Translations under genes and position numbers: made by a program
Notes under the pieces: generated by a model
Database searches by the model: none
Told to the model about the DNA's origin: nothing
What the model saw: only the letters and a program-made list of their open reading frames with translations
Shown here: one piece after another, positions 1 to 64,000 of the stretch
Layout: every line of letters begins with the position of its first letter
Position numbering within the stretch: the stretch's first letter is position 1
NCBI GenBank assembly: GCA_023129325.1
Contig: JAGMCI010000014.1
Coordinates: forward strand, 2,123-66,122
Direction of reading: 5' to 3'
Length of the DNA stretch: 64,000 nt
DNA from: a candidate division WOR-3 bacterium
GTDB lineage: Bacteria > Hydrothermota > UBA3073 > JACQXS01 > JAGMCI01

Positions 1-54
1 CACACAGAAACTTTTTAATTTTTGCATTTTGATTTTTAATTTTTAAAAGGGTTA

Positions 55-261
55 ATGCATTAGAATTAGTTTCCTTGTCTCTACATAGTCTCCAGCTGAA
101 AATTTTACAAAGTAGATACCTCCTAGGTAGTCTCCAGCATCCCATTTGGCTGAATAGTAGCCTGGTTCTTTGTTACAATTAACAAGGATATTAATTAAGC
201 TACCCGTAACATAAAAAATCAAATTTGTCAAGTTTTTTTTATTTTCTTTGTTATCGCAAAG
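55..261 (-). pseudogene. Remnant of a T9SS-type C-terminal sorting domain (no start codon)
   Basis: Minus-strand translation ends ...FYVTGSLINILVNCNKEPGYYSAKWDAGDYLGGIYFVKFSAGDYVETRKLILMH*. This matches the C-terminal tails of the secreted proteins at 28809-30308 and 30535-33642. Only 69 codons are open, bounded by an in-frame stop, with no ATG. Confidence 0.45.
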
Positions 262-405
262 CTAAAATGTCTCCTCTTTTCATGTCATTACAAATAGATT
301 TTTTGCTTTAGGGCATTAATATGGCAAGACTTAACTGTAGAAAGGCCCGAAAACTATAAATGGAGTAGCTATCGATATTATTGTTTCGAACCATTTCAAT
401 ATTAA

Positions 406-535
406 ATTGGGATAAATTATTCGGCTGTATCTAAAGCAACAAAGCGGTTAGAGAAGGACAAAACAGCTGAAAGCAAGATTGAGAAAATAGAAAGAAAGAT
501 TATTAATGTCTAATGTCAAGACGCGACCCTATGGA
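406..535 (+). pseudogene. Degenerate fragment resembling the C-terminal HTH tail of IS200-like (Y1) transposase-associated proteins
   Basis: Plus frame reads IGINYSAVSKATKRLEKDKTAESKIEKIERKIINV*CQDATLW, broken by stops. The family assignment is from memory only. The end motif AAGAYGCGACCCT recurs at 517-530 and 595-608. Confidence 0.3.
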
Positions 536-638
536 TCTTTACTATTTGAACTCTACCACAGTTTTTAACATTTGTCAAGAAAAATCTTAAATTTTAAGAT
601 GCGACCCTTTATAGACTTGTCTTCTAACCACCTATTTG

Positions 639-1091
639 CTACTTAATGTAATACCCTGAAACCCTCCATTTACCATCTTTATCTTTCATAGGACTGACGG
701 TCTCAATAGCACTTTTCTTTTTTTCAAAAGAAGTCTCATATTCCATGACAACATATTCTCCATCTGGAGCACCAGGCAATGACTTGCAATATTTTTTTGA
801 CTTAACAATCCTGCTAATTAATTTTCCGAGAGGTTTCCTAACTCCACTTAAAGAACTCTGAAATTCCTCCTTTGTTACTGCACTCTTCAAATATCCTGCT
901 GCTTTATCCCATGCTTCACCATAATTTTCCGAATCCACCAATTCAAGCCAATGACTAGCAATTTCTTGCGCTATCCTTTCCTCCTCTGTATGTCCTTTCG
1001 AGATTTCTTTTTCTTTCTTACCACAAGAAATAAGACTTGTACATAACATCAAAACAATAATAACCGATAGCATTGGTGATATTTTTCTCAT
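639..1091 (-). CDS. Lipoprotein, DUF4019-like
   Basis: ORF track. The signal peptide has a lipobox-like LISC followed by GKKEKE. The remainder resembles DUF4019 proteins from memory. Confidence 0.65.
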   Translation of the reverse strand: MRKISPMLSVIIVLMLCTSLISCGKKEKEISKGHTEEERIAQEIASHWLELVDSENYGEAWDKAAGYLKSAVTKEEFQSSLSGVRKPLGKLISRIVKSKKYCKSLPGAPDGEYVVMEYETSFEKKKSAIETVSPMKDKDGKWRVSGYYIK

Positions 1092-1384
1092 TCAAAACCC
1101 CCTTTCTCTATATTTTTGGTTATATCAGATATCTTGTGTAAAATTCAAGATACCTTCATAAACCCATTTCAAATATATCCTGGCTTTAAGATATGGTTAC
1201 AAATTGACATACCAGAACCTCTTCTCTTTCACTTCCTCTCCTGGTAAAATTATCCCCTAAAATTGTTTTTTCTATCATCTCCCCTTTGCTTCTCATCTTA
1301 TCTGCTCCTATTTTTATTTTATTACTTCTCACCTCTTTTGTCAAATCTTTTTTTGAGCTTTTTGATAAATGTTATTCTCTTTAT

Positions 1385-1679
1385 TTACAGCTTCCATAAT
1401 TTTGCCTTTGCTCTTTTATCCAAATATTGTAACCATCACTTAAAGATACTACACATCATAATAGCCTGCACCAAAAGAGTATGTTTCCCCAGCAACCTTA
1501 AACCCGCCACCAGCACACTCCTGCACTGAAAAGCCAAAGGCCCAATCACTTCCGCCATAAGTTTTAGTCCACAGCGTATCAGGTGCCTGTGCATAAAGTG
1601 CGGATCTAACCAAGCAGTAGCAAGCTACTGCACTCCAATTGAAGCCTCGCACTACAAATTTTATATTATGCATACCCAT
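1385..1679 (-). pseudogene. Truncated paralog of the beta-propeller-repeat secreted protein at 28809-30308
   Basis: The 76-aa ORF (1449-1679) has a signal peptide plus one repeat (WTKTYGGSDWAFGFSVQECAGGGFKVAGETYSFGAGYYDV) and then a stop. Downstream frames still read YL*V and DGYNIWIKE, consistent with a decayed continuation of the next repeat. Confidence 0.5.
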
Positions 1680-1816
1680 CCCCTAACAAAAATACTCCAG
1701 CCCGCCTTTAGCGAAACAGGTCTCTCCAACCGGGGTATGTAATGAAATAACTCACTTTTCTCCTTTAATTTGATAATATATTAGGTTTTATCAAGTTTTT
1801 AAAAAACAGGTGCTAT

Positions 1817-2044
1817 CTATAACGCATAGACCGGCACTTTTATAACCTCTATTGGTTTTGCCTTCCTTATTTTTTCCTCCATCGCTTTCTCACTTTCTGC
1901 AGGTATATAAATTTCGCCGCACTTTTTGCAAACTTTTGCCTTTACTTTCCTGAATACATAAAGCTTTTCATCACGCCAGCGCTCAATTTGTGTTACCATC
2001 TCTTCTTTCTCTCCACCACATAAAGCACATAAATCTTTACGCAT
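1817..2044 (-). CDS. YgiT-type zinc-ribbon protein, putative antitoxin (MqsA N-terminal-like)
   Basis: Two CxxC pairs (CALCGG ... CKKCGE). It is 75 aa and lies 13 nt downstream of the DUF4258 gene. Confidence 0.7.
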   Translation of the reverse strand: MRKDLCALCGGEKEEMVTQIERWRDEKLYVFRKVKAKVCKKCGEIYIPAESEKAMEEKIRKAKPIEVIKVPVYAL

Positions 2045-2057
2045 TATCTCCTCCTTC

Positions 2058-2351
2058 TCACGGTGTAACCCATTCTTTTGGGGTAAGCCAATGAGTTGTT
2101 ACAATATAAAGCATCTCTTCACCAAGAGCACATAGAATATAGAGAGACTCTCCTCTGGTATAACCTTGAATTAGATGAGAAGGATATGGTCGGTCATTAG
2201 GATACGACTTAATAATCTTACCTTCCATTATTGCAGATGAGATTTCATCCAACCAGATTCCTCTCTCATCCATTCTCTTTATAGCATGAAGTGTTAATTC
2301 ATATTTACCCTCACTAAACAATTCTCTTATTTTCTGAAGTATATTATTCAT
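2058..2351 (-). CDS. DUF4258-family putative toxin
   Basis: 97 aa. The N-terminal YELTLHAIKRMDERGI motif is typical of DUF4258. It is paired with a zinc-ribbon partner. Confidence 0.7.
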   Translation of the reverse strand: MNNILQKIRELFSEGKYELTLHAIKRMDERGIWLDEISSAIMEGKIIKSYPNDRPYPSHLIQGYTRGESLYILCALGEEMLYIVTTHWLTPKEWVTP

Positions 2352-2410
2352 TATCTAAAAGTTTCTCCTTTGATTTGTTAATGTTAATATAATCAAATTT
2401 TGTGGCATTG

Positions 2411-3364
2411 TCAAGCTTTCAATTTCGGGGATAATTTTTCTATCATATCTTTTGTCATTTTGGGGAGGTCGTATTCTGGCTTCCAGCCCCATTCCTCTCG
2501 TGCTGCTGAATCATCTAAAGATTTGGGCCAGGAATCAGCAATAGCTTGCCTAAAGTCAGGCTTATATTCACAGGTGAATTCAGGTATTATCTCTTTAATT
2601 GAATCAGCCAATTCTCCAGCAGAGAAACTCATTGCAGTGACATTAAAATCAGTGTGATGTTTTAATTTAGATAATGGTACATCAGCCAAATCTATAATTG
2701 CCTTCACACAGTCAGGCATATACATCATAGGGAGAACCGTATTTTCACGCACAAAACAAGTATATTTTTTATGTTTTATTGCCTCATAATATATCTCAAC
2801 AGCGTAATCTGTGGTTCCACCACCAGGTAATGTCTTATAACTAATAATTCCAGGAAGTCTCAAGCCTCTCACATCTAACCCAAAGCGGCGGAAATAATAA
2901 TTGCCTAAAAGTTCACCAGTCACTTTGGTAATACCATACATAGTTGTGGGAAGTAAAATTGTTTCATTAGGAGTATTGTCTCTCGGGGTTTCTGGTCCGA
3001 AAACAGCAATTGAACTTGGAATAATAATCTTTTCAAGTTTATATTTAAGTCCTATCTCTAATACATTGTAAAGTCCTAATATATTTACCTGAAATGCAAG
3101 TTGCGGCTTTTGCTCACCCACAGCTGAAAGGATAGAAGACATATGATAAAAAGTGCCTATATTATATTTCACAATAAATTTTTCAAGAGCCTCTTTATCA
3201 AGAATATTAACAAACTCAAAGGGACCTGCTTTACGCATCCCTTCTGTTGGTTGTGTCTTATGGCCAGCTGCTATAACAGAATTATTACCATACTTTTCTC
3301 TAAGTTTCTCTACTAATTCTGACCCTATCTGCCCAACAGCACCAGTTACTAAAATATTTTTCAT
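2411..3364 (-). CDS. NAD-dependent epimerase/dehydratase-fold SDR, L-threonine 3-dehydrogenase-like
   Basis: VTGAVGQIGSEL Rossmann motif and YGITKVTGE (YxxxK). The start is moved to the ATG at 3364 (MKNILV) because a GGGGGG RBS lies just upstream. Confidence 0.8.
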   Translation of the reverse strand: MKNILVTGAVGQIGSELVEKLREKYGNNSVIAAGHKTQPTEGMRKAGPFEFVNILDKEALEKFIVKYNIGTFYHMSSILSAVGEQKPQLAFQVNILGLYNVLEIGLKYKLEKIIIPSSIAVFGPETPRDNTPNETILLPTTMYGITKVTGELLGNYYFRRFGLDVRGLRLPGIISYKTLPGGGTTDYAVEIYYEAIKHKKYTCFVRENTVLPMMYMPDCVKAIIDLADVPLSKLKHHTDFNVTAMSFSAGELADSIKEIIPEFTCEYKPDFRQAIADSWPKSLDDSAAREEWGWKPEYDLPKMTKDMIEKLSPKLKA

Positions 3365-3402
3365 ATTACCCCCCATTTTTTTGAATGTTATGTAAAATAT
3401 CT

Positions 3403-3481
3403 AACCACAGAGTTCACAGAGTCAAAGAAATTCAAATATTTGAATTTTGATATTTAATATTATTCTGTGTCCTCTGTGGTT
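3403..3481. repeat. Inverted CACAGAG-type element around a perfect AT palindrome
   Basis: AACCACAGAGTTCACAGAG (3403-3421) faces CTGTGTCCTCTGTGGTT (3465-3481). The palindrome AAATTCAAATATTTGAATTT lies between them. The element sits between two minus-strand genes. Confidence 0.65.
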
Positions 3482-3487
3482 CATTTT

Positions 3488-4390
3488 TTAAGATGTTTTA
3501 GCAAATTCACAGACGATTTTTGATACCTCTTTACCGATTCTTGACTGGGCTTCTTTAGTTGCGGCTCCGATGTGTGGAGTAAAAGTAACATTAGGAAGCT
3601 CCATAAGTTCAGTTTTAGGTGGTGGTTCAGTCTTAAAGACATCAAGCCCAGCTCCTCCCACTTTTCCACTTTTAAGAGCTTCAAGCAATGCTTGTTCGTC
3701 AACTACTCCACCCCGGGCACAGTTTATAATAATTACTCCATCTTTCATTTTTTCAAATTCATTCTTTCCAATGAGATGCTTGGTTTCAGGAGTAAAAGGT
3801 ATATGAAGAGATATATAATCTGATGTATTAAGTAAAGTATCGAAATCTACCGATTCTACCCCCTCCACATTTTTAACATAGGGGTCATAACCAACAACAT
3901 TCATTCCAAGAGCAGTTGCCTTTTTAGCAAGCTTTTTCCCAATCCTTCCAATACCTATGATTCCAAGTGTCTTGCCAGATAATTCAATTCCTTTCAATAT
4001 CTTTTTCTCCCATTTGCCCTCTTTTATGGATTGTGTGCCTCTTGCAATATGTCTTGAAAGTGCAAACATATGAGCAAGCGTGATTTCAGCTACAGACGAT
4101 GATGATGCAAGAGGAGTATTGGTAACTTTTATTCCTTTAGTAGTTGCATAATCTACATCTATATTGTCAAGTCCTACACCGCCTCTTACAATAAGTTTCA
4201 TTTGCTCCATCTTGTCAATCATTTCTTTCCTAACTTTAGTAGCGCTTCTTACAACCATAACATCAAAGTCTTTGACTTTCTCTGGCAGTTCCTCTTTTGG
4301 GACGCCAGATAAATCCTGCACATCCACTCCTGCTGATTTCATTTCCTCAATTGCTTGAGGTGAAGTTGGGTCTGCTATAAGAACTTTCAT
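3488..4390 (-). CDS. serA: D-3-phosphoglycerate dehydrogenase / D-2-hydroxyacid dehydrogenase, short form
   Basis: GIIGIGRIGKKLA NAD-binding motif, CARGGVVDE and HIGAAT motifs. It is adjacent to a class V aminotransferase. Confidence 0.8.
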   Translation of the reverse strand: MKVLIADPTSPQAIEEMKSAGVDVQDLSGVPKEELPEKVKDFDVMVVRSATKVRKEMIDKMEQMKLIVRGGVGLDNIDVDYATTKGIKVTNTPLASSSSVAEITLAHMFALSRHIARGTQSIKEGKWEKKILKGIELSGKTLGIIGIGRIGKKLAKKATALGMNVVGYDPYVKNVEGVESVDFDTLLNTSDYISLHIPFTPETKHLIGKNEFEKMKDGVIIINCARGGVVDEQALLEALKSGKVGGAGLDVFKTEPPPKTELMELPNVTFTPHIGAATKEAQSRIGKEVSKIVCEFAKTS

Positions 4391-4402
4391 TTTGCCTCCT
4401 AT

Positions 4403-5542
4403 TTATCCTCTTAGAATTTCTTCTGCTGATTTCACACCTTTTCCAATCTCAACTGGATGTCCCATATCTTTTAAAGTCATTTCAACAGCAGATATGGCAG
4501 TAATGATATCAAATGTTCCCATATATCCTAAATGAGCAATTCTGAATATCTTACCTTTAAGGTGAGCCTGTCCACCAGCGACTTTAACACCATACTTATT
4601 ATCAAGTATCTTTTTAAGTTCCAATCCATCAATTCCATCTGGTACCTTAACTGCAGTGACTGCGTTGGCAGGGTATTTTGAAAGGAGTTCGAGTCCAAGT
4701 GCCTTAATTCCAGCTCTTGTGGCATCTGCAAGTCTGTTATGTCGTTTTAAGACATTATCAATTCCTTCTTCTTTCAACATCTTAAGCGACTGGTCCAGAG
4801 CAATAACCAATGAAATTGCGGGCGTATAAGGCGTTTGCCCTTTTGTTTCAAGAGACTTTTTTGCCTTTTTCCAATCAAAATAATACTTAGGAAGATTTGA
4901 GGTTTCAGCAAATTTCCACGTTTTTTCATTAACTGATGCAAATGCAAGTCCTGGTGGCAACATAAGTCCTTTCTGGGAGCCTGAAACACAAATATCAACA
5001 TTCCAATTATCAACCTCTATATCACAAGCCCCAAGTCCAGAGATAGCATCAACCACAAGTAAGGTATTATCTCTTTTTTTTATAATCTCACCATACTCCT
5101 TTATTGGAGACAGAGTGCCAGTTGATGTTTCACAAAGAGTAGTGAATACTGCTTTAATATCTGGTTCCTTATTAAGACAGTCTTCAATCACCTGTGGTTT
5201 TGCTGTATCGCCCCATTCTACATCTACAGGAATTACCCGAACTCCATAAACTTCACATATTTCAGCCCATCGCTCGCCAAATTTACCACCTCTTATAACT
5301 AATGCTTTATCACCCTGAGATAAAGTATTAATTATTGCCCCTTCCATAGCTCCTGTTCCAGATGAAGCAAAAGTAAGAACAACATTCTTTGTTTTGAAAA
5401 TAAGCTTTAAATTTTCTGATACTCTTCTAAAGATTTCCGCATGTTCAGCTGTCCTGTGATGTATAATTGGCTGTGCTTCAGCCAATCTAACTGCATCAGG
5501 AACTGGAGTGGGACCCGGGGTTAAAAGATATTCTTTTTTCAT
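4403..5542 (-). CDS. Class V aminotransferase (serine-pyruvate / phosphoserine aminotransferase type)
   Basis: LTPGPTPVP N-terminus and SGSQKGL PLP-lysine motif. The start is moved to the ATG at 5542, which is preceded by GGAGGGATT. Confidence 0.85.
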   Translation of the reverse strand: MKKEYLLTPGPTPVPDAVRLAEAQPIIHHRTAEHAEIFRRVSENLKLIFKTKNVVLTFASSGTGAMEGAIINTLSQGDKALVIRGGKFGERWAEICEVYGVRVIPVDVEWGDTAKPQVIEDCLNKEPDIKAVFTTLCETSTGTLSPIKEYGEIIKKRDNTLLVVDAISGLGACDIEVDNWNVDICVSGSQKGLMLPPGLAFASVNEKTWKFAETSNLPKYYFDWKKAKKSLETKGQTPYTPAISLVIALDQSLKMLKEEGIDNVLKRHNRLADATRAGIKALGLELLSKYPANAVTAVKVPDGIDGLELKKILDNKYGVKVAGGQAHLKGKIFRIAHLGYMGTFDIITAISAVEMTLKDMGHPVEIGKGVKSAEEILRG

Positions 5543-5561
5543 AATCCCTCCTTTTATCTCA

Positions 5562-5590
5562 AATATATAAACTATTTGTTCCTTTGTCAA
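5562..5590 (-). promoter_or_regulatory. Sigma-70-like promoter for the serC/serA operon
   Basis: The minus strand reads TTGACA, a 17-nt spacer, then TATATT, ending about 20 nt upstream of the ATG at 5542. Confidence 0.5.
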
Positions 5591-5607
5591 GTCTTTTTAA
5601 AAAAATC

Positions 5608-5635
5608 TTGACAATTTTTAAAAGTCTAATATAAT
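5608..5635 (+). promoter_or_regulatory. Sigma-70-like promoter for the tRNA cluster
   Basis: TTGACA (5608-5613), a 16-nt spacer, then TATAAT (5630-5635). Confidence 0.55.
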
Positions 5636-5677
5636 TGCTACAGAGTAAGTATGGCTCAAGGATAGAGTTTTTGATGG

Positions 5678-5749
5678 GCCGGCATAGCTCAGTGGTAGAG
5701 CAGCTGTTTTGTAAACAGCAGGTCATTGGTTCGAATCCGATTGCCGGCT
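5678..5749 (+). tRNA. tRNA-Thr (anticodon UGU)
   Basis: Hand-folded cloverleaf. Acceptor GCCGGCA/TGCCGGC, D arm GCTC..GAGC, anticodon stem GCTGT/ACAGC with loop TTTGTAA, T arm ATTGG TTCGAAT CCGAT. Confidence 0.9.
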
Positions 5750-5929
5750 ACTTTTGTCTATCAAGAGGAATTGATTTCCTCTGTTGGCTTTTACCAAGAT
5801 AATCACTAGAGCAAAGTAAAATCTATCTACCAGCTTGAAATTGATAAACGGTAATTGGCTATCAGCAAATAGGCACAGATTATTATGAAATGGTTATGTA
5901 TTGAGCTAATAACCAATTACCAGTTTTTT

Positions 5930-6012
5930 GGGCAGGTACCCAAGTGGACAACGGGGGCAGACTGTAAATCTGTTGGCGTATGCCTTCGAAGGTTCGAATC
6001 CTTCCCTGCCCA
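5930..6012 (+). tRNA. tRNA-Tyr (anticodon GUA), long variable arm
   Basis: Acceptor GGGCAGG/CCTGCCC, anticodon loop CTGTAAA, long variable arm TGGCGTATGCCTTC, T arm GAAGG TTCGAAT CCTTC. Confidence 0.9.
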
Positions 6013-6020
6013 AATTTTAT

Positions 6021-6183
6021 GCGGAGGTAACTCAATTGGTAGAGTATTCCGATTACAAGTGCGGGAGTAGCTCAGTTGGTAGAGCATTGGCCTTCCAAGC
6101 CGAGTGTCGCGGGTTCGAGCCCCGTCTCCCGCTGTTTTGCTTTCCAATCGGAATGGTTGCGGGTTCGAGTCCCGTCCTCCGCT
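6021..6183 (+). other. Split Gly-like tRNA whose halves flank the intact tRNA-Gly
   Basis: The 5' half (6021-6051) is GCGGAGG TA ACTC AATTGGTA GAGT A TTCCG. The 3' half (6149-6183) is CGGAA TGGTT GCGGG TTCGAGT CCCGT CCTCCGC T. Acceptor, D, anticodon and T stems all pair, and 97 nt lie between the two anticodon-stem strands. Confidence 0.5.
6061..6133 (+). tRNA. tRNA-Gly (anticodon UCC)
   Basis: Acceptor GCGGGAG/CTCCCGC with discriminator T, anticodon stem TTGGC/GCCGA, loop CTTCCAA, T arm GCGGG TTCGAGC CCCGT. Confidence 0.9.
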
Positions 6184-6305
6184 TTAAAATTAATCCCCAA
6201 TAGTATATCTTGATTGAAAATTATTAACAAAATTCAAATTGTTTCACCTGCTTAAAAATTAAAACTTCAATAAGCTATTGTTTTCCTTTATGTCAAACAA
6301 AAATC

Positions 6306-6334
6306 TTGACAACCATTAGCATTTAAGATAGTAT
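6306..6334 (+). promoter_or_regulatory. Sigma-70-like promoter at the start of the glycan locus
   Basis: TTGACA (6306-6311), a 17-nt spacer, then TAGTAT (6329-6334). It lies upstream of the first locus gene at 6381. Confidence 0.5.
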
Positions 6335-6380
6335 AAAAACTAACTTTAAACCTTTGTGAGTTATCAATATTTATTCAACA

Positions 6381-6938
6381 ATGAGTTCATTACTTACTCC
6401 CTATCTTCGTGAAAGACGAATCAATGTTATAAAGCCGTATCTAAAATTTAATATTTTAGACCTTGGATGTGGTTCGGCGTTGTTATCTACTTATTTAAAT
6501 AAAAATTATTCCTATACGGGTATTGAGTTAAATCGCGAATATGTTAAATGGCTCGAGAAAAAATATCCAATATATAAATTTTATCAATGTAATATTGAAG
6601 TTGATAAATTACCCAATTTTGGCAAAAAATTTGATACAATAACAATGATTGCTGTAATAGAACATTTAAAAAATCCAAGAAATATTTTTAAACAATGCCA
6701 TCATTTACTTAATGAAGAAGGAAATTTAATTATCACTACTCTCCTACCCATTGGTAATCAAATTCATAGAATAGGGGTTAACCTTGGACTGACAAGTAAA
6801 GATGCGGCAGAGAGACACTATTGCCTATATTCCTATCAAAAAATGAAAGAATTACTTCAGGAGGTAAAATTTAAAATAGTTGTATATGAAAAATTTGAAT
6901 TTAACTTGAATCAACTATTTATATGCAAAATACAATGA
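6381..6938 (+). CDS. Class I SAM-dependent methyltransferase
   Basis: ILDLGCGSA motif I and the AVIEHLKNP region. Confidence 0.8.
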   Translation: MSSLLTPYLRERRINVIKPYLKFNILDLGCGSALLSTYLNKNYSYTGIELNREYVKWLEKKYPIYKFYQCNIEVDKLPNFGKKFDTITMIAVIEHLKNPRNIFKQCHHLLNEEGNLIITTLLPIGNQIHRIGVNLGLTSKDAAERHYCLYSYQKMKELLQEVKFKIVVYEKFEFNLNQLFICKIQ

Positions 6939-8053
6939 AAATTTGGGTCTTAGGACCAACTTATCCATTTAGAGGTGGTATAGCTCATTATACAACCTTG
7001 CTTGTGAAAAGTTTAAGAGAAAAATATCAAGTTAAATTCATCTCTTTTAAACATCAATATCCTTCATTTTTATTCCCTGGTAAAAATCAACTTGACATAA
7101 GTAAAATACCCCTTAAAATAAAAAATGAACCAATTTTTAACCCATATAACCCAATGACTTGGTTTTACATAGTTACAAGAGCTAAAAAAAGTATACCCGA
7201 TATGTTCATTTTTAATTGGATTACTCCATTTTTTGCATTACAATTTTTAATTATTATATATCTATTAAAACAGTTCACAAAAATTAAGATTTTAATGATA
7301 TGCCATAATGTAAAAACTCATGAAAGAATGTTAGGAGAAAATATCCTTACGAAACTGACCTTTGGCAAGGTGGATTATTTCATTGTTCATTCGAAAAAGG
7401 GTTTAAAAGCTCTAAAGGAAATAAAGCCAAATGCATATATAAAAAAACATCCGCTTCCAATTTATGACTTTTTTAAATATAAAAATATTTCAAAAGATGA
7501 AGCTCAAAAGAAAATAAATGTTTCTGGAAAAGTTATTCTTTATTTTGGTTTTGTGCGAAAATATAAGGGATTAATATATCTTATTCAAGCTATGCCATTA
7601 GTGTTAAAAGAATATGATGTAAATCTTTTAATTGTAGGTGAATTTTGGGAAAATAAAGAAAACTATCTTAAAGAAATTAAAAAACTTAATATTATAAAAA
7701 AAGTGCAAATAATTGATAAATATATTCCAAATGAAGATGTTAATTTATACTTCTCATCAGCAGATGTTGTAGTTTTACCCTATATTTCTGCTACCCAAAG
7801 TGCTATAATTCAAATTGCTTATGGCTTTGATAAACCTGTAATAAGCACTAAAGTAGGAGGAATTCCGGAAGTTGTAAAAAATGGAATAGCTGGGTTTGTC
7901 GTTCCACCCGAAAACCCAAAAGCTTTAGCTCGTGCTATTATATCATTTTATAAAGATAACAAAGGGAAAGAATTTATAAAAAATATAAAAAAAGAAAAAA
8001 AGAAGTTTGAATGGAATAAGTTAGTAAACGCCATAGAAGAATTGGTAAAATGA
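6923..8053 (+). CDS. Glycosyltransferase, GT4-like (GT-B fold)
   Basis: C-terminal region LPYISATQSAIIQIAYGFDKPVISTKVGGIPEVV, a divergent EX7E-type block. Confidence 0.75.
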   Translation: MQNTMKIWVLGPTYPFRGGIAHYTTLLVKSLREKYQVKFISFKHQYPSFLFPGKNQLDISKIPLKIKNEPIFNPYNPMTWFYIVTRAKKSIPDMFIFNWITPFFALQFLIIIYLLKQFTKIKILMICHNVKTHERMLGENILTKLTFGKVDYFIVHSKKGLKALKEIKPNAYIKKHPLPIYDFFKYKNISKDEAQKKINVSGKVILYFGFVRKYKGLIYLIQAMPLVLKEYDVNLLIVGEFWENKENYLKEIKKLNIIKKVQIIDKYIPNEDVNLYFSSADVVVLPYISATQSAIIQIAYGFDKPVISTKVGGIPEVVKNGIAGFVVPPENPKALARAIISFYKDNKGKEFIKNIKKEKKKFEWNKLVNAIEELVK

Positions 8054-9249
8054 ATATTTTAATAATAACACCTAAATTTCCTTATCCTTTAGATGATGGA
8101 CACAAAATAAGATTATTTAATCTTATAAAACATACTTCTAAAAATCACCGTATTTCACTTATTTCACTTTGCGATTCTCCTGTAGGGGCGATTCATGAAT
8201 CGCCCCTACAAAAATACTGTGAAGTCATTGAACTTGTTAAAGTAAACAAATATAGTATGAAAAGATTTGTAAAACTTGCCCCGGCTTTATTCTCTAATAC
8301 TCCAATTTCAGCAAAATTCCTTTTCTTTCCCAAAATGGCAGAAAAAATTAAAAACTTGCTTCAAGTAAGGGCGAGGTCACCTCGCTCCTACTCTCTTGTT
8401 CAAATTGAGCATTCATATATGGGGCTTTATCTTGATGTCATTAAAGAGTTTAATGTTCGTAAAATACTTACTGTCCATAATCTTGAATTTTTAAGATTTC
8501 CAAGAATGTTTAAAGCATCAAGACCTGGTGGACGAAAACTTGCCTTTTTCATTGATTCAACAAGAATGTGTTACTGGGAACCAGAATTAGCCAAGAAATT
8601 TGACCACATAATTACGGTATCCGAGAGAGATAAAGAAACATTATCTGCCATAGAACCAGAATTAAATATATCAGTAATTCCAAATGGCGTATCTCTTGAA
8701 TATTTTTCTCCTTCAGTAATTCCGCCGGAACCTAATTCACTACTCTGGGTTGGTTCTTTACTTTATGAAGCAAATAAAGATGCAGTAATTTACTTTATAA
8801 ATTCAATTTTACCATTAATAAACAAAGAAATACCAGATGTAAAATTACACATAGTTGGAAAAATTACTCCTAAATTTGAAAATAAACTAAAGAAATACAA
8901 AAATGTAATAGTAGAAGGTTATGTATCTGATGTAAGACCTTATATTGAGCGATGTGAAGTTTTTATAGTTCCATTAAGAGCAGGTGGTGGCACAAGACTT
9001 AAAATCCTTGAAGCAATGGCTATGGAAAAACCTGTAGTTTCAACCTCTATTGGCTGTGAAGGCATAGATGTCGTCCATGGCAAAAACATTCTTATTGCAG
9101 ATACTACAAAAGATTTTGTCAAAGAGACTGTGCAACTTTTGCAAAACAAAGAAGTAAATGAAAAAATTAAAAAAAGTGCCCGAAAATCTGTTGAACAGAA
9201 ATATAATTGGAAAAAAATAGCCAAGCAATTAGGAACAATTTATTCATAA
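8050..9249 (+). CDS. Glycosyltransferase, GT4-like, carrying two in-frame palindromic insertions
   Basis: PLRAGGGTRLKILEAMAMEKPVVST block. The odd peptides SPVGAIHESPLQ and VRARSPRSYS are encoded by palindromes. Confidence 0.8.
   Translation: MNILIITPKFPYPLDDGHKIRLFNLIKHTSKNHRISLISLCDSPVGAIHESPLQKYCEVIELVKVNKYSMKRFVKLAPALFSNTPISAKFLFFPKMAEKIKNLLQVRARSPRSYSLVQIEHSYMGLYLDVIKEFNVRKILTVHNLEFLRFPRMFKASRPGGRKLAFFIDSTRMCYWEPELAKKFDHIITVSERDKETLSAIEPELNISVIPNGVSLEYFSPSVIPPEPNSLLWVGSLLYEANKDAVIYFINSILPLINKEIPDVKLHIVGKITPKFENKLKKYKNVIVEGYVSDVRPYIERCEVFIVPLRAGGGTRLKILEAMAMEKPVVSTSIGCEGIDVVHGKNILIADTTKDFVKETVQLLQNKEVNEKIKKSARKSVEQKYNWKKIAKQLGTIYS
8181..8210. repeat. Perfect 30-nt palindrome in frame within a CDS
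   Basis: TGTAGGGGCGATTCA/TGAATCGCCCCTACA. It is 10 codons long and encodes PVGAIHESPL. A degenerate relative lies at 8364-8392. Confidence 0.85.
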
Positions 9250-9282
9250 GTAATAAATTTTGTCTTTTATATCACCCATTTA

Positions 9283-10824
9283 ATGAGAACTTCACGCAAG
9301 TGGTGGTTGATAAGCATAATAGCTCTTGTCGTAATCTCTTTTATCCTATATGTTGCTACATTAACTCCTTTAATGGGGTTTAGTGGTGACGATGCTTTGT
9401 ATGCTACACTTGGAAAATCAATAGCTACCGGTAATGGATATAGACCAATCAATCTTCCCCATAATCCAATTAAAATTAACATACCACCATTTTATCCATT
9501 AGTTCTTTCCGGAGTATGGAAGGTATTCCCCATTTTTCCACAGAATGTACTTGCTATGAAATTTATATCTATAATTTTTTCTCTTATTTTTACAATATTA
9601 GCTATTAAGTTCATATCAAATCACACTATACAATGGATAGCCTTAAGTGCAGGATTATTAGCTGCAATTACTCCTTTAAGAGTGAGTATTTCAACACAAA
9701 TTATGACTGAGATGCTTTACTCAGTCCTCAGTGTAAGTGTCCTTCTTTTTGCAAGCAAGATAAACAGCAAAACAAGTCCTGTTTACTTGATTTTGTTGAG
9801 CTTAGGGATTATTATTACTTTTTGTACAAGAGCAGTTGGAAGTATATTAATTTTTGCAACAGGCTATTTTCTGGCACATAGACGATACTGGAAAAAATTT
9901 GCCTTATTTACCACTGTTTCTCTGGTATTAAGCTTTATTTGCATATTTTATATCTTTAAAGGGAAAGCTCCTGTCACTGGATTTCTTCGTAAGAGTTTTG
10001 AAATTTCCATTCCAGGTCCTCTCACTGTAATAGATTTTGGAAAACGAATATTTGAGAATAGTTGGACACTTATATCCTATGGTATACTTGGGCTCTTTTG
10101 TCCAATAAATAAGATTATGCTCTTTTTCACAAAGTTTACAGGTCTATCTAATCCTGTTATACCACGAATAATTGGTTTGATACTTAATGGCTTGGCTATT
10201 TATGGTTTTATATCTTCTATTAAAAAGTCTATTGGTGTACTTGAAATATATGTTATTGTATATATATTGGGACTCTGTTTTTATCCCTGGCCATCTGATA
10301 GGTTTCTTATTCCACTTGGCCCGTTTTTATTTTATTACTTCTTGAAAGGCATAAGCTTACTTTGCAATAAATTACATTTAAAAAAGAGCGTTGTGTTGAG
10401 TGTTCTTGTGGTATTTATAACTATTGGCGCCTTAAAATTAGATTTATATCTTGCAGGAAGGAAAGAAAGATATAAAATCCGAGATTCAGAATTTATACAT
10501 GCTTGGAATTGGATAAAATCTAATACTCCAAGAAATGCAATTTTGGGATGTATAAATCCCAATCAGTTCTATCTCTATACAGACCGCCATACAATTGCTT
10601 GGCTTAAAACCTTGAACTTAGACAAAAAGATAAATTGGGTAAACGAGAATAAAATTGACTATGTAATAAAAGCACCTTTTGCAGGGACAACAATTAACGA
10701 GGACTTGAGTAATTTATTCATACAACCTGTTTTAGACTCATTTCCCAATTTCTTTATGAAAGTATATAAGTCATCCCTTGGTTATATCTATATTTATAAG
10801 GTAAAAAGTAGCGAATTAAAATGA
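9283..10824 (+). CDS. Polytopic membrane protein, GT-C / ArnT-PMT (GT39/83)-like glycosyltransferase
   Basis: Many predicted TM helices. The N-terminal loop GDDALYATLGKSIATGNGY resembles the ArnT/PMT first-loop motif. Confidence 0.6.
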   Translation: MRTSRKWWLISIIALVVISFILYVATLTPLMGFSGDDALYATLGKSIATGNGYRPINLPHNPIKINIPPFYPLVLSGVWKVFPIFPQNVLAMKFISIIFSLIFTILAIKFISNHTIQWIALSAGLLAAITPLRVSISTQIMTEMLYSVLSVSVLLFASKINSKTSPVYLILLSLGIIITFCTRAVGSILIFATGYFLAHRRYWKKFALFTTVSLVLSFICIFYIFKGKAPVTGFLRKSFEISIPGPLTVIDFGKRIFENSWTLISYGILGLFCPINKIMLFFTKFTGLSNPVIPRIIGLILNGLAIYGFISSIKKSIGVLEIYVIVYILGLCFYPWPSDRFLIPLGPFLFYYFLKGISLLCNKLHLKKSVVLSVLVVFITIGALKLDLYLAGRKERYKIRDSEFIHAWNWIKSNTPRNAILGCINPNQFYLYTDRHTIAWLKTLNLDKKINWVNENKIDYVIKAPFAGTTINEDLSNLFIQPVLDSFPNFFMKVYKSSLGYIYIYKVKSSELK

Positions 10825-11954
10825 AAGTAGCAATTTATTCACCAGTTTATCCACCTTCTAAGGGAGGATTAGAATATGTAAGTTCTTCAATGGCAGAGTC
10901 TCTTACAAAATTATGTGATGTGTCTGTATTTACTACTAATGTAGAATTAGGGACAGGCAAAAAAATTTGTAATGATTTCAAAGGAATAAAAGATGGAGTA
11001 GTTGTAAAAAGATATACTCCAAAAATATTCTCTCTTTGCAAATTAATTCATCCTCAACTGTATTCATGGGACTTAGTAAAAGACCTTTGTGAGCATAAAG
11101 TAGATGTCATTCATCTTTATGGTTTTTTTCAATTTCCAATGCTTCTTTCAATATTAAAATATGTAAAATGCCCTACAATTTTATCACCAGTAGCTATATT
11201 TGAGAATTCAGAGACATTTATGCATTCGCTGCTAAGGAGATTTTTACTTAGAAGCATCTGCAAATATATTTCAAGAAAAGTAGTTAAAGTTATAGCTTCC
11301 ACATCCCAATATAGAGAGTTGCTTATATCTCTGGGATTTGATAGAAAAAAAATAGTAAATTCTCTAATCCATGGAATTAATTATAATAAGTTTTCTCACA
11401 TAGTAAGGAAAGAAGAAGACTTAATATTATGTATAGGAAGATATGCCTGGAATAAGGGCTTCCATATATTGATAGAATCTGCTAAATCTATATTAAAACT
11501 TAATCCTAATCTTAAATTCATTATAGCAGGTAAAGTATTTGATAAAAAATATTATGCCAAACTGAACAAAATGATAGTGGGTGAAGAAAGGATAGAATTA
11601 AAAACCAATATTACTGAAGAAGAAATTTTAAACCTTTACTCAAGAGCAAAAATATTTATCTTCCCCTCAATAGCAGACAGTTTTGGGATTGTTAATTTAG
11701 AAGCGATGGCATCAGGAATTCCTGTTATAGCAACAAAAGTAGGAGCAGCTCCTTCATTCTTAAAAAACAATATAGATGGAATATCGATAAAACCTAATAA
11801 TAAAGAAGCCCTAACGAATGCAATCATTGAATTATTAAAAAATGAAAGAAAAAGAGAGTTCTTTAGCCTCAAAGGGGAAGAGACAGTCAAGAAATATGGA
11901 TGGGACAAAATAGCACGAGAGACATTAAAAGTCTACGCGGAAGTAAAGAGATGA
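10821..11954 (+). CDS. Glycosyltransferase, GT4
   Basis: FPSIADSFGIVNLEAMASGIPVIATKVGA block. Confidence 0.85.
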   Translation: MKVAIYSPVYPPSKGGLEYVSSSMAESLTKLCDVSVFTTNVELGTGKKICNDFKGIKDGVVVKRYTPKIFSLCKLIHPQLYSWDLVKDLCEHKVDVIHLYGFFQFPMLLSILKYVKCPTILSPVAIFENSETFMHSLLRRFLLRSICKYISRKVVKVIASTSQYRELLISLGFDRKKIVNSLIHGINYNKFSHIVRKEEDLILCIGRYAWNKGFHILIESAKSILKLNPNLKFIIAGKVFDKKYYAKLNKMIVGEERIELKTNITEEEILNLYSRAKIFIFPSIADSFGIVNLEAMASGIPVIATKVGAAPSFLKNNIDGISIKPNNKEALTNAIIELLKNERKREFFSLKGEETVKKYGWDKIARETLKVYAEVKR

Positions 11955-11968
11955 GCAATATAAATCTA

Positions 11969-11997
11969 TTGACAATATATAAAAGTGGGCTTATATT
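11969..11997 (+). promoter_or_regulatory. Sigma-70-like promoter
   Basis: TTGACA, a 17-nt spacer, then TATATT, just upstream of the flippase gene. Confidence 0.45.
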
Positions 11998-12008
11998 AAA
12001 GAGATAAT

Positions 12009-13499
12009 ATGGACAACTTTCTTGAACCCAGAGGGAGTCTTACCCAGCGTGCTATCCGCAGTGGAGCTTGGGTGTTTGCACTACAAATTACTAATCGCTT
12101 ATTTATGTTTGTCCGTACAATTATTCTGGCACGACTTCTGGCACCAAACGACTTTGGACTATTTGGAATTACCCTATTGGTGATAGCCGCATTAGAGGTT
12201 TTCTCTCAGACAGGGTTTAAGAGTGCTTTGATTCAAAAAAAGGAAAACACCAACGAGTACCTGGATACTGCTTGGACTGTTTCAGCTCTTAGAGGCATTA
12301 TTTTATTTGCCATATTGTTTTTCACAGCACCACTCGTCGCACTCTTTTTTAAGGTTCCGGAAGCAAAACTCATTGTCAGGATAGTTGGAGTTTTACTCTT
12401 GTTAGATGGCTTTGCAAATATCGGCATAGTTTACTTCAAAAAAGAATTGGAGTTTAATAAACAATTTATTTATCAATTAAGTGGAATCCTGGCAGATGTG
12501 GGAGTGGCTATCACTCTGGCTTTTATCTTAAGAAGCGTCTGGGCATTGGTTTGGGGATTGCTTGCTGGTGGAGTTGTGAGATGTATTGTTTCATATTTTA
12601 TTCACCCATATAGACCTCATATCAAACTTGAAATGGGCAAAGCTAAAGAATTGTTTACTTTCGGCAAATGGCTTTTGGGTGGCAGCATAGTGACTTTTTT
12701 AGCTACTCAGGGAGATGATGGTTTTCTTGGCAAAGTCCTGGGGGTAACGGCACTTGGTTTTTACCAGTTAGCTTTTCGTTTTGCATCTCTTCCGGGCTCA
12801 GAAATTGGTGTAATATCAAGAGTGGCATTTCCAACTTACTCAAAGCTACAGGACGATATTCCTAAACTGAGAAACACTTATTTAAAAGTATTAAAATTTG
12901 TTACTTTCTTTGCCATACCTCTTGCAGGTGGAATATTCATACTTGGTCCAGAATTTACCAGAATCTTCTTGGGAGAAAAGTGGTTGCCTATGGTTCCAGC
13001 ATTAAAGATACTGGCTATTACAATGATGATTAAAACTACCGTTGATACCAGTGGTGCTTTGTTTAACGGCATAGGAAGACCAGATATAACATTTAAAATG
13101 GTTCTTGTTAGAGTGATAATTCTTGCTGCTATCATATATCCATTAACTATATTATATGGAATTGCAGGCACCGCCCTATCTGTCCTTTTAGGTATTTGTC
13201 TCAGCATCCCCGTGTGGCTTTTAGGAACTTTCAAAGAAATCAAGGTTAAAATAAATGACTATCTCTCAATACTCTGGCCCCCTTTGGTGGGCACGGTTAT
13301 AATGTCTGCCATTATATCTGCTCTCAAATTATTACTTGGGCCATTCCAATTAATTGCATTTCTTATCTCTACATTTGCTGGTATCGTAACTTACTTTGGC
13401 TTTATTTTCCTGGCTCAAAGGTTTTCAAGATATGCTATATTTAAAGACTTAAGATTTATCCTTGCTTCATTAGGGATAGAAAACAGAATAAAAACATGA
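12009..13499 (+). CDS. wzx: Wzx-type polysaccharide flippase (MOP superfamily)
   Basis: 496 aa and highly hydrophobic throughout. The N-terminal region and overall layout are typical of polysaccharide biosynthesis protein/Wzx. Confidence 0.75.
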   Translation: MDNFLEPRGSLTQRAIRSGAWVFALQITNRLFMFVRTIILARLLAPNDFGLFGITLLVIAALEVFSQTGFKSALIQKKENTNEYLDTAWTVSALRGIILFAILFFTAPLVALFFKVPEAKLIVRIVGVLLLLDGFANIGIVYFKKELEFNKQFIYQLSGILADVGVAITLAFILRSVWALVWGLLAGGVVRCIVSYFIHPYRPHIKLEMGKAKELFTFGKWLLGGSIVTFLATQGDDGFLGKVLGVTALGFYQLAFRFASLPGSEIGVISRVAFPTYSKLQDDIPKLRNTYLKVLKFVTFFAIPLAGGIFILGPEFTRIFLGEKWLPMVPALKILAITMMIKTTVDTSGALFNGIGRPDITFKMVLVRVIILAAIIYPLTILYGIAGTALSVLLGICLSIPVWLLGTFKEIKVKINDYLSILWPPLVGTVIMSAIISALKLLLGPFQLIAFLISTFAGIVTYFGFIFLAQRFSRYAIFKDLRFILASLGIENRIKT

Positions 13500-14497
13500 A
13501 AGAGGCAATTAACTTCCCAATACATATATTACCAATAAGAAAGCGAATTTTGAGAAAATGTTTTCTAACAACGATTTTTCCTTTAATCCACCCGAAGAAA
13601 ATGAAAAGGTTAAAAAGGTCATTGCTGAATTGTAGAATAGCCATAAAAGCCACGTCTGACTTTGAGCGAAATTTATATACTCGCCTACAATATGGTGATT
13701 ACTGGGTTAAGTATGAACTAATTAAAGTATTTGGAGAAATGGGATGTATTGTTACAGACGAATATCCGAATATTGTTATCCATTTGTTTGGCAGGCAAAC
13801 CAAATTACCTAAAACTACTTATAACCTCATCTGGATATACAGTCATCCAGATGAGGTTACTCCAAAGTTATTAAGACAATATGATAAGATATTTTGTTTA
13901 TCATCTTCATTTATCAACAAAATCAATCAGATGGGTTTTGAAGCAAAATTGATGCTTGGAGCAACAGTCAAGAAACCTATCGTAAGTGATATAAAGTATG
14001 ATATTGTATTTGTAGGTAATGCCCGTCCAGAATTACCTTACGGACGAAAAATTATTCAAGATGTTGGAGAAACTGCTTATAATTTTAAGGTATGGGGATA
14101 TGGATGGAAGAACATATTGCCCAAAAAATATTACGGAGGAGCATATTTTGATAATCAGAGGCTTAATGAACTATACGCTTCCTCTTTGATTACACTAAAC
14201 GACCATTTTGAAGACATGGCAAATGAGGGATTTGTAGCAGTGAGAATTTTTGACATCTTAGCCAGTGGTGGGTTTTGTATTTCGGATAAAAATTCTGGAA
14301 TTAAAGAAATCTTTGGAGACACTGTTCCACAGTATAAGTCTGCAGAGCATTTGAGAAAACTCATTGATTTTTATATTAACAATCCCGACGAACGGTTAGA
14401 ACTGATGAAAAAGGGCCAAAAAATAGCTCTATCTCATCCCTGGCAAGAAAGGGCAAAGCAGTTCTTGGGGGACTTAATAAATACTAAAAATGAATGA
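13496..14497 (+). CDS. CgeB-family (Glyco_trans_1_2-like) glycosyltransferase
   Basis: C-terminal signature VAVRIFDILASGGFCISDKNSGIKEIFG...YKSAEHLRKLIDFYINNPDERLELMKKGQ. The true start may be an internal Met. Confidence 0.65.
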   Translation: MKEAINFPIHILPIRKRILRKCFLTTIFPLIHPKKMKRLKRSLLNCRIAIKATSDFERNLYTRLQYGDYWVKYELIKVFGEMGCIVTDEYPNIVIHLFGRQTKLPKTTYNLIWIYSHPDEVTPKLLRQYDKIFCLSSSFINKINQMGFEAKLMLGATVKKPIVSDIKYDIVFVGNARPELPYGRKIIQDVGETAYNFKVWGYGWKNILPKKYYGGAYFDNQRLNELYASSLITLNDHFEDMANEGFVAVRIFDILASGGFCISDKNSGIKEIFGDTVPQYKSAEHLRKLIDFYINNPDERLELMKKGQKIALSHPWQERAKQFLGDLINTKNE

Positions 14498-16121
14498 AAT
14501 TGCAAGAAACTCTATAAAGCCATGGATAGACAATCCCCAGTTTAATGGATTGGATGTATGTTGTGGCAAAGACAAGGTGCTTCCAACTGCTATTGGTGTA
14601 GATATTGCTCGAGGAAAAAATGTAAATCCTGAACTTGTTGGGGATGCTGTAGATTTGCCATTTAAACCGAACACAATGGATTATGTCGTATGTAATCATG
14701 GACTGGAACATCTTGAGGACTCAGTAAAGGCACTAACAGAGTGGAAGAGAATTTTGAAGCCAAATGGTTTATTAATTGTTTTGGTCCCGGATGCAAGATA
14801 CCACAATGTTTTAAAAAGCGACCCTACACACATTCATGCATTTATTCCTGAGAGCTTAAAGGCTATCTTCTTAAGTATTGGGGGGCTTGAAATTTTACAA
14901 ATGGATACCATTGACCCTCAAGGCATATACATATCACCGGGAGGCGGAGGAACATTGGGATTTGAAATTATAGCAAAAAAAACAAAAAAACCTGTCGCAG
15001 GAGCCACAAAAACCAATCAAATTCGGAGAACACTAAAAAAGGCAGTTTTGCTTCATAAACTTAGACAGCTACGAAGGCTTATCAGAGACATCATTAAACA
15101 TACACTTGCATTAAACAAGTATAAATATTTTCAAGTGAAAAACACTAAAAATGGAGTAAAGATATTTTACATTGATGATTTTGCTCCCGAACATTCTAAC
15201 TTTTACTGGTTAAAAAACTTCCAAAAATTTGGTGAAGTAAAAATATTTGATATCAGACAACAAAACCAAGAGCTAATTGCCAAAAAAGTAATGAGTTTTG
15301 AGCCAGAACACATCCATTTAGGTGGAAGTGTAAAAAACAATATGGTCTCTTCTCAACTTCTGTATAAGTTTAAGCAGAAATTAAATTGCACTATATCTGC
15401 ATTTTATGGAGATGCATCATATTCAGTGTATCATTCTAGGTTGGCAGAAGTTGTAGACTATATATATGTATCAAATAAGACTCATATTAAACTGAATAAG
15501 AAAAAGGGACATAGTAATTTTGAGTATATGCCTTGTCCCACCGACCCAGATATTTTTAATCACCAAAAGTGTAAAAAGGCTTATGATATAGTCTTCATCG
15601 GGAATAATAACCAAGCTTCCCGCTTGCCATTATTAGAAAAATTAGCAAATAATTTCAATCTCAAGGTTTTTGGCAATGGTTGGGAGGGAACTGGATTGAA
15701 CTATGGAAGACCTGTTTACGGTAGAACATTTAGTAAAGTTTGTAATAAGGCAAAAATATGCCTTGGAATTTTAGACAATAAATGGGTAAAGTTAGAAGCA
15801 TATTTTTCCAATCGTTTGGCTAACACTTTGGCCGCAAGGTCTTTCTACCTTCAGCGTTATACTCACGGGATAGAGAAGGTTTTTGCTAACCAAAAGCATT
15901 TACTCTGGTATAAAAGTGAGAAGGAGTTAATTGAACTTATTAAATATTATTTGGTTCACGAAACTGAGAGAGAAAAAATTGCTTTAGAGGGTCAGCAGGA
16001 AGTTTATAAGAAATATACTTATGAAAAAAGCGTTCAAAGAATCCTTAATGATGTGAAAAAGATAAAGTTGAAAACATTGGCAGGAATATATGCGAAAAAG
16101 AAGGGAGATGCAGTTATTTAA
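14490..16121 (+). CDS. Fusion protein: N-terminal SAM methyltransferase plus C-terminal CgeB-family glycosyltransferase
   Basis: The N-terminus has LPFKPNTMDYVVCNHGLEHLED...RILKPNGLLIV (Methyltransf_11-like). The C-terminus has NRLANTLAARSFYLQRY...KSEKELIELIKYYLVHETEREKIALEGQ. Confidence 0.7.
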   Translation: MNEIARNSIKPWIDNPQFNGLDVCCGKDKVLPTAIGVDIARGKNVNPELVGDAVDLPFKPNTMDYVVCNHGLEHLEDSVKALTEWKRILKPNGLLIVLVPDARYHNVLKSDPTHIHAFIPESLKAIFLSIGGLEILQMDTIDPQGIYISPGGGGTLGFEIIAKKTKKPVAGATKTNQIRRTLKKAVLLHKLRQLRRLIRDIIKHTLALNKYKYFQVKNTKNGVKIFYIDDFAPEHSNFYWLKNFQKFGEVKIFDIRQQNQELIAKKVMSFEPEHIHLGGSVKNNMVSSQLLYKFKQKLNCTISAFYGDASYSVYHSRLAEVVDYIYVSNKTHIKLNKKKGHSNFEYMPCPTDPDIFNHQKCKKAYDIVFIGNNNQASRLPLLEKLANNFNLKVFGNGWEGTGLNYGRPVYGRTFSKVCNKAKICLGILDNKWVKLEAYFSNRLANTLAARSFYLQRYTHGIEKVFANQKHLLWYKSEKELIELIKYYLVHETEREKIALEGQQEVYKKYTYEKSVQRILNDVKKIKLKTLAGIYAKKKGDAVI

Positions 16122-17223
16122 ACCTAATATATCTGAAGCGGCTATTGAGGCAACTGCTAAAGTCTTAAGGTCGGGCTGGATTGGTCTGGGCCCAAAAGTA
16201 GCAGAATTTGAAGAGAAGTTCGCCAAGTATGTTGGAGCTAAATATGCTGTAGCCACTAATTCCTGTACCTCAGCATTGCACCTTGCTTTAATAGTGAGTG
16301 ATACCAAAGATGGTGATGAGGTAATTACTACTCCTCTTACTTTTGTTTCCACAAACCATGTTATCCTATATCAAAGAGCAATACCTGTCTTTGCAGATAT
16401 TGACCCAAGAACATATTGTATAAGTCCAGAGTCTATTAAGAAAATGATTACAAATAAAACAAAGGCAATTATTTGTATGCATCACGGAGGACATCCTTGC
16501 AATTTAGATAGAATCTACGCGATAGCAAAGAAACATAATCTAAGAGTAATTGAAGATGCTGCCCACGCCTGTGGCTCAGTATGTAAAGGTAAAAAAATAG
16601 GTTCGCTTGGTTTAACTTGTTTCAGCTTTCACGCTGTTAAAAATCTACCTGTTGGAGATGGGGGAATGGTAACTACAAATGATGGAAAACAATATGAAAG
16701 ATTGAAAAAGTTACGCTGGCTTGGAATAAATAAGGATACATATAGTAGAACCAAAGAAGACAAAGGAAAGGCAAGTTCCTATGCTTGGAAATACGATGTG
16801 CCGGAATTAGGATATAAATATCATATGAACGATATCACTGCTGCAATTGGTATAGAACAATTAAAGTTAGTAGAGGAACAGAATGCTTATCGCCGAAAAT
16901 TAGCTGGGATTTATAATCAGGAATTACACAATTCAGATATTATATCTTTACCTTATGTCTCTCCCGATGTAATAACTTCACAACACTTATATGTGATTCA
17001 AATAAAAAGACGGGACGACCTTATAGCTAAACTTAAAGAGAACGAGATTGCTCCAGGAGTCCACTATATTCCCAACAATACTTTCCCTATGTATAGAAAT
17101 TGTAAAGCTGATGTAAAAAACGCTATAAAAACAGCAAAAAATATTATTTCTCTTCCTATGCACACATTATTAACGAAGAAAGATGTTTATAAAGTAATCA
17201 GAATAATTAACGAAGGCTGGTAA
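16090..17223 (+). CDS. DegT/DnrJ/EryC1/StrS-family sugar aminotransferase
   Basis: FSFHAVKNLPVGDGGMVTTND contains the PLP lysine. The layout is typical of the family. An alternative start is at 16108. Confidence 0.85.
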   Translation: MRKRREMQLFKPNISEAAIEATAKVLRSGWIGLGPKVAEFEEKFAKYVGAKYAVATNSCTSALHLALIVSDTKDGDEVITTPLTFVSTNHVILYQRAIPVFADIDPRTYCISPESIKKMITNKTKAIICMHHGGHPCNLDRIYAIAKKHNLRVIEDAAHACGSVCKGKKIGSLGLTCFSFHAVKNLPVGDGGMVTTNDGKQYERLKKLRWLGINKDTYSRTKEDKGKASSYAWKYDVPELGYKYHMNDITAAIGIEQLKLVEEQNAYRRKLAGIYNQELHNSDIISLPYVSPDVITSQHLYVIQIKRRDDLIAKLKENEIAPGVHYIPNNTFPMYRNCKADVKNAIKTAKNIISLPMHTLLTKKDVYKVIRIINEGW

Positions 17224-17224
17224 A

Positions 17225-17719
17225 ATGCACTTCACTTTATTGCTCTTAAAGAAAAAACACCTTGAGTTCTTGAGAAAAGCACGAAACTCCCCTCAAATAA
17301 ATAGATATTTATTCACAGATGTCCATATTTCAAAAAGAGACCAGGAGAAATGGTATCAAAAATACTTAAAGAATAAAAAATACCTCATATTTGTTGTTCA
17401 GGCTGATTGTCTTATCGGATATACTCAAATAACCCACATAGATAATGCTAACCGCTCTTGCGAGGTGGGCTTTTGTATTGCTCCCGGATATCAAGGTGAG
17501 GGTTATGGAAAAGAACTGGTGAGAAAAATAGTAGATTATGCGTTTAAGAAATTAAATATGCATCGAGTCTATTTGGAACTCTTTGCTGATAATGAGAGGG
17601 CAATAAACTTATATAAAAAATGTGGATTCAAGAAAGAAGGACTCTTACGAGACAAGATACTCAAAAGAGGAAAATTTCGGGATGTAGTAATTATGAGTAT
17701 TATAAAAGTTAATGCCTAA
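17225..17719 (+). CDS. GNAT N-acetyltransferase, PseH-like
   Basis: GYQGEGYGKELV acetyl-CoA motif and NERAINLYKKCGFKKEG. It directly follows the aminotransferase. Confidence 0.75.
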   Translation: MHFTLLLLKKKHLEFLRKARNSPQINRYLFTDVHISKRDQEKWYQKYLKNKKYLIFVVQADCLIGYTQITHIDNANRSCEVGFCIAPGYQGEGYGKELVRKIVDYAFKKLNMHRVYLELFADNERAINLYKKCGFKKEGLLRDKILKRGKFRDVVIMSIIKVNA

Positions 17720-18641
17720 AAATCATCTCAAAGTTTATCTCATTCACGATACCCGGAAAGGAACCTCTCCCCATTTACATAATCTTCGCCGAGGGCTCTC
17801 CCATGCCGGTGTAAAAACAATAATCAGTCTTCCTTTCGCCTTGAGAAGAGATTTTCCTAAATTTTTAACACTTCGTAATCTTGGGAGACCCGAAGTAAAA
17901 GTGCTTCATTATATTTGGGGAGATATTCATCCCTTTTCTTATGTCATTACTAAACTCTTTACGCATAAAAAAATCATAGTTCATTGGATGGGGAGTGATG
18001 TGCTTCAAATTCTCTCTTCCCCTTGGAAGAGAATTCTCTGGAGAATGATAAAGAAAGTAATCAATGTCCATTGCACAGATTTTTATGCTACCGCATTGGA
18101 ACTTCGGACTATAGGAATAAAAGCAAAAGTAATTCCACTGATACCTGACTTATCCTTTAGTCCTATGAAAACTATCTGGCCTCCTGGAAAAGTAGTGTTT
18201 ACCTATATACCGGAGTCAAGGGAAACATTTTATGGGAGTAAGATTATCTTTGCTTTAGCCAAGAGATTAAAAGATGTGGAATTCCTAATAGTAGGTACCA
18301 CTGGTAAGAATTGTCCCCAATTACCCAATGTTAAATATTTAGGATTTATTGAAGATATGGAACAAAAGATATGGAATAAAGTAAAAGGATATATTAGAAT
18401 TACTAAACACGATGGCTTATCTCATTTAGTAATTGAAGCTTTGGCACGAGGGAAATATGTCATTCGTTCTTATAAATTTCCTTACTGTTTTTATGCCCGT
18501 ACTCTTGGGGATACTGAACAGGCACTTCGACAAATCCTGCAAAAAAAGGAACCCAATTTTGCTGGAATGAATTATGTAAATACCAGATTTCATCCCTTAA
18601 TACTCGCGCGTAACCTAAAAAAACTATACATGGAAATTTAA
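17712..18641 (+). CDS. Hypothetical GT-B-fold glycosyltransferase-like protein
   Basis: DGLSHLVIEALARGKYVI aligns by eye with the GT1/GT4 EAMA block. There is no other recognisable motif. Confidence 0.45.
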   Translation: MPKNHLKVYLIHDTRKGTSPHLHNLRRGLSHAGVKTIISLPFALRRDFPKFLTLRNLGRPEVKVLHYIWGDIHPFSYVITKLFTHKKIIVHWMGSDVLQILSSPWKRILWRMIKKVINVHCTDFYATALELRTIGIKAKVIPLIPDLSFSPMKTIWPPGKVVFTYIPESRETFYGSKIIFALAKRLKDVEFLIVGTTGKNCPQLPNVKYLGFIEDMEQKIWNKVKGYIRITKHDGLSHLVIEALARGKYVIRSYKFPYCFYARTLGDTEQALRQILQKKEPNFAGMNYVNTRFHPLILARNLKKLYMEI

Positions 18642-18651
18642 GGATAACTTT

Positions 18652-19827
18652 ATGAAGATTGCTTATTTTTCATTTGATGTGCATATTCCGGCTAAACATG
18701 CTGGATTCGTGCATATAAGCGAACTCATAAATGCCTTAAGAAAAAGAGGATATGAAGTAATTCTTTATTCATTGCCAAGAATTCCTGAACTTCTAAATCC
18801 TTTTAGATGGAATAGTTCTTATAACAATTTACCAATTAAATATGTAAGATTTACACTTTCATTTAAACCTTATACTTTCCTTTTGTGGTGGTTAAATATG
18901 ATAAGTTATATAAAGACATTAAATTCACTTAGAAAAGAAAAACCTGATTTAATTTATGAGCGATTTCGCGCTCCCAATCCATTTAGTAGAATTTTAGCCA
19001 AGAGTTTAAAAATCCCACGAATAGTTGAGGTAAACACTTTGTTTATTGAGGAAAAGAAGTGTAGCAAAACTTATAGAAAACTACTTGAACTTGACCGTAT
19101 CAATCAGTTTAAATCTGCAAGTGCAATAATTACACCTACCCTTACATTAAAGGAAGCACTTAAAAAAGTTACCCGCACTCATACACCAATATATGTAGTC
19201 CCAAATGGAGTAAATACAAAAAAGTTTAAACCCGGTATTAACACTTATGGACTAAGAACAAAACTTGGTATTAGTCCTCAAGATATAGTGGTGGTATATA
19301 CTGGCTCTTTTAAAAGGTGGTATGGTGTTCACCAAATATTAGAGTTTGCTAAAGCACTAAAGGGAGTAAAATTTTTACTTGTAGGTAAAGGCAAATTATT
19401 TAACAAAATCAATAAATTAAAGTCAGACAACATAATTTTAACCGGGGCAAAAGAGCCTGACAAACTTCCAAAATATCTTGAGATTTCAGATATAGCAATA
19501 GCACCGTATGACATAACAGGTTATGAATGTATCACAAAATTTGGTTTTAGAGGAGGGCTTAAAGTTTATGAATATATGAGTGCTGGAAGACCCATTGTGG
19601 CTTATGGATATGAGGAGATAAGAAAAGTTGTAAGGGATGCAGGATTATTAGCACCTCCTAATAATTTACACCAGTTTATAGAAAACATAAGAACATTAGT
19701 TAATAATAAAGATTTAAGAGAAAAATTAGGCGAAAAGGGAAGAAAAATAGCCGAACAAGAATATAGCTGGGACACGAGAGCCCAAGAAACCGTTAAAATC
19801 TTCCAAACTTGTTTTAAACCCAAATAA
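18652..19827 (+). CDS. Glycosyltransferase, GT4-like
   Basis: GT-B layout, with LKVYEYMSAGRPIVAYGYEEIRKVV as the C-terminal block. Confidence 0.75.
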   Translation: MKIAYFSFDVHIPAKHAGFVHISELINALRKRGYEVILYSLPRIPELLNPFRWNSSYNNLPIKYVRFTLSFKPYTFLLWWLNMISYIKTLNSLRKEKPDLIYERFRAPNPFSRILAKSLKIPRIVEVNTLFIEEKKCSKTYRKLLELDRINQFKSASAIITPTLTLKEALKKVTRTHTPIYVVPNGVNTKKFKPGINTYGLRTKLGISPQDIVVVYTGSFKRWYGVHQILEFAKALKGVKFLLVGKGKLFNKINKLKSDNIILTGAKEPDKLPKYLEISDIAIAPYDITGYECITKFGFRGGLKVYEYMSAGRPIVAYGYEEIRKVVRDAGLLAPPNNLHQFIENIRTLVNNKDLREKLGEKGRKIAEQEYSWDTRAQETVKIFQTCFKPK

Positions 19828-19928
19828 TGTTTAAAGAAAGTAAGATTTTTTAGTCAGACAAAAAAGAGATATTGTAATAACCATATAATTGAAGGCAACT
19901 TTTCATAAATCTACCATAAAAAAGTATA

Positions 19929-20083
19929 AACCACAGAGAGCACAGGAATAACAAAGAGAACACAGAGTAATTCAAATTCTTATATTAACAGGGATTTTAA
20001 GAGATTCATTTTTTATCTTTGTTTTCTTACCCAGCACATAATTTATGTGCTGGGTGGCTATTTTTCTCTGTGTCCTCCGTAGC
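19929..20083. repeat. CACAGAG-type inverted element enclosing a hairpin
   Basis: AACCACAGAGAGCACAGG..AACACAGAG (19929-19967) faces CTCTGTGTCCTCCGTAGC (20066-20083). An 11-bp-stem hairpin lies at 20030-20054. Confidence 0.6.
20030..20054 (+). terminator. Possible intrinsic terminator
   Basis: CCCAGCACATA ATT TATGTGCTGGG followed by TGGCTATTTTT. It lies downstream of the GT4 gene that ends at 19827. Confidence 0.45.
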
Positions 20084-20093
20084 TAATTATTTC

Positions 20094-20121
20094 TTGACAA
20101 ATCTTATAAATATGCTATTAT
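20094..20121 (+). promoter_or_regulatory. Sigma-70-like promoter immediately upstream of wzm
   Basis: TTGACA (20094-20099), a 16-nt spacer, then TATTAT (20116-20121). The ATG is at 20129 with no visible SD. Confidence 0.45.
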
Positions 20122-20128
20122 TAAATAA

Positions 20129-20902
20129 ATGATTGCCATATTTAAAGAAATTTATAAATACAGAGAATTGCTTTTAACCCTTGCTTTAAGAGATGTAAAA
20201 TCAAGATATAAACAGTCGGTACTTGGTATAACTTGGGCTTTATTTGTGCCTCTTATAGCTATGCTGGTGTTTACATTTGTTTTCTCAAAATTCGTTAAAG
20301 TTGATACCGGTGGAATACCTTATCCTATTTTTGCTTATTGTGGTATCCTCCCGTGGACATTCTTTGCGGCTTCACTTAATACTTCAATAAATTCACTTGT
20401 TGCAAATGGTGGACTTGTAACTAAAATTTACTTTCCAAGAGAAGTATTTCCACTTGCTTCTATTGCTGCAAGTTTTGTTGATTTCTGTATTGCAACTCTT
20501 GTATTATTAGGATTAATGCTCTTTTATCATATTCATTTCCATCTGACAATTCTTTTGGTAATACCTATATTATTGCTTCAAATTATGCTAACAGCTGGTT
20601 TAGGTTTTATATTTTCAATGGCAAACTTATTCTTTAGAGATATTAGATATTTATTTCAGGTAATTATTCCTTTATGGATGTTTGCTACTCCAGTAGTATA
20701 TCCAATACCAGAAAAATTTAGATGGCTTTATATCATAAATCCAATGGCACCTATTATTTCATCTTACAGGTCTTTAATTATTGAGGGAAGTTTACCTGAT
20801 ATGACTACATTTAGCATATCTATTTTAATTTCTTTAACAATATTTATTATAGGAGCATTATGGTTTCATCGCGCTGAATATCTATTTGCAGAAAATATAT
20901 AA
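20129..20902 (+). CDS. wzm: ABC-2 type polysaccharide exporter permease
   Basis: YRELLLTLALRDVKSRYKQSVLGITWAL N-terminal signature and six hydrophobic segments. Confidence 0.85.
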   Translation: MIAIFKEIYKYRELLLTLALRDVKSRYKQSVLGITWALFVPLIAMLVFTFVFSKFVKVDTGGIPYPIFAYCGILPWTFFAASLNTSINSLVANGGLVTKIYFPREVFPLASIAASFVDFCIATLVLLGLMLFYHIHFHLTILLVIPILLLQIMLTAGLGFIFSMANLFFRDIRYLFQVIIPLWMFATPVVYPIPEKFRWLYIINPMAPIISSYRSLIIEGSLPDMTTFSISILISLTIFIIGALWFHRAEYLFAENI

Positions 20903-20956
20903 AAGATAGGGTACAGGGGGTAGCGTATAGGGTGTAGAGAATGATGTGGAGGAACG

Positions 20957-21310
20957 ATGAAAAGTTATAAAGAATTGATAGCATATCAAAAAGGGTATCA
21001 ATTGTGTCTGAAAGTTTATAAGACAACAACAAATTACCCAAAGCAAGAGATTTATGGATTGGTATCGCAGATGCGAAGAGCGGCGGTATCCATACCCTCA
21101 AATATAGCTGAGGGATATAGGAGAAAAACACGAAAAGCATATACCCAATTTCTTAGAATTGCTTTGGGTTCATGTAGCGAATTAGAAACTCAGATTTCAT
21201 TATCTAAGGATTTGGGATTTATAGGGGCTAAGGATTACAGGGTACTATATGAGTTACAAGTTGAAGTTACCAAGTTATTAATTAAATTAATAGCTTCTTT
21301 AGAAAAATGA
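20957..21310 (+). CDS. Four-helix-bundle protein (23S rRNA intervening-sequence protein / Avd-like family)
   Basis: YQKGYQLCLKVYKTTTNYPKQEIYGLVSQMRRAAVSIPSNIAEGY...FLRIALGSCSELETQ is the family signature. Confidence 0.85.
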   Translation: MKSYKELIAYQKGYQLCLKVYKTTTNYPKQEIYGLVSQMRRAAVSIPSNIAEGYRRKTRKAYTQFLRIALGSCSELETQISLSKDLGFIGAKDYRVLYELQVEVTKLLIKLIASLEK

Positions 21311-21385
21311 CCCTACACCCGGAATTTATCCCGCACCAAGCGGAACCCTACACCCTGCACCCTTTACCCTATACCCTGATGTATT

Positions 21386-22633
21386 ATGGCAGTAATTGAA
21401 TTTAATCACATCTGGAAGAAATTCAAGAAAGGCGGAGGGGGTGCATCGCTCAGAGACCTCATAAGTAATATGATTTCCCGCCTACACCCGGAATTTATCC
21501 CGCATCAAGCGGGACCCTACACCCTACACCCTGATTCTATCTTCTGGGCATTAAAGGATGTATCATTTGAAGTAAATGAAGGCGAGGCGCTTGGTATAAT
21601 AGGACCAAATGGAGCTGGGAAGACAACAATCTTAAAACTTTTATCAGGCATAATGAGACCAACTAAAGGGAATATAAATATAAAAGGCAAATTATCAAGC
21701 TTAATTGAGTTAGGAGCTGGCTTTCATCCGGAGCTAACTGGAAGAGAAAACATATACTTAAATGGCCAAATTTTAGGGATGCACAGAGATGAAATAAAAC
21801 GCAAATTTGATTCAATAGTAGATTTTTCAGGCATAGAAGAATTCCTTGATATGCCAGTAAAGAGGTATTCCTCGGGAATGTATGTCCGTCTCGGCTTTGC
21901 CATAGCAATTCATGTAGATTTTGATGTCCTATTAGTAGACGAAGTCTTAGCCGTAGGCGACATCAATTTTCAAAAGAAATGCTTTACTAAAATGGGGGAA
22001 TTTCGGGAAAAAGGAATGACAATTGTACTAATCTCCCATTCTATGTCAAATATTTCAAGAACATGTAACCGAGCTATATTTTTAGACCGTGGAAAAGCTG
22101 AATTTAAAGGCGTTTCCGACAAAGCAATAGAGGCTTATTATAATAGTATAGATAAAAAGGCACAAGATATTATATCTACAAAGATATATAAAGTGGGAAC
22201 TGGAGAAGTTTCTATAAGTAATGTGAAAGTATTTCAAGAAAATAATAATATAAAAAGTAATGAAATTGAGTTTGGAAAAAATATTGTTATAGAAGCAAAT
22301 TATAAAATAAATAGTGAAAATATTCCTGACGATATTGAATTTAGGGTAGGAATATTAACTCTTGAAGGTTATGACTTTATGAAGTTAATTCATAGAGAAT
22401 ATAAACCCTCTCGAAATGGTCAGGTACAATTTATAATAAAATCTCCAAAATTATTTCCACGAACTTACAAAATAAATATAGCAGCCTGTCCTTTAGATAT
22501 GGATTATCATATGGGAGGCATTGGTAATGCAGCTACATTCACTATAAAAAAACCTGATAATAAAAAAATTAGTAAATTTGAATATGGGAATACATATTTA
22601 GTTTACTTTGACTATGAAAGTAAAGCTTTATGA
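21386..22633 (+). CDS. wzt: Polysaccharide ABC exporter ATPase with extra C-terminal domain
   Basis: Walker A GPNGAGKTT, signature YSSGMYVRLGF, Walker B VLLVDEVLAVGD, and about 150 further C-terminal residues. It carries the in-frame insertion LHPEFIPHQAGPYTLHP. Confidence 0.85.
   Translation: MAVIEFNHIWKKFKKGGGGASLRDLISNMISRLHPEFIPHQAGPYTLHPDSIFWALKDVSFEVNEGEALGIIGPNGAGKTTILKLLSGIMRPTKGNINIKGKLSSLIELGAGFHPELTGRENIYLNGQILGMHRDEIKRKFDSIVDFSGIEEFLDMPVKRYSSGMYVRLGFAIAIHVDFDVLLVDEVLAVGDINFQKKCFTKMGEFREKGMTIVLISHSMSNISRTCNRAIFLDRGKAEFKGVSDKAIEAYYNSIDKKAQDIISTKIYKVGTGEVSISNVKVFQENNNIKSNEIEFGKNIVIEANYKINSENIPDDIEFRVGILTLEGYDFMKLIHREYKPSRNGQVQFIIKSPKLFPRTYKINIAACPLDMDYHMGGIGNAATFTIKKPDNKKISKFEYGNTYLVYFDYESKAL
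21479..21535. repeat. Hairpin-plus-heptamer module in frame in wzt
   Basis: CTACACCCGGAATTTATCCCGCATCAAGCGGGACCCTACACCCTACACCCT. Related copies are at 21310-21379 (intergenic) and 34028-34080 (in a CDS). Confidence 0.8.
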
Positions 22634-23379
22634 ACAAAATTAAAAGTTTTATTTTTAACATTATAATAAAAACATTAGGCAGAAAATACTATATCGTGCC
22701 AAAAGCTATAACAATAATTGCTGATAAAAGAGCTCAATTAATTATAGATAAGAATAAATACATCTTACGATTACGGAGGGATAAGACTTTTATACAGAAA
22801 CCGAGAGATGCTTTTAGTAAATCTGATTGGGATAATTTTTGGCAAAATAAATCAAATATAAATCAATATTTAGAAGTAAATAGAATAGACTTTTATAAAG
22901 AAGTTATTGATAAAATTCAACCTTATCTAAAAGGCAAGATAATTGATGTTGGATGTGGGACAGGCGATTTTCTAAGATTGCTTAAGAATAAGTATCCCTC
23001 ATGCTTGGAAATATTTGGTTCAGACATCTCAGATGCCTCTATTGAGAGATGTAAAAATATTATACCTGATGGAAAATTTATACAGTCGGATATATTTCAT
23101 TTGAATTTTAAAGATAAATATTTTGATGTTGTAATATGTATGGAGCTTCTTGAACATATTGAATTTCCACACGACGCCCTTAAAGAACTCACTCGCATAT
23201 GTAAAACAAATGGTTATGCAATCCTCACAGTTCCGAATGGGGAAATCGATACTTTTGAAGGGCATTTAAATTTTTGGAATTTAGAGAGTTTCAAAGTTTT
23301 TTTAAGTAGTTACAAGATAGTTGAAATAAATTATATAGATAATAAAAATGTAATTATAGCAATCGTGAAAAATATATGA
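22630..23379 (+). CDS. Class I SAM-dependent methyltransferase
   Basis: IIDVGCGTGDFL and CMELLEHIEFP motifs. Confidence 0.8.
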   Translation: MNKIKSFIFNIIIKTLGRKYYIVPKAITIIADKRAQLIIDKNKYILRLRRDKTFIQKPRDAFSKSDWDNFWQNKSNINQYLEVNRIDFYKEVIDKIQPYLKGKIIDVGCGTGDFLRLLKNKYPSCLEIFGSDISDASIERCKNIIPDGKFIQSDIFHLNFKDKYFDVVICMELLEHIEFPHDALKELTRICKTNGYAILTVPNGEIDTFEGHLNFWNLESFKVFLSSYKIVEINYIDNKNVIIAIVKNI

Positions 23380-24524
23380 GGTTCTTGATTGTAAACACAG
23401 ATTATTCTGTTTTTATTGAAGATATGTATCGCAACGATCCAGGGTTAAAAAATGAAAGCTTTGATACCCAGTATAAAGCACGAATGGATAGTCTTTTTGG
23501 GACGGCAAACTTTTATTCAATGAATTTAAAGAAATTGGGGTATAAAGCCATTGATATTATTTTTAATCATGAATATTTACAGAAAAGATGGGTTTTGGAA
23601 AATGGCTTTTATAAAACACCAAAAGCTATCTTGAATAGAATTCCTTGGAGTAGAGCTCCAATTCTTCGTAGATATTTTTCCACTCCTGACATAATGTCAG
23701 AAATTTTTAAAGCTCAAGTTAGATATTATCAACCTGATATAATTTACAATATGGCAATGGAAAGCGTAACTTCTCCTCTTTTAAATAAAATCAGAAGGGA
23801 AGTGGGAAGTATTAAATTAGTGATTGGCCAGAGTGCATCTCAAATTAGCGATAGAATGAAAGACTTGTCAGGGTATGATTTAATACTTTCTTCTTTACCA
23901 AATCAAGTTGAATACTTCAAAGAAAATGGTAAGCCAAGCGAATACTTTAAACTTGGGTTTGAATCTCAGGTTCTAAATAAACTATCAGAAAGAGAAAAAG
24001 CATATGATTTGTCTTTTGTAGGTAGTTTTTCTTGGAACCATTTAGAAGGTATGAAGACTATGAACGATGTATTTGCTAACTTTAAAAATGCAGTAATATT
24101 TGGATGTTATGACAATAGTATAGACAGATTTCCTTTACTTAAAAAAAGAATTACAGGACACGCCTGGGGACTTGATATGTATAATATTTATTATAATTCT
24201 AAAATTACTTTTAACAGACATGGTACTATTGATGGGAATTATGCAAGTAGTATGAGACTATTTGAAGCTACAGGCGTGGGAGCATTGTTATTAACCGACT
24301 ATAAAGATAACTTAAAAGATTTATTCGAGATAGGAAAAGAAGTGGTAACTTACAAAAATGCTAAAGAGGCAGTTAAAAAAATTAAATACTATTTAGAGCA
24401 CGAAGATGAACGAGAAAAGATAGCAAAAGCAGGACAGAAAAGGACACTAAAAGACCATACTTATTACAATAGAATGCAAGAGTTAGTGGATATAGTAAAA
24501 AAATACATAGAATATATAAGATGA
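23376..24524 (+). CDS. CgeB-family glycosyltransferase
   Basis: SMRLFEATGVGALLLTDYKDNLKDLFE...AKEAVKKIKYYLEHEDEREKIAKAGQ. Confidence 0.7.
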   Translation: MRFLIVNTDYSVFIEDMYRNDPGLKNESFDTQYKARMDSLFGTANFYSMNLKKLGYKAIDIIFNHEYLQKRWVLENGFYKTPKAILNRIPWSRAPILRRYFSTPDIMSEIFKAQVRYYQPDIIYNMAMESVTSPLLNKIRREVGSIKLVIGQSASQISDRMKDLSGYDLILSSLPNQVEYFKENGKPSEYFKLGFESQVLNKLSEREKAYDLSFVGSFSWNHLEGMKTMNDVFANFKNAVIFGCYDNSIDRFPLLKKRITGHAWGLDMYNIYYNSKITFNRHGTIDGNYASSMRLFEATGVGALLLTDYKDNLKDLFEIGKEVVTYKNAKEAVKKIKYYLEHEDEREKIAKAGQKRTLKDHTYYNRMQELVDIVKKYIEYIR

Positions 24525-25276
24525 AGCACCTATTTTCAGCTTTTAGCAAAAGCAATATTGAGAAATTAAAAAGAATGCCCAAGAGAAAATCTGGAGTTAT
24601 TCAGATTAATGCCTTTTCTGTTAAATATATTAACCCACTTTCCATTTATTATGAGTATAAGGATATATTTAAAAATAGGATTTATCATTTCAACACTAAA
24701 AAACATCATCCTTTTATAATTGACGCTGGAGGATACATAGGGATGTCTGCCCTATATTTTAAAAGTATATATCCTAATTCAAAAATAATAGTTTTTGAAC
24801 CTGACCCTAAAATATATAAAGTTCTCTTAAGAAATATTAAACAGAATAAACTTACAGGTATTAACGCCATAAATGCAGGTCTTGGGAGTGAAAATAAAGA
24901 AGTTGATTTTTATCCAGATGGTGCAGATGGGGGTTCTCTCTATTTATTAGGGAAAACCCAGAAAATTAAGGTCAAAATAGTCCAGTTAAGTAATTATATT
25001 ACAGAGAGAGTAGATTTTTTAAAAATGAACATTGAAGGTGCTGAATATGAGGTTTTTAAAGAAATAGAGAAAAAATTGCCTTTAATTGAACAACTTGTAT
25101 TTGAATATCATGGTTTCTATAATTTAAAACAAAATCTTCATAACATATTATCAATTCTTGATAAGAATTCTCTCAAGTATGTAGTAACAGATGCCTGTAA
25201 TGCAAAAATAAAGGTTCCTTTTGATTTACCTGATAATTATAGATATTTTAACATTGTCTATGCGAGACAAGGGTAA
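24521..25276 (+). CDS. FkbM-family methyltransferase
   Basis: IIDAGGYIGMSALYF and LKMNIEGAEYEVF motifs. Confidence 0.8.
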   Translation: MKHLFSAFSKSNIEKLKRMPKRKSGVIQINAFSVKYINPLSIYYEYKDIFKNRIYHFNTKKHHPFIIDAGGYIGMSALYFKSIYPNSKIIVFEPDPKIYKVLLRNIKQNKLTGINAINAGLGSENKEVDFYPDGADGGSLYLLGKTQKIKVKIVQLSNYITERVDFLKMNIEGAEYEVFKEIEKKLPLIEQLVFEYHGFYNLKQNLHNILSILDKNSLKYVVTDACNAKIKVPFDLPDNYRYFNIVYARQG

Positions 25277-25279
25277 CTC

Positions 25280-25924
25280 ATGAGATTTTTCTTGAGAAGA
25301 AGACTAAAACCCTACAGTGTTTTTGCGCTTGATAGAGGAAAACCTATAGATAGATATTATATTGAGAATTTTCTTAACAAAAACAAATCACATATCAAAG
25401 GGCATGTTCTTGAAGTTGCAGAAAATACATACACACTAAAGTTTGGTGATTCTGAAGTAGAGAAATCTGATATTCTTCATCTCACACAAGATAATCCCAA
25501 TGCAACAATCGTAGGAGATATTACGAAAAAAAATATCTTACCTGAAAATACATTTGACTGCTTTATAATGACACAAACTTTACTTGTTGTTTATGACATA
25601 AAATCAGCTATAAAAAATTCTATAAAAGCATTGAAGACGGGCGGTGTCCTGTTGGTCACAGTCCCAGGGATAAGTCAAATTTCAAGATATGATATGGATA
25701 GATGGGGTGATTACTGGCGGTTTACAGATTTATCTCTTCGTAGACTTTTTGAAGAAGTAGTTCCACCCGAGAACATTGAAATAGAAGTTTATGGTAATGT
25801 TCTTTCTGCTGTTGCGTTCCTTTATGGTCTTGCACAACATGAACTAACTAAAAAAGAATTAGATTATGAAGATAAAGATTATCAAGTAATAATTGCTGCC
25901 GTGATTAGAAAGCCGAAAAGTTAA
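25280..25924 (+). CDS. Class I SAM-dependent methyltransferase
   Basis: The sequence FIMTQTLLVVYDIKSAIKNSIKALKTGGVLLVTVPG fits methyltransferase motifs II-III. Confidence 0.65.
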   Translation: MRFFLRRRLKPYSVFALDRGKPIDRYYIENFLNKNKSHIKGHVLEVAENTYTLKFGDSEVEKSDILHLTQDNPNATIVGDITKKNILPENTFDCFIMTQTLLVVYDIKSAIKNSIKALKTGGVLLVTVPGISQISRYDMDRWGDYWRFTDLSLRRLFEEVVPPENIEIEVYGNVLSAVAFLYGLAQHELTKKELDYEDKDYQVIIAAVIRKPKS

Positions 25925-25925
25925 A

Positions 25926-26912
25926 ATGTTAGATTATAGATTTCTATTTCGTAAGATTAGAAAAATTGTTATACCCAAATCAATTATTTTACTTTATCAC
26001 CGTGTTGCTAATATTGAAAGCGACCCTCAGTTATTAGCAGTATCTAAAACCAATTTTGAAGTTCAGATGCAATACTTGAAACAAAACTATAAAATTTTGA
26101 GTCTTTCCGAACTCGTAAATTTCCTTAGAAACAATAGAGTTCCAAGACATAGAGTTGTTATTACATTTGATGATGGTTATGCAGATAACCTTTACAATGC
26201 AAAACCAATACTTGAAAAGTTTGAAATACCTGCTGATGTCTTCATTGTTGCAGGGATGATTGATAAGAATAGAGAATACTGGTGGGATGACTTAGAAAGG
26301 ATATTTTTGTTAGGAAAAAAACTTCCAGAAACTCTTGAACTTGAAATAAATAAAAAAAATTATTTATGGAACTCACGCAATTCTGGTGAATACAAAAAAG
26401 TGTATCAAGAACTTCAATATCTCTTACGCTTTTTGTCAGCGAATGATTTAGAAGAAAAGATTAAAGAGATTTTAAAATGGGCAAATTTACCTCTTGAAGG
26501 TCGTGAAACATATAGATGCCTGACATCTGAAGAAATTAGGAAACTAGTAAGAAGCAATCTGATAGACATAGGCGCACATAGTATGGGTCATCTTGTTCTA
26601 TCTTCACAATCACTTGAACAGCAGAAATGGGAGATAGAAAATAGCAAACAGATATTGGAGAATATTCTGGGGCGCAAGATATTTTCTTTTTCTTATCCAT
26701 TTGGAACATCAACTGATTTTACATCAGAAACAGAAAACTTAGTTCAAGAAGCGGGCTTTAAGAGTGGAGTTGCTGATATACAGACAAATGTGAGGTCTCC
26801 TTTTAATTTATATGCTTTACCGAGGAGAATAATAAGAAACTGGAACTTATCTAAATTTAAGGAAAATATAGAGAAATATTTCAATGGAAAATCTGTAAAT
26901 ATTATCTCGTAA
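25926..26912 (+). CDS. Polysaccharide deacetylase (NodB homology)
   Basis: ITFDDGYADN and IGAHSMGH motifs. Confidence 0.8.
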   Translation: MLDYRFLFRKIRKIVIPKSIILLYHRVANIESDPQLLAVSKTNFEVQMQYLKQNYKILSLSELVNFLRNNRVPRHRVVITFDDGYADNLYNAKPILEKFEIPADVFIVAGMIDKNREYWWDDLERIFLLGKKLPETLELEINKKNYLWNSRNSGEYKKVYQELQYLLRFLSANDLEEKIKEILKWANLPLEGRETYRCLTSEEIRKLVRSNLIDIGAHSMGHLVLSSQSLEQQKWEIENSKQILENILGRKIFSFSYPFGTSTDFTSETENLVQEAGFKSGVADIQTNVRSPFNLYALPRRIIRNWNLSKFKENIEKYFNGKSVNIIS

Positions 26913-26921
26913 AAATGGCCT

Positions 26922-28166
26922 ATGAGAATTTTAGTTATCTCTAATTTTTATCCTCCTCATCATTTTGGAGGGTATGAACTACGGTGTAAAGACATCGTTA
27001 GCAATTTGCAGAAAAAAGGTCATAAGACTGTCATTCTTACCAGCATTTATAGAGTTCATAAGACTCAAGTAAAAAATAATATCTATAGAGCGCTTTCTTA
27101 TCAGCTTAAATATTTTAATAAAACATCCCTCAAGAATACCATTATTAAAGAATTAAGGGACATCCACACTTTAAAGAGTCTGATTAACTGGTGGAGACCT
27201 GATTTAATTTATATTTTTAATATGGGATGTTTAAGTAAATCATTATTAAGAACCATATCTTCGTGTAAATTACCCGTTGTTTATGACATTTCTGATTCCT
27301 GGCTTATCAAGAACTGGATTTGTGATAATTGGTTAATTTACTGGCAGTCCTCTTCTGATTTAGCGTTTATTCGGTTTCTCAAATTGAAATTTTTGGGATT
27401 AATTACAAAAAAATATATTAAGAAATATTCTAAATATATACTCCCAATAGATTCCCTTACTTTAAATTTGAAATATGTCTATTTTACTAGCAATTTTCTC
27501 AAGACTGTATATTTTAGAGGTGGTTTTCATGTAGGAAAAGCACCCATAATCCCTTGTGGTATCCCAATGAGTTTAATAGCCCTGAGAGGAGAGAAAAGAA
27601 GTCCGCTAAAATTACTGTATGTGGGAAACATACAAAGAGATAAAGGTATTCATACTGCAATTGAAGCAATCTCAATATTGACGAAGAAAACTCCTATTCA
27701 TAGCTTGAGCATCATTGGTGGTATTGTAGATATAGAATATACAGAAGAGTTAAAAGTTAAGAGAGAAGTAGAAAATTTACCAGTAATGTTTATTGGTCAA
27801 TTCCCACGTGATAAAGTATTGGGTATTTATAAAAAACATGACATTTTGATATTTCCTTCTATTTGTGAAGAGTCGTTTTCTCTTGTCATTCTTGAAGCAA
27901 TGGCAAGTGGATTAGCTGTTATATCCACTGCTACAGGAGGTAATAAGGAGTTTTTAAAAGATGGTAAAAATTGCCTCATATTCCGTCCCGGTGATGCTAA
28001 TGACCTTGCCTCAAAAATAGAAATCCTTATCAAAAATCCTGACTTACGGAAGAGACTCGGAAACAATGCATCTAAATTTGTAAGAAAAAACTTTGATATT
28101 GAAAAAATAGTGGATAAAATAGAGGAATATCTGAAATGGGTGGTGGAAGATTTTAAAAATGCCTAA
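26922..28166 (+). CDS. Glycosyltransferase, GT4
   Basis: FPSICEESFSLVILEAMASGLAVISTATGG block. Confidence 0.85.
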   Translation: MRILVISNFYPPHHFGGYELRCKDIVSNLQKKGHKTVILTSIYRVHKTQVKNNIYRALSYQLKYFNKTSLKNTIIKELRDIHTLKSLINWWRPDLIYIFNMGCLSKSLLRTISSCKLPVVYDISDSWLIKNWICDNWLIYWQSSSDLAFIRFLKLKFLGLITKKYIKKYSKYILPIDSLTLNLKYVYFTSNFLKTVYFRGGFHVGKAPIIPCGIPMSLIALRGEKRSPLKLLYVGNIQRDKGIHTAIEAISILTKKTPIHSLSIIGGIVDIEYTEELKVKREVENLPVMFIGQFPRDKVLGIYKKHDILIFPSICEESFSLVILEAMASGLAVISTATGGNKEFLKDGKNCLIFRPGDANDLASKIEILIKNPDLRKRLGNNASKFVRKNFDIEKIVDKIEEYLKWVVEDFKNA

Positions 28167-28790
28167 ATACCTAAATGCCTAAAAGAAAGAATATTTGCTG
28201 AAAGACCAAAGACATAAGACTAAAGACTCAAGACTAAAGGAGATAAACCTGAAATTCTGTGGCTTGAATTTAAATTCTTGACTCTTTAAACCGCAGACTT
28301 GTCCCGATACGGAACGGGTCGGGAGGACATAGAGATAAAATCAATAATATTAACCGCAAATGGACGCAGATAGCCACAGATTAAACAAAGAAAAACTTTA
28401 TCACTGAAATACGGAATGACTGGAACACGGAGAATTCTTTAATTCACAAAAAGATTGTAACTCAAGGCTTTAGCCTTGATATCAACCCTAAAGAGTTAAG
28501 TTACAAATCTACCTGTCAGCAGACAGTTTTCTGTGTTCCCTTCTTTTTCCCGTGCTTTCGCGATAAAAAAATCTTTTGACTTGACAAAATACTTTTTAAT
28601 GATTATATTATAAAAAAGAAACTTTTTAGCTACAAAGGACACGGATGACAAAAAAATCTCAAAATTCAAATCGCAAATTTCAAACAAGCATCAATGTTCA
28701 AAATTCTAATGCCTAAAACTGTTTTGATTTTGGGATTTTGGATTTGTTTGGGATTTGGTACTTTGGATTTGGGATTTCCCTGTATCTGTG
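28158..28790. repeat. About 600 bp of non-coding mosaic made of heptamer arrays and hairpins
   Basis: Arrays include CCTAAAT (28158-28186), NAAGACN x5 (28201-28242), AAATNNC (about 28645-28680) and its inverse GGGATTT/TGGATTT (about 28722-28785). Hairpins include TCCCGA..TCGGGA (28302-28324). Confidence 0.7.
28581..28609 (+). promoter_or_regulatory. Sigma-70-like promoter
   Basis: TTGACA, a 17-nt spacer, then TATATT, about 200 nt upstream of the beta-propeller gene. Confidence 0.4.
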
Positions 28791-28808
28791 TCTAAAAAAG
28801 GGGGGATT

Positions 28809-30308
28809 ATGTATAAATTATTTTTTATGTTATGTTTCTTGCTTCCCATTTCTCACTTTTCACTTCTCACTTCTTCTTTCGCCGCCACCTGGGAAAAGAC
28901 TTTTGGAGGGACAGGTCAGGATGAGGGATGGTCTGTTGAGCAAACCACAGATGGTGGATTTATTATAGCTGGAATGACATCCTCATTTGGAGCAGGTGAA
29001 AGCGATGTATATTTGATAAAATTAGACAGTCTTGGTAATGAGGTATGGATGAAGACTTTTGGTGGAGACAGTGCAGATGAGGGACGATGTGTTAAACAAA
29101 CTCAAGATAGCGGATTTATCATAACCGGATATACAAAATCATACGGAGCAGGTGATAAGGATATATGGCTTATAAAAACAAAGAGTTCTGGTGATACCAG
29201 TTGGACAAAAACTTTTGGAAGTAATAAACCAGATGAGGGATGGTCTGTTGAGCAAACGACAGATGGTGGATTTATTGTAGCTGGAGCAACGCATTCATGG
29301 GGAGCAAAAGAGAGTGATGTGGTTCTGATAAAAACAAATAGTCTCGGTAACGATGTTTGGGGGGAAATTTTTGGGGGAGCCGATGATGATGAAGGACGCT
29401 GCGTTAGGCAAACGGCAGATAGTGGATTTATTGTAGTTGGGTATACAAAATCTTATGGGAGTGGGGATAAAAATGTATGGCTCATAAAAACAAAGAGTTC
29501 TGGCGATACCAGTTGGACAAGAATTTTTGGAGGAGGAAACCCGGATGAAGGAATGTCTGTTGAGCAAACGACAGACGGTGGATTTATTGTAGCTGGATAT
29601 ACAGAGTCGTATGGAGCAAGTGACAGGAATATATGGCTTATAAAAACAGATAATTCTGGCAATCCTGATTGGGATGAAACCCTTGGAGGAGAAGCCCCGG
29701 ATGAAGGAATGTCTGTTGAGCAAATCGCAGATGGTGGATTTATTGTAGCTGGAGCAACGCATTCATGGGGAGCAAAAGAGAGTGATGTGGTTCTGATAAA
29801 AACAAATAGTCTCGGTAACGATGTTTGGGGGGAAATTTTTGGGGGAGTTGATGATGATGAAGGACGCTGCGTTAGGCAAACGGCAGACGGTGGATTTATT
29901 ATAGTTGGGTATACAAAATCCTGTGGAGCAGGTTCCTCTGGTGTATATGTTATAAAAACAGATTCCCTTGGCAATGTTGGGGTTGAAGAAGCAATTTCTC
30001 AGTTACCAACTTATTATAGTTTATCCCAGAACTCACCAAATCCATTTAACAAAACTACAGTGATAAGCTTTCAGTGCCCAGTGACCAGTGGAAAAGAAAG
30101 AACCACCTTGAAGATTTATAACTTGAGTGGAAGACTGATTAAGACCTTATTCGATAAGACACTAACCACTAACCACTTGCCACTGACTACTACTGTCTCC
30201 TGGGATGGCAGAAATGAATCTGGCAAATTAGTAGCTAATGGAGTTTATTTTTATAAGCTAAATAGCACAAATTTCGCATCCACGAGAAAACTCATCGTCT
30301 TAAAATAG
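28809..30308 (+). CDS. Secreted seven-repeat (beta-propeller-type) protein with T9SS C-terminal sorting domain
   Basis: Start moved to the ATG at 28809, after AAGGGGGG. Signal peptide ends SSFA. Seven repeats of about 48 aa follow the pattern W.KTFGG...DEG.SV.QT.DGGFI..G.T.S.GAG..D..LIKT. The tail is PNPFNKTT...GVYFYKL...KLIVLK. Confidence 0.8.
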   Translation: MYKLFFMLCFLLPISHFSLLTSSFAATWEKTFGGTGQDEGWSVEQTTDGGFIIAGMTSSFGAGESDVYLIKLDSLGNEVWMKTFGGDSADEGRCVKQTQDSGFIITGYTKSYGAGDKDIWLIKTKSSGDTSWTKTFGSNKPDEGWSVEQTTDGGFIVAGATHSWGAKESDVVLIKTNSLGNDVWGEIFGGADDDEGRCVRQTADSGFIVVGYTKSYGSGDKNVWLIKTKSSGDTSWTRIFGGGNPDEGMSVEQTTDGGFIVAGYTESYGASDRNIWLIKTDNSGNPDWDETLGGEAPDEGMSVEQIADGGFIVAGATHSWGAKESDVVLIKTNSLGNDVWGEIFGGVDDDEGRCVRQTADGGFIIVGYTKSCGAGSSGVYVIKTDSLGNVGVEEAISQLPTYYSLSQNSPNPFNKTTVISFQCPVTSGKERTTLKIYNLSGRLIKTLFDKTLTTNHLPLTTTVSWDGRNESGKLVANGVYFYKLNSTNFASTRKLIVLK

Positions 30309-30492
30309 CTCAACAGTTATTAACCATTGATTATTATTTGGGTAATTCGTGGTTAAGTAAAAAAACGTTTTAACCACAGACTTATAAATATAAAAACATG
30401 AATCACTCTATGTTCCTTTTGTCACCTCTGTGCTCTCTGTGGTTTACGCTTTTATCCGTCTAATCTGTGCAATCCGTGGTTGCAGATTTTTC

Positions 30493-30521
30493 TTGACTTT
30501 TTGATAATTTTATATTATATA
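30493..30521 (+). promoter_or_regulatory. Sigma-70-like promoter
   Basis: TTGACT, a spacer of about 17 nt, then TATATA/TTATAT, upstream of the ATG at 30535. Confidence 0.4.
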
Positions 30522-30534
30522 AAATAAAGATGCT

Positions 30535-33500
30535 ATGAGAAAATCATTTTTTATCTTCCTTTTCACTGCTTACTGCTTACTACTTACTACTTACTCTTCT
30601 TTCGCCGATACCTGGACCCAAACTGACTGGAGTGGAGAAAGTGGACAATTATTCTATGAAGATACAACAAAGTATTGGCAAGGAAGCGGAATCGACGGAA
30701 TAGTAGATAGAGGGGTTTTGACTCTATATAAAGAAGGTATTTGGGATACAATATTTACAGTTCCAAATCAGACAAAGGTATATACTATTATTAATGGTCC
30801 CGACAGTATTCTTTTTTTGGGTTCGGGAGACAACACCTTAAAGAGCATCTACAGGTCTATAGACAATGGGAAAACATGGGCTCCTTTTATCTCTAATATG
30901 CTAAATATTGTGCCTACTCTTTTGATTGCTTTCTCTAATCTGTATATAGGAGGACGTTATTCAACAAATACTATTGCTCAGATTATCCGATTTCCTGATT
31001 TATCAAGCAGTTACGACTACTACCTTACAGTTCACGATATGTATACTTTCTATTCATTATGTAAATCATCCTCATATCTATTTGGAGCAGGTGGAGCACC
31101 AGAGGGAAGAATATATCGTTCAACAGATGAAGGAGTATCTTGGAATTGGTGTTTTACTTGCTTAGATGATAAAATATTTTCTTTACTTGCAACTAATGAT
31201 GGCACTGTATATGCAGGTACAGGAGATACCTATGGAAGAATATATAAATCTATAAATTATGGTAGTAATTGGACTGAAACAGGTGAGTTGCCAGGTGCAA
31301 AGTCTGTCTATAGTCTTACCCAAGGAGCTGATAGTGCAATATATGCTGGAACTGATACTGCTGGGATAGTGTATAAAACTACGGGTGAAGGAAACACCTG
31401 GATTTCTACTGGAAAACTTCAAGGAGCTACAAAAGTTTATTCTCTAATATGCGGGCCCAACGGTTATCTCTATGCAGGATGCAAATGTGAAGATGATAGT
31501 GCGCGTATATTTGCTTCTATTGATAATGGTGATAATTGGACAAATATAGGAATACTCCCTGGGGCTACTTCTGTTACCTGTCTTTTATTTACAAATAATA
31601 GCTCTTTACTTGCCGGAACAGATTATAATGGCGTCATATTTAAAGCTCCAAAATTTGATACATCTGGATATCTTGTATCTTCTATTTATAATATAGGAAC
31701 AGCTAATGGAAGTGTTGAATATGGGACTATATTATGGGATGCAACTGCTGATACACAAGATATTATTGTTAAAGTGAGAACATTTCAGGATACTGTGAGC
31801 TGGAGCGATACCACTGCCTGGGATAGCGATAGCTGTGTTCCAGTCGCAAATGGACAAGATATATCTGAAATACCTTCTGTAGATGATGGTGACCAATTTG
31901 TTCAGTATAGAGTTGAGCTTTCAACTCAAAGTCCGTTTGTAACTCCAATATTTGATGAAATATCAATAAATTATTCTTTAGATACTATTGCACCTGTGAT
32001 TGTCACGGCTGTCGCTTATGGTAACGAGGAATTAATTCCACCAGATTCAATAATCTCTCAAGACAGAGTAATAATTTCGTTTAGTGAGCAGGTAGATACA
32101 AGTCATGCACATATTAATGTATCCAATATTGACTCTATCTTGAGGTTAAGTAATAATCATTCCTGGCTTGATAATTCTGGAACTTTTCAATCTATTGTAT
32201 GGGAAGACTCAACTACTTTAAAAATTACTCTTGGTGAAGATATATGGTCTGGTATGGTTGCTTCAGGAGATACTATAACTCCTTTGCCTGATAGTATTAA
32301 AGATAAATGGGGAAATCCAGCTACATCTTATTGTGTTATTACTGGTTCTTTTGCTCCAAATATTGATTCTATAATTGTTTCTGATGGCTCTGATTCAATT
32401 GAATATATTGATAACGATGATTATGTTAGTTTTTATTTTTCAAAGCGCACAAATAAACCAAAAATTGATAAAAATAATATAAATTCCGTTCTTCAAATCC
32501 CTGAACATACCTGGCTTGATGGATTGGCTGAACTTAGAGGAGATTCCGCTATTTGGGATACATTTGGATTTACACTTACTTGTTCTTTAAAAATAGATAG
32601 TTTAAGACCTACAATTCAGATTGGTGACACGGTATTTCCTGATGGAATTACAATATGGGATAAATTTTTGAGAGACTCGGTTGCAAATCCAGCTATAATT
32701 GGAGGTACTTTTGGAGATTATGGACCTGTTCCGGAATCTGCCATCGCTTATGAATTTGGTCCCCCTGAATCAGGAATTGGAGATGGTGATATAGTATGGA
32801 TTTTCTTTAATGAACTTATAGATACTAATATAAATTGGGATTCTGTAGACCTTGATACTATATTAACCCCACAAAAAAATGGTATCCAGCACACCTGGCA
32901 TCCTGATAGTTTATCATATGATGTTCAGCCCATAGATATGCAAGACCCACAAGGAATACCATATACTGTGCTTTATATATCTTTTTTCTATCCAGGAGTA
33001 GAAGAGTTTTTTCCCTCAATTACTTCTTATAAACTATTTCAAAACTTTCCAAACCCATTTTCTAAAGGCACACTTATTAAATATCAAATATCAGATATCA
33101 GATATCAGATATCAGAGGTCAGAGGTCCCGATATGAAATCGGGATCCTCATTTTTGTATTCAAATCAAAGACTTGAACAAAAATGGGATAAGAAGACAGA
33201 AGTAAGACCTAAATACCAATTACCAATTACCAATTACCAGATTCTCCCCATTGCTATTGGAGATACGCTTTATCCGGATTCAAGCACAATTCAGGATTTT
33301 AAGGGACATAAATGTATAAAGCCAGTTGTTCTTCAGGGCGCATTCAAAAAACAGGGTAAAGGGCAAAGGGTGAAGGGTAAAGTCAAAACTCTTAACCCCG
33401 TCTGCCAAAGCGAAGCGGCGGGCAGGTCACAACCCACAGCTACTCCGGTTTCCTTAAGAATTTATGACATTGCAGGGCGCTTGGTTCGAACACTAATAAA

Positions 33501-33642
33501 TGAGTCTAAAGTAGCTGGCAGTTACGAAATTTACTGGGACGGAAAAGATTCAGAAGGCAGAAAAGTAAAGAGTGGTATTTACTTTTATAAACTAACTGTA
33601 GGAGAACATACTTTCATAAGAAAAGCAATTTGTATAAGATAA
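30535..33642 (+). CDS. Large secreted BNR/Asp-box repeat protein with an interrupted T9SS C-terminal sorting domain
   Basis: Signal peptide ends SSFA. Asp-box-like motifs are SIDNGKTW, STDEGVSW, SINYGSNW, TGEGNTW and SIDNGDNW. The tail FQNFPNPFSKGTLIKYQI ... PVSLRIYDIAGRLV...GIYFYKL is split by about 360 nt. Confidence 0.8.
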   Translation: MRKSFFIFLFTAYCLLLTTYSSFADTWTQTDWSGESGQLFYEDTTKYWQGSGIDGIVDRGVLTLYKEGIWDTIFTVPNQTKVYTIINGPDSILFLGSGDNTLKSIYRSIDNGKTWAPFISNMLNIVPTLLIAFSNLYIGGRYSTNTIAQIIRFPDLSSSYDYYLTVHDMYTFYSLCKSSSYLFGAGGAPEGRIYRSTDEGVSWNWCFTCLDDKIFSLLATNDGTVYAGTGDTYGRIYKSINYGSNWTETGELPGAKSVYSLTQGADSAIYAGTDTAGIVYKTTGEGNTWISTGKLQGATKVYSLICGPNGYLYAGCKCEDDSARIFASIDNGDNWTNIGILPGATSVTCLLFTNNSSLLAGTDYNGVIFKAPKFDTSGYLVSSIYNIGTANGSVEYGTILWDATADTQDIIVKVRTFQDTVSWSDTTAWDSDSCVPVANGQDISEIPSVDDGDQFVQYRVELSTQSPFVTPIFDEISINYSLDTIAPVIVTAVAYGNEELIPPDSIISQDRVIISFSEQVDTSHAHINVSNIDSILRLSNNHSWLDNSGTFQSIVWEDSTTLKITLGEDIWSGMVASGDTITPLPDSIKDKWGNPATSYCVITGSFAPNIDSIIVSDGSDSIEYIDNDDYVSFYFSKRTNKPKIDKNNINSVLQIPEHTWLDGLAELRGDSAIWDTFGFTLTCSLKIDSLRPTIQIGDTVFPDGITIWDKFLRDSVANPAIIGGTFGDYGPVPESAIAYEFGPPESGIGDGDIVWIFFNELIDTNINWDSVDLDTILTPQKNGIQHTWHPDSLSYDVQPIDMQDPQGIPYTVLYISFFYPGVEEFFPSITSYKLFQNFPNPFSKGTLIKYQISDIRYQISEVRGPDMKSGSSFLYSNQRLEQKWDKKTEVRPKYQLPITNYQILPIAIGDTLYPDSSTIQDFKGHKCIKPVVLQGAFKKQGKGQRVKGKVKTLNPVCQSEAAGRSQPTATPVSLRIYDIAGRLVRTLINESKVAGSYEIYWDGKDSEGRKVKSGIYFYKLTVGEHTFIRKAICIR
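33081..33243. repeat. Composite module in frame: heptamer arrays, hairpin, heptamer array
   Basis: ATATCAA then (ATATCAG)x4 and (AGGTCAG)x2 at 33081-33127. Hairpin TCCCGAT ATGAA ATCGGGA at 33126-33144. (TACCAAT)x3 at 33214-33234. Confidence 0.85.
33352..33426. repeat. Composite module in frame: GGGYRAA heptamers plus GC-rich hairpin
   Basis: GGGTAAA GGGCAAA GGGTGAA GGGTAAA, followed by CCCCGTCTGCCAAAGCGAAGCGGCGGGCAGG. Confidence 0.8.
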
Positions 33643-33648
33643 TTCTAA

Positions 33649-33806
33649 AACCACAGAGAACACAGATTTGAATAAGATAAATAATCCCGCACTTATGTGT
33701 AAGTGCGGGACTGTGTAAATCTATTTTATCTGTGAGAATCTGCGTGCTAATGTTTTTGAATTTTGAAAATGGAATTTGTTTGGGATTTGGTCCGTCAGCT
33801 AACGGA
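33649..33806. repeat. Intergenic mosaic: CACAGAG inverted element, 11-bp-stem hairpin, TTTTGAA-type arrays, TCCGT hairpin
   Basis: AACCACAGAGAACACAGAT (33649-33667). Hairpin TCCCGCACTTA TGTG TAAGTGCGGGA (33685-33710). CTGTGTA..TCTGTGA..TCTGCGT (33711-33750). TCCGTCAGCTAACGGA (33791-33806). Confidence 0.7.
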
Positions 33807-33833
33807 TTGATATTTAACTTTTGATTTTGCTAA

Positions 33834-34211
33834 ATGTGGGTTAATATTCGTGATTCAAGGATTGTTAAGAAGATAGAAGATGGATTCAAGAAAAGGAAGG
33901 AACTGTATAAAAAACTAAAAGTAAAAGCTCTGGATATAAAATACTCTACAACTCCTATTAAAAACAAAAAATTACTTTATAACTTATATCTTCTTAAAAA
34001 AAGACTATATCAGATAGATATGGTTTTCCCCTTTACCCTGCGCCCGGAATTTATCCCGCACCAGGCGGGACCCTGCACCTTTTTTTTAAACAAGCTTTGT
34101 AGAAAAATTGGAAAATTCTTATTAAAAGATTACATTGACAAACAAAAGAATTTTAACGAAGCAGTAATTGAGGCAATTGAAGAATTGACAAGAGAAATAA
34201 ATGAGGGTTGA
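33834..34211 (+). CDS. Hypothetical protein carrying an in-frame hairpin module
   Basis: ORF track. It overlaps the next GT4 gene by 11 nt. The peptide TLRPEFIPHQAGPCTFF is encoded by the module at 34028-34080. Confidence 0.45.
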   Translation: MWVNIRDSRIVKKIEDGFKKRKELYKKLKVKALDIKYSTTPIKNKKLLYNLYLLKKRLYQIDMVFPFTLRPEFIPHQAGPCTFFLNKLCRKIGKFLLKDYIDKQKNFNEAVIEAIEELTREINEG

Positions 34212-35298
34212 CCAATTTATTCCTGGATTGTATCCTGGCAACTCTATGGCAGAAGATGCTATAGAAATTAAAAAGAGCTTAAAAAATTTAGGCTATGCTT
34301 CTGAGATTTTCTCTCTTGAAATTGCTTCAGAAGTTGGTAGTGAAGGTTGCTTTGTAAAGTCATATATTCCGTTTAAAAATAGTATCATTATCTACCATCT
34401 TGGCGAGGGGTCGCCTCTTATTGATTTTTTCCTAGAACTTCCTGAAAGAAAAATTCTTCTCTACCACAACATAACTCCACCTGAATTTTTTAAAGATATA
34501 CATAAACAAATTACTACCACAGGTGGAATAGAAGATATTAAACTTTTTAAAGATAAAATAGTTCTTGCCCTTGCAGACTCAGAATATTCAAGGCAAGAGC
34601 TTAAATCTCTTGGTTTTAGAAAAACAGGAACTTTACCTATAATTCTCAATTCTGATAAATATAAAACTTTAAAGAATAATGACTCTCTCATCAAAAAGTT
34701 CAAGGATGATTGGGAAAATATACTATTTACAGGAAGACTTGTTCCGAACAAAAAAGTGGAGGATGTGATAAAGGTATTCTATTATTATAAGAAAGGAATA
34801 AATGAGAATACAAGACTCTTTCTTGTTGGGACATACACAAATTCTCCGACTTATATAGCTTTCTTAAAATCACTTATCTCAAACCTTAAACTCACTGATG
34901 TATATATACCAGGCTATGTTGATTTTACAGATTTTGTCGCCTATTATAGAATATCAGATATATTTATATCTATGAGCGAACATGAAGGATTTGGAATTCC
35001 CTTTCTTGAGTCTATGTATTTTAATATCCCAATAATTGCCTATAATTCAACAGCAATTCCTTATACCATTGGCGATGCCGGAATTATTGTGAATGAGAAA
35101 AATTACCCTAAAATTGCTGAACTTATAAATGTTATACTTACTGATAAAGATTGGAGAAAAGAAATTATAAAAAAGCAAAGAGAGCGGCTTAAAGAATTTT
35201 CAAGAGAAAAGATAGAGAAGAAATTGAAACAGTATATTGAAATGGTTAGAAAAGAGGAACTACAGATTGACACAAGATTTTCGCAAGGTAAAAAATAA
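34201..35298 (+). CDS. Glycosyltransferase, GT4
   Basis: MSEHEGFGIPFLESMYFNIPIIAYNSTAIP block. Confidence 0.8.
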   Translation: MRVDQFIPGLYPGNSMAEDAIEIKKSLKNLGYASEIFSLEIASEVGSEGCFVKSYIPFKNSIIIYHLGEGSPLIDFFLELPERKILLYHNITPPEFFKDIHKQITTTGGIEDIKLFKDKIVLALADSEYSRQELKSLGFRKTGTLPIILNSDKYKTLKNNDSLIKKFKDDWENILFTGRLVPNKKVEDVIKVFYYYKKGINENTRLFLVGTYTNSPTYIAFLKSLISNLKLTDVYIPGYVDFTDFVAYYRISDIFISMSEHEGFGIPFLESMYFNIPIIAYNSTAIPYTIGDAGIIVNEKNYPKIAELINVILTDKDWRKEIIKKQRERLKEFSREKIEKKLKQYIEMVRKEELQIDTRFSQGKK

Positions 35299-35320
35299 TT
35301 CTCAAAGAATTTGTGTAAGA

Positions 35321-35470
35321 ATAGGAAAAATGGAAAAAGTGGGGAAAAGGGAAAGAAAGATATAAAGATATAAAGAGATAATTGTATAATCTTTATATTT
35401 TCAAAGAAGTTAAAAGGCATTTCCCATTTTCCCATCCGCCTGAGGCGGATTCCCCTTTTCCCTTATTTAC
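35321..35470. repeat. MITE-like imperfect palindrome built from GGAAAAN arrays, with an internal hairpin
   Basis: The left arm is AGGAAAAATGGAAAAAGTGGGGAAAAGGGAAAG...ATATAAAGAT. The right arm is ATCTTTATAT...CATTTCCCATTTTCCC [ATCCGCCTGAGGCGGAT] TCCCCTTTTCCCTT. Confidence 0.6.
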
Positions 35471-35531
35471 ACCATAAATCTGGTGCAAATCTTGTAGTTT
35501 AAATTGGCATATCTTTACACATAATTTACTA

Positions 35532-36587
35532 ATGAAAATATTCAAGGAAAAAAAAGAACTCAGAGATACAATTATTCAAAAAACTACAATTCCATCAGCA
35601 AAATTTCTTGATGGCTATGTCCCTTTTGGTCCTGGCACTATTTGTCTTGAGCCTACAAATAGATGTAATTTGAAATGTAAAATATGTGCACGTAGTTACT
35701 GGAATTCAAAAATACAGCTTGGAGATATGCCTATGAAAACCTTTAAAAAGATTATCCCTTATTTTTCAAAAAGAGTTAGTGTAAGCTTACAGATGTTTGG
35801 TGAACCATTTATGGCACCAAATTTCTTTGAAATGTTGCATATTAGCAAAAAAAAAGCCCTTGAGATTGTTATCAATACAAATGGGACACTATTTACACCA
35901 GAAGTTTCTGCTCGTATAGTTAAAGAGGGAATTGATTTACTTGCTATATCAATAGATGGAATTAAAACTTTAAAATCTATTAGAGGTATAGATATTAACC
36001 TAATAATAAAGAACATTAAAAATCTCAATAAGGCAAAAGAGAAAACAAAGAGTCAAAAGCCAAAACTTACTATTGCTTTTGTATCAATGAAAGAAAATAT
36101 TGAGGAACTTCCAGATATGATTGATTTTGCTAAAAATTATGGATTTTCTGGAATCCATGGCGTACATCTAAATATACACTCAAAAACTTTACTAAACGAA
36201 ACTTTGTTCAAGCATAAAAAGTTAGCTACTCATTACTTTAATCTTGCCAGGAAAAAAGCTAAAGAATTAGGGGTCGGCATTTCGCTACCTTCTATTAGTG
36301 AAGAAACCCATTTTTGCAGACAGCCATTTGAATCATTATGGATATCATGGAATGGTGATGTCCGTCCTTGCTGTGCCTCAAATGTTCATGAAAAGGGGTC
36401 CATTGTTTTAGGAAATATTAATGAATCTTCACTTGACAAAATATGGAATAATGAACGAATGCGGAGGTTAAGAAAAGAACTTCTTGGATTCTTTCCGCTA
36501 AACGAATATTGCAAAGGATGTCCTTTATACAGCACAAAACCAGAAAATTTCATAAGGTTGCTTGATGAAAATAGCAGTAATTCATAA
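35532..36587 (+). CDS. Radical SAM enzyme with C-terminal SPASM-like cysteine cluster
   Basis: CNLKCKICA (CxxxCxxC). The C-terminus has CRQPFESLWISWNGDVRPCC...CKGCP. Confidence 0.85.
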   Translation: MKIFKEKKELRDTIIQKTTIPSAKFLDGYVPFGPGTICLEPTNRCNLKCKICARSYWNSKIQLGDMPMKTFKKIIPYFSKRVSVSLQMFGEPFMAPNFFEMLHISKKKALEIVINTNGTLFTPEVSARIVKEGIDLLAISIDGIKTLKSIRGIDINLIIKNIKNLNKAKEKTKSQKPKLTIAFVSMKENIEELPDMIDFAKNYGFSGIHGVHLNIHSKTLLNETLFKHKKLATHYFNLARKKAKELGVGISLPSISEETHFCRQPFESLWISWNGDVRPCCASNVHEKGSIVLGNINESSLDKIWNNERMRRLRKELLGFFPLNEYCKGCPLYSTKPENFIRLLDENSSNS

Positions 36588-37779
36588 TCTTCCATCTGGA
36601 GGAGCGAAAGTAGTCTTATATTGGTTTGTGAAAATACTTAAAAACAATCATTTGATTGATGAATACTGTCTTTCAACTTCAGAAAGAAAGTTTTATAATC
36701 TAAGTGAAATGGTTAATAAAACATATATTTTCTCATATACTCAAACAAAAAAGTTTAAGACTATTCTCTGGCGTTTTAACTTTGTCCTTAACTTCCTCGA
36801 CCTTTTTCGCTTGAATCGTATATACAAAGAGATTGCTAAAAAAGTAGATGTTGAGGGATATGATGTTGTTTTGATGACGCATGATAGATTTATACAAACT
36901 CCTTCTTGCTTACGATATTTAAAGACTCCCACCCTTTATTATTGCCATGAACCATTTTCAAAGTTCTACAGGAAGCATAAAAAAGAATCAATTCGTAAAT
37001 TAACTCTTCCATCATTTTCTCAACTATATGATAAGACTCTTAAATGGATAGATAAATCTAACATAAAATTTGCTCAAAAGATATTAGTAAATTCCAAGAA
37101 TACAAAAGAAAATTGTAAAAAAGCTTATGGAATAGAAAGTAAAGTGTGTTATCAGGGTGTAAACACAGACATATTCCGTCCACTCAACAATGTAGGCACG
37201 AATTCAATTCGTGCAATTGAGGAGGAAAATTTTGTCCTCTCGGTGGGTGCTTTAGACCCAGTCAAGGGACACGATTTCATAATAAGAGCACTTGGCAAAA
37301 TAGATAAAGAGATAAGACCCTCACTTAAAATTGTATACGAGAGAACCACTGAAGGATATAAAGAACATCTTTCAAAATTTGCAAAAAAACAAGATGTAAG
37401 GGTTCATTTTTTATGTCGCATTTCATCAGGAGAACTTATAAATCTCTATAATAAAGCAAAATTTCTTATCTGTGCTCAATATAATGAACCCTTTGGACGC
37501 ACCCCATTAGAAGCAATGGCCTGTGAGATACCGGTAATTGCTGTAAATGAGGGAGGATTTAAAGAAACCATTTTACATAAAAAGACAGGCCTCTTGGTTA
37601 AAAGAGATATTAATGAACTTTGTAATGCAATAAATATGTTACTCTGTAGTCCCAAAAAAAGAAAAGAATATGGAAAAAACGGACGCAAGTATATTTTAGA
37701 CAATTGGACCTGGGAATCTGCAGCAAAAAAGTTAGAAACATATCTATACCAGGTTTCTGAAGGAGGTAAAGGTGTTTAA
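36562..37779 (+). CDS. Glycosyltransferase, GT4
   Basis: AQYNEPFGRTPLEAMACEIPVIAVNEGG block. An in-frame palindrome GCACGAATTCAATTCGTGC lies at 37196-37214. Confidence 0.8.
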   Translation: MMKIAVIHNLPSGGAKVVLYWFVKILKNNHLIDEYCLSTSERKFYNLSEMVNKTYIFSYTQTKKFKTILWRFNFVLNFLDLFRLNRIYKEIAKKVDVEGYDVVLMTHDRFIQTPSCLRYLKTPTLYYCHEPFSKFYRKHKKESIRKLTLPSFSQLYDKTLKWIDKSNIKFAQKILVNSKNTKENCKKAYGIESKVCYQGVNTDIFRPLNNVGTNSIRAIEEENFVLSVGALDPVKGHDFIIRALGKIDKEIRPSLKIVYERTTEGYKEHLSKFAKKQDVRVHFLCRISSGELINLYNKAKFLICAQYNEPFGRTPLEAMACEIPVIAVNEGGFKETILHKKTGLLVKRDINELCNAINMLLCSPKKRKEYGKNGRKYILDNWTWESAAKKLETYLYQVSEGGKGV

Positions 37780-39487
37780 GGGAAAAAACTTACAAATTTT
37801 AATTTTGCTTTTAATAGTGGTTATAAGTCAATGGATTATTATTACAAAATTTCTACCCAAAAATGTTTTCTTTATGGGTGATACAGGAGTAAAATTTATA
37901 CAAACGGAAAATATAAAGAATAATAACTTTAAAAACTTTTATATAAAATATCCTGGAGAAAATATAGACCCTGAACATAAATTTACTCCTTTTTTATATC
38001 CTTTTTATTCAGAGAGAGGAGGAAAATTTTATTCTTTTTATGCACCTGCTTTTACCTTTCTTTCTGCGATTCCTTATAAGTTATTTGGATATTACGGATT
38101 ATACATAATTCCCTCTTTATCTTTTCTGTTAATAATTATTCTTGTCTTTAATATTGGAAAGATGATAGGTAAAAAAATAGGTTTAGGAGCTGCTATTGTT
38201 ACTGCATTCGCCTCCCCACTGTATTTTTATGGTATCACATTCTGGGGGCATACTTTAAGTATTTTTTTAGGATTATTATCTTTATTTTTATTTTTAAAGG
38301 GCTCTCTCAAAAAAAGAATTTATCTTTTCTTTTGGGCAGGTTTCATAGCAATAGCTGGAATAATGACAAGAGAAGAAATTTATGCAATAATACTTGCCTT
38401 TCCAATTGCTTATCTTTTATCAGGTAAGATTTCTAAATATAATTTAAAAGAAATTTTAATATTTTTATCAACAGCTATCTTTGCTGTTATTATTTACCTT
38501 ATAATTACTTCTATAGTTACAGGAGTGATAGGAGGTTATCATCTTAATTTTTACCTATCTTTTACAGAAAAGACAATAGGAACTTTTCTTAAAAAGAAAA
38601 TTGATTTAATAAATAATATGTTAATCCCTTTATGGAATAGAAAAGTAATACTTGGTCTTTTAATGCCTTTTATAATATTTATTGGATGTAAGGTCTTTAA
38701 AACAAAGGGAAATGTTGCTAAAGGAGTTTTTGCTTCTTCTGTAATCTTGGCAATAATTTACGGAACTGCTTTTACCTTTCATAGAAGATTCTGGTGGAGC
38801 ACAGACTTGCTTATAGGATTCCCATTAGTGCTATTTACATACTTTGGACTTTGGGTCTCTTTAAAAAGAGAAAAAAAGAAATTAGCTAATACTACTGAGA
38901 ACTTTATAATGAAATTTACTATGTGGAGTAGTATATTCTTTGTAATTTTTGTGATGATTGCGGTCCACTCCTGGGGAGGTTCACAATGGGGTCCCAGATA
39001 TATTCTTTTTATATGTCCCTTGCTCGCAATTCTAATAATGGGAATTTTTAAAAAAGCTATTTTAAAAGGAACATTCCTTGGGAAAGGAGTTATATCTTTA
39101 CTATTTATATATCTCATTATATTCAGTATTATAATGCAAGGATATTCTTTATATTACATATACTCATTTAAAAAAATGGATAAAAAAATAAATGATATAA
39201 CCTTAAACACAACTCCTGAAGTAATTTTAACTGACCGATGGTGGTTTCATCAAGTATGCGCACCAATATTTTATGAAAAGAAAATCTTCTTCCTTGAAGA
39301 TATGTCAAACTTCTGGGAATTTGTGGAGGCATTACGGAAACATAATGTAGATAAATTTTCACTTGTAACATCTCGCAAAGCTTCTCTTTTATCTATAAAA
39401 GTTCCCGAAAGATATGGACTAAAAATTATAGAAAAGAAAAGCATAAAAGAGAGAGAGCTGGATTATATCACCTATACATTAGAATAA
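37772..39487 (+). CDS. Polytopic membrane protein, possible GT-C-type glycosyltransferase or polymerase
   Basis: 571 aa with many hydrophobic segments and a soluble C-terminal region. There is no diagnostic motif. Confidence 0.5.
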   Translation: MFKGKNLQILILLLIVVISQWIIITKFLPKNVFFMGDTGVKFIQTENIKNNNFKNFYIKYPGENIDPEHKFTPFLYPFYSERGGKFYSFYAPAFTFLSAIPYKLFGYYGLYIIPSLSFLLIIILVFNIGKMIGKKIGLGAAIVTAFASPLYFYGITFWGHTLSIFLGLLSLFLFLKGSLKKRIYLFFWAGFIAIAGIMTREEIYAIILAFPIAYLLSGKISKYNLKEILIFLSTAIFAVIIYLIITSIVTGVIGGYHLNFYLSFTEKTIGTFLKKKIDLINNMLIPLWNRKVILGLLMPFIIFIGCKVFKTKGNVAKGVFASSVILAIIYGTAFTFHRRFWWSTDLLIGFPLVLFTYFGLWVSLKREKKKLANTTENFIMKFTMWSSIFFVIFVMIAVHSWGGSQWGPRYILFICPLLAILIMGIFKKAILKGTFLGKGVISLLFIYLIIFSIIMQGYSLYYIYSFKKMDKKINDITLNTTPEVILTDRWWFHQVCAPIFYEKKIFFLEDMSNFWEFVEALRKHNVDKFSLVTSRKASLLSIKVPERYGLKIIEKKSIKERELDYITYTLE

Positions 39488-39538
39488 GCGTTTTGTTAAG
39501 CAATGTGAAATAATCTTTTGCGATAGAAACAAAAATTA

Positions 39539-40666
39539 ATGAAACAGAAATTGCCAAAAGTTTCTATAATAATTCTTGATTGGAATGGTGGGAAAGATAT
39601 AATAGAGTGTTTAAAATCAATTAAAGGGATAAATTACACCAATTATGAATTAATCGTTGTTGATAATGCTTCTTTTGATAACTCTGTTAATCTCATAAGG
39701 GAGAAATTTCCAAATATAAGAATAATTCAAAACAAAGAGAATCTTGGTTTTGCAGGAGGAATGAATACAGGAATAGTGCAAAGTGTAAAGTGCAAAGTGC
39801 AAAGTGATTATGTGTTACTGCTTAACCAAGATACAATAGTAGGGAAGAATTTTTTAAAGGAGCTTGTAAAAGTAGCTGAATCAGACCCAAAAATTGGGAT
39901 TGTTGGTCCAAAAATATATTACTGGAAGGAGTCAAGGAGTCAAGGGGTCAAGCTATCGAGCTATCGGGCTATCAGTAACCAATTACCAATTACCAATTAC
40001 CAATTACCAAATATTATTTGGTCTTGCGGAACAAAATTTGCAACTGGAAGTATATTTAAAATGGAAGTTCCTTACATAGCACCTGTCCCTATTGGATGTG
40101 GCAAGAAAGATAGAAGTGAGAAGCAAGAAGCAAGAGGTGAGAAAAGGGAACTCCCCAATTCTCAATCCTCAATCCTCAATTCTGATAAGGAAGTAGACGC
40201 GATTACTGGCTGTTGTATGCTTATAAAATTTGAAGTAATTGATAAAATTGGACTCTTGGATGAGAGATTTTTTATAATTCACGAAGATGATGATTATTGT
40301 GTAAGGGCAAGAAAGGCAGGATATAAAGTATGCGTGGCACCTAAATCAATAATCTGGCATAAAGTATCAACCAGTCTACTTCCCACTTCCTACTTCCCAC
40401 TTCCCACTTCCAAATCATATGAGGCAAATCCTATGACAATTTATTACGGATACAGAAATTGGTTAATAGTGTTAAGAAAACATTTTGGGAGCTTTTTTAT
40501 TAGAGTCTTTTTTACCTATATAGTTAAAGTTTTTCCGCTATCCTTTATAAATCTGATCAGGGAGCGTAAACTATCCTTGAGAATTACCCTCTCATATTTA
40601 TACATTATTCTTGATACCTTTCTGTGGAGAATGCCAAAAAGGTTCTTAAAACTTGACAAATCATAA
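39539..40666 (+). CDS. Glycosyltransferase, GT2, with four in-frame repeat insertions
   Basis: VSIIILDWNG...YELIVVDNASFDNS and LLLNQDT (DxD-type) motifs, plus ITGCCMLIKFEVIDKIGLLDERFFIIHEDDDYCVRARKAGYKV. Confidence 0.85.
   Translation: MKQKLPKVSIIILDWNGGKDIIECLKSIKGINYTNYELIVVDNASFDNSVNLIREKFPNIRIIQNKENLGFAGGMNTGIVQSVKCKVQSDYVLLLNQDTIVGKNFLKELVKVAESDPKIGIVGPKIYYWKESRSQGVKLSSYRAISNQLPITNYQLPNIIWSCGTKFATGSIFKMEVPYIAPVPIGCGKKDRSEKQEARGEKRELPNSQSSILNSDKEVDAITGCCMLIKFEVIDKIGLLDERFFIIHEDDDYCVRARKAGYKVCVAPKSIIWHKVSTSLLPTSYFPLPTSKSYEANPMTIYYGYRNWLIVLRKHFGSFFIRVFFTYIVKVFPLSFINLIRERKLSLRITLSYLYIILDTFLWRMPKRFLKLDKS
39775..39809. repeat. Heptamer array in frame
   Basis: AGTGCAA AGTGTAA AGTGCAA AGTGCAA AGTGATT, encoding VQSVKCKVQSD. 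Confidence 0.85.
39928..40012. repeat. Three consecutive arrays in frame (8-mers, 8-mers, 7-mers)
   Basis: (GGAGTCAA)x3 at 39928-39951, (GCTATCGR)x3 at 39952-39975, and (ACCAATT)x4 at 39978-40005 plus ACCAAAT. Together they encode SRSQGVKLSSYRAISNQLPITNYQLP. Confidence 0.9.
40112..40181. repeat. Two heptamer arrays in frame, joined by a short palindrome
   Basis: AGAAGTG AGAAGCA AGAAGCA AGAGGTG AGAAAAG, then GGGAACTCCCC, then CCCAATT CTCAATC CTCAATC CTCAATT. Confidence 0.85.
40377..40411. repeat. Heptamer array in frame, inverse orientation of the AGAAGTG array
   Basis: TACTTCC CACTTCC TACTTCC CACTTCC CACTTCC, which is the reverse complement of GGAAGTR. It encodes LLPTSYFPLPTS. Confidence 0.85.
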
Positions 40667-40681
40667 AATTTCTGATAATCT
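40653..40681 (+). promoter_or_regulatory. Sigma-70-like promoter inside the 3' end of the GT2 gene
   Basis: TTGACA, a 17-nt spacer, then TAATCT, upstream of the nucleotidyltransferase gene. Confidence 0.4.
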
Positions 40682-40711
40682 AATATTCAGATAACCTGAT
40701 AATATCTATTT

Positions 40712-41206
40712 ATGTATTACGAATCTGTATTTCGGGGATTAAATGAACAAGGGGTAAAATACCTCGTAATCGGTGGTATAGCAGTTAATCTTTACGGTAT
40801 CATGCGTGCTACAGCAGACCTTGATATTATGGTAGATTTATCACAAGAAAATGTTGAAAAGTTAGTGATTGCTTTGGAAAACTTAGGCTATAAGCCAAAA
40901 GTTCCAGTAAAGGCTATAGAATTTGCTGACCCAGAAAAGCGAAAGATGTGGCAGGAGAAGAAACATATGCATGTCTTTTTATTCTTTCATCCAGAGAAAC
41001 TATTTGAAGAAGTTGATGTTTTTGTTGAGAACCTAATTGATTTTGAGACTGTTGGTAAAGATAAAAAAATTGTTAGAGCAGAGAACATAGAGATTCCCAT
41101 TATTTCCATTAAACACTTGATTGATTTAAAAAAGAAAGCTGGGAGGAAACAAGATATATCTGACATAGAGGCGTTAGAGCAAGTAAGGAGAATTAATGAA
41201 ATCTAA
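40712..41206 (+). CDS. Minimal nucleotidyltransferase-fold protein (TA-like module component)
   Basis: VIGGIAVNLYGIMRATADLDIMV fits the GG-x-R-x-T-x-D-x-D pattern. The C-terminal part is KHLIDLKKKAGRKQDISDIEAL. Confidence 0.6.
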   Translation: MYYESVFRGLNEQGVKYLVIGGIAVNLYGIMRATADLDIMVDLSQENVEKLVIALENLGYKPKVPVKAIEFADPEKRKMWQEKKHMHVFLFFHPEKLFEEVDVFVENLIDFETVGKDKKIVRAENIEIPIISIKHLIDLKKKAGRKQDISDIEALEQVRRINEI

Positions 41207-41381
41207 AACCAAAAAAGGAGGATATTCTCATTATCATTCTGATGAAGAAATCAGGAAATATATGGACTGGCCTGCAAAAACAAAGCTTGATTGGCTTGAA
41301 GAGATAAACGAGTTTTTATACAAGGCAATGCCTCCTGAAAATAGAAAGATAATGGAAAAGTTCAGGAAGGGAGAGATATAA
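41196..41381 (+). CDS. Small partner protein of the nucleotidyltransferase
   Basis: 61 aa. It overlaps the upstream gene by 11 nt. No motif was recognised. Confidence 0.45.
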   Translation: MKSKTKKGGYSHYHSDEEIRKYMDWPAKTKLDWLEEINEFLYKAMPPENRKIMEKFRKGEI

Positions 41382-41429
41382 GGAATTTTGAAATTTAGGA
41401 ATGCTCTTTACACGAGAGTTAATTTCGGA

Positions 41430-41460
41430 GCGGCAACCCCGATTTTATCGGGGTTGCCGC
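41430..41460. repeat. Perfect 14-bp-stem GC-rich hairpin
   Basis: GCGGCAACCCCGAT TTT ATCGGGGTTGCCGC, flanked by GATTT-type heptamer arrays (41383-41400 and 41505-41550). Confidence 0.75.
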
Positions 41461-41558
41461 AATGCAAAACCACCGATAGTAAGGCTGGAAGCCTCACCTG
41501 TTATGGTTTAGGATTTTGTATTTAGGATTTGTTTGAGATTTATGATTTGAAATATAAT

Positions 41559-42674
41559 ATGCGTGTTGGGATAGATGCAAGAGTTCTCCAAACAGGACTC
41601 AGGAATAAAGGAATTGGAACATATACATATAATCTAATAAAAAAGTTGATTGAACTAAACACAAAGCATGAATTTATATTTTATGTTTTCAAAAATGAAC
41701 CTATTCCTGAGATGTTGAGAGAGTTTGAGTTAATTAAAGTAAATAGATATAAAAGATTAAATTTCATCTGGCAGCAATTTACAGAATCCAAAGGAGATAT
41801 AGATATTTTTCACACTCTTGTTTGTCTGGGGCCCACAAGAGAGATAATCTTGCCATATTTCCAACGGATACCCACAATTGCAACTATTTACGACCTTAAT
41901 TTGATGCACCTTAATGATGAATGGCCAAGATATTTCTCAAGAACACGGGATTACAGAATTCAATTGCGTTCCATCAAAAAGGTAAGTAAGATAATAACTA
42001 TTTCTAATTATGTAAAGAAGGATATTATTAATACTTTATATATTGATAAAGACAAGATTGAGATAATCTATCCGGGTATTTCAACAAATGTTTTTAAGCA
42101 ACTTGAAGATACGGATTTATTGGAGCACGTGAAGCAGAAATATAACATCAGCTCGCGCTTCCTCTTTGCTGTTGGGGAACAGCCTAACAAGAATATAGGA
42201 GTTATATTTAGAGTTTTAAGAGAACTTAGAGATGATATACAACTTGTTGTAGTAGGCAAGAAAGAAAACTGTAAAGAGATTTATTTCCTGAAAGATTTGA
42301 GATTGGAAAATAGAGTTATATTTACAAACGAGATTCCAGAGAAAGAATTGGTAATTTTTTATAATCTTGCAGCTCTTCTTATTTTTCCTTCCTTGGCAGA
42401 GGGTTTTGGGTTGCCAGTTTTAGAAGCTATGGCATGTGGATGCCCTGTAGTAGCATCAAATGCTTGGTCACTTCCTGAGGTTGTTGGGACGGGTGGTTTA
42501 ATGTTTTCTCCATATGACATAAAAGGAATGGCAAATGCAATAATACAAATTTTAACAGATAAAAAATTTAAGAAAGAACTTATTATGAGAGGATTTGAAC
42601 AAGCAAAAAAATTCTCTTGGCAAAAATGTGCTAAAGAGACATTAGAGCTATATGAAGAGGTAATAAATAGCTAA
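41559..42674 (+). CDS. Glycosyltransferase, GT4
   Basis: FPSLAEGFGLPVLEAMACGCPVVASN block. The start is moved to MRVGIDARV because the upstream 30 nt belong to a heptamer array. Confidence 0.85.
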   Translation: MRVGIDARVLQTGLRNKGIGTYTYNLIKKLIELNTKHEFIFYVFKNEPIPEMLREFELIKVNRYKRLNFIWQQFTESKGDIDIFHTLVCLGPTREIILPYFQRIPTIATIYDLNLMHLNDEWPRYFSRTRDYRIQLRSIKKVSKIITISNYVKKDIINTLYIDKDKIEIIYPGISTNVFKQLEDTDLLEHVKQKYNISSRFLFAVGEQPNKNIGVIFRVLRELRDDIQLVVVGKKENCKEIYFLKDLRLENRVIFTNEIPEKELVIFYNLAALLIFPSLAEGFGLPVLEAMACGCPVVASNAWSLPEVVGTGGLMFSPYDIKGMANAIIQILTDKKFKKELIMRGFEQAKKFSWQKCAKETLELYEEVINS

Positions 42675-42684
42675 AATCTATAAG

Positions 42685-43620
42685 ATGAAGAAAGTACTTG
42701 TTACAGGGGGAGCTGGTTTTATTGGTAGTTGGCTTGCAGAAGCCCTTGTTAAAAAAGGTTATAGGGTAAAAATAGTAGATAATTTATCTAATGGTAGTGT
42801 TAATAATTTAGATAGGGTTAAAAACTCTATAGAATTTTACAAAATAGATGCCAGAGAACAAAATTTTTTAAATCTTATTCTCAAGGAGAATTTTGAAATA
42901 ATATTTCATCTGGCAGGAATTTCTTATGTCCCACCTTCAATTAAGAATCCCTGGTCTGATTTCCAAAATACGCTCCTCCCAACTTTTAAGATTTTAGATT
43001 GCATTAGAAAAAATGCTTTAAAATCTAAATTAATTATAGCTTCAAGCGCTGCTGTTTACGGCAATCTTTCTAAAACACCTATAAAAGAACAAGATACTTT
43101 AAATCCAATATCTCCTTATGGTGTTACACGATTAGCAATAGAAAAATATGCTTCAGTATTTAGTAACTTATACCAAATAAATGTATTATCCCTGCGTTTT
43201 TTTTCTACTTATGGACCGAGACAAAAAAAACAAGTAGTGTATGACTTTATAAAGAAATTAAGTCGAAATCCAAAAGAACTTGTGATACTGGGAAATGGTA
43301 AACAGGTTAGAGACCTTGTATATGTAAAAGATGTTGTAGATGCAATAATTAAAACAGCTATTAATGGGCAGTTTAATGGAGAAGCATACAATGTTGCGAC
43401 TGGCGTTGGGATAACAATAGTTGAGCTTGCAAAGTTGATTGAGAAAATAATGGGTGTTAATCCGAAATACAAATTTACTGGCTCTATCCGTCTGGGCGAC
43501 CCAGAAAAATGGATAGCAGACATTAGCAAAATAAGGAAACTCGGATATAAACCCCATTATTCTTTAAAGGAAGGTCTCGATGAGACAATTAATTGGTATT
43601 TTAAAAACTTCAAGACTTGA
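42685..43620 (+). CDS. NAD-dependent nucleotide-sugar epimerase/dehydratase (extended SDR)
   Basis: VTGGAGFIGSWL and YGVTRLAIEKY (YxxxK) motifs. Confidence 0.85.
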   Translation: MKKVLVTGGAGFIGSWLAEALVKKGYRVKIVDNLSNGSVNNLDRVKNSIEFYKIDAREQNFLNLILKENFEIIFHLAGISYVPPSIKNPWSDFQNTLLPTFKILDCIRKNALKSKLIIASSAAVYGNLSKTPIKEQDTLNPISPYGVTRLAIEKYASVFSNLYQINVLSLRFFSTYGPRQKKQVVYDFIKKLSRNPKELVILGNGKQVRDLVYVKDVVDAIIKTAINGQFNGEAYNVATGVGITIVELAKLIEKIMGVNPKYKFTGSIRLGDPEKWIADISKIRKLGYKPHYSLKEGLDETINWYFKNFKT

Positions 43621-43630
43621 CTTATAAGGA

Positions 43631-44821
43631 ATGAAAATAGTTTTTGTCATCCCAAGGTATCCGCCTGCAATAGGAGGACTTGAGCTTTTAACACAAAGTA
43701 TTGCACAATTCTTAGTAAAAAGGCATAAAGTGAGAGTCCTTACCCACACTAATAAACAATTACCCTTAGAGCCAGCTACAATGAGCACTTTTGCTCCAAA
43801 AATGAAGAATTATGTAGACAAGGGAGTGGAAATAATCAGTCTTACTCCTTCTTTTATTGAAAGGATAGGTCTCATTCCTGTATTGATTTATTACATTCCA
43901 AAATTAAGAAGGTGGTTCTTTGAAGCTATATTCAAATTAAGCATTTACTTTTATGACTTGATTATGGCTCAAAAAATTGGTAAATTGTCAAAAGAATTTG
44001 ATATTATATGTTCTATCCTTGGATGTCACCTTGGGTCAGCGGCGCAAAGAGCATCAGATAAATTAGACATCCCATTTACTATTCTTCCTTCTGCTCATCC
44101 TGAACAATACGGAGATGATAAATTGAATATAGAATTGTATAAAAAAGCCGCAATAGTTTTTACTCTCTTAAAAAAAGAAAAGGACTTTTATATAAAAAGG
44201 GGAGTTTTAAAAGAAAAGATTTTTACCATAGGAGCATTTCCTAATATCCGGGTGGATGAGAGCCTCTGCTCTCATTTTAGAAAAAGGTATAACATCAAAC
44301 AAGAAATGATACTATTTATTGGACGGCAAAGTGAATATAAAGGAGTTACTTGCCTATTAGAAGCAACTAAAATTGTTTGGGAAGAATTTCCAGATACAAA
44401 ATTTGTGTTTATAGGACCTAAAGAGGGTAAAAACTTAATAAAGATAAAAGATGAGAGAATTATTGATATGGGAAAAGTTGATGAAATTACCAAATCCTCT
44501 GCGATTGCCAATTGTGACATATTTTGTTTGCCATCAAAATATGAAGTATTACCAATTTCTATACTTGATGCCTGGTATTTTAAGAAAGCAGTAATTGCGG
44601 GAAACACAGAGTACCTCCGCGAATTAATAAACGATGGAGTAAATGGGATTTTGACAAATCAAAATCCTGAGGATATTGCCAATGCTATATTAAAATTACT
44701 TAAAGATAATAATTTAAGGAAACGGTTGGGAGAAAATGGATATAAAAAACTGATGAAAAATTATAATAAAGAGTTGGTAATTGGAAAGATAGAGAAAGAA
44801 TTTCAAAGTCTTTTAGATTAG
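43631..44821 (+). CDS. Glycosyltransferase, GT4-like
   Basis: GT-B layout, with LPSKYEVLPISILDAWYFKKAVIAGNTEYLRELI as a divergent EX7E block. Confidence 0.7.
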   Translation: MKIVFVIPRYPPAIGGLELLTQSIAQFLVKRHKVRVLTHTNKQLPLEPATMSTFAPKMKNYVDKGVEIISLTPSFIERIGLIPVLIYYIPKLRRWFFEAIFKLSIYFYDLIMAQKIGKLSKEFDIICSILGCHLGSAAQRASDKLDIPFTILPSAHPEQYGDDKLNIELYKKAAIVFTLLKKEKDFYIKRGVLKEKIFTIGAFPNIRVDESLCSHFRKRYNIKQEMILFIGRQSEYKGVTCLLEATKIVWEEFPDTKFVFIGPKEGKNLIKIKDERIIDMGKVDEITKSSAIANCDIFCLPSKYEVLPISILDAWYFKKAVIAGNTEYLRELINDGVNGILTNQNPEDIANAILKLLKDNNLRKRLGENGYKKLMKNYNKELVIGKIEKEFQSLLD

Positions 44822-44823
44822 AA

Positions 44824-45783
44824 ATGAGTAAGCCAATTATTAGCATCGTAATACCGACCTATAACAGGAGAAAATATCTTAACAGCATTCTCAATTCTTT
44901 AAACGAAATGGAATTTAAAAAAGAAGATTATGAGATTATTGTGGTAGATGATGGTTCTACTGATGGAACAGAACAGATAATTGTAAATTGTAATCCGCCT
45001 GAGGCGGAGCAAATTGCAAATTTAAGGTATTTTAGGCAAGAGCATAAAGGGGCATCTGCTGCCAGGAACTTGGGAATAAAAAGTGCAAAAGGAGAAATAA
45101 TTGCATTTACAGATTCTGATTGTATAGCAGATAAAAATTGGTTAAAAGAAATAGTAAAATCGTTATGTTCAGGGATTAAGGAGTCTCAGCTAGAGGCTGA
45201 TGAGTCTCAGGCTCAAAGGAGTCAAGGAATCCAAGGTTCTTTCAATAATAAAGAGGCAATAGCAGTTGGGGGGAGAACGACAAGTATTTCAGAAAAAATT
45301 ACTCCTTTTACCCATCAGGTAATAACAGATGGAAAAACTTTCACGAGTTGCAATATGGCAGTGAGAAAGGAAATTTTATTAAAGATGGGTGGATTTGATG
45401 AAGATTTTATTTATGGGCACGAGGATACAGACATTTATTTCAGGCTACAAAAATTGGGTAAAATTATCTATAATCCAAGTGCTATTGTTTGCCATCCACC
45501 AATACCACTAAGTTTTTTGCAATTTATAAGAAGAATAGAAATAAGTTACAGGAATGAAAAACTGCTTTATAAAAAATATCCTGAACTATATGAAAGGAGA
45601 AGCTTTATTTCTGCAATCATCCGAGTTATTGGGATAAGGGCTTTCATTTTACAATTAAATGAGTGGAGTGGATATTTTTTAAAGAATCCATTTAAATATC
45701 TCTTATTCTTGCTTGGACTTTTACTGCAGAGAGTCTATCTTAGCAAATTAATTATAAACAATAAAGAATCGAAAGGATGTTAA
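44824..45783 (+). CDS. Glycosyltransferase, GT2, with two in-frame repeat insertions
   Basis: ISIVIPTYNRRKYL...YEIIVVDDGSTDGT and FTDSDC motifs. Confidence 0.85.
   Translation: MSKPIISIVIPTYNRRKYLNSILNSLNEMEFKKEDYEIIVVDDGSTDGTEQIIVNCNPPEAEQIANLRYFRQEHKGASAARNLGIKSAKGEIIAFTDSDCIADKNWLKEIVKSLCSGIKESQLEADESQAQRSQGIQGSFNNKEAIAVGGRTTSISEKITPFTHQVITDGKTFTSCNMAVRKEILLKMGGFDEDFIYGHEDTDIYFRLQKLGKIIYNPSAIVCHPPIPLSFLQFIRRIEISYRNEKLLYKKYPELYERRSFISAIIRVIGIRAFILQLNEWSGYFLKNPFKYLLFLLGLLLQRVYLSKLIINNKESKGC
44979..45022. repeat. Hairpin module in frame
   Basis: AATTGTA AATTGTA A TCCGCCTGAGGCGGA GCAAATT GCAAATT, encoding VNCNPPEAEQIAN. The same hairpin is intergenic at 35434-35450. Confidence 0.85.
45174..45238. 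repeat. Repeat module in frame
   Basis: GGAGTCTCAGC TAGAG GCTGATGAGTCTCAGGCTCAAAGGAGTCAAGGAATCCAAGG, encoding IKESQLEADESQAQRSQGIQGS. It shares GGAGTCAA units with 39928-39951. Confidence 0.75.
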
Positions 45784-46832
45784 GAAATATTGAATTTATC
45801 TGTCCAAACTGTCATAGTCATTTGCATAGAGTTAAAGCACATTTTGTTTGCGACAAATGTTTTACTAAGTGGCCAATAAATGAAGATATTCCCAATTTTT
45901 GTACTCATTATAAAGAAAGTAAAAGTTTATATTTGATGGATAAAGAGAACCAGAACGAATTACTTAATATTGCAAAAAAAGAAGGCTGGCAATCAGCCTT
46001 AAAAAAAATATATGCTTCATCATGTGATTTTCTTTATGATTACGCATATGGGGAAGGGAGATTAGACTGGCATTATCTTTTACCCATATCAACTGATACA
46101 AAAGTATTAGACATTGGTTGTGGTTGGGGTTCAATTTCCCTATCACTTTCTAATCTTTGTAAATTCGTGGTTTCTGCTGATGTCGTGGATGTGACTTTAA
46201 AATTTTTAAACATAAGAAAAGAACAAGAAAGAATTACTAATGTGCAACCAGTAAAAATAGACCCGTTAGATTATGGTAAATTGCCATTTCCAGACTCATA
46301 TTTTGACTTATCCATCCTCATAGGTGTATTAGAATGGGTTGGAACTCAAAAAATGAATAAATCCCCCAGAGAGCTGCAAAAGTCAGCACTGAAAGAGATA
46401 AGAAGAGTATTAAAACCCGATGGTGTTCTTTACATTGGTATAGAAAATAGATATGCAATTTCCTATTTTTTTGGGAATCCTGACCACAGTGGATTACCAT
46501 TTGCATCAGTATTGCCAAAAAGGTTAGCAAACTTTTATAGCAGGATTGTCAAAAAAGAACCATATAGAACTTATATATATTCCTATAAGGGATACAAACA
46601 ATTGCTTAGTGAGGCTGGCTATTCTGATGTAGAAATTTATTTATTGGCGCCATCTTATCAGTTTCCTTTATATATAGTTCCATTAAATAAAAGACCGTTT
46701 TATTATTATACAAATTACATACAACATCAAACCAATTTATTCAAACTGCTCGTTAAGAAGGCTTTCTTCGCATTAGGAGCCGAGAATGCTTTTTGTCATG
46801 ATTTTGGCATAATAGCAAAGGTTACAAAATGA
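45777..46832 (+). CDS. SAM methyltransferase with N-terminal Trm112-like zinc ribbon
   Basis: CPNCHSHL...CDKCFTKWPINEDIPNF, followed by VLDIGCGWGSIS. Confidence 0.75.
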   Translation: MLRNIEFICPNCHSHLHRVKAHFVCDKCFTKWPINEDIPNFCTHYKESKSLYLMDKENQNELLNIAKKEGWQSALKKIYASSCDFLYDYAYGEGRLDWHYLLPISTDTKVLDIGCGWGSISLSLSNLCKFVVSADVVDVTLKFLNIRKEQERITNVQPVKIDPLDYGKLPFPDSYFDLSILIGVLEWVGTQKMNKSPRELQKSALKEIRRVLKPDGVLYIGIENRYAISYFFGNPDHSGLPFASVLPKRLANFYSRIVKKEPYRTYIYSYKGYKQLLSEAGYSDVEIYLLAPSYQFPLYIVPLNKRPFYYYTNYIQHQTNLFKLLVKKAFFALGAENAFCHDFGIIAKVTK

Positions 46833-47836
46833 TTCTACAGTTAAAAGATTTTTTATTATCCAATTGGGATAACCTTCACATCCCACACGAAAAGCCAGAT
46901 GATTTAGTATTTATCAAATTTCCATCAAGACAACAAGTTAAAGGGGCATTAACATCTTTCCTAATATTTAGCTCCTGTTCACGAGGACCGCTTCTTTATG
47001 CTAAAATAGCAATTACTACTCCTACTATAACAAGTCTGAATAATGAATATTATAACTTAGTTGCTATACTTAAGAAGGTTAAAAGTATTTCTTTAAAAAA
47101 GACATTCCCAAAGCCACTATTTTTGGGTAAAATAAATAATAAAGAATATGTTTTGTTAGAAACTGCTTCTGTTGGTAGAGATATGATTGACGATATATGC
47201 GTTAAAGGAATATTTAGAGAGAGAACAATAAGCCAATATTTTCATACAGCTTTAAGCTGGCTTATCCAATTTCAAAAGGAGACAGAAGCGGCGAGGGTAA
47301 GAGTAGTTGATAAATTTAAAGATTTTATACAAGAACCAATAGTTCAATTTAAACATACTTTTCCTCGTGAAGGAAAAGAATTTTCATCCTTTTTTATGAG
47401 ACTAAAAAGCCATTTCAAAAAATTTAAAAACGAATCCTTTCCCATAGTAAGTATTCATGGAGACTTTAACTTTTACAATATTTTTGTAAAAAATGACACT
47501 CTCTCAGTAATAGATTGGGAAGATAGCATAGTTGAGTTCCTTCCATTTATAGATGCTTTTCATTTCCCCACCGTAAGTGCTATTCAGTTAAGTAATACAG
47601 GAGACCTTAAAAAGGGGCTTACACACAGCCATATAGGAACAAACTGGCTTCATCCAATAATAACAGGTTATTATAATCGTTATTGCACAGAGATTGGAAT
47701 TAATCCTGCCCTTCTTTCTTTATTTTTCCCAATTTATTTAATCATTATGGCAAATAAAGCTATGGCTCCTTACAGGAACCATCCAGAGTTAGCTCAAGTG
47801 AGGCTCAATTTACTTCGTTCTGCTATAGGTGGATAG
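46829..47836 (+). CDS. Protein-kinase-fold phosphotransferase (APH / choline-kinase-like)
   Basis: The sequence VSIHGDFNFYNIFV...LSVIDWEDS matches the HxDxxxxN ... D motif pair. Confidence 0.7.
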   Translation: MILQLKDFLLSNWDNLHIPHEKPDDLVFIKFPSRQQVKGALTSFLIFSSCSRGPLLYAKIAITTPTITSLNNEYYNLVAILKKVKSISLKKTFPKPLFLGKINNKEYVLLETASVGRDMIDDICVKGIFRERTISQYFHTALSWLIQFQKETEAARVRVVDKFKDFIQEPIVQFKHTFPREGKEFSSFFMRLKSHFKKFKNESFPIVSIHGDFNFYNIFVKNDTLSVIDWEDSIVEFLPFIDAFHFPTVSAIQLSNTGDLKKGLTHSHIGTNWLHPIITGYYNRYCTEIGINPALLSLFFPIYLIIMANKAMAPYRNHPELAQVRLNLLRSAIGG

Positions 47837-47974
47837 TAAAAACCAGTGGATGGGTATGGTAAAATGGTGAGTAGTAAGCAACAGACTCCTAATTACAATA
47901 TTCCTCCTTGTATTCACTCCTTAATTTCTATTCATTAATAAATTCTTTATCTGTTACTCAAAGGTTAAAATGGC

Positions 47975-48003
47975 TTGACAAATCTGTAAAAACAAAGTAT
48001 ATT
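47975..48003 (+). promoter_or_regulatory. Sigma-70-like promoter
   Basis: TTGACA, a 17-nt spacer, then TATATT, 13 nt upstream of the ATG at 48016. Confidence 0.5.
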
Positions 48004-48015
48004 ATAAAAGAATAA

Positions 48016-48861
48016 ATGACTACATTAAAAGAAGTTGATGAATATTATGCAAAAGAATCTAAAAAAAGGATACATCACATAAATCCTGATTTGCTAACAA
48101 CTAAGGATTTAAAAAATTATTATGAACAAACCTATCCCACAACTGGGCTGTATGACAAGAGTAATCATAGTTTCTACTTTGACATCAAAAGGAAGAATAT
48201 AATTAAAAATTACATATGCAATTTAAAAAAGGAGAAGCGGAAAGATTTTTTAGATTTAGGGTGTGGTGATGGAACTTTTCTTTTTGATTTACAAAACTTC
48301 TGTAATAAATTAATTGGCATAGATATTGCATATTCTAAATTAAGCGCAACAAAAAAGAAAAAAGCAATAAAGAATTACCAATTTATAGTAGCTTCAGCAG
48401 AAAATTTGCCCATCAAGTCTAATGTTTTCTCCATTGTACTATGCAGCGAAGTCATTGAGCATCTTAAAAAGCCAGAGTCATGCATTTCTGAGCTCTACAG
48501 AGTAACAAAAATAGGCGGAAAGGCTATAATAACCACCCAACCAGCTTATTATCCTCATCGCATATTTACAGACATTTTGGGAATAAGAGTCAAGAAAACT
48601 TATAAACATAAATTGAATGCAGATGGACATATTTGGGAATTCAATCCTAAAGACCTTGTGGGCAAGATTAGAAAAATAGGGTTCAGACCCATCAAAATAC
48701 AAGCTACTCCAAATCTTGTGTTTCATGGTATTACTTATTTATTATTTAATAACTTTCTTTTCCAGTTCCTATCATTTATAGACCGATTGATGTCAACTTT
48801 CCCTCCAATCAACAGATATTATGGCGAACACTTAATAATAATTGCAGAAAAATTAAAATAA
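48016..48861 (+). CDS. Class I SAM-dependent methyltransferase
   Basis: FLDLGCGDGTFL and CSEVIEHLKKP motifs. Confidence 0.8.
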   Translation: MTTLKEVDEYYAKESKKRIHHINPDLLTTKDLKNYYEQTYPTTGLYDKSNHSFYFDIKRKNIIKNYICNLKKEKRKDFLDLGCGDGTFLFDLQNFCNKLIGIDIAYSKLSATKKKKAIKNYQFIVASAENLPIKSNVFSIVLCSEVIEHLKKPESCISELYRVTKIGGKAIITTQPAYYPHRIFTDILGIRVKKTYKHKLNADGHIWEFNPKDLVGKIRKIGFRPIKIQATPNLVFHGITYLLFNNFLFQFLSFIDRLMSTFPPINRYYGEHLIIIAEKLK

Positions 48862-48871
48862 TATTTGCAAT

Positions 48872-49753
48872 ATGGCTTTAGATTTAACTATATCAATTGT
48901 TCATCACAAGAATAGAAAATTCCTTGAACAATGCTTAGATTCTATATTCAAAGAAACGAAAGATATAGACTTTGAGATTTTTGTTGTAAATAATTGCTTA
49001 AACAATGGAATCCTTGAGTTAATTAGAGAGAAGTATCCGATAATTAAACTAATTCAGAATGAGAAACCAGAGGGGTTTGCTAAAAATCATAATAAAGTCT
49101 TGCGTCAAGCAAATGGAAAATATGCGCTTGTTTTAAATGATGATACTGTTATTTTAGATAATGCATTTGATAAATTAGTTAAGTTTATGGAAAATAATTC
49201 TAAAGTAGGGGCAGTTGGGTGCAAAATGTATTCCACTGACGAGTTAACTCCTCCTCAAGTTGGTTGTTACAGGAAATTTCCTACACCATTTCGCCTTTTT
49301 TGTCATACTTTTATGGGTGTTGCAGGTCTTAGAAGGATTTTCCCAAGTTCTCATTTTCTCAGAGAAATAGGATTAGGTGAATCAGAGCCCAATAAAGAGT
49401 GTGACGCTGCTGAAGTGTCCGGATGTTGTATGATGGTAAGAAAAGAAGTAATCAAGGATATTGGATATTTAGATGAATCATTTTATATGTATCTTGAAGA
49501 CACTGATTGGTATTACAGAATGAACAAAGCTGACTGGCGAATACATTATTATCCTAAAGCATCTATAATTCATTATGGAAGTGGCTCACTTGGATTTCAT
49601 AGTATGAAAAGGGAACAACTGTATCAACAAAGCATCAATCATTTTTTTATGAAACATTATGGGAAAAAAAGCGTATTCTTATATTTATGCTTCTCGGCTT
49701 TGTTGTTTCCTATTTCAGGTATTCATAAACTGTATTTAAAATGGAAGAAATAG
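48872..49753 (+). CDS. Glycosyltransferase, GT2
   Basis: LTISIVHHKNRKFLEQCL...FEIFVVNN, LVLNDDTV and CCMMVRKEVIKDIGYLDESFYMYLEDTDW motifs. Confidence 0.85.
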   Translation: MALDLTISIVHHKNRKFLEQCLDSIFKETKDIDFEIFVVNNCLNNGILELIREKYPIIKLIQNEKPEGFAKNHNKVLRQANGKYALVLNDDTVILDNAFDKLVKFMENNSKVGAVGCKMYSTDELTPPQVGCYRKFPTPFRLFCHTFMGVAGLRRIFPSSHFLREIGLGESEPNKECDAAEVSGCCMMVRKEVIKDIGYLDESFYMYLEDTDWYYRMNKADWRIHYYPKASIIHYGSGSLGFHSMKREQLYQQSINHFFMKHYGKKSVFLYLCFSALLFPISGIHKLYLKWKK

Positions 49754-50664
49754 ATTTATCAATTTGTATCACATCATATAATGCAAGGGGTTTCCTTAAA
49801 AATTGCCTAACTTCTATTTATGAAAATCCACCATCCTGTAAATTTGAAGTAATAGTTACCGATGGAAATTCAAAAGATGGAACTTATGAAATGGTTAGCA
49901 GCGATTTTAAAAAAGTTATATTAAAGAAGTTAAAAGAAAATCCTGGCTTTGCAGCATCTATAAATGAAGCAATTAAAATGGCAAAAGGGAAATATATTAT
50001 GTCACTGAACGCTGATACAATAATTGAACCCGATGCATTGGATAATATGATTAATTTCTTATCTCATAATCCTCAAGCTGGAATGGTAAGTGCTAAAATA
50101 CTGAATTTAGATGGAAGTTTACAGCCCACAGGGAGAAAGTTTCCAACTCCTATCTCTATTTATATAGATAAATTCAGGCAGAAATTCCAATTAGGTAATA
50201 TATTTTATAAAAGTTATAGGAATTATAATAAAGTAGAGGAAGTTGATGAGGTTGGTATAATGGGAGTAATGTTGCCAAGAAATGTTATTGAAAAAGTAGG
50301 ATTAATAGACGAAAAGCTTAAATTTATGTATACTGATATAGATTGGTGCTTTAGAATAAAAAAAGAAGGGTTTAAAGTATATTACTTACCAGATACGCTA
50401 ATTAAACATTATTATGGAGGTCATACCTATAAAGTACCTCTATTAAAACCTGCCATAAATGGATATAATAGTCAATTATATTTTTTTAAGAAACATTACT
50501 CATTTTATAAAATCTTACTCTTGAAGTTTATTATGTGGATAGAATTAAGTTTTCATCTGTTACAAATTTTATTCTTTTGGATATTTAATGTAAAAAGCAA
50601 GAAAGAATTACAAGAAAAATATGAACTGCGAAAATTTATTTTAAATTTATTACTTAAGAAATGA
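49741..50664 (+). CDS. Glycosyltransferase, GT2
   Basis: LSICITSYNARGFL...FEVIVTDGNSKDGT, SLNADT, and a C-terminal TM segment. Confidence 0.85.
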   Translation: MEEIDLSICITSYNARGFLKNCLTSIYENPPSCKFEVIVTDGNSKDGTYEMVSSDFKKVILKKLKENPGFAASINEAIKMAKGKYIMSLNADTIIEPDALDNMINFLSHNPQAGMVSAKILNLDGSLQPTGRKFPTPISIYIDKFRQKFQLGNIFYKSYRNYNKVEEVDEVGIMGVMLPRNVIEKVGLIDEKLKFMYTDIDWCFRIKKEGFKVYYLPDTLIKHYYGGHTYKVPLLKPAINGYNSQLYFFKKHYSFYKILLLKFIMWIELSFHLLQILFFWIFNVKSKKELQEKYELRKFILNLLLKK

Positions 50665-51461
50665 ATAAACAAATTCAGGATGAAGAAAACGAATTCAGTT
50701 TTGAAGCTTTGCTTAAAGCGACTTTAAGCAACTTTGAAGTAAGAAAACAAGGAAATATTCCTCTCCTCAAGTTAATTGAGAAAGAAATACAATGTAAAAC
50801 TTGGCCGTTAAAGATATTAGAAGCGGGATGTGGCAGTGGGGTTGACTCTTACTTGCTTAAACAATGGAACCCAAATAAGTTAGAGGTTTTCGCTCTTGAT
50901 ATTGACCTAAATTCTATAAAGACTGTTCAGTGGTGGAGGAAGTATTTTCAGTATCCCATTAAACTTATCCAGACCAACCTTTACTCTATGCCTTTTCTTA
51001 ATGAGGCCTTTGACTTAATCTTTAGCCAAGGAGTACTTGAGCATTTTAAGAATCCTAACCCTTTGATGCAAGAACAAATTAGGATATTAAAATCAGATGG
51101 TACTTTAATAATTGATGTGCCACAAAAATATAGTCCTTATACTATTGGTAAATATTTGGATAAGAAAAGAGGAAAATGGAAAATAGGCTATGAAACTCAA
51201 TATTCTTATCATGAACTCGTGAAATTAGGAATGGCTCACGGACTCAAAGCGGTTCACTCCTTGGGTTACGGGCATAACAGGTTATTTCGTTTTCTCAGGA
51301 ATCCTTATCGTATTTTGCAAAAATACCGCATTATTCCTCACGGATTATTTCCCTCTTTTCGTTATGTGGATCGTGTCTTGGAACGATTCTGGGAACGATT
51401 AGATTGGACTTTGGGGCGTTATTTTGCTACTTCAGTAGTTGTAAGCTTTAAACGAGTATGA
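50661..51461 (+). CDS. Class I SAM-dependent methyltransferase
   Basis: ILEAGCGSGVDS and SQGVLEHFKNP motifs. Confidence 0.8.
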   Translation: MNKQIQDEENEFSFEALLKATLSNFEVRKQGNIPLLKLIEKEIQCKTWPLKILEAGCGSGVDSYLLKQWNPNKLEVFALDIDLNSIKTVQWWRKYFQYPIKLIQTNLYSMPFLNEAFDLIFSQGVLEHFKNPNPLMQEQIRILKSDGTLIIDVPQKYSPYTIGKYLDKKRGKWKIGYETQYSYHELVKLGMAHGLKAVHSLGYGHNRLFRFLRNPYRILQKYRIIPHGLFPSFRYVDRVLERFWERLDWTLGRYFATSVVVSFKRV

Positions 51462-52639
51462 AGATTTGTATAGTATCACATAATTTTCCTCCTACTATAT
51501 GTGGGGTAGGAGATTACAGTTATTGGCTTGCGAATGAACTTGAGAATTTGGGTAATAATGTGAGTGTAATTACATCTAAAATTGGGTCATCGGGTTATCG
51601 GGTCATTGAGTCATCGAATCAGGTAAAGATATTTCCTATAATTGAAAAATGGGATGTATTTCATATCTTTAAAATAATCGGCATTTTGAAATGCATAAAG
51701 CCCAATATTATAATAATCCAATATGTATCTCAATTATATGGAAGGGCAGGTATTGCACCAGGAATTATATTTTTTCTAACGCTTATAAAATTGTTCAATG
51801 TTTCACACATTCAAATAATCACCACTTTACACGAACTTTATCTCCCCTGGGGCTCAAAGGATTTTATATTAGGAGCAATTCAAAGGCTTCAAGCTTTTAT
51901 CCTTGTTTTAATCTCAGATGCAGCCATTGTTACCACTAAGTCAAGAAAGAAAATACTTAATTCCCTCTTCCCTTGGAAAAGAGTATATAAAATCTCTGTA
52001 GGGTCTAATATACCAATGGGAAGTAGGAAGCGGGAAGTGAGAAGTAGGAATCACAAAGATGATAGGCTAATTTTGGGTACTTTTGGAACTCTTCATCCGG
52101 AAAGGGACTTATTAACAGTTCTTAAATCTCTCTCTATGATTCAAGTAGGGGCGTATTGCTATACGCCCCTACTTCAAATTATAGGGGAAATAGATAAAGA
52201 CTCAGAAAATTACCGCATTTTAAGAATTACAGCGAAAAAACTTGGAATAGAAGAAAGGATACGCTGGATGTCAAACATTTCTAATCAAGAAATAGCTAAT
52301 TGTTTGGCGAATTCTGATATTTATTTATCACCAGAACTTGATGGTGCTTCAGGAAGGAGGACAACTTTAATGGCTGCCCTTTCACTTGGGCTCCCAATAA
52401 TTGCTTATAATGGAAGGGAAACGGAGTCTGTATTTAAGAATTATGAAAACATAATCCTTATTCCTCCTCATAATTCTAAAATACTGACTGAAAAGATAAT
52501 GGAACTTATCAAGAATAAAAAGCTTCGGGATTCTTTGGGTAAAAAAGCAAAGGAAACTTTTAATACTTATTTTAGCTGGGATATTATAGGTAAAGAATAT
52601 GAAAAGATTTTCAAAACTATCTATCATACAACGAATTAA
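51458..52639 (+). CDS. Glycosyltransferase, GT4-like, with two in-frame repeat insertions
   Basis: GT-B layout, with GRRTTLMAALSLGLPIIAYNG as the C-terminal block. Confidence 0.7.
   Translation: MKICIVSHNFPPTICGVGDYSYWLANELENLGNNVSVITSKIGSSGYRVIESSNQVKIFPIIEKWDVFHIFKIIGILKCIKPNIIIIQYVSQLYGRAGIAPGIIFFLTLIKLFNVSHIQIITTLHELYLPWGSKDFILGAIQRLQAFILVLISDAAIVTTKSRKKILNSLFPWKRVYKISVGSNIPMGSRKREVRSRNHKDDRLILGTFGTLHPERDLLTVLKSLSMIQVGAYCYTPLLQIIGEIDKDSENYRILRITAKKLGIEERIRWMSNISNQEIANCLANSDIYLSPELDGASGRRTTLMAALSLGLPIIAYNGRETESVFKNYENIILIPPHNSKILTEKIMELIKNKKLRDSLGKKAKETFNTYFSWDIIGKEYEKIFKTIYHTTN
52018..52051. repeat. Heptamer array in frame
   Basis: GGAAGTA GGAAGCG GGAAGTG AGAAGTA GGAATCA, encoding GSRKREVRSRNH. 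Confidence 0.85.
52144..52173. repeat. Palindromic hairpin in frame
   Basis: AGTAGGGGCGTAT TGCT ATACGCCCCTACT, encoding VGAYCYTPLL. Confidence 0.85.
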
Positions 52640-54062
52640 TATTCTGGGGAAAGTACCTGAAAATACCTTGCAAGGTATAGGATTTTTCCTTATACTTATA
52701 GCAACTTCTTTCTTTTTTGCACAAGGAATCATAAATAACAATATAAGGATTATAATTTGTGCATTTCTTGCCTTGGTTCTTGGAGTTTTTTGTCTCAAAA
52801 TAGAAACAGGTGCAATTGCTATCCTTATATATCTTCCATTTATGGCACTTATAAGGAGATGGATATATTTATTTAATCCTTATGTTAAATTTGACCCAAT
52901 ACTTATACTTTCATCAGCACTTACTGTTTTTATGTTCGGTTATATATTCATATTTTACGGAGATAAAATCTTAAAACAAACAAAAAACAATAAACTACTA
53001 AGATATATGACATACTTACTTATTTTATTTATATTAGAAGTTTTTAACCCATTTCAGGGAGGGTTAGCAGTTGGATTTTCTGGGATTATGTATTATATTA
53101 TACCACTTTTATGGTTTTATTTTGGATTCTTCGTCCCCCAAAAAAGAATACCTGCAATCTTTTACATAATTGTTATAATTGGAATTATAACTGCATTTTA
53201 TGGATTGCATCAGTTATACCATGGATTTCTTCCATTTGAAAAATACTGGATTAAATATGGCGGTCCTTCAAGTTTATTAGTTAAAGGATTTATAAAACCA
53301 TTCTCAACATTTACTAATCCCCAAGAATATGCTGGATATGTCCTACTTGCTGGAGCAATTGTCTTTATGTATTTATTTAAGAAACCACTTTTATATCCCT
53401 TATGGATAGGCAGTTTTCTTGTTTTGATGTATGGGATGTTTATGACCTCTTCAAGAATGGAAATCTTCTTTTTCTTTATCTTGGTGAGTATATTTTTAGC
53501 ATTACGGCTTGGAAATTGGAAAAAAGCCCTCTTAGCAAACATAATATTTCTCAGTATAATATTTTTTGGAATCTCTAAAATAAATCCACCATCAAGTATG
53601 ATAGCTGCTGGTTCTGCAAAAGAAGCACATCTTGAACATTTAATTACAGGAGTGAAGCATCCCACAGCCAAAGGGTCTACATTTTGGGTTAGAGTTGACA
53701 TGACTAAGTGGGTTTTTAATGATTTAAAATATTATTGGTTTGGGAGAGGGCTCGGAGCCACAACTCGCGGAACTGCTAAATTTGGAGGCAAGAGTGCTGC
53801 TGGAGCAGAAATATTCCAATATGCTATATCTGGCTCTTGTGGTTTTCCAGGAATTATTCTTTATTTCTTAATTATGTATTGGGTCATTAAGAGTTCTATT
53901 TTTCTTGTGAAAAAGGATTTAAATATTTATTGGATTCCAGCAACACTTGCCATTTGGCTTACTTTCGCACTTGACCCCAGACTTTATTCAATTGGCCCGT
54001 TTGTTTATCTTTTATGGGGTTGGATTGCAAAGGAATATTCAAGATATGAGAAAGAAAATTAA
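52599..54062 (+). CDS. O-antigen ligase/polymerase-like (Wzy_C-type) membrane protein
   Basis: About 10 or more hydrophobic segments, with a central MTSSRMEIFFFFIL region typical of O-antigen ligase-like proteins. The true start may be internal. Confidence 0.65.
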   Translation: MKRFSKLSIIQRINILGKVPENTLQGIGFFLILIATSFFFAQGIINNNIRIIICAFLALVLGVFCLKIETGAIAILIYLPFMALIRRWIYLFNPYVKFDPILILSSALTVFMFGYIFIFYGDKILKQTKNNKLLRYMTYLLILFILEVFNPFQGGLAVGFSGIMYYIIPLLWFYFGFFVPQKRIPAIFYIIVIIGIITAFYGLHQLYHGFLPFEKYWIKYGGPSSLLVKGFIKPFSTFTNPQEYAGYVLLAGAIVFMYLFKKPLLYPLWIGSFLVLMYGMFMTSSRMEIFFFFILVSIFLALRLGNWKKALLANIIFLSIIFFGISKINPPSSMIAAGSAKEAHLEHLITGVKHPTAKGSTFWVRVDMTKWVFNDLKYYWFGRGLGATTRGTAKFGGKSAAGAEIFQYAISGSCGFPGIILYFLIMYWVIKSSIFLVKKDLNIYWIPATLAIWLTFALDPRLYSIGPFVYLLWGWIAKEYSRYEKEN

Positions 54063-54822
54063 AGAGGCACAAAGACTCCAAAAGCTTGCATATTCTAAAG
54101 ATAGGTTTAACCGAGCTTATCCTAAAAAGGCTTTAGCAATAGAAAAACTTCTTATAGAAAGAGCATTTTCTCTTGCCTTAGAGTATATCCCTCCGGGAGC
54201 TCATGTCCTTGATATTGGATGCGATGATGGAACTATTGCGAGAATGGCAATTAAAAGGGCATCTATAGTTATCGGAATTGATATAAGTGAAGCAAATATC
54301 AGAAGAGCCAAACAAGTTACTCAGAATCCATCTATCCAATTTTATTACTCTCCAATAGAAAATTATAAAACAAATTTAACATTTGATGTTATACTGATGT
54401 TTGAATTGATTGAGCATCTTGGAGACCCTATAATGGTATTGAAAAAAGTGAACAATTTTCTTAAGGAGAATGGCACACTAATATTATCCACTCCAAATTT
54501 TAGGTCTTTAACCAGAGAATTAAAACGGTGCCTTAACCGAATCCCTATTGTAAGAGAAATCTGTAGTAAAATTTCTCTCAAACCTCCTGATGAGATATAT
54601 AAGTTACATATAAAAGAATATGACCTCTCTGAGATAAGAAAAATGTTAAATTGTTCTGGTTTTACAATAAAAAGCAAGAATGGATTAATTCTATTTCCAT
54701 TATTGTTCAAAATTTTTAAATGGAATACATGGTTGACAAAGATTGTAATCTCATCAGGTTCTCTGTTTCCGAGTCTGGCTGGACACATACTTTTAGCAGC
54801 TAAGAAATATGAAAAAACTTAA
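54046..54822 (+). CDS. Class I SAM-dependent methyltransferase
   Basis: VLDIGCDDGTIA and MFELIEHLGDP motifs. The start is moved to MRKKIKE (54046) because the upstream ORF portion overlaps the preceding membrane-protein gene. Confidence 0.75.
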   Translation: MRKKIKEAQRLQKLAYSKDRFNRAYPKKALAIEKLLIERAFSLALEYIPPGAHVLDIGCDDGTIARMAIKRASIVIGIDISEANIRRAKQVTQNPSIQFYYSPIENYKTNLTFDVILMFELIEHLGDPIMVLKKVNNFLKENGTLILSTPNFRSLTRELKRCLNRIPIVREICSKISLKPPDEIYKLHIKEYDLSEIRKMLNCSGFTIKSKNGLILFPLLFKIFKWNTWLTKIVISSGSLFPSLAGHILLAAKKYEKT

Positions 54823-55927
54823 ACTATTAATCATTCAGGGATATGGGACTCAAGAAGGGGGTAACATCACCTTCATACGCCACTTGGTAAATTATATTGA
54901 CAAAACAAAGTTTGAAACAACGTTGTTATTCTTATCACCTGGCAAACTTGTAAACGAATTTCATAATAAAAGATTTAATGTAGCGGTCATAAAATCTGGA
55001 AAAGTTAGAAATATTTCACTTGGAGTAATAACTATTCTTAGAATTGTCTTTTTTATACATAAACACAAATTCAATGTTGTCTTCAGTAATGATTGCCGTG
55101 AACATATATACGGCGGCACCGCCGCCTGGCTTGCAGGTGTCCCATCAACTTTTTTCTGGCATGGTTTCTTTGCGCCTTTACCTTTACTTAAACTTGCACT
55201 TCTTGTTCCGACAAGTGCTATATTTACGAATAGTAAAGAAATCAAGCAAGCAATTGATAATTACTTAAATTATAAAAAGAAAACACGGTTTATAACACTT
55301 GGAGTAGAATTACCAAATTTACCATCTAAAAACGAACTTCGTGCCAAATTGGGTTTTGACTCCTGTATTCCAATAATTACACAAGTTTCCGTATTTCTGC
55401 CTTTTAAAGGACACAGGTATTTAATTGAAGCATCTTTAAAAATAATAAAAATCTTTCCTGAAACGAAATTTTTCATTGTAGGAAATGCTCCTTTTCCCGA
55501 GTTTAAATCATACAAAACCAAAATGGAAAACATAGTAAAGAACTTGGGATTGGAGAAAAACATTATGTTTTTGGGACACAGAGAAGATGTTTTAGAAATT
55601 ATGTCTGCTTCTGATATAATAGTTCATCCAATTGTAGCTCCTGAGCCATTTGGATTTATAATTCCAGAATCTTGGTCTTGTGCAAGACCTATAATTGCAT
55701 CAAATATAGGTGGACCAAAAGAAATTATAGAAGACGGAGTAGATGGAATTTTAATTCCCCCAAAAGACTCCAATACGTTAGCAAAAGTAACTTTACGACT
55801 TCTTAAAAATAAAAAACTTTGTAAAGAAATGGGCAAAAATGGAAGAAAAAAAGTGGAAAAATATTTTCGGGCAAACAAGATGGTAAAAGAAATAGAGGAA
55901 ATATGGCTCAATTTAATACACTCATAA
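54809..55927 (+). CDS. Glycosyltransferase, GT4
   Basis: HPIVAPEPFGFIIPESWSCARPIIASNIGGPKEII block. Confidence 0.8.
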   Translation: MKKLKLLIIQGYGTQEGGNITFIRHLVNYIDKTKFETTLLFLSPGKLVNEFHNKRFNVAVIKSGKVRNISLGVITILRIVFFIHKHKFNVVFSNDCREHIYGGTAAWLAGVPSTFFWHGFFAPLPLLKLALLVPTSAIFTNSKEIKQAIDNYLNYKKKTRFITLGVELPNLPSKNELRAKLGFDSCIPIITQVSVFLPFKGHRYLIEASLKIIKIFPETKFFIVGNAPFPEFKSYKTKMENIVKNLGLEKNIMFLGHREDVLEIMSASDIIVHPIVAPEPFGFIIPESWSCARPIIASNIGGPKEIIEDGVDGILIPPKDSNTLAKVTLRLLKNKKLCKEMGKNGRKKVEKYFRANKMVKEIEEIWLNLIHS

Positions 55928-56667
55928 ATAAAGTAATAACTTCAGAAAGATGGTTTCCGGAAACTTTTAAAAAAGATATAGACTTTAGATATCTTCTTAC
56001 AAAACATTATTGCAAAGACAAAGTCGTCTTAGATGCCGGATGTGGAGTTGGATATGGAGCTACTATATTAGCTGCCACTGCAAGAAAGGTTTTCGCTGTG
56101 GATTATTCGAAAGAGACCATAAATTATGCAAAAACTAATTATAAAGCATCGGAACTTTCATACCTTGTCATGAATGTAAAAGAACTTGGTTTTAAACCTC
56201 ATAGCTTCGATAGAGTAGTAACCATTGAAGTTTTTGAGCATTTCCGTGAATATAATACTTTCCTTTTTGAAGTTAAAAGAGTATTAAAAACAAATGGCAC
56301 TTTTATTATGAGTACTCCAAACAAAGTTTTCCATACCATTGACCAAAAGGGCTTAAAATATTATGAACCTTACCATGTAAACTTAGTTAACTTCAAGACT
56401 TTAAAAAAAATCTTAAATAACTATTTTTCATCTGTGAAAATATGGGGAATAGGAAAACATAAAAATCATTTTTATAAATTATTGCAACTGCTTGACTTTT
56501 TAAATTTCCGACTTTTTTTAAAAGAGAAACAGCGAAAAATAATTAAAAAAAATCCTGTATTTATAAATAATAGTGATTTAAAATATAAGGAAGAAATTGA
56601 ATTAAAATCTGTAAATCATTGGAATGCTCATACATTTCAAGGATTCTTTGCTGTATGTGAAATATGA
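55903..56667 (+). CDS. Class I SAM-dependent methyltransferase
   Basis: VLDAGCGVGYGA and TIEVFEHF motifs. Confidence 0.8.
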   Translation: MAQFNTLINKVITSERWFPETFKKDIDFRYLLTKHYCKDKVVLDAGCGVGYGATILAATARKVFAVDYSKETINYAKTNYKASELSYLVMNVKELGFKPHSFDRVVTIEVFEHFREYNTFLFEVKRVLKTNGTFIMSTPNKVFHTIDQKGLKYYEPYHVNLVNFKTLKKILNNYFSSVKIWGIGKHKNHFYKLLQLLDFLNFRLFLKEKQRKIIKKNPVFINNSDLKYKEEIELKSVNHWNAHTFQGFFAVCEI

Positions 56668-57461
56668 AAATTAAAATATGCATAACAGTAGATATGGAAC
56701 AAGATATCCCTCCAATTATGCAAACATATAAAGGAATAGAAATTGGTATTCCCTATCTTTTAAATATCTTCAAGACTTATAAAGTAAAAGCAACATTCTT
56801 TGCAACAGGTAATATCGCAGATAAATATCCAAAAATAATTTCTGAAATAATAAATAGAGGTCACGAGATTGGCTGTCATGGAATGTGGCATGAAGATTTA
56901 AGCGCATCGAATTACCAAGATAAGTCAAACAGAATTAGTGAAGCGACTCGGATAATAGAAGATATTGTGGGAGAAAAAATTGTGAGCTTCAGAGCTCCTT
57001 ATCATTTGATAAATGCTGAATTGCTTTCTGTTTTGGAGTCACACGGTTATCTTATAGAAGCATCTAAATTTCAGAAGTCAGAAGTCAGAAGTCAGAAGTC
57101 AGATATGCCTTACTATCCAAATAATATGAAGATATTGAGAGTGCCATTATCTCTTCCTCCCGCTTCTTACTTCCCGCTTCTTACTTCCCGCTTCTTACTT
57201 TCTTTATACAATATGTCCTGGATTCTTGGATATAAATATGCAGTTTTCAAACAAAGAAGAGAAAAAATAAAAGTTATAATTCTTGGCTCTCATTCATGGG
57301 AATTCGTGGACATTCCTGAATCTCCTGAGAATTATAGGAAAATATATGGTAAACACTCACGGGATAAATTAAATGAATTATTTAAATATTTGAATCCGTC
57401 AGCTGACGGAAAGAATGTAGAATTTATAACTATAAAAGAACTGCTTAAATATGATTTCTAA
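56664..57461 (+). CDS. Polysaccharide deacetylase-family protein with three in-frame repeat insertions
   Basis: KATFFATGNIADKYP...GHEIGCHGMWHE and SFRAPY motifs. Confidence 0.8.
   Translation: MKIKICITVDMEQDIPPIMQTYKGIEIGIPYLLNIFKTYKVKATFFATGNIADKYPKIISEIINRGHEIGCHGMWHEDLSASNYQDKSNRISEATRIIEDIVGEKIVSFRAPYHLINAELLSVLESHGYLIEASKFQKSEVRSQKSDMPYYPNNMKILRVPLSLPPASYFPLLTSRFLLSLYNMSWILGYKYAVFKQRREKIKVIILGSHSWEFVDIPESPENYRKIYGKHSRDKLNELFKYLNPSADGKNVEFITIKELLKYDF
57071..57105. repeat. Perfect heptamer tandem array in frame
   Basis: (TCAGAAG)x4 at 57071-57098 followed by TCAGATA, encoding QKSEVRSQKSD. Confidence 0.9.
57151..57202. repeat. 14-nt tandem array in frame, roughly inverse to the TCAGAAG array
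   Basis: (CCCGCTTCTTACTT)x3 at 57159-57200, encoding PASYFPLLTSRFLL. Confidence 0.9.
57395..57410. repeat. Perfect 16-nt palindrome in frame
   Basis: TCCGTCAGCTGACGGA, encoding PSADG. Relatives are at 33791-33806 and 59554-59569. Confidence 0.8.
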
Positions 57462-58659
57462 AATACCAGTTGCCGAACCAGTAATAGGTGAAAAAGAGTT
57501 TAAATATGTAAATGATGCTTTAAAATCCTGCTGGGTATCCTATGGTAAATATATTGATGAGTTTGAAGCAAAATTCGCTTCATATTGCGGAGCAAAGCAT
57601 GGAATTGCTGTAACTAATGGCACAGTAGCTTTACACCTCGCATTGGTAAGTCTTAATATAGGGGAGAAAGATGAAGTTATACTTCCCACTCTTACATTTG
57701 CCTCTACTTGTGAAGCTGTTCTATATACACATGCAAAACCTGTATTTTGCGACTCAGAAAAGGATACCTGGTGTATTGACCCCACTAAAATTGAGAAAAA
57801 AATTAATCCAAATACAAAAGTTATAATTCCTGTGCATCTTTATGGTCATCCAGCTAATATGAAACCGATACTTGAAATTGCAAAAAAATATAATTTGTAT
57901 GTAATTGAAGATGCCTGTGAAGCTCATGGGGCAGAAATACAGATGTCAGAAGTTAGAAGTCAGAAGCAAGGGAATAAAAAGTCTTGGAAGAAAGTAGGAA
58001 GTTTTGGAGACATAGGAGTCTTTAGTTTTTATGGGAACAAAATCATCACTACAGGTCAAGGCGGAATGCTCATAACTGATAACAAAAAAATAGCTGATAG
58101 AGCAAGACTTTTGTATCAACATGCAATGGACCCACAGAAAAGATATTGGCATCTTGAACTTGGATACAATTATCAATTTACAAATCTTCAAGCCGCATTA
58201 GGAGTTGCACAGCTTGAGCAAATAGACTATTTTATAAAAAGAAAAAGGGAAATTGCAGAACTTTATACTTCACTTTTTAAAGATATCCCAGGTATAACAA
58301 CTCCAAAAGAAAAACACTGGGCAAAATCTGTTTTCTGGATTTATTCAATACTCATAGAACCAGAATTTGGAATCACAAGAGACAAATTGGCAATTAAATT
58401 AAAGGAACATGGAATAGAAACCAGACCAGTATTTTATCCATTACATCAAATGCCCCCTTACCTGCCTCGCCGTCTCCGTCCCGCTTCGCTTGTCGGAGCG
58501 GGGCAGGCAGGCAAGACTGGTGAACATTTTCCAGTGGCTGAAGAAATATCAAAAAAGGGATTAAGTTTGCCATCAAGTGTAAAGTTAAAAAAGAGTGATA
58601 TTAAAAAAGTAGTAAATGCAATTATAACAAGGGTTCAAGGAATCAAGAAGTCAAGCTAA
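57451..58659 (+). CDS. DegT/DnrJ/EryC1/StrS-family sugar aminotransferase with two in-frame repeat insertions
   Basis: FSFYGNKIITTGQGGMLITDN contains the PLP lysine. The layout is typical of the family. Confidence 0.85.
   Translation: MISKIPVAEPVIGEKEFKYVNDALKSCWVSYGKYIDEFEAKFASYCGAKHGIAVTNGTVALHLALVSLNIGEKDEVILPTLTFASTCEAVLYTHAKPVFCDSEKDTWCIDPTKIEKKINPNTKVIIPVHLYGHPANMKPILEIAKKYNLYVIEDACEAHGAEIQMSEVRSQKQGNKKSWKKVGSFGDIGVFSFYGNKIITTGQGGMLITDNKKIADRARLLYQHAMDPQKRYWHLELGYNYQFTNLQAALGVAQLEQIDYFIKRKREIAELYTSLFKDIPGITTPKEKHWAKSVFWIYSILIEPEFGITRDKLAIKLKEHGIETRPVFYPLHQMPPYLPRRLRPASLVGAGQAGKTGEHFPVAEEISKKGLSLPSSVKLKKSDIKKVVNAIITRVQGIKKSS
57946..57972. repeat. Heptamer array in frame
   Basis: TCAGAAG TTAGAAG TCAGAAG CAAGGG, encoding SEVRSQKQG. 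Confidence 0.8.
58457..58514. repeat. Long GC-rich imperfect hairpin in frame
   Basis: CTTACCTGCCTCGCCGTCTCCGTCCCGCTTCGCTTGTCGGAGCGGGGCAGGCAGGCAAG, encoding LPRRLRPASLVGAGQAGK. Confidence 0.8.
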
Positions 58660-58676
58660 TAAACTATAGTAAAAAG

Positions 58677-59966
58677 ATGAATATTTTAATAGCTGGTAAT
58701 GCTGACCTACCTCCCCCTTATGGAGGAATGGCAAGAAGAATTTCAAATAATGTTCGTGAATGGGAAAAATCTCATTTTGTTTCTATATTAACTTTTGGCA
58801 GAAAACCAAATCCCGGCTTAAAACATACAAAATTTTATAGTCTATATCCTGTAATTCACGAGTCTTTAAGAAAAATAGATTTCCTTAAAGGATTTATTAT
58901 TGCAAGTCAGAAAAGTGTAATACTTCTATTTTATTACTCATCGCTCTATAAGATAATAAAAAGGACTTTTGAATTGGTGCCGAGGGATTATAAATACGAG
59001 TTACTTCATTATCTTGGCTATGCTTGCAAATTATTGAAAATCATCAACAAGGACAAAATAGATATTATAGAGGCACAATGTGCATTTAAATATAGTCTTA
59101 TAGCTGAATTAGTAGGGGAATTTTCAGGTATCCCTGTCGTTATTTCTTCTTATGCTGAAGCAATATATTGGGAAGACAGAAAGGGTAAAGATTTAAGCAA
59201 ACGATACGATACGCTTTATAAATTGGTATATAATAAGGCCAAGAAAGTAATTTCTGCAAGTAAACATTGTGCTAAAGGACCTTTAAAATATATTTCTAAG
59301 AATAAGGTGGAAGTGGTTTACTCAAGCATTGACACACATCAATTTGATTCTTATTTTGATAAAGAGAAAGAAATCAAAAAAGAACTTGGTTATATTGATA
59401 ATAAAATTGTTTTATTTGTTGGACAGCTTTACTTAAGAAAAGGGCCTCAATACCTTGCAAAAGCATCAAGTGATATCATATCTCAATTTCCCAAGGTTAA
59501 AATTATATTTGTTGGCGAAGACTTTGGTGCAAAGAAAACAATTGTAGGAGCAATCCGTCGGCTGACGGATGAATTGCCCCTACATTCAAATAATATAATT
59601 TTCACAGGAAGGATAGATGATGAATATTTAAGGAAACTGTATGTTATTTCAGATGTTTTTGTCTTTCCAAGCATAACTGAAAATGAGTGCATGGGTATGT
59701 CAGCAAAAGAAGCGCTATCGGCAGGTGTCTCCGTAGTGGCATTTAAGATTGGCGGAATACCTGAAGCTGTGATAAATGGAAAAACAGGTTATCTTGTACC
59801 ACCAAGAGATGAGAAAAAGTTAGCTCAAAGTATTGTAAATTGCTTAATGCAAAATACAAAAGCAAAAATGAGAAATGAATGTCGTAAAAGAGCAAAAGAA
59901 TTATTTGATATAAAGGTCTCTGCTCAAAAGGAACTTCAAATATTAAAAAAGGTGAGAGGATTGTGA
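58677..59966 (+). CDS. Glycosyltransferase, GT4, with one in-frame hairpin insertion
   Basis: FPSITENECMGMSAKEALSAGVSVVAFKIGGIPEAV block. Confidence 0.8.
   Translation: MNILIAGNADLPPPYGGMARRISNNVREWEKSHFVSILTFGRKPNPGLKHTKFYSLYPVIHESLRKIDFLKGFIIASQKSVILLFYYSSLYKIIKRTFELVPRDYKYELLHYLGYACKLLKIINKDKIDIIEAQCAFKYSLIAELVGEFSGIPVVISSYAEAIYWEDRKGKDLSKRYDTLYKLVYNKAKKVISASKHCAKGPLKYISKNKVEVVYSSIDTHQFDSYFDKEKEIKKELGYIDNKIVLFVGQLYLRKGPQYLAKASSDIISQFPKVKIIFVGEDFGAKKTIVGAIRRLTDELPLHSNNIIFTGRIDDEYLRKLYVISDVFVFPSITENECMGMSAKEALSAGVSVVAFKIGGIPEAVINGKTGYLVPPRDEKKLAQSIVNCLMQNTKAKMRNECRKRAKELFDIKVSAQKELQILKKVRGL
59543..59584. repeat. Nested hairpin in frame
   Basis: TGTAGGAGCAA TCCGTCGGCTGACGGA TGAA TTGCCCCTACA. 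It is 14 codons long and encodes VGAIRRLTDELPLH. Confidence 0.85.
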
Positions 59967-60032
59967 AAGGTGAAATGTTAAATGTGAAAGGCGAAAACAT
60001 AAAACATTTAACAATTTTAATATTTTACTAAT

Positions 60033-61202
60033 ATGCGTATAGCCATAGTAGCTCATAATATTGTTAAGGAGGGAGACGGACAAGGAAAAGCAAATTATAA
60101 ACTTGCTCAATGGTTAATAGAACAAGGGCATAAAGTTTACTTATACGTCAATAAGGTAGAACCAAGTTTGAAAGGTACCGCAATTATCCATAGGATAAGA
60201 GTCCCTAAAAGACCTTTGATTTTGAAGATTCCTCTATTTTTAATTTTTGCAACTTTAAAGCTTCTTTACAAGAAATACAACATAATTCATATAAATAGTG
60301 GCACTTATTTTGGACATTACAATTTTTTGACTTGTCACTTTTGTCATACAGCATTTTTGAGTTATGAAACTGGTATTTACCATAAAGTTTACACATTATT
60401 CAATTCATGGATTGAGAGATTGATTTTCAAGAGAAGCGGTAAGATAATAACAGTATCATATCGTTTAAAAAAAGAACTAATAAATCTCTTAGGTGTTTTA
60501 CCTGAGAGAATTTTGGTCATGCCAAATGGAGTAGATACGAATAAGTTTAAACCACTCCGTGGTAAAAGTCGTGGTGAACCGCAGGTTAGAAAATTTAAAG
60601 ATAGATGCCAGTCGCGTTTTAAGGCAACTGAGGAGTCGCCGAAGGTAACCAAGGGCGAGCTTATCTTGCCAACTATAAAACTTCTTTTTATAGGTGAAAA
60701 TTCAATAAGGAAAGGATTGGATTTTTTAATTAAAGCAATGCAAGGAATAGATAAAGACATAACACTCCTAATAGCAGGTAGAAAAAAACATAAATATGAA
60801 AAGTTAGCAAAAGGACTGCAAGTAAAATTCTTAGACTTTTGTAAAAATAATGCTGAGTTGTACCATAATGCAGACATTTTTATACTTCCTTCTCTCTATG
60901 ACCCATTTGGAATTGTAGTATTAGAGGCAATGGCATCAGGTATTCCTGTGCTTGTATCTGAGTTAGCTGGAGTAAGTGAATTAATTCAAGACGGGGAAAA
61001 TGGTATACTAATAAATAATCCGAGAAACATAGATGAATTAAGAAGTAAAATACTCCTTCTCGCAAAAGATGAAGAGCTACGGAGTAGACTCAGCATTAAA
61101 GGAATAAAAACAGCAAACAGATATACCTGGTCTAAAATATTGGACCAGAAAGGAAACTTGTATTATGAAAGTCTTAATAGTAAGTCATTCGTGCATTATT
61201 GA
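60033..61202 (+). CDS. Glycosyltransferase, GT4, with a repeat-derived linker segment
   Basis: LPSLYDPFGIVVLEAMASGIPVLVSELAG block. Confidence 0.85.
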   Translation: MRIAIVAHNIVKEGDGQGKANYKLAQWLIEQGHKVYLYVNKVEPSLKGTAIIHRIRVPKRPLILKIPLFLIFATLKLLYKKYNIIHINSGTYFGHYNFLTCHFCHTAFLSYETGIYHKVYTLFNSWIERLIFKRSGKIITVSYRLKKELINLLGVLPERILVMPNGVDTNKFKPLRGKSRGEPQVRKFKDRCQSRFKATEESPKVTKGELILPTIKLLFIGENSIRKGLDFLIKAMQGIDKDITLLIAGRKKHKYEKLAKGLQVKFLDFCKNNAELYHNADIFILPSLYDPFGIVVLEAMASGIPVLVSELAGVSELIQDGENGILINNPRNIDELRSKILLLAKDEELRSRLSIKGIKTANRYTWSKILDQKGNLYYESLNSKSFVHY

Positions 61203-62322
61203 TGTAAATCAAAAGTATTTAATTGAATTAGCTAAATATCCGAAACTTAAAATTGGATTAATTGTCCCAAGTATTTTCCGTGATGACACTTTAAGAGTTA
61301 TAAGATTCAAGAAACATCCTAAACTTTGTATAAAGACATATGCTTTACCCCCTTTATTAAGTAACATACCAAATTTGAACATAAATCTTCACTTTTATCC
61401 AGTTTATAGAGAAGTTATAAAGAACTTTAAGCCAGACATTATTCACATAGAGGAAGAGCCCTACAGTTTATCTGCCTTTCAATTCACCTTAGCAAGAGGG
61501 GCATCCAAGAGTTTATTTTTTACAGAACAAAACATTTATAAAAAATATCCATTTCCTTTCAACAAATTTGAAAACTATGTCTATCATCAATCCTGTTGTG
61601 CCACAGCAGTGAGTGAAAATGCAAAGGATGTATTATTAAGAAAAGAGTACAGTAAAAAGATATTTTTAACCCCTCATGGAGTAGATTTAAAAATATTTCA
61701 TAAAAGAGCTGTAAATTCTCTAAAAGCAGATTTACATCTAAAAGGCTTTATAATAGGCTACATAGGGAGATTAACTCCAGAGAAAGGAGTGGAGATACTA
61801 ATAAAAGCAGCAAGCAAGTTAAGAAATATTTCAAAGACAGCTTTTTCTCTGCTCATTATTGGGAGTGGTATCCAGAAACACAGGATTCGTAATTTAGTAA
61901 ACAACTCAGGGCTAAAAGAAAGGACGCGTATTATTATAGGAGGTATTCCGCATAGTCTCGTCCCAGAATATTTAAATTGTATGGATGTTCTTGTTCTCCC
62001 ATCATTGACAATGAAAAATTGGAAGGAACAATTTGGTAGAGTTTTAATAGAAGCTTTAGCATGTGAAGTTCCAATAATAGGCTCTGACTCCGGCGAGATA
62101 CCCCATATTATTAAGAAAACAGAAGGTGGGCTCATTTTTTCTGAGGATAATGCAGAGTCTTTATCACATGCAATTATGACTCTAATAAAATCTCCCAAGC
62201 AAGGAAAGGAACTTGCAAGAAAAGGTGAGAAAATAGTTACTGAGTATTATTCCTTTAAAGCCGTTGCTGAAAGATTTTATAAAATATATGAGTATGTATC
62301 AAATTCAACAAAAACTTTTTAA
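61165..62322 (+). CDS. Glycosyltransferase, GT4
   Basis: EQFGRVLIEALACEVPIIGSDSGEIPHII block. Confidence 0.8.
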   Translation: MKVLIVSHSCIIDVNQKYLIELAKYPKLKIGLIVPSIFRDDTLRVIRFKKHPKLCIKTYALPPLLSNIPNLNINLHFYPVYREVIKNFKPDIIHIEEEPYSLSAFQFTLARGASKSLFFTEQNIYKKYPFPFNKFENYVYHQSCCATAVSENAKDVLLRKEYSKKIFLTPHGVDLKIFHKRAVNSLKADLHLKGFIIGYIGRLTPEKGVEILIKAASKLRNISKTAFSLLIIGSGIQKHRIRNLVNNSGLKERTRIIIGGIPHSLVPEYLNCMDVLVLPSLTMKNWKEQFGRVLIEALACEVPIIGSDSGEIPHIIKKTEGGLIFSEDNAESLSHAIMTLIKSPKQGKELARKGEKIVTEYYSFKAVAERFYKIYEYVSNSTKTF

Positions 62323-63016
62323 AACTTTTTTTGCTCATCCTGACAATATAAGATTGTTTTCTCAAGCTCCTATTGTTAGAAAATACATTAATTCAGTGGG
62401 ACAGACATCTTGTCTGTCATCAATTGCAATAGATATTGGTTGTGGTACTGGACGGTATACAAAATTTTTAACTCAAGTTTCTAATTTTGTAGTTGCAATT
62501 GACCCAAATTTTGAAGCATTAAAAAGAGTTCGTGCCAAACATATACCTGCGAAACTTATTCAAGGAGAAGTAGAAAAGCTCCCTTTTAAATCAAAATCTT
62601 TTTCGCTTGCTCTTTTATTAGAAGTTATAGAACACATATACAATGATAAATCTGGATTAAAAGAAATCAACAGAATTTTAAAACTTGACAAAAACCTTAT
62701 ATTAAGTACTCCTTATCCACCCCCAGTTTACCCTGATAAGCTTCACAAAAGGGTTGGATACACCAAAAATCAAATATTTAACTTACTTAAAAGTTCGGGT
62801 TTTAAACCAATAAGTTATAATCTTTGTATGTTCTGGTGGTCAAGAATCCTCTTAAAATTTGCAGTTAACTTTATGTCAATATTTAAATTTCCTCCTCCAA
62901 TACTTCCTTTGCTTAAAATTGAGAAAGTACTTAAAAGAAAAAACCCGTTTGATATTATCGTAAAAGCGAAAACTTATTTATCAATAGGAAAAAATGAAAA
63001 GAGTTATAGTTTGTAA
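62264..63016 (+). CDS. Class I SAM-dependent methyltransferase
   Basis: AIDIGCGTGRYT and LLEVIEHI motifs. The true start is probably an internal Met at 62288 or 62294. Confidence 0.75.
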   Translation: MLKDFIKYMSMYQIQQKLFKTFFAHPDNIRLFSQAPIVRKYINSVGQTSCLSSIAIDIGCGTGRYTKFLTQVSNFVVAIDPNFEALKRVRAKHIPAKLIQGEVEKLPFKSKSFSLALLLEVIEHIYNDKSGLKEINRILKLDKNLILSTPYPPPVYPDKLHKRVGYTKNQIFNLLKSSGFKPISYNLCMFWWSRILLKFAVNFMSIFKFPPPILPLLKIEKVLKRKNPFDIIVKAKTYLSIGKNEKSYSL

Positions 63017-63728
63017 AATTATATTTCTAATTTCATTGTTATTGGAAGTTTTTACTATAATCAATGTAGAAAAAGATAATAGATTATTTGATACCATTGT
63101 GAGAGAAACAACTCTTAATAAAAAAGAAAAAGAGAAAATATTAGCCCTTTTCAACTGGACTCATATAAATGTAAAAATCAGAAATGGCTTACCACCTTTT
63201 GATTGGTTTATAACACCAAGAAGTGTATTGACTCATGGTTCAAATTGTGGCGGTTTCTCAAAGGTTTTTGCTGTTCTTTTAAGAAGAGACGGCTTCCCTG
63301 CAAGATTACTTTTCCTTTACCAGAATAAAATTCCAGTCCATGTGGTCACTGAAGTATATCATAAAAAGAGATGGGTTGTGTTTGACCCTTTCTATGGATA
63401 TTATTATCCAATGAACGATACACTTCTTGCTACTGCAGAAGATTTAAAAAGAAACCCAAATTTACTTCAAAAGTTTGTAAATAGAACTAAATACCCTATA
63501 AATTTTTATACCTATCAAGATGTAAGAAGAACAAACTGGACAAAAATTCCTATTATTTCGTCTAAAGTATATAAATTAATTAGAATAATCATAGGAGAAA
63601 AAGTAGATAAGATTGCTTTAAATGTGATTACCTTAAGAATAAAAATTCTTCTTACATATTGTCTCTTAATTCCAATAGTTATTTGTGGTTTCTTTATTGT
63701 TAAGTCAAACTTAAGAAAATCCAAATAA
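62994..63728 (+). CDS. Membrane-anchored transglutaminase-like cysteine protease-fold protein
   Basis: N- and C-terminal TM segments. Candidate Cys-His-Asp triad in GSNCGGFSKVF, HVVTEVY and VVFDP. Confidence 0.65.
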   Translation: MKRVIVCKIIFLISLLLEVFTIINVEKDNRLFDTIVRETTLNKKEKEKILALFNWTHINVKIRNGLPPFDWFITPRSVLTHGSNCGGFSKVFAVLLRRDGFPARLLFLYQNKIPVHVVTEVYHKKRWVVFDPFYGYYYPMNDTLLATAEDLKRNPNLLQKFVNRTKYPINFYTYQDVRRTNWTKIPIISSKVYKLIRIIIGEKVDKIALNVITLRIKILLTYCLLIPIVICGFFIVKSNLRKSK

Positions 63729-64000
63729 TGATTAATCACATTTTCAAGGAAAACGGTCTTATTGCCAAAAAGATGCCTGATTATGAGGAAAGGCAAGAGC
63801 AAATACTTATGGCTCAAGCTATAGATAACATTATAAAGCAGAAAAAGCCTGTCTGCCGACAAGTCAGGCACCTTATTTGTGAAGCCGGAACTGGGGTAGG
63901 CAAATCGCTTGCTTATCTTGTTCCTTTTATACTCTGGGCTAAAAATAACAAAAAGAAAATAATAGTTTCCACTTACACAAAAACACTCCAACATCAGCTA
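63728..64000 (+). CDS. DinG/Rad3-type ATP-dependent DNA helicase, N-terminal part (runs off the window)
   Basis: My own translation from the ATG at 63728 (TAATG overlap) gives MINHIFKENGLIAKKMPDYEERQEQILMAQAI...CEAGTGVGKSLAYLVP...VSTYTKTLQHQL. The ORF is not in the supplied track because it is open-ended. Confidence 0.75.
   Translation, partial: MINHIFKENGLIAKKMPDYEERQEQILMAQAIDNIIKQKKPVCRQVRHLICEAGTGVGKSLAYLVPFILWAKNNKKKIIVSTYTKTLQHQL

Follow-up and report, generated by a model that had tools for sequence, protein, structure and literature searches.

The window, the 64,000-nucleotide stretch of DNA that we analysed, carries a cluster of tRNA-Thr, tRNA-Tyr and tRNA-Gly genes in which the third gene is split, and between its two halves lies a second, complete tRNA-Gly(UCC) gene (Table 1). 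An earlier note, made from the sequence alone, had described these outer halves and the tRNA nested between them, and inspection of the sequence, ARAGORN and the Rfam tRNA model located every element that it described. The split gene fills the glyT slot (third position) of the conserved Thr-Tyr-Gly cluster, the same slot as a tRNA-Gly(UCC) in L061. Genes for an aminotransferase (4403-5590), a dehydrogenase, a methyltransferase and glycosyltransferases flank the cluster, and no separate terminator was found downstream of it.

The aminotransferase matched 35 genome loci, the best with 71-73% identity in WOR-3-like MAGs, and no tRNA cluster was found beside its closest relatives (71-76% identity) among genome loci and a large protein collection. 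An island of the Prochlorococcus type at the tRNA was also considered and was dropped after this homologue search of genomes. The 64 kb contain no further 3'-end copies of tRNA-Gly besides the two known ones, and a blastn search with the whole nested unit against 50,697 GenBank phage records gave no match covering at least 80% of it.

Table 1. Features of the tRNA cluster and of the nested unit, with positions in the window.
Feature	Position	Strand	Basis and details
Promoter-like TTGACA-16-TATAAT upstream of the cluster	5608..5635	+	12/12 consensus match; match to consensus only
tRNA-Thr(UGU), first in the cluster	5677..5751	+	ARAGORN; Rfam tRNA 73.5 bits
tRNA-Tyr(GUA)	5929..6013	+	ARAGORN; Rfam tRNA 56.7 bits; followed after 7 nt by the outer Gly gene
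Outer (resident) tRNA-Gly(UCC), 5' part	6021..6052	+	reads GCGGAGG (acceptor) TA ACTC AATTGGTA GAGT (D arm ACTC/GAGT) A TTCCG(A) (anticodon-stem 5' strand)
Left flank of insert, TTACAAGT	6053..6060	+	sequence; preceded by A6052, reads as loop-like ATTACAA
Inner complete tRNA-Gly(UCC)	6061..6133	+	ARAGORN Gly(tcc); Rfam tRNA 69 bits, full length, threshold 29 bits
Right flank of insert, GTTTTGC	6134..6140	+	sequence
Outer tRNA-Gly(UCC), 3' part	6141..6183	+	loop TTTCCAA, stem strand TCGGAA (5-bp reading CGGAA), variable TGGTT, T arm GCGGG TTCGAGT CCCGT, acceptor CCTCCGC, discriminator T

Anatomy of the nested unit

The outer halves complement each other throughout, with all stems paired (acceptor 7/7, D 4/4, anticodon 5/5, T 5/5, one G-U) and with zero decay seen. 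Chance origin of the halves is excluded, since we estimate a p of about 4^-12 for the joint occurrence, in the correct register, of a fully Watson-Crick acceptor stem (7/7) and an anticodon stem of 5 bp. The Rfam tRNA covariance model accepted each half alone as a truncated match, the 5' half at 13.6 bits (model positions 1-31) and the 3' half at 19.7 bits (31-71, where UUUCCAA aligns to the anticodon loop of the model); these are half-by-half scores, in which pairs between the halves earn no credit. On the native sequence ARAGORN with intron options reported the inner gene alone because it suppresses overlapping calls, and spliced constructs were therefore needed. In silico deletion of 6053-6140 (88 nt) gave an ARAGORN tRNA-Gly(tcc) of 75 nt with a 6-bp anticodon stem and the loop TTTCCAA. 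ARAGORN reports a tRNA for any artificial splice of the outer halves that leaves a 7-nt loop.

TTTCCAA is identical to the loop of the closest intact homologues, and the outer body is that of intact tRNA-Gly(UCC) genes in phage tRNA arrays (L065, L066, L131). The best reading of the outer gene has a 6-bp anticodon stem, TTCCGA/TCGGAA, and a loop lying entirely 3' of the insert. A 6-bp anticodon stem is unusual. Several details of the earlier note are revised. Of the loop-like sequence that it saw at both junctions, the ATTACAA on the 5' side is present and the true loop is wholly on the 3' side; the 97-nt gap that it counted between the stem strands is better described as an 88-nt insert bounded by a 6-bp stem, with the inner tRNA where it had been placed; and the extended inverted repeat spanning the insert exists, with a length of 9 bp, ATTCCGATT/AATCGGAAT, rather than 8. 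Judged from the deletion construct, Rfam and the intact homologues, the outer gene, previously called merely Gly-like, is a tRNA-Gly(UCC) and shares its anticodon with the inner gene.

The two genes differ at 18 positions. The differences in stems are all compensatory (5-68, 6-67, 10-25 and the anticodon stem), and so is that at the 15-48 tertiary pair, which argues that the outer gene was once a working gene and that both were selected as independent tRNAs rather than produced by sloppy local copying. Glycine tRNAs are recognized by G1-C72, C2-G71, G3-C70, U73, C35 and C36. The inner gene carries all of these as read from the sequence, and the glycine identity features listed in the earlier note were correct. 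Like the neighbouring tRNA genes it has no encoded CCA, and it is presumed to be the working copy.

The insert totals 88 bp (6053-6140), made up of the 8-bp flank TTACAAGT, the inner tRNA and the 7-bp flank GTTTTGC. Fold and repeat analysis found no inverted-repeat ends between the flanks beyond a weak AAGT/GCTT pairing, and there is neither a defensible target duplication at the insert nor a recombinase nearby. The anticodon loop (ATTACAA vs TTTCCAA, 5/7) and positions 27-39 (7/13) were considered as a possible target-site or att-core duplication and rejected, since these matches are insignificant in AT-rich DNA; the idea also became unnecessary with the 6-bp-stem reading. In the fold of the complete unit (-65.5 kcal/mol) the inner cloverleaf is enclosed; at the junctions an 8-10-bp helix leads through a 2x3 internal loop into a 4-bp helix, which is followed by a 6-nt bulge on the same (3') strand. 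A bulge-helix-bulge motif has a different geometry, with two 3-nt bulges on opposite strands and a 4-bp helix between them, and the fold confirms the earlier observation that the window junctions have none. The unit gave no Rfam match to Intron_gpI or any other ribozyme or intron family, even at E <= 10, in agreement with the view that the insert is too short for a group I intron.

Nested tRNA genes and inverted-repeat cassettes in metagenomes

Of the 23 loci that came from one metagenome pattern scan, about 12 are independent true nests with complementary outer acceptor stems, in tRNA genes of the Thr, Val, Met and Ala types. The outer anticodon is the same as the inner one wherever the outer loop is complete (L043, L046, L047, L048, L050, L059) and compatible with it where the loop is partial (L045, L053, L055, L060). 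Inner genes score 68-75 bits, while the outer copies form a decay series that runs from perfect (L048, L050, L059) through slightly damaged (L043, L045, L046) and broken (L047, L053, L055) to heavily eroded (L049, L054, L060). The insert positions differ among nests (31/32, 34/35, 35/36, 37/38 and the D loop), and some nests were seen repeatedly across samples (L043 = L051; L053 = L063 = L064). The window locus has the same outcome, with a complete same-anticodon inner tRNA on the same strand in a loop, and is not a singleton: the pattern recurs in uncultured bacteria. No recombinase was found beside six nested loci. Viral contigs scanned for the two-motif nest pattern gave 5 matches, none of them a true nest, and the inner anticodon arm gave 0; the outer 5' 16-mer matched mostly coding sequences there, plus one additional intact Gly(UCC).

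Many of the metagenomic inserts have conserved inverted-repeat ends of 10-13 bp. Those of family (a) end in CCCGCCTGCC...GGCGGGCAGG, and when they are removed exactly, a perfect 7-nt loop with the sequence of the inner loop is restored and no target duplication is seen. Tyrosine- or serine-recombinase product geometry was considered for these junctions and rejected, as they show no duplicated overlap and no shared central dinucleotide. The termini of family (b), TTCACCCC...GGGGCAAG, are conserved, have co-varying arms and occur in either orientation; they also bracket an 85-nt non-tRNA segment in intergenic DNA (L063:3367-3485), and by these sequence features they appear to behave like the ends of a mobile element. 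One arm substitution in L046 is uncompensated. The cassette arms had no match to an Rfam ribozyme, intron or other family. In viral contigs the arm pattern of family (a) gave 50 matches, nearly all of them chance in GC-rich coding DNA, and that of family (b) gave 1, and a TIM-based search for family (a) orthologues yielded one contig, ending inside the tRNA. The window insert lies outside both families, its flanks being without conserved inverted-repeat termini.

In Candidatus Jorgensenbacteria, one syntenic locus has a plain tRNA-Val(UAC) in L132, L135 and L144, a D-loop nest in L142 and an anticodon-loop nest in L063 and L055, and the tRNA that lies inside the L142 nest forms the outer gene in L063. 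Nesting in this lineage is sporadic and derived. In this analogous lineage related genomes thus do carry a normal gene, the observation against which the earlier note wanted its finding checked; it argues for a derived insertion and not for an artefact. Free-standing LAGLIDADG genes lie near the L142 array and are one lead to the enzyme involved. To judge from the sequences, these states are the pattern that repeated insertion and replacement would produce, and successive rounds, in which the invader becomes the next resident, could be traced at this one CPR locus.

Insertion with replacement and the alternatives

We consider it fairly probable that a DNA-level insertion disabled a resident glyT-type gene and supplied its replacement, so that the inner gene works and the outer one is a fresh relic. 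The resident tRNA-Gly(UCC) would have been split just after the anticodon-stem 5' strand by an 88-bp insertion consisting of a second complete tRNA-Gly(UCC) gene with its 8-bp and 7-bp flanks. The inner gene would be transcribed with the cluster, its 5' end freed by RNase P and its 3' end by RNase Z, and CCA then added; the outer halves would be the disabled resident gene, and since they have not decayed so far the insertion would be recent. The process may be a recurrent one in which small tRNA-bearing cassettes enter the loop of a resident tRNA gene with the same anticodon; because the anticodon is shared the cell would lose nothing, and the broken outer copy would erode afterwards. We infer that the inner gene alone is functional, that it is processed by this route and that the window event took place via the mechanism of the inverted-repeat cassettes, to which the window insert would be tied by likeness of outcome, not by shared sequence. 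For the match between cargo and target, the sole explanation that we offer is selection against lethal mismatches. Against this account stand the features that the window insert lacks (inverted-repeat ends, a defensible target duplication, a recombinase nearby) and the closest relatives of the aminotransferase, which have no tRNA cluster beside it. The undecayed outer halves, moreover, also fit continued function, and the perfect loop left by exact removal of family (a) inserts is equally intron-like. Among the three readings that the earlier note put forward, insertion of a paralogue is the best supported, and we have nothing positive for a split tRNA or a tRNA-in-tRNA intron.

The last of these would have the 163-nt unit transcribed whole, the inner tRNA excised (RNase P and RNase Z are candidates, as is some other endonuclease at the base of the insert helix), and the outer halves, kept together by their acceptor and anticodon stems, trimmed and re-ligated so that both tRNAs mature. 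We regard such an RNA-level intron as quite unlikely. It would fit an outer gene flawless in every stem and at the 15-48 pair, the MFE folds of several nests, which are double cloverleaves where the arms of the insert stack on the anticodon stem of the outer tRNA, the family (a) junctions described above and the arm pairing that cassettes keep despite sequence change. Lak megaphage tRNAs, with inserts at 37/38 that are treated as introns, outer genes that score well and inner elements that look degenerate, also speak for it (PMC6784885). However, RNase P and RNase Z cuts in the window would leave 8-nt and 7-nt tails, so that simple ligation would give a 22-nt loop, and there is neither a bulge-helix-bulge nor a ribozyme or intron family match. 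The broken and eroded outer copies are unlike a maintained exon pair, the varying insert position and the uncompensated substitution in L046 also disagree with it, and an intron has no need of a same-anticodon tRNA as cargo. Protein-dependent tRNA splicing is not known from bacteria. That one transcript yields two glycine tRNAs via a bacterial endonuclease/ligase pathway (e.g. with an RtcB-type ligase) is in our judgement decidedly doubtful; if true, it would imply a bacterial tRNA splicing pathway not known so far and the first protein-dependent tRNA splicing in Bacteria, with the inverted-repeat cassettes of CPR and other uncultured bacteria as its mobile form.

It is also unlikely that paralogous tRNA-Gly genes were rearranged locally, without a mobile cassette, to leave a dead outer gene. 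A template switch in replication, or tandem copies followed by deletions, could give the order A(1-39) / B(1-73) / A(27-73), and 6020-6059 and 6060-6099 are indeed 75% identical at a spacing of 40 (exact tandem register), 6087-6133 matches 6136-6183 at a spacing of 49-50, anticodon-loop-like heptamers stand at both junctions, and the insert lacks inverted-repeat ends. The supposedly duplicated anticodon-arm copies, however, are only about 54% identical (p about 0.05 by our estimate), which is insignificant in AT-rich DNA, and the stems are perfect. The many compensatory pair differences argue against recent local copying as the origin of the two genes, the tandem-plus-deletion route requires two precise deletions, and the same nested outcome recurs in unrelated lineages and tRNA types, which speaks for a process and against an accident. 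It is very improbable that the outer halves are kept for a non-decoding role, either in maturation of the inner tRNA, to which they would offer a scaffold or a long-range stem like those that serve in rRNA processing, or as an end-of-operon structure. The outer acceptor stem does continue into the flanks (AAATTTTATGCGGAGG/CCTCCGCTTTAAAATT, 13/16 paired), the cluster has no separate terminator and the fold encloses the inner cloverleaf, but flank pairing in AT-rich DNA is weak evidence, the un-nested Jorgensenbacteria orthologues manage without such a scaffold and outer halves decay at other loci. An assembly or chimera artefact is hardly credible. Long identical words common to tRNA genes can confuse assemblers, and the earlier note had raised the worry that the arrangement might occur in a single assembly; Logan contig SRR13892596_118634, an independent assembly from the same strain, has 0 mismatches to the window over 4787 nt. 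Mis-joining would moreover not yield outer halves that are mutually complementary and unlike the inner gene, and analogous nests occur in several samples.

Relation to known interruptions of tRNA genes

Transfer RNA genes are among the most conserved and most targeted sites of genomes, and the accepted modes of their interruption are few. The window locus is a clean cellular case in which the insert that splits a tRNA gene is a tRNA of the same anticodon, presumed to be working. If the insertion took place at the DNA level, a selfish or neutral element would escape selection because it brings a spare of the very gene that it destroys, and tRNA genes would be turned over by a route that annotation pipelines overlook, since only the inner gene is called.

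Group I introns occur in the anticodon loops of bacterial tRNA genes (tRNA-Leu UAA, fMet, Ile, Arg) and are, to our knowledge, the only accepted kind of bacterial tRNA intron. They share the general location of the window insert but have at least 200 nt and a conserved catalytic core (P3-P9), whereas the insert measures 88 nt and did not match Intron_gpI. Integrative elements such as phages, ICEs and genomic islands enter tRNA genes and rebuild them with an element-borne 3' part; such integration into tRNA genes has reportedly been documented (e.g. Williams 2002, NAR). As in the window, the target is a tRNA gene, often its anticodon arm, and tRNA sequence brought by the element compensates the damage. 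Unlike the window insert, these elements are kilobases long, encode an integrase and give rise to direct repeats, of which one is a full chimeric tRNA and the other a distant 3' fragment; in the window a whole tRNA lies between complementary target halves in an 88-bp insert with no integrase nearby. No att-site duplication with an integrase was found within the 64 kb, and an island larger than the window would escape this comparison.

MITEs and REPINs are small non-autonomous elements with inverted-repeat ends, and rRNA intervening sequences are removed by RNase III without re-ligation. The metagenomic cassettes resemble the former in their 10-13-bp inverted-repeat ends, in occurring in either orientation, in varying between sister genomes and in that other cargo is possible, and resemble the latter in being placed in loops of a structural RNA gene. 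They differ from MITEs and REPINs in their target-matching tRNA cargo, in the lack of target-site duplication in family (a) and in having no identified transposase associated with them; the insert in the window does not have MITE- or REPIN-like ends. In archaea and eukaryotes, protein-spliced, split and permuted tRNAs depend on a bulge-helix-bulge and EndA, an archaeal/eukaryal enzyme (reviews PMC4033280, PMC4090602). There too the break lies at or near the anticodon loop and the halves are held by the acceptor and anticodon stems, but the window has a bacterial host and no bulge-helix-bulge, and its intervening sequence is itself an isoacceptor tRNA.

Precedent for nested tRNAs is thin and the pattern is almost undescribed. 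A literature search for nested or embedded tRNAs or cassette arm sequences found the Lak megaphage report only, and no description for cellular bacteria. The earlier note knew of no described bacterial example; a published precedent exists in these phages (PMC6784885), and the dozen or so metagenomic nests can be added to it. The "enigmatic" Lak introns are 80-115-nt anticodon-loop inserts in Tyr, Phe, Gly-UCC and Thr-UGU genes, of which the Thr insert "may itself encode a tRNA"; they are present or absent between closely related genomes, have no Rfam family and no known mechanism, and sit at 37/38 with a hairpin and A-rich spacer first and a mostly degenerate acceptor/T-arm minihelix (Devoto et al. 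2019, Nat Microbiol, PMC6784885). Those are phage genes, whereas the window is part of a cellular chromosome, and no sequence similarity links the inserts. By-eye comparison with Table S6 of that paper (PMC6784885) shows that the window insert is not of the Lak type: it lies at a 31/32-type position, has almost no flanks and no hairpin or spacer, and holds a full, high-scoring, same-anticodon tRNA. The two are alike in kind but do not belong to one family.

A tRNA-Gly gene nested in a second tRNA-Gly gene

The earlier note described the two halves of an outer tRNA around a complete Gly gene, and both are present in the sequence exactly as described. Their stems pair throughout (acceptor 7/7, D 4/4, anticodon 5/5, T 5/5), and a 9-bp inverted repeat, ATTCCGATT/AATCGGAAT, spans the insert. 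ARAGORN called a tRNA in every artificial splice of the halves with a 7-nt loop. Taken singly, the halves were both recognized by Rfam as truncated tRNAs, with 13.6 bits over model positions 1–31 for the 5' half and 19.7 bits over positions 31–71 for the 3' half, scores in which pairs between the halves are not credited. An independently assembled Logan contig (SRR13892596_118634, L001) has 0 mismatches to the window over 4787 nt; it is the same strain and thus uninformative on conservation. Because the stems pair, both programs recognize the outer halves and the independent contig is identical, the nested structure in the window is real, and the observation as a whole is confirmed.

The 88-bp insert consists of TTACAAGT, the inner gene and GTTTTGC, and lies directly 3' of the 5' strand of the outer anticodon stem. 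Beyond weak AAGT/GCTT pairing it has no inverted-repeat ends. Its junctions form no bulge-helix-bulge, as the earlier note had also seen, and no Rfam intron or ribozyme family matched.

Immediately 5' of TCGGAA, whose complement TTCCGA occupies 6047–6052, lies TTTCCAA (6141–6147). With 6053–6140 removed from the window, ARAGORN found a 75-nt tRNA-Gly(tcc) with a 6-bp anticodon stem, and in the Rfam alignment of the outer 3' half UUUCCAA is the anticodon loop. That half was also matched by intact tRNA genes of phage tRNA arrays, all of them tRNA-Gly(UCC). In acceptor, D arm (A10-U25) and T arm these genes show few or no differences from the outer gene. Since intact homologues, deletion construct and loop alignment agree, we read the outer gene as a tRNA-Gly(UCC), identical in anticodon to the inner gene. 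The ATTACAA noted earlier as loop-like sequence on the 5' side is present, but it is not needed once TTTCCAA makes up the whole loop; the two are alike at 5/7 positions, by our estimate not significant in AT-rich DNA. The phage arrays themselves belong to large phages, with contigs up to 278 kb.

Outer and inner genes differ at 18 aligned positions. Because every stem difference is compensatory (in the acceptor at 5-68 and 6-67, in the D stem at 10-25, and in the anticodon stem) and the tertiary pair 15-48 co-varies (A15-T48 versus G15-C48), both genes have been shaped by selection as tRNAs, and decay of the outer gene has not begun. The outer gene carries G1-C72, C2-G71, G3-C70 and U73, established glycine identity elements that the earlier note also named, and so does the inner gene. 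The outer gene starts 7 nt past tRNA-Tyr, in the tRNA-Gly(UCC) slot of Thr-Tyr-Gly(-Thr) clusters such as that of contig L061, and we infer that it is the resident and the inner gene the newcomer.

Features of the nested locus and of related loci (L numbers are retrieved contigs or loci; a slash in a loop marks the insertion point)
Feature	Location	Strand	Evidence or remark
Perfect sigma-70-type consensus promoter match, putative	window 5608–5635		upstream of tRNA-Thr
tRNA-Thr(UGU)	window 5677–5751	+	ARAGORN; Rfam tRNA 73.5 bits
Terminator-like hairpin and T run	window 5764–5782		right after tRNA-Thr
tRNA-Tyr(GUA)	window 5929–6013	+	ARAGORN; Rfam tRNA 56.7 bits
Outer 5' half	window, from 6021	+	GCGGAGG TA ACTC AATTGGTA GAGT A TTCCG
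Inner tRNA-Gly(UCC)	window 6061–6133	+	ARAGORN; Rfam tRNA 69 bits
Outer 3' half	window, to 6183	+	CGGAA TGGTT GCGGG TTCGAGT CCCGT CCTCCGC T
Intact phage tRNA-Gly(UCC)	L065:35–109; L066:1450–1524		ARAGORN; GCGGAGG TA ACTC AATGGTA GAGT C CCAGT TTTCCAA ACTGA TTGTT GCGGG TTCGAGT CCCGT CCTCCGC T
Intact phage tRNA-Gly(UCC)	L131 near 11893–11908	−	ARAGORN; body as L065/L066, loop TTTCCAA, variable region TGGTT
Thr(CGU) nests	L043 (= L051), L046, L047		outer loop TTCG/TAA in L043 and L046
Thr(GGU) nests	L050, L059		outer loops /ATGGTAA (L050), ATG/GTAA (L059)
Val(UAC) nests	L048, L053 (= L063 = L064), L055		outer loop TTTACA/T in L048
Met(CAU) nest	L045
Less clear nests	L052, L054, L057
Family (b) copies	L053:6714–6867; L045:2525–2677; L047:9356–9491
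Family (b) copy	L142:8540–8725		D loop, not anticodon loop
Plain Val(UAC) gene	L132:9284–9357; L135:9755–9828; L144:8352–8425
D-loop nest	L142 (= L143), 8579–8652		plain gene type split by family (b)-type cassette
Anticodon-loop nest	L063:7529–7682		outer gene of L142's GGACGAT-type variant; inside, a third variant, GGGCGGT
Anticodon-loop nest	L055:4293–4444		5' half plain type; cassette with GGACGAT type; 3' half inner type

To the left of the tRNA cluster, minus-strand genes encode a class-V aminotransferase and a 2-hydroxyacid dehydrogenase. On the other side, an uninterrupted plus-strand run of ~58 kb (window 6381–64000) starts 197 nt past the nested tRNA and includes a methyltransferase, polysaccharide genes, many GT4 glycosyltransferases and a PMT_2-like protein. 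We found no integrase near the nest and, within the 64-kb window, no third copy of the 3' end of the tRNA that would mark an island integrated at the cluster. Because of the terminator-like hairpin directly after tRNA-Thr, tRNA-Tyr and the Gly nest may be transcribed apart from it; no promoter match was found before tRNA-Tyr. A genome search with the aminotransferase (window 4403–5590) returned WOR-3- and ‘bacterium’-labelled MAGs at 71–73% identity, none with an adjacent tRNA, and the cluster was likewise absent beside the closest homologues (76%) in a large protein collection. With a best homologue only 76% identical, the organism has very few close relatives in public collections. The identical 379-aa product on the Logan contig was missing from these results.

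Recurrence of nested tRNA genes

We scanned metagenomes, on one strand, for a D-loop motif 14–44 nt before a tRNA D arm, the D arm itself, and a T-arm motif 60–90 nt after it, a spacing impossible for normal tandem tRNA genes. This gave 23 loci, and about twelve true nests with complementary outer acceptor stems were left after duplicates and a few tandem-fragment cases were dropped. These independent nests involve Thr, Val, Met and Ala tRNAs. The inserts, roughly 110–125 bp, lie in the anticodon loop and carry a complete tRNA with the same anticodon on the same strand; outer and inner anticodons are equal wherever the outer loop is complete (L043, L046, L047, L048, L050, L059), and the partial loops of L045, L053, L055 and L060 are compatible with this. 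Inner genes score 68–75 bits, while outer halves across all loci range from perfect to badly eroded, which is what one would expect of disabled copies of varied age. The neighbours are ordinary chromosomal genes (e.g. IleRS, FtsH, IF-2, triose-phosphate isomerase, signal peptidase, Clp ATPase), and none of six nested loci has a recombinase next to it.

A paper-library search for nested, embedded or interrupted bacterial tRNA genes returned one relevant report (Devoto et al., 2019; PMC6784885). In the Tyr, Phe, Gly(UCC) and Thr(UGU) tRNAs of Lak megaphages it describes ‘enigmatic introns’ of 80–115 nt, placed at position 37/38. Their presence varies between phage variants, they have no Rfam match, and the Thr insert ‘may itself encode a tRNA’ (PMC6784885). 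The window insert is unlike them: the Lak inserts (Table S6 of PMC6784885) start with a hairpin, then an A-rich spacer, and most have only an acceptor/T-arm minihelix. The whole 163-nt window unit had no counterpart covering at least 80% of it among 50,697 GenBank phage records. Given about a dozen independent metagenomic nests and a phage precedent, the nest is not unique; the earlier note knew of no described bacterial example.

At many metagenomic nests the insert meets the split loop directly with inverted-repeat ends. Those of family (a), CCCGCCTGCC ... GGCGGGCAGG, pair imperfectly over 10 bp, and all copies (L043, L046, L048, L050 and, flipped, L059) share the mismatch and the wobble; once the insert is removed exactly, the loop has 7 nt and equals the inner loop, and the target is not duplicated. 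Family (b) has termini TTCACCCC ... GGGGCAAG and inner arms that vary among copies with complementarity kept (CCCCGTTAGA/TCTAACGGGG, CCCCGTCAAAT/ATTTGACGGGG, CCCCCACACCTTT/AAAGGTGTGGGGG), and its cassettes occur in either orientation relative to the tRNAs. Its arms, CCCCGTTAGAAG ... CTTCTAACGGGG, also flank an intergenic 85-nt non-tRNA segment in the same genome (L063:3367–3485 = L064:4605–4723). No Rfam family matched at the arms, one arm substitution in L046 is uncompensated, and the co-varying arms fit an RNA or ssDNA helix and paired transposase sites alike. The arms of hairpins on two viral contigs (L073, L101), which carry no tRNA there, match the family (a) ends.

Several further observations concern these sequences. 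TATG stands on both sides of the 85-nt segment and may be a target duplication. The viral hairpins, CCCGCCTGCC-loop-GGCGGGCAGGG, are repeated in conserved flanks, and L071:1091–1189 looks like a cassette with family (a) arms and non-tRNA content. Upstream of tRNA-Thr(UGU) in L061 (3560–3700, minus strand) lies a 5' tRNA fragment identical to that gene's first 13 nt; its D loop holds a GC-rich hairpin with the GGCGGGCAGG motif, followed by a truncated D/anticodon arm. The nests at L050:201–351 and L059:10773–10927, each beside a TPR-protein gene, appear orthologous, but their inserts sit at different points (31/32 and 34/35, respectively) and their arms are oriented differently; the L050 inner tRNA equals the L059 outer tRNA in acceptor, D arm and anticodon arm, and the T stems differ.

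Origin of the nests and a tRNA-Val locus in several states

One locus was found in several states. The FtsH of L063 is 100% identical to a protein listed by NCBI under Candidatus Jorgensenbacteria, a CPR bacterium, and FtsH homologues of 86–89% identity gave syntenic loci in which the genes run FtsH, Ile, Val(GAC), RluA-like, L19, Leu(GAG), Val(UAC), Phe, Gly. Because this one locus occurs plain, D-loop-nested and anticodon-loop-nested, nesting here is derived, sporadic and repeated. The L142 cargo, a variant tRNA GGACGAT ... CTTCA ... GCAGG, reappears in L063 as the outer tRNA; this suggests that an invader can become the next resident in a serial replacement. In L055, where the 5' half is of the plain type and the 3' half of the inner type, the acceptor has a mismatch. 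The 9 nt that follow the L063 nest (GGTTATAGG) are suggestive of a last trace of the oldest layer.

For the window we think it probable that an insertion at the DNA level interrupted the resident tRNA-Gly(UCC) and brought in a full substitute for it. The inner gene would be matured as is usual for genes without an encoded CCA, and the outer halves would remain as a fresh relic. The same-anticodon rule would follow from selection, because an insert in a single-copy tRNA gene would be kept only where its cargo takes over from the gene it destroys. The perfect-to-eroded outer halves elsewhere and the derived, sporadic nesting thus favour the first reading of the earlier note, a gene broken by an inserted paralogue. 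The main rival, in which the insert is removed from the RNA and both tRNAs mature, could account for the flawless outer gene in the window and for the way exact removal restores the loop in family (a), and has a precedent in Lak megaphages (PMC6784885). We consider it improbable, since outer copies at other loci are broken, insertion points vary, and RNase P/Z cuts at the window nest would leave tails of 8 and 7 nt. To our knowledge, bacteria have no machinery for such removal. In some features specific to their lineage, such as the D loop of L043, inner tRNAs are like the outer genes that enclose them, a likeness that insertion does not account for. The window insert, which lacks inverted-repeat ends, may have arisen by the same route as the cassettes that bear them. 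The window locus is a clear cellular case of a recurrent and barely described way in which tRNA genes are interrupted and, on the insertion reading, replaced.

Among the Jorgensenbacteria-like genomes, L133 (9409–9700; = L134) lacks the Val-Phe-Gly tRNAs at the syntenic tRNA-Val locus, and its tRNA-Leu(GAG) is followed by GGGCGGTT, the start of a Val-type tRNA, and then by a block of small ORFs including a DnaD_N/HTH_36 protein, suggesting that a larger element integrated at a Val-type tRNA. In L142, two free-standing LAGLIDADG-type ORFs (10183–11860) lie beside tRNA genes ~1.5 kb from the nested tRNA-Val array, and could be candidates for a nuclease acting on tRNA genes.

Follow-up and report, generated by a model that had tools for sequence, protein, structure and literature searches.

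Why should otherwise ordinary enzymes carry short tandem arrays and GC-rich palindromes inside their reading frames, and what kind of DNA are these modules? The question arises in a 64,000-nt stretch (the window) of a candidate division WOR-3 metagenome-assembled genome (MAG) with 32% GC, which is almost wholly a glycan-biosynthesis cluster of about 50 genes for surface sugars. An earlier note, made from the letters alone, had read the modules as inserted elements.

Arrays and hairpins in the window

A period scan found 22 period-7 arrays in the window (1.7 expected, maximum 5, in Markov-1 simulations), 7 period-8 arrays (2.0 expected) and 7 period-14 arrays, and none with periods of 5, 6, 9-13 or 15. 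A TRF run on the window was consistent with the scan. The density of period-7 arrays was 0.34/kb, whereas 764 kb taken from unrelated genomes gave 0.05/kb. The number of distinct GC-rich perfect hairpins (stem at least 7 bp) was about 20, against 1-4 (about 2) in shuffled sequence. In-frame micro-repeats are thus confirmed in the window: at least 30 modules are spread over 12 solid genes. The earlier note's minimum of 25 modules was exceeded, whereas its 14 host genes included two doubtful ones, ORF 33834 and the start of DinG. It had also given GT4 51458 two modules, where we counted three. Each kind of repeat is known in other bacteria; such density within genes is unusual. The modules are as follows.

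8151-8210, +: 9-mer TATTTCACT x2, then hairpin C TGTAGGGGCGATTCATGAATCGCCCCTACA (peptide VGAIHESPLQ), in GT4 8050-9249 (2 modules); a Logan contig terminates within it at 8208
8362-8395, +: reverse-oriented GTAG-tagged palindrome, GAGCGAGGT-c-ACCTCGCTC-CTAC, in GT4 8050; MFE -16.4
20903-21385, +: cassette separating wzm from wzt, with an inverted ACCCTNN array (20905-20937), a PF05635 23S-rRNA-IVS/bAvd-like gene (20957-21310) and array-hairpin A-array (21309-21377); the inverted arrays form a long stem (z = -3.55)
21477-21535, +: ACCCTAC array, hairpin A CCGGAATTTATCCCGCATCAAGCGGGAC (peptide PEFIPHQAGP), ACCCTAC array; the single, composite module of wzt, in frame at codons 31-50 (the Wzt N-terminus exceeds that of solved Wzt structures by 18 aa)
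28157-28777, +: intergenic cluster of octamer AAATGCCT, heptamer AAGACNN and AAATCGC/TTTGGGA arrays, with a hairpin E-like element (28298-28334)
28843-28874, +: CTTCTCA array that supplies some of the signal-peptide codons of T9SS cargo a (3 modules)
30072-30177, +: two arrays, CAGTGCC and AACCACT, within the C-terminal sorting domain of cargo a; +4 aa compared with cargo b
30563-30595, +: TTACTGC/TTACTAC array that supplies some of the signal-peptide codons of T9SS cargo b (5 or more modules)
33088-33448, +: 111-aa composite insert separating strand 1 from strand 2 in the C-terminal sorting domain of cargo b, made up in turn of an ATATCAG/AGGTCAG array, hairpin E, the ACCAATT and AGGGTAA arrays and a GC hairpin
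33685-33806, +: intergenic hairpin F (33685-33710), followed by a TTTGGGA array together with hairpin D TCCGTCAGCTAACGGA
34022-34084, +: ACCCTNN array with hairpin A, in the doubtful small ORF 33834-34208, which has no Pfam or family match and may not be a gene
35320-35462, +: intergenic octamer arrays with hairpin B TCCGCCTGAGGCGGA
37193-37216, +: GTAG-tagged palindrome GTAG-GCACGAATT-C-AATTCGTGC, the one module of GT4 36562
39775-40411, +: seven arrays of GT2 39539 in four clusters: AGTGCAA (39775-39806); AAGGAGTC, AGCTATCG and ACCAATT (39926-40010); AGAAGCA and TCCTCAA (40112-40180); ACTTCCC (40376-40411)
41430-41530, +: intergenic hairpin G (14-bp stem) and TTTAGGA array
44976-45025, +: AATTGTA array, hairpin B, AAATTGC array, in GT2 44824 (2 modules); +5 aa
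45160-45240, +: second module of GT2 44824, a AAGGAGTC unit common to GT2 39539 plus inverted repeats
51581-51616, +: octamer GGGTCATC x4 in GT4 51458; +5 to +9 aa
52018-52044, +: GGGAAGTAAGAAGC array in GT4 51458, length-neutral, the reverse complement of the deacetylase 14-mer
52143-52174, +: hairpin C AAGTAGGGGCGTATTGCTATACGCCCCTACTT in GT4 51458, net only +2 aa; a Logan contig terminates at its end, 52174
57068-57103, +: TCAGAAG x4.7 array (SEVRSQK) in the deacetylase (3 modules); +8 aa
57154-57200, +: 14-mer TCCCGCTTCTTACT x3 in the deacetylase; +7 aa
57395-57410, +: hairpin D TCCGTCAGCTGACGGA in the deacetylase; +4 aa
57937-57978, +: CAGAAGT array in the DegT-type aminotransferase (2 modules); +14 aa
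58462-58518, +: long GC-rich imperfect hairpin in the aminotransferase, +13 to +15 aa, MFE -35.1; same family as the last GC hairpin of the cargo b composite (33395-33430), in reverse orientation
59541-59585, +: hairpin C variant whose loop holds a nested hairpin D, the one module of GT4 58677, length-neutral
59960-60003, +: GTGAAAG array running across the GT4 58677 stop codon into the adjoining intergenic DNA
60560-60660, +: insert that adds about 25 aa to the interdomain linker of GT4 60033, with weak repeat character (a 12-nt direct repeat)
63846-63870, +: weak candidate for a small imperfect hairpin close to the DinG start

The insert in GT4 60033 is real, but its array or hairpin nature, as claimed earlier, is not clear. 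A proposed rule of five fixed and two variable positions per heptamer was not significant: the ACCCTNN and AAGACNN arrays fit it (p ~ 0.08 each), but over all arrays 40 positions varied where 45 were expected, which is not distinguishable from uniform substitution.

Repeat families shared between unrelated loci

The units ACCAATT, TCAGAAG, ACCCTNN and the CTTACTTCCC type, as well as hairpins A to G, recur within and between genes, in both orientations. Eight pairs of loci had identical units, whereas 500 simulations gave 1.07 on average and at most 5. Hairpins A, B, C and D each have 2-3 copies, intragenic and intergenic, and identical hairpins of 15-37 nt are shared by unrelated loci. Hairpin B was found within two different array types and hairpin D inside the loop of hairpin C, whose arms are conserved while its centre differs between copies yet still pairs. 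The array-hairpin-array build recurs in genes and intergenic DNA, as the earlier note had described, and nested or composite architectures occupy three loci. No target-site duplication or common target sequence was visible at the hairpin junctions. Since unrelated genes and intergenic DNA share identical units and hairpins, which lie in either orientation, the view that the modules are dispersed DNA-level repeat families and not native protein sequence is supported.

Reading frame, insertion and replacement

Every intragenic module is in frame and lacks an in-frame stop, which implies translation. Upstream and downstream of the modules, family homology stays in one frame in the aminotransferase, the deacetylase, GT2 39539, GT4 51458, GT2 44824 and T9SS cargo b. 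Units free of stops made up 16 of 20 intragenic arrays and 5 of 14 intergenic ones (Fisher p = 0.014), and in the AGGGTAA array the in-frame TAA has been removed by substitutions. Since 95% of the region is coding, 20 of the 26 arrays that passed strict scoring fall within coding sequence; intergenic DNA carries 2.06 arrays/kb and coding DNA 0.37/kb.

Net insertions, located in low-confidence loops, account for about two thirds of the modules. The inserts in the aminotransferase (+14 and about +15 aa), the deacetylase (+8, +7 and +4 aa), GT2 39539 (+25 and +18 aa) and the T9SS sorting domain (+111 aa) have no counterpart in homologs, and inserts coincide with low-pLDDT loops in two AlphaFold models. 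The remaining third, approximately, is length-neutral and overwrites native residues at positions where homologs have residues of their own: in GT2 39539 the AGTGCAA array, which lies in a confidently modelled helix; in GT4 51458 the GGGAAGTAAGAAGC array and hairpin C; and in GT4 58677 the nested hairpin. The expectation that modules map exactly to alignment gaps is therefore only partly right.

The length-neutral third is not predicted by simple insertion; it would need a later compensating deletion or a replacement-type copying.

Assemblies, a strain difference and relatives

Modules with identical sequence are present in three assemblies: the window, GCA_030643605.1 from a near-identical strain, and the Logan contigs of SRR13892596, which break at arrays and palindromes. 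Across 31.7 kb, 2 SNPs and one 14-nt unit are the sole differences between the two strain assemblies. GCA_030643605.1 has 2 copies of the deacetylase 14-mer where the window has 3; the 2-copy version frameshifts the deacetylase and is annotated as a split gene. Slippage probably caused this change, but the lone copy-number difference could be an assembler slip. Agreement among the three assemblies rules out an assembly artefact as the source of the modules.

The arrays are lineage-restricted. No period-7 arrays were found in 55 kb of the nearest relatives (78% and 73% aa identity in a housekeeping enzyme), and about 16 kb of flanking housekeeping DNA had no arrays within genes; (ACCAATT)n also occurs in 4 IMG/VR contigs. 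The roughly 74 kb examined come from one genome, and 'genome-wide' is an extrapolation. They encode no transposase, RAYT or reverse transcriptase, so a mover is hypothetical. No known RNA family was found at the module sites.

Comparison with known repeat systems

The earlier note had named Rickettsia palindromic elements (RPEs) as the nearest precedent. Ogata and colleagues are said to have described these in 2000 as lying in frame in ORFs, and RPE-1 is about 100-150 bp long. The likeness is that of selfish palindromic DNA which functional proteins tolerate in frame and which is also present in non-coding DNA. The modules here, however, are hairpins of 15-55 nt and tandem arrays in another phylum, and arrays and array-hairpin composites are not an RPE feature. 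The RPE comparison is incomplete: intragenic GTAG-tagged REPs, the excess of heptanucleotide repeats among bacteria with their cyanobacterial arrays, and the AAGACTC repeat of NeuO are closer precedents.

Elhai and colleagues reportedly described, in 2008, cyanobacterial tandem heptanucleotide repeats (STRRs) and small dispersed repeats (SDRs). As in those, small hairpin elements are embedded in arrays, sometimes nested, and 7-nt arrays of few unit families occupy many loci. TAACTGA repeats are known from Beggiatoaceae, Cyanobacteria and Bacteroidetes (MacGregor 2015, PMC4679880), and they too provide 7-nt arrays of this sort. STRRs and TAACTGA repeats further resemble the present arrays in their patchy, lineage-restricted distribution, in the occurrence of one unit in distant genomes (here ACCAATT) and in stop codons setting the orientation permitted in genes. 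Among bacterial long SSRs the heptanucleotide class is the commonest, with polymerase slippage proposed as the cause. STRRs and TAACTGA repeats are overwhelmingly intergenic, whereas most arrays here are coding; the WOR-3 host, the units and the accompanying octamer and 14-mer arrays also differ.

GTAG-tagged palindromes within genes are known, and RAYTs are thought to move such REPs (Di Nocera et al. 2013, PMC3733652); REPs and REPINs are mobilised by RAYT transposases (see also Bertels & Rainey 2011, PMC3116915). In-frame intragenic palindromes coding about 10 aa occur in O. terrae, Thauera and R. conorii. The palindromes of hairpin C and its variants are likewise 20-32 nt long, start with GTAG and code about 10 aa in frame, with the same conserved arms and variable but paired centres. 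Unlike GTAG REPs, they are singletons and not inverted doublets, number only about 5, all within GT4 genes, have no RAYT gene in the 74 kb, and include two copies that, instead of being net inserts, leave the length almost unchanged; the GTAG tag is absent from hairpin families A, B, D, E, F and G.

Origin of the modules

We favour, with moderate confidence, the explanation that two kinds of lineage-specific selfish DNA-level micro-repeats proliferated in this WOR-3 genome. The first would be short GC-rich hairpin elements of 15-55 nt, GTAG-REP- or SDR-like, in at least six families, one being the GTAG-tagged REP-type palindrome; the second would be slippage-prone tandem arrays of 7-, 8- and 14-nt units from few unit families. 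Both would land everywhere in the genome, perhaps copied by an enzyme encoded elsewhere, such as a RAYT-type HUH transposase for the GTAG hairpins, and arrays would then lengthen or shorten through replication slippage. Selection would purge most gene-borne copies. The coding survivors would have a total length that is a multiple of three, a unit and orientation without an in-frame stop, and a tolerant site (surface loops, interdomain linkers, signal peptides, the T9SS sorting domain loop), and would therefore be translated as extra loop residues, probably neutral or slightly harmful rather than useful. Since the units are not multiples of three, a one-unit change shifts the frame, so the arrays are also mutational switches, with one case seen between the two near-identical strains; frameshift-prone sites within glycan genes would be a by-product. 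The earlier interpretation is partly supported.

A possible though unlikely alternative is that the arrays are primarily adaptive contingency loci, in which slippage toggles each gene and makes the surface combinatorially variable, for example against phages, as with NeuO or in Haemophilus and Campylobacter. Their location in a surface-glycan cluster and absence from flanking housekeeping genes agree with this, as does the one-unit 14-mer difference that toggles the deacetylase frame between otherwise near-identical strains. NeuO, a capsule-modifying enzyme, switches by slippage of a coding AAGACTC heptamer and is translated if the copy number is divisible by three; the modules share with it a 7-nt repeat in the coding region of a surface-polysaccharide enzyme and a frame shift upon a one-unit change, seen here once. 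NeuO, however, has a single long 5' tract (3-53 units) for which switching is proven, whereas here dozens of internal tracts are short (3-5 units), often imperfect and mixed with hairpins, for which frame switching is impossible. Moreover, only a single variant was seen, and the array families are denser in intergenic DNA and are also found in signal peptides, in a tRNA spacer and in the arms of the IVS-like cassette, all places where a switch would hardly make sense.

The other readings are much less probable. Had the modules arisen in place, with slippage duplicating native heptamers and quasi-palindrome correction perfecting chance inverted repeats, one would understand that several modules are length-neutral and code residues resembling those of the homologs in character, as with RKREVRSRN and EKKKIRKKV in GT4 51458 or PASYFPL and PFLFYPS in the deacetylase, and that the AGTGCAA array lies within its helix. 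The recurrence of identical units and hairpins at unrelated loci is far above chance, however, and together with the clean insertions of 14-111 aa and the nested or composite architectures it makes this origin very unlikely; the recurrence statistics largely refute it. Highly improbable, too, is that the modules go untranslated, through RNA removal or through ribosome skipping as in T4 gene 60 and at the 'byps' of Magnusiomyces mitochondria. The latter are also short GC-rich inserts scattered through the genes of an AT-rich genome, but they disrupt the frame, and the kept frame, missing stops and stop-free unit bias found here would be needless if modules were skipped. The annotation of the 2-copy 14-mer variant as a split gene and the lack of matching RNA families also speak against it. 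An assembly artefact is scarcely credible: the contig breaks and the disagreement of two MAG assemblies at one array would fit, but de Bruijn assemblers are expected to break at perfect repeats or palindromes longer than k, the flanking genes are continuous and in frame, and three independent assemblies agree.

The concentration of modules in glycan genes fits an adaptive switch role and simple tolerance equally well.

Two classes of short repeat in a large glycan cluster

Exact-sequence look-ups matched the proteins of the window (~32% GC) to NCBI MCK43524xx (locus tag KAW65_); the look-up of the intact deacetylase 56664 and of the aminotransferase matched no record (genes are named here by their start coordinate). 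From 6381 to 63728, nearly all genes lie on the + strand and form one very large glycan cluster. It encodes ~20 GT4/GT1-type and five GT2 glycosyltransferases, many methyltransferases, two DegT aminotransferases, two polysaccharide deacetylases, Wzm/Wzt, a flippase, a radical-SAM enzyme and two T9SS cargo proteins (cargo a and cargo b). Two classes of micro-repeat, tandem arrays and GC-rich hairpins, are present as dispersed, lineage-restricted families that are depleted from genes and tolerated in them, and one array differs by one unit between assemblies.

A mechanical period scan, with which TRF agreed, found 22 period-7, seven period-8 and seven period-14 arrays in the window and none of periods 5, 6, 9–13 or 15. 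Markov-1 simulations of the window predicted 1.7 period-7 arrays (maximum 5) and 2.0 of period 8, and the period-7 density was 0.34 per kb compared with 0.05 per kb in 764 kb of unrelated genomes. Perfect GC-rich hairpins (stem ≥7 bp) numbered ~20 distinct sequences, against 1–4 in shuffles. By these counts the repeat modules reported in the earlier note are real, whereas its rule that each unit keeps five fixed and two variable positions did not hold up statistically (40 variable positions observed, 45 expected). A GC-content window scan did not separate the modules from ordinary coding DNA, and no Rfam family matched the hairpins of the window.

The modules are common to three assemblies and are therefore not chimeras: besides the window, they are carried by GCA_030643605.1 (99.92–99.99% identical over 31.7 kb) and by Logan contigs of SRR13892596 (100% identical). 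The Logan contigs stop exactly at modules (8208, 40382, 52146/52174 and 57100), their ends being perfect palindromes or arrays that exceed the k-mer length. De Bruijn assemblies are fragmented by such modules, which may be under-reported in metagenomes.

Dispersed and lineage-restricted families

Counting unit identity in any rotation and on either strand, we found eight identical unit pairs among 32 arrays compared with 1.07 expected (maximum 5 in 500 simulations). ACCAATT occurs at three places (GT2 39539, cargo b and a tRNA spacer), ACCCTNN at five loci in both orientations, and TCAGAAG in both the deacetylase and the aminotransferase; GT4 51458 holds the reverse complement of the deacetylase 14-mer. 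The hairpins also recur, and a long GC hairpin is common to the aminotransferase and cargo b, in opposite orientations.

Hairpin families of the window
A, CCGGAATTTATCCCGCAYCARGCGGGAC: single copies in wzt, in ORF 33834 and between genes, all lying in ACCCTNN arrays
B, TCCGCCTGAGGCGGA: a single copy between genes and another inside GT2 44824, each in a different type of array
C, GTAGGGGCG-10 nt-CGCCCCTAC, and its GTAG-tagged variants: five copies, each inside a GT4 gene, at 8181–8210 and 52143–52174, with variants at 37193, 59541 and 8362
D, TCCGTCRGCTRACGGA: three copies, of which one is in the deacetylase, one lies between genes and one is nested within the loop of a copy of C
E, F and G: further families

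The same module types thus occur between genes, as the earlier note had stated: copies of A, B and D lie there together with arrays. In hairpin C, the arms are conserved and the centre is swapped for a different sequence that still pairs, which points to constraint on the hairpin form or to a mechanism acting through it.

In the adjacent 2-hydroxyacid dehydrogenase, the nearest relatives that we obtained are 78% and 73% identical at the amino-acid level, and their gene order is partly conserved; 55 kb of their DNA contained no period-7 array, and GC hairpins were absent from their genes. Modules were also absent from the closest homologs of the affected enzymes. Those of deacetylase 56664 (41–48% identity) lie on two archaeal-looking contigs (L124 and L125) next to genes for an S-layer protein, aRF1, archease and Hef. 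This hints at inter-domain transfer of the deacetylase gene, and we dropped these archaeal homologs as a lineage comparison because they are uninformative on that point.

A scan of a genome collection (596 Gb) with the 17-mer core of hairpin A gave 119 matches where ~70 were expected by chance, mostly chance hits or the conserved "GIYPA" coding motif of permeases; among the matches listed, only ~13 were hairpin-like and none came from the WOR-3 genome of the window. Exact hairpin A had no match in the metagenome scan. A hairpin with the hairpin A core (CCGGAATTTATCCCGC-loop-GCGGG) was found in distant phyla, at DNA loci L011, L014, L041, L050, L072, L081 and L093 (Bacteroidota), L027 and L046 (Phycisphaerae-type), and L098, L101 and L104. 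An additional outer G/C stem surrounds these copies, and the hairpin-A-like loci of other phyla showed no notable heptamer richness. ACCAATT arrays of four to seven units, mostly intergenic, occur in four viral or proviral IMG/VR contigs (L132–L135), one of which (L132, 54% GC) has five different heptamer arrays within 11.5 kb.

In-frame modules in cluster enzymes

The modules had been described as lying in frame inside otherwise ordinary genes. We could uphold this for 12 real genes, because family homology continues in the same frame on both sides; it is doubtful for ORF 33834, which had no family hit, for GT4 60033, where the insert is real and its repeat character weak, and for DinG, where the hairpin near the start is weak.

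Most modules map to alignment gaps and are net insertions. Against perosamine synthetase 3BN1, the SEVRSQK array module of aminotransferase 57451 corresponds to a 14-aa gap and its GC hairpin to a ~15-aa gap, and the module-free paralog at 16090 has exactly the same 14-aa gap at the array module. Relative to homologs of 37–48% identity, deacetylase 56664 has 8 extra residues at its TCAGAAG array, 7 at its 14-mer array and 4 at hairpin D; the array–hairpin B–array module of GT2 44824 adds 5 aa. Alignment of GT2 39539 with 79 homologs left zero-occupancy columns at aa 84–85, 131–155, 195–212 and ~285–296, which jointly make up its 57 extra residues. In cargo b, a 111-aa composite (33088–33448) splits the C-terminal sorting domain between strands 1 and 2, relative to cargo a; an AT-rich stretch of that length is unlikely to be open by chance, and we therefore infer that it is kept open by selection. 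Each cargo protein also has one array in its signal peptide, past the hydrophobic core and ahead of the cleavage site. GT4 8050 had no PDB match at E ≤ 1e-10, and the PDB alignments of the deacetylase and wzt end before their modules.

In the AlphaFold model of GT2 39539 (pLDDT 84, pTM 0.86), pLDDT is below 50 exactly at 132–154 and 283–290 and 58–72 at 190–220. The deacetylase model (pLDDT 88.7) dips at 131–150 and 241–250 and falls below 50 at 174–181, which are its three modules. The net insertions of these two enzymes thus fall in loops that remain unstructured in the models. The AGTGCAA array of GT2 39539 adds only 2 aa and lies in a high-confidence helix.

That array belongs to the third or so of the modules that are not net insertions. 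The GGGAAGTAAGAAGC array of GT4 51458 covers fully populated alignment columns, palindrome C of the same gene (32 nt, perfect) adds only 2 aa, and the nested hairpin of GT4 58677 takes the place of a helix of the same length. Homologs have residues at the positions of these length-neutral modules and lack them at the net insertions, so the initial view of the modules as purely inserted elements is partly refuted. Either the length-neutral modules took the place of native sequence, or later deletions compensated for them.

Signs of filtering in coding sequence and a probable difference between strains

Known heptanucleotide arrays are mostly intergenic, and stop codons limit their orientation (MacGregor 2015, PMC4679880). 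In the window, 20/26 arrays lie in genes, yet their density is 5.6 times higher between genes (2.06 per kb in 2.9 kb intergenic and 0.37 per kb in 54.6 kb coding DNA); in ~16 kb of flanking housekeeping DNA, arrays occur only between genes. Units were stop-free in all three coding-strand frames in 16/20 intragenic arrays compared with 5/14 intergenic ones (Fisher p = 0.014; random expectation 48%), and in the stop-capable unit AGGGTAA, substitutions take the stop out of frame. Together with the in-frame status, this bias argues that the modules are translated, to judge from sequence, and not skipped by the ribosome like mitochondrial bypass elements; those disrupt the frame or carry stops, whereas all modules here are in frame and stop-free.

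GCA_030643605.1 differs from the window by two SNPs (7014 and 7260) and one indel. The 14-mer TCCCGCTTCTTACT is present there in two copies and in the window in three, and annotation splits the two-copy deacetylase into pieces of 185 and 82 aa. As the assemblies differ by SNPs too, they appear to be two near-identical strains and not one data set, and real loss or gain of a unit is therefore more likely than an assembler slip. The Logan contigs break at arrays and give no third reading of the copy number. A frame-breaking copy-number difference between near-identical strains suggests that surface glycans may undergo phase variation in an uncultured environmental phylum.

Possible origin and relation to known systems

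We propose that the hairpins are non-autonomous elements that would be copied by an enzyme encoded elsewhere. The 74 kb examined (the window with 6.5 kb upstream and 3.2 kb downstream) encode no transposase or reverse transcriptase. For the GTAG-tagged hairpins, the prime candidate mover would be a HUH transposase of the RAYT type, which would act on them in single-stranded form; no RAYT (Y1 HUH transposase) was found among the genes within these 74 kb. The arrays would grow and contract by slippage, as has been proposed for the general excess of heptanucleotide repeats. Arrays and hairpins could have become associated if hairpins insert preferentially into arrays or if replication stalled by hairpins promotes local duplication. 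Length-neutral modules would then reflect later deletions or a replacement-type copying step, and the frameshift-prone glycan cluster would be a by-product, whether exploited or not.

A more far-reaching explanation, which we consider improbable, is that a "copy and overwrite" process is active in the lineage and seeds slippage-prone arrays, making the surface-glycan cluster combinatorially phase-variable. Short hairpin/array cassettes would not be plainly inserted but would overwrite coding stretches about as long as themselves; this could happen through template switching, or through short single-stranded copies that anneal at the replication fork. Such a process would account for both the length-neutral modules and the missing target duplications and, if true, would mean combinatorial phase variation across a whole glycan cluster in a free-living candidate phylum. 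Native protein repeats were considered as an explanation of the modules and rejected, as were terminators, because intragenic hairpin copies lie mid-gene and are without T-runs, and inteins and introns, for which the modules are far too small.

Intragenic GTAG REPs and Rickettsia RPEs are precedents in which palindromes are translated in frame (Di Nocera et al. 2013, PMC3733652). Like REPs, which are imperfect stem-loop palindromes of 20–40 bp, the C-type hairpins are palindromic stem-loops with GTAG at one end, a tag that A, B, D, E, F and G lack. There are ~5 C-type copies in the 64-kb window, all singletons with no inverted doublets, which sets them apart from REPINs. RPEs likewise lie in frame in the ORFs of functional proteins; RPE-1 is ~100–150 bp long, and the hairpins of the window (15–55 nt) are shorter.

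The arrays resemble heptanucleotide SSRs/STRRs, the commonest long SSR class (Mrazek 2007), as head-to-tail 7-nt units that are over-represented at many loci (22 compared with 1.7 expected, none of period 6 or 9). Such arrays also make up the cyanobacterial heptamer repeats, and TAACTGA arrays are common to Beggiatoaceae, Cyanobacteria and Bacteroidetes (MacGregor 2015, PMC4679880). Hairpin A (25–28 nt) lies in ACCCTNN arrays at three loci, B in two array types, and D is nested inside C. This arrangement matches the small dispersed repeats (SDRs) of Elhai et al. (2008), which are reportedly 21–27-nt dispersed elements within heptamer arrays, with nested insertions; the SDR hosts are Nostocaceae, and the host here is WOR-3. 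The arrays share with NeuO a non-triplet tandem repeat in the coding region of a surface-structure gene: the heptamer of that capsule enzyme is translated, and slippage switches it. One possible case of such frame toggling is seen here, the 14-mer in three or two copies in assemblies that also differ by two SNPs. New here are the host phylum, a coding load of 30 or more modules spread over 12 genes in a single cluster, the mixing of 7-, 8- and 14-nt arrays with several hairpin families as composites in enzymes, and overwrites that leave the length unchanged.

Tandem repeats of non-triplet units are normally avoided within genes, and small palindromic repeats are mostly extragenic. With both kinds in frame in a dozen enzymes of one cluster, the genome is a natural experiment on three matters: the amount of foreign loop sequence that is tolerated by GT-A/GT-B glycosyltransferases, by a PLP aminotransferase and a deacetylase, and by a T9SS sorting signal; the filtering of selfish DNA by selection, through stop-free units, permitted orientations and loop positions; and the spread of heptamer arrays with their tiny embedded hairpins. 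For annotation, VGAxxxSPLQ, PEFIPHQAGP, LPITNYQ and SEVRSQK in metagenomic proteins represent repeat DNA and not conserved motifs.

Other features of the region

At 6021–6183 (+), a tRNA gene is nested in another tRNA gene. A complete tRNA-Gly(TCC) at 6061–6133 lies within a 90-nt segment (6053–6142), excision of which leaves a canonical tRNA-Trp(CCA) by ARAGORN; with the break at the usual 37/38 position instead, the outer anticodon is UAC (Val). Neither the ARAGORN intron mode nor Rfam called the outer tRNA, which could be a disrupted pseudogene or contain an unusual intervening sequence that includes a tRNA.

Between wzm and wzt, a PF05635 gene (23S rRNA intervening-sequence protein, bAvd-like) is inserted at 20903–21385, flanked by inverted ACCCTNN arrays that pair as a long stem around it (MFE z = −3.55); this makes up a cassette that resembles an IVS and has heptamer arrays as its "inverted repeats". 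Two direct copies of one array–hairpin A–array composite (21309–21377 and 21477–21535) enclose the ribosome-binding site of wzt together with its start codon and first 30 codons, and recombination between them would remove the start of the gene.

Cargo a contains five to six copies of a 156-nt (52-aa) repeat at 28895–29930, which we excluded from the micro-repeat modules as an ordinary and unrelated protein-domain repeat. The intergenic motif AAACCACAGAGARCACAG lies downstream of three genes, at 19927–19945, 30428–30446 and 33648–33668, with one copy reversed.

Follow-up and report, generated by a model that had tools for sequence, protein, structure and literature searches.

The DNA stretch analyzed here (hereafter, the window) comprises 64,000 nucleotides, positions 2123-66122 of contig C6, in a 2.02 Mb assembly of 57 contigs with a G+C content of 36% and a completeness of 89%. 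The 1645 called genes cover 89% of this genome; the window itself is 91.5% coding and is largely occupied by glycosylation genes. A protein search detected no relatives on record above 75% protein identity (the best reach 74-75%). Four genes of the window, all on the forward strand, encode glycosyltransferases recognized by Pfam models of the GT4 family, and within these genes lie five short palindromic elements, exactly where an earlier note on this DNA had placed them.

The first gene (8050-9249; 399 aa; Glyco_trans_1_4, 5e-29; Glyco_transf_4, 3e-8) hosts two elements, both within the N-terminal domain. One of these, at 8181-8210, is a perfect 30-nt palindrome, TGTAGGGGCGATTCATGAATCGCCCCTACA, with the core GGGGCGATTCATGAATCGCCCC, which occupies codons 45-54 (VGAIHESPLQ) and forms a DNA hairpin of -14.7 kcal/mol (z -8.2); the other, at 8364-8392, is a similarly built but degenerate hairpin, GTAAGGGCGAGGT.ACCTCGCTCCTAC, covering codons 106-114 (VRARSPRSY; -8.3 kcal/mol, z -4.6), and the earlier note had described both correctly. 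The second gene (36562-37779; 405 aa; Glycos_transf_1, 6e-33) carries a 27-nt forward-strand element at 37192-37218, GTAGGCACGAATTCAATTCGTGC plus AATT, which encodes VGTNSIRAI at codons 211-219. In the third gene (51458-52639; 393 aa; Glycos_transf_1, 3e-19), the near-perfect 30-nt palindrome GTAGGGGCGTATTGCTATACGCCCCTAC at 52144-52173, with one mismatch to its family consensus, spans codons 230-239 (VGAYCYTPLL) in the C-terminal domain and yields the most stable hairpin of the set, at -15.4 kcal/mol (z -9.1). The fourth gene (58677-59966; 429 aa; Glycos_transf_1, 4e-32) contains a composite element, a 42-nt palindrome at 59543-59584, the arms of which, GTAGGAGCAAT and ATGAATTGCCCCTAC, represent a GCAATTCATGAATTGC variant and enclose a second hairpin in the loop. 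This element covers codons 290-303 (VGAIRRLTDELPLH) in the C-terminal domain, aligns over a segment between two beta-strands of GT4 homologs, and folds with a nested stem at -13.0 kcal/mol (z -4.9). The inner hairpin, TCCGTCGGCTGACGGA, at 59554-59569, is the nested TCCGTC..GACGGA hairpin of the earlier note and represents a distinct family, (A)TCCGTCAGCTGACGGA(T), for which the genome contains 53 matches (25 in coding sequences) and four exact copies of TCCGTCGGCTGACGGA. The CCGTCAGCTGACGG hairpin family has one more member in the window, absent from the earlier note, at 57396-57409 (C6:59518), inside the ORF 56664-57461.

The elements are 23-42 nt long, and all five fold far better as DNA hairpins than shuffled controls (-8 to -15.4 kcal/mol, z -3.7 to -9.1). 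Intact GTAG heads are present at 8182, 37192, 52145 and 59544, and the copy at 8365 has a degenerate head, GTAA; in all five, the GTA of the head position is a codon, so that the reading frame is GTA|GGN. The elements at 8182, 52145 and 59544 share the arrangement GTAG-GGGC…GCCC-CTAC, that is, feet at both ends and a stem base of three G-C pairs. The sequences at 37191-37215, 52144-52173 and 59543-59584 read as previously claimed, and none of the elements shifts the frame, but the accompanying statement that all are exact multiples of three does not fit the spans given, which include 29 nt and 25 nt. Likewise, the outer arms are shared by four elements only, the one at 37191 lacking the GGGGCG arms and belonging to a separate family, GTAGGCACGA…TCGTGC, and the proposed placement in GT4 linkers applies to the element at 37192 alone, which falls in the interdomain linker (between Pfam matches that end at codon 203 and start at codon 218), with the other four inside the N-terminal or C-terminal domain. 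Thus, a single family is rejected: judged by their sequences, the five elements represent two GTAG families plus a third, nested one. Chance can be dismissed as the source of the pattern, given that GTAGGNGC-N(6-30)-GCNCCTAC has three matches in the window against 0.00 expected from 100 shuffles.

Repetitive extragenic palindromes (REPs) are short, non-autonomous hairpins of single-stranded DNA that are spread and kept uniform by Y1 HUH transposases, known as RAYTs or TnpA_REP. A genome-wide catalog of GTAG-headed hairpins includes at least nine families with about 110 loci, and GTAGGGGC is about 7-fold over-represented, with 104 occurrences (55 + 49) against about 15 expected (about 8 + 7). 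Family A (GTAGGCACGATTTCAAATCGTGC; 29 loci) is single-footed and includes the element at 37192. Family B (GTAGGGGCGTATTGCAATACGCCCCTAC; about 33 loci) is palindromic to both ends, with the double foot GTAGGGGC…GCCCCTAC; the elements at 8182, 8365, 52145 and 59544 are of this type, with GTAG…CTAC feet. Family C (GTAGGGGCAGGGCTTGCCCCTGCCC) is found at 17 loci, and the remaining families, among them D (GTAGGGGCAACCCTTGCGGTTGCCC) and E (GTAGGGGCGAACCTATGTGTTCGCCC), have fewer.

These families differ in their placement relative to genes. Family B is not depleted from genes, 31 of its 33 copies being intragenic (p 0.58 against the coding fraction of 0.89), although six of these copies sit in the first 8% of their ORFs and may be upstream of the true start. 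Family A (11 of 29 copies inside genes, all 11 in frame; p 6e-11) and families C and D together (14 of 25; p 3e-5) are depleted by the same measure. The hosts of B copies are diverse and include IspG, UvrA, PolA, FtsA, PheT, phosphoglucomutase (PGM), ThiE, a TolC-like protein, a GT9 enzyme and others; the PolA gene carries an A copy besides its B copy. A phenomenon specific to glycosyltransferases is thereby rejected, and the GT context is incidental because the window is almost entirely coding and consists mostly of glycosylation genes. Strict matches to the pattern proposed in the earlier note are inside genes in 12 of 12 cases and in the GTA-codon phase in 11 of 12. Among the intragenic B copies, 25 of 29 are in this phase, and the 25:4 split departs from an even distribution over the two open phases (p = 1e-4) but is indistinguishable from that of ordinary genic GTAG tetramers (3686:1003; p = 0.50); no B copy with an intact head was found in the TAG-stop phase in called genes across the genome. 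No consistent target-site duplication was detected in the flanks of the copies examined, a TTCAA repeat around 52145 being an isolated case. Tolerance of the double-foot family in genes at the rate of random placement, essential genes included, is the best supported of the three points that this analysis adds.

The search for a cognate transposase revealed five Y1/RAYT genes in the genome: four were detected in a Pfam Y1_Tnp scan and the fifth by homology (E 1e-40). One of them, on contig C36, scores 143.9 bits with the NCBIfam model 'REP-associated tyrosine transposase', above the cut-off of 80, and is flanked on both sides by inverted pairs of family-A REPs, so that, as far as its sequence organization tells, the C36 locus is a textbook REPtron. 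The fifth gene (C37:21226-21831, minus strand), assigned by its homology to RAYTs of other phyla, was missed by the Pfam scan because an embedded REP pair splits the domain: a C+D pair lies in frame directly after the HUH motif, such that the predicted protein reads …NHIHGIIFIVDTDS-NVGAGLAPALNLSGATARVAPT-VGEII…. This gene scores 73 bits with the NCBIfam model, just under the cut-off of 80, contains the motifs NHIH, WQ and YIHYNP (the subclass consensus being YIxNNP), and is homologous, at E 1e-40, to RAYTs from other phyla that have the motifs NH[IV]H, WQ and YIxNNP. A B-type copy is located 38 nt past its stop codon. None of the RAYTs in this 89%-complete assembly has a B palindrome on both flanks, so that B can be linked to the C37 RAYT only indirectly; nevertheless, a subclass-2.4-type RAYT, the one on C37, is likely the partner of the double-foot REPs.

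The link between this palindrome and RAYTs extends well beyond the genome under study. Among species-representative genomes, the exact 28-mer of family B, GTAGGGGCGTATTGCAATACGCCCCTAC, was detected in at least 120 stretches, which the record titles assign to more than 15 phyla, including Nostocales and other cyanobacteria, anammox and other Planctomycetota, Omnitrophota, Atribacterota, Zixibacteria, three groups of the candidate phyla radiation, Sumerlaeota, Nitrospirota, Chloroflexota, Ignavibacteria, Deinococcota, Acidobacteriota and others. Most of these occurrences are intergenic, with equal use of both open phases. At six loci, the palindrome is within or beside a RAYT gene, and at five of these (L005, L015, L067, L068 and L091), the exact 28-mer lies in frame inside the RAYT, just after the HUH motif, in the form …MPNHIHGIIFI-(C/R)RGVLQYAPT-…SPSxTIGAIxRGFK…. 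Within the phylum, the palindrome, with at most two mismatches, was detected in 16 of the 201 sampled genomes, and the one analyzed here has the most copies (14).

Comparison with orthologs shows that the intragenic copies are only in part simple insertions. The element at 37192 was inserted cleanly (27 nt, +9 aa), orthologs at 47-50% identity lacking exactly these nine codons, and a degenerate phase-1 copy in an EtfB-like gene is likewise a clean addition of 16 aa. The double-foot copies, which encode 9-10 residues, yield a net gain of only -4 to +6 aa relative to REP-free orthologs. The first copy in the gene at 8050 is as long as the corresponding loop of the paralog and of orthologs (net change 0 to +3 aa), and the copy at 8364-8392 adds about 5 aa compared to homologs. 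The gene at 51458, for which an exact-protein look-up returned no record, has orthologs of about 50% identity in G003, G006 and G008, and here the copy adds 2 aa and overlays the native KYNVTL segment. Similar values were obtained for IspG (+3 against the nearest relatives, 0 against the next ones), UvrA (+2 against a solved UvrA, -2 to -4 against G002 and G001), FtsA (-4), ThiE (+3 to +6), PGM (+3) and an XseA-like gene (+5). Alignment to solved structures places the segments of UvrA, FtsA, ThiE and PGM in loops. The occupied positions correspond to variable loops rather than to conserved residues of the orthologs, yet most copies overlay pre-existing loop residues instead of contributing 10 new ones. 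Simple 30-nt insertion of the double-foot copies is rejected by these alignments, and the small net gain is not predicted by a model in which elements merely insert and are tolerated.

At least in part, the small gains are accounted for by the REP variants or decayed copies that relatives carry at the same codons. We traced several such sites, with G000 denoting the genome under study and G001-G009 genomes from across the order. At the IspG site, G000 has a B core, and in G005 a 24-nt insert is nested between the same arms; these arms are identical at 27 of 28 bases, whereas the proteins are only 68% identical, which reflects either recent re-insertion, or conversion, or selection on the DNA. 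The same site contains a GGGGCAATTCATGAATTGCCCC core, GTGGGGGCAATTCATGAATTGCCCCTGC, in a metagenome relative, a short remnant, GTAGGAGCAGCCCCTAC, in G007, and the basal loop GIKKPLQ in the two closest relatives. At the TolC-like site, a B variant in G000 corresponds to a perfect GTAGGGGCACAATATATTGTGCCCCTAC (a CACAATATATTGTG variant) in G007, to an E-type REP on the opposite strand in G005, and to a decayed, 70% identical B copy in G002, which belongs to the genus of G007; all four states share a CCCCTAC-AA foot at the end. Similar pairs of variants were found in a GlmU-like gene, a HyaD-like gene and DnaX, and the UvrA site shows turnover as well. The presence of different REP states at orthologous sites implies that the sites are older than the family-level splits and that their interior turns over in place, in support of the earlier proposal of a REP-like family that diversifies internally. 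That occupied sites persist, with cores subject to replacement or to invasion by other hairpins, is the second-best supported of the three added points.

The third and least supported point is that GTAG may serve as a docking point. REP-free orthologs have a native Val-Asp pair encoded by GTA-GAT, and hence GTAG, at the foot position of the XseA-like gene (G001 and G007) and of UvrA (G002); such a native tetramer is not found at 37192, IspG or DnaX. As an obligatory pre-existing target, GTAG is therefore backed by two sites but not by the other three, and is to be taken as a lead only. We tentatively consider the possibility, which on balance seems somewhat doubtful, that the intragenic REP sites are long-lived docking sites, with transposase-mediated exchange of cores at the GTAG/CTAC foot and with the first arrivals perhaps seeded at GTAG. 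Such exchange would explain why the double-foot copies add so few residues, why different REP families share one foot in sister genera, why the XseA-like and UvrA sites have a native GTAG at the foot, and why the codon phase of the REPs mirrors that of ordinary GTAG tetramers.

Taken together, these observations make it highly probable that the five palindromes are REPs of the GTAG superfamily that are spread in trans by RAYTs, lie in frame in genes and are translated as short loops. Under this scenario, the RAYTs of this genome would mobilize single-stranded REP hairpins in trans, and intragenic copies would survive only where the frame is kept, GTAG is not read as a TAG stop, and the insertion falls in a surface loop or linker. 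The surviving copies would then be translated as 8-14 extra or substituted residues (such as VGAYCNTPL, VGAIHESPL or VGTNSIRAI), presumably with near-neutral effects on the host proteins. An occupied site would be long-lived, with its REP core replaced or re-homogenized in place, and insertion of other hairpins into the REP loop would produce shared feet with differing interiors.

A different process could potentially produce the same motifs: instead of arriving as mobile elements, they might be built in place by biased conversion or selection, like DNA-uptake sequences, via a DNA- or RNA-binding factor. The overlay of loop codons by most double-foot copies with little change in length is what such a process would leave behind, and so are the near-identical IspG arms in G000 and G005 and the phase split that equals that of ordinary GTAG tetramers; the presence of DNA-repair genes among the hosts fits as well. 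However, repeated assembly of a 28-nt sequence by point mutation is implausible, and the additions of 9 aa at 37192 and 16 aa in the EtfB-like gene are clean insertions. Furthermore, physical linkage of the palindrome to RAYT genes is seen in different phyla, and its patchy distribution within the phylum (16/201 genomes) fits the horizontal spread of an element. We therefore regard construction in place as improbable.

Even less probable is that the elements are recoding signals that remain untranslated owing to ribosome hopping or removal from the mRNA, as in the case of the 'byp' elements of yeast mitochondria or T4 gene 60. Stable, G+C-rich hairpins within AT-rich coding sequence are suggestive of such signals, but all intragenic copies keep the frame and avoid the stop-containing phase, which would be unnecessary if they were skipped, and neither pairs of take-off and landing codons nor adjacent stop codons are seen at the elements in the window. 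The remaining explanation, that the matches arose by chance or follow from a conserved GT4 peptide motif (V-G-A/G…) for which GTAGGNGC is the coding sequence, is already refuted for all practical purposes: GT4 enzymes do contain a conserved …VGG/VGA… motif, and GTAGGAGC is present at window position 11739 outside any REP, but no shuffled matches are expected, the palindromes are absent from orthologous GT4 genes, and more than 15 phyla have the same 28-mer, both within unrelated genes and between genes. Spread of REPs by RAYTs, with retention in frame, remains the explanation that we adopt.

The closest known counterparts of the double-foot family are the canonical long and 'double-foot' REPs of TnpA_REP subclass 2.4 (RAYT group 4), which have three basal G-C pairs in the stem (Quentin et al. 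2018, PMC6006769). The 'double-foot' REPs end with 5' GT[AG]G and 3' C[TC]AC, and REPs are inserted inside tnpA_REP genes without breaking the frame, the transposases having the motifs NH[IFV]H, WQ and YIxNNP (PMC6006769). The elements described here resemble this subclass in the feet, the three basal G-C pairs, the in-frame REP inside a RAYT gene (seen in the C37 gene and, with the exact 28-mer, at the five loci of other phyla) and the scatter over many phyla, including Cyanobacteria (PMC6006769). Unlike in subclass 2.4, the double-foot family in this genome is nearly all intragenic (31/33) and flanks no RAYT on both sides, and the resident RAYT holds a pair of single-foot REPs instead of a double-foot copy and has YIHYNP as its Y motif.

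Intragenic GTAG REPs have been reported previously, including copies in uvrA, polA and tRNA synthetase genes (Di Nocera, De Gregorio & Rocco 2013, PMC3733652), and the elements in this genome share with those the short GTAG-headed stem-loop, the in-frame position in genes, the uvrA, polA and tRNA synthetase hosts, and the coexistence of several families per genome. In that survey (PMC3733652), the elements are regarded as insertions, whereas most copies here overlay loop residues and the orthologous sites show replacement of the core; in addition, the present lineage, an uncultured low-GC bacterium, is outside the survey. In the inverted REP pairs that flank the C36 RAYT, and in the combination of one RAYT copy with many REPs, the genome resembles the REPtron and REPIN-RAYT systems of Proteobacteria (Nunvar 2010, PMC2817692; Bertels & Rainey 2011, PMC3116915). 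Classical REPs are extragenic; family A is depleted from genes yet has 11 in-frame intragenic copies.

A further likeness, in behavior only, is to Rickettsia palindromic elements (RPEs), which are palindromic repeats found in frame inside genes as well. To our knowledge, no dedicated transposase is known for any RPE. These elements, described by Ogata et al. in 2000, are reportedly selfish, reside in frame in many protein-coding genes and are translated as extra loops. The classical RPE-1 is longer, unlike the elements described here, which are 23-42 nt long, GTAG-tagged and RAYT-linked. Short RPEs are tagged with CGTC (PMC3733652); the elements in this genome have neither this tag nor a Rickettsia lineage and accordingly do not belong to the RPE family.

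Thus, intragenic GTAG REPs (Di Nocera 2013) and REPs inside tnpA_REP (Quentin 2018) were known already, and this genome offers a dense, clean example from an unstudied lineage, the useful distinguishing feature of which is the combination of overlay with in-place turnover of the core. For the glycosyltransferase cluster of the window, the finding carries no special meaning. Annotators should expect peptides of the VGAYCNTPL and RGVLQYAPT types in many uncultured phyla and should treat them as loops derived from selfish DNA rather than as functional motifs. The orthologous sites analyzed here record the replacement, nesting and erosion of copies; this material could be used to test RAYT insertion at GTAG targets and the swapping of cores in place.

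Among the five genes for REP-associated Y1 HUH transposases (RAYTs) in the source genome, the subclass-2.4-like RAYT (C37:21226-21831, minus strand), which lies outside the window, contains an in-frame pair of REPs of the GTAG-headed C and D families 3' of the HUH motif. This gene was not detected by the Pfam Y1_Tnp scan of the genome because the embedded REP insert divides the domain. Another RAYT ORF (C56:33519-33887, plus strand, together with about 100 nt 3') ends after ...RKNEDV, and the conserved C-terminal portion (...ENPVRKSIVEDF...) resumes in a different frame, which marks this gene as a frameshifted or stop-interrupted copy; hairpins of the GTAGCCGAGGGCTTTAGCCCTCG type are present on its flanks. 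The RAYT gene at C22:8619-8927 (minus strand), a Y1 transposase, sits between two direct copies of an approximately 50-nt sequence (GAGTGCAACAACGATGTTGTTGCATGCAAAATCACCGATTTTGCACTCCAAA), with no bracketing GTAG REPs at this locus, and thus its layout appears closer to that of an IS200-type or TIR-type element.

Distinct from the REP families is a hairpin family, (A)TCCGTCAGCTGACGGA(T), with CAGCTG at the centre and 53 copies genome-wide, about half of these within genes. The copies can be solitary, located inside a double-foot REP (window position 59554), or adjoining a C-type REP (C13:38829); one copy is at window positions 57396-57409 (C6:59518). Two short tandem arrays from the hairpin scan, GTAGGGT ×4 (C9:35708-35770) and GGTAATT ×5 (C25:15407-15445), bear no relation to the REP families.

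The EtfB-like gene (C14:65233-66090, minus strand) shows a clean insertion of 16 residues (NPASVSPSRGVSQYARTG) compared to the related genomes G001 and G005. This insertion includes a degenerate copy of the double-foot family B, read in the other open phase, that is, not the GTA-codon phase used by most intragenic B copies. At least two genes (the GlmU-like gene at C3:115702-116748 and C27:41961-42012) share a composite element of greater length, GTAGGGGCGTATCGCCTGTCTCGCCGAGCCAAGGCAGACAATACGCCCCTAC, whose translation is VGAYRLSRRAKADNTPLL, and the GlmU-like gene additionally hosts a plain B copy. At the UvrA loop that holds a B palindrome in the source genome, the G005 ortholog (locus L246) has a repetitive segment (...TRTQAHKGTRAQGHKGNKV...) that is 18 residues longer, which suggests that a tandem repeat occupies the same permissive site.
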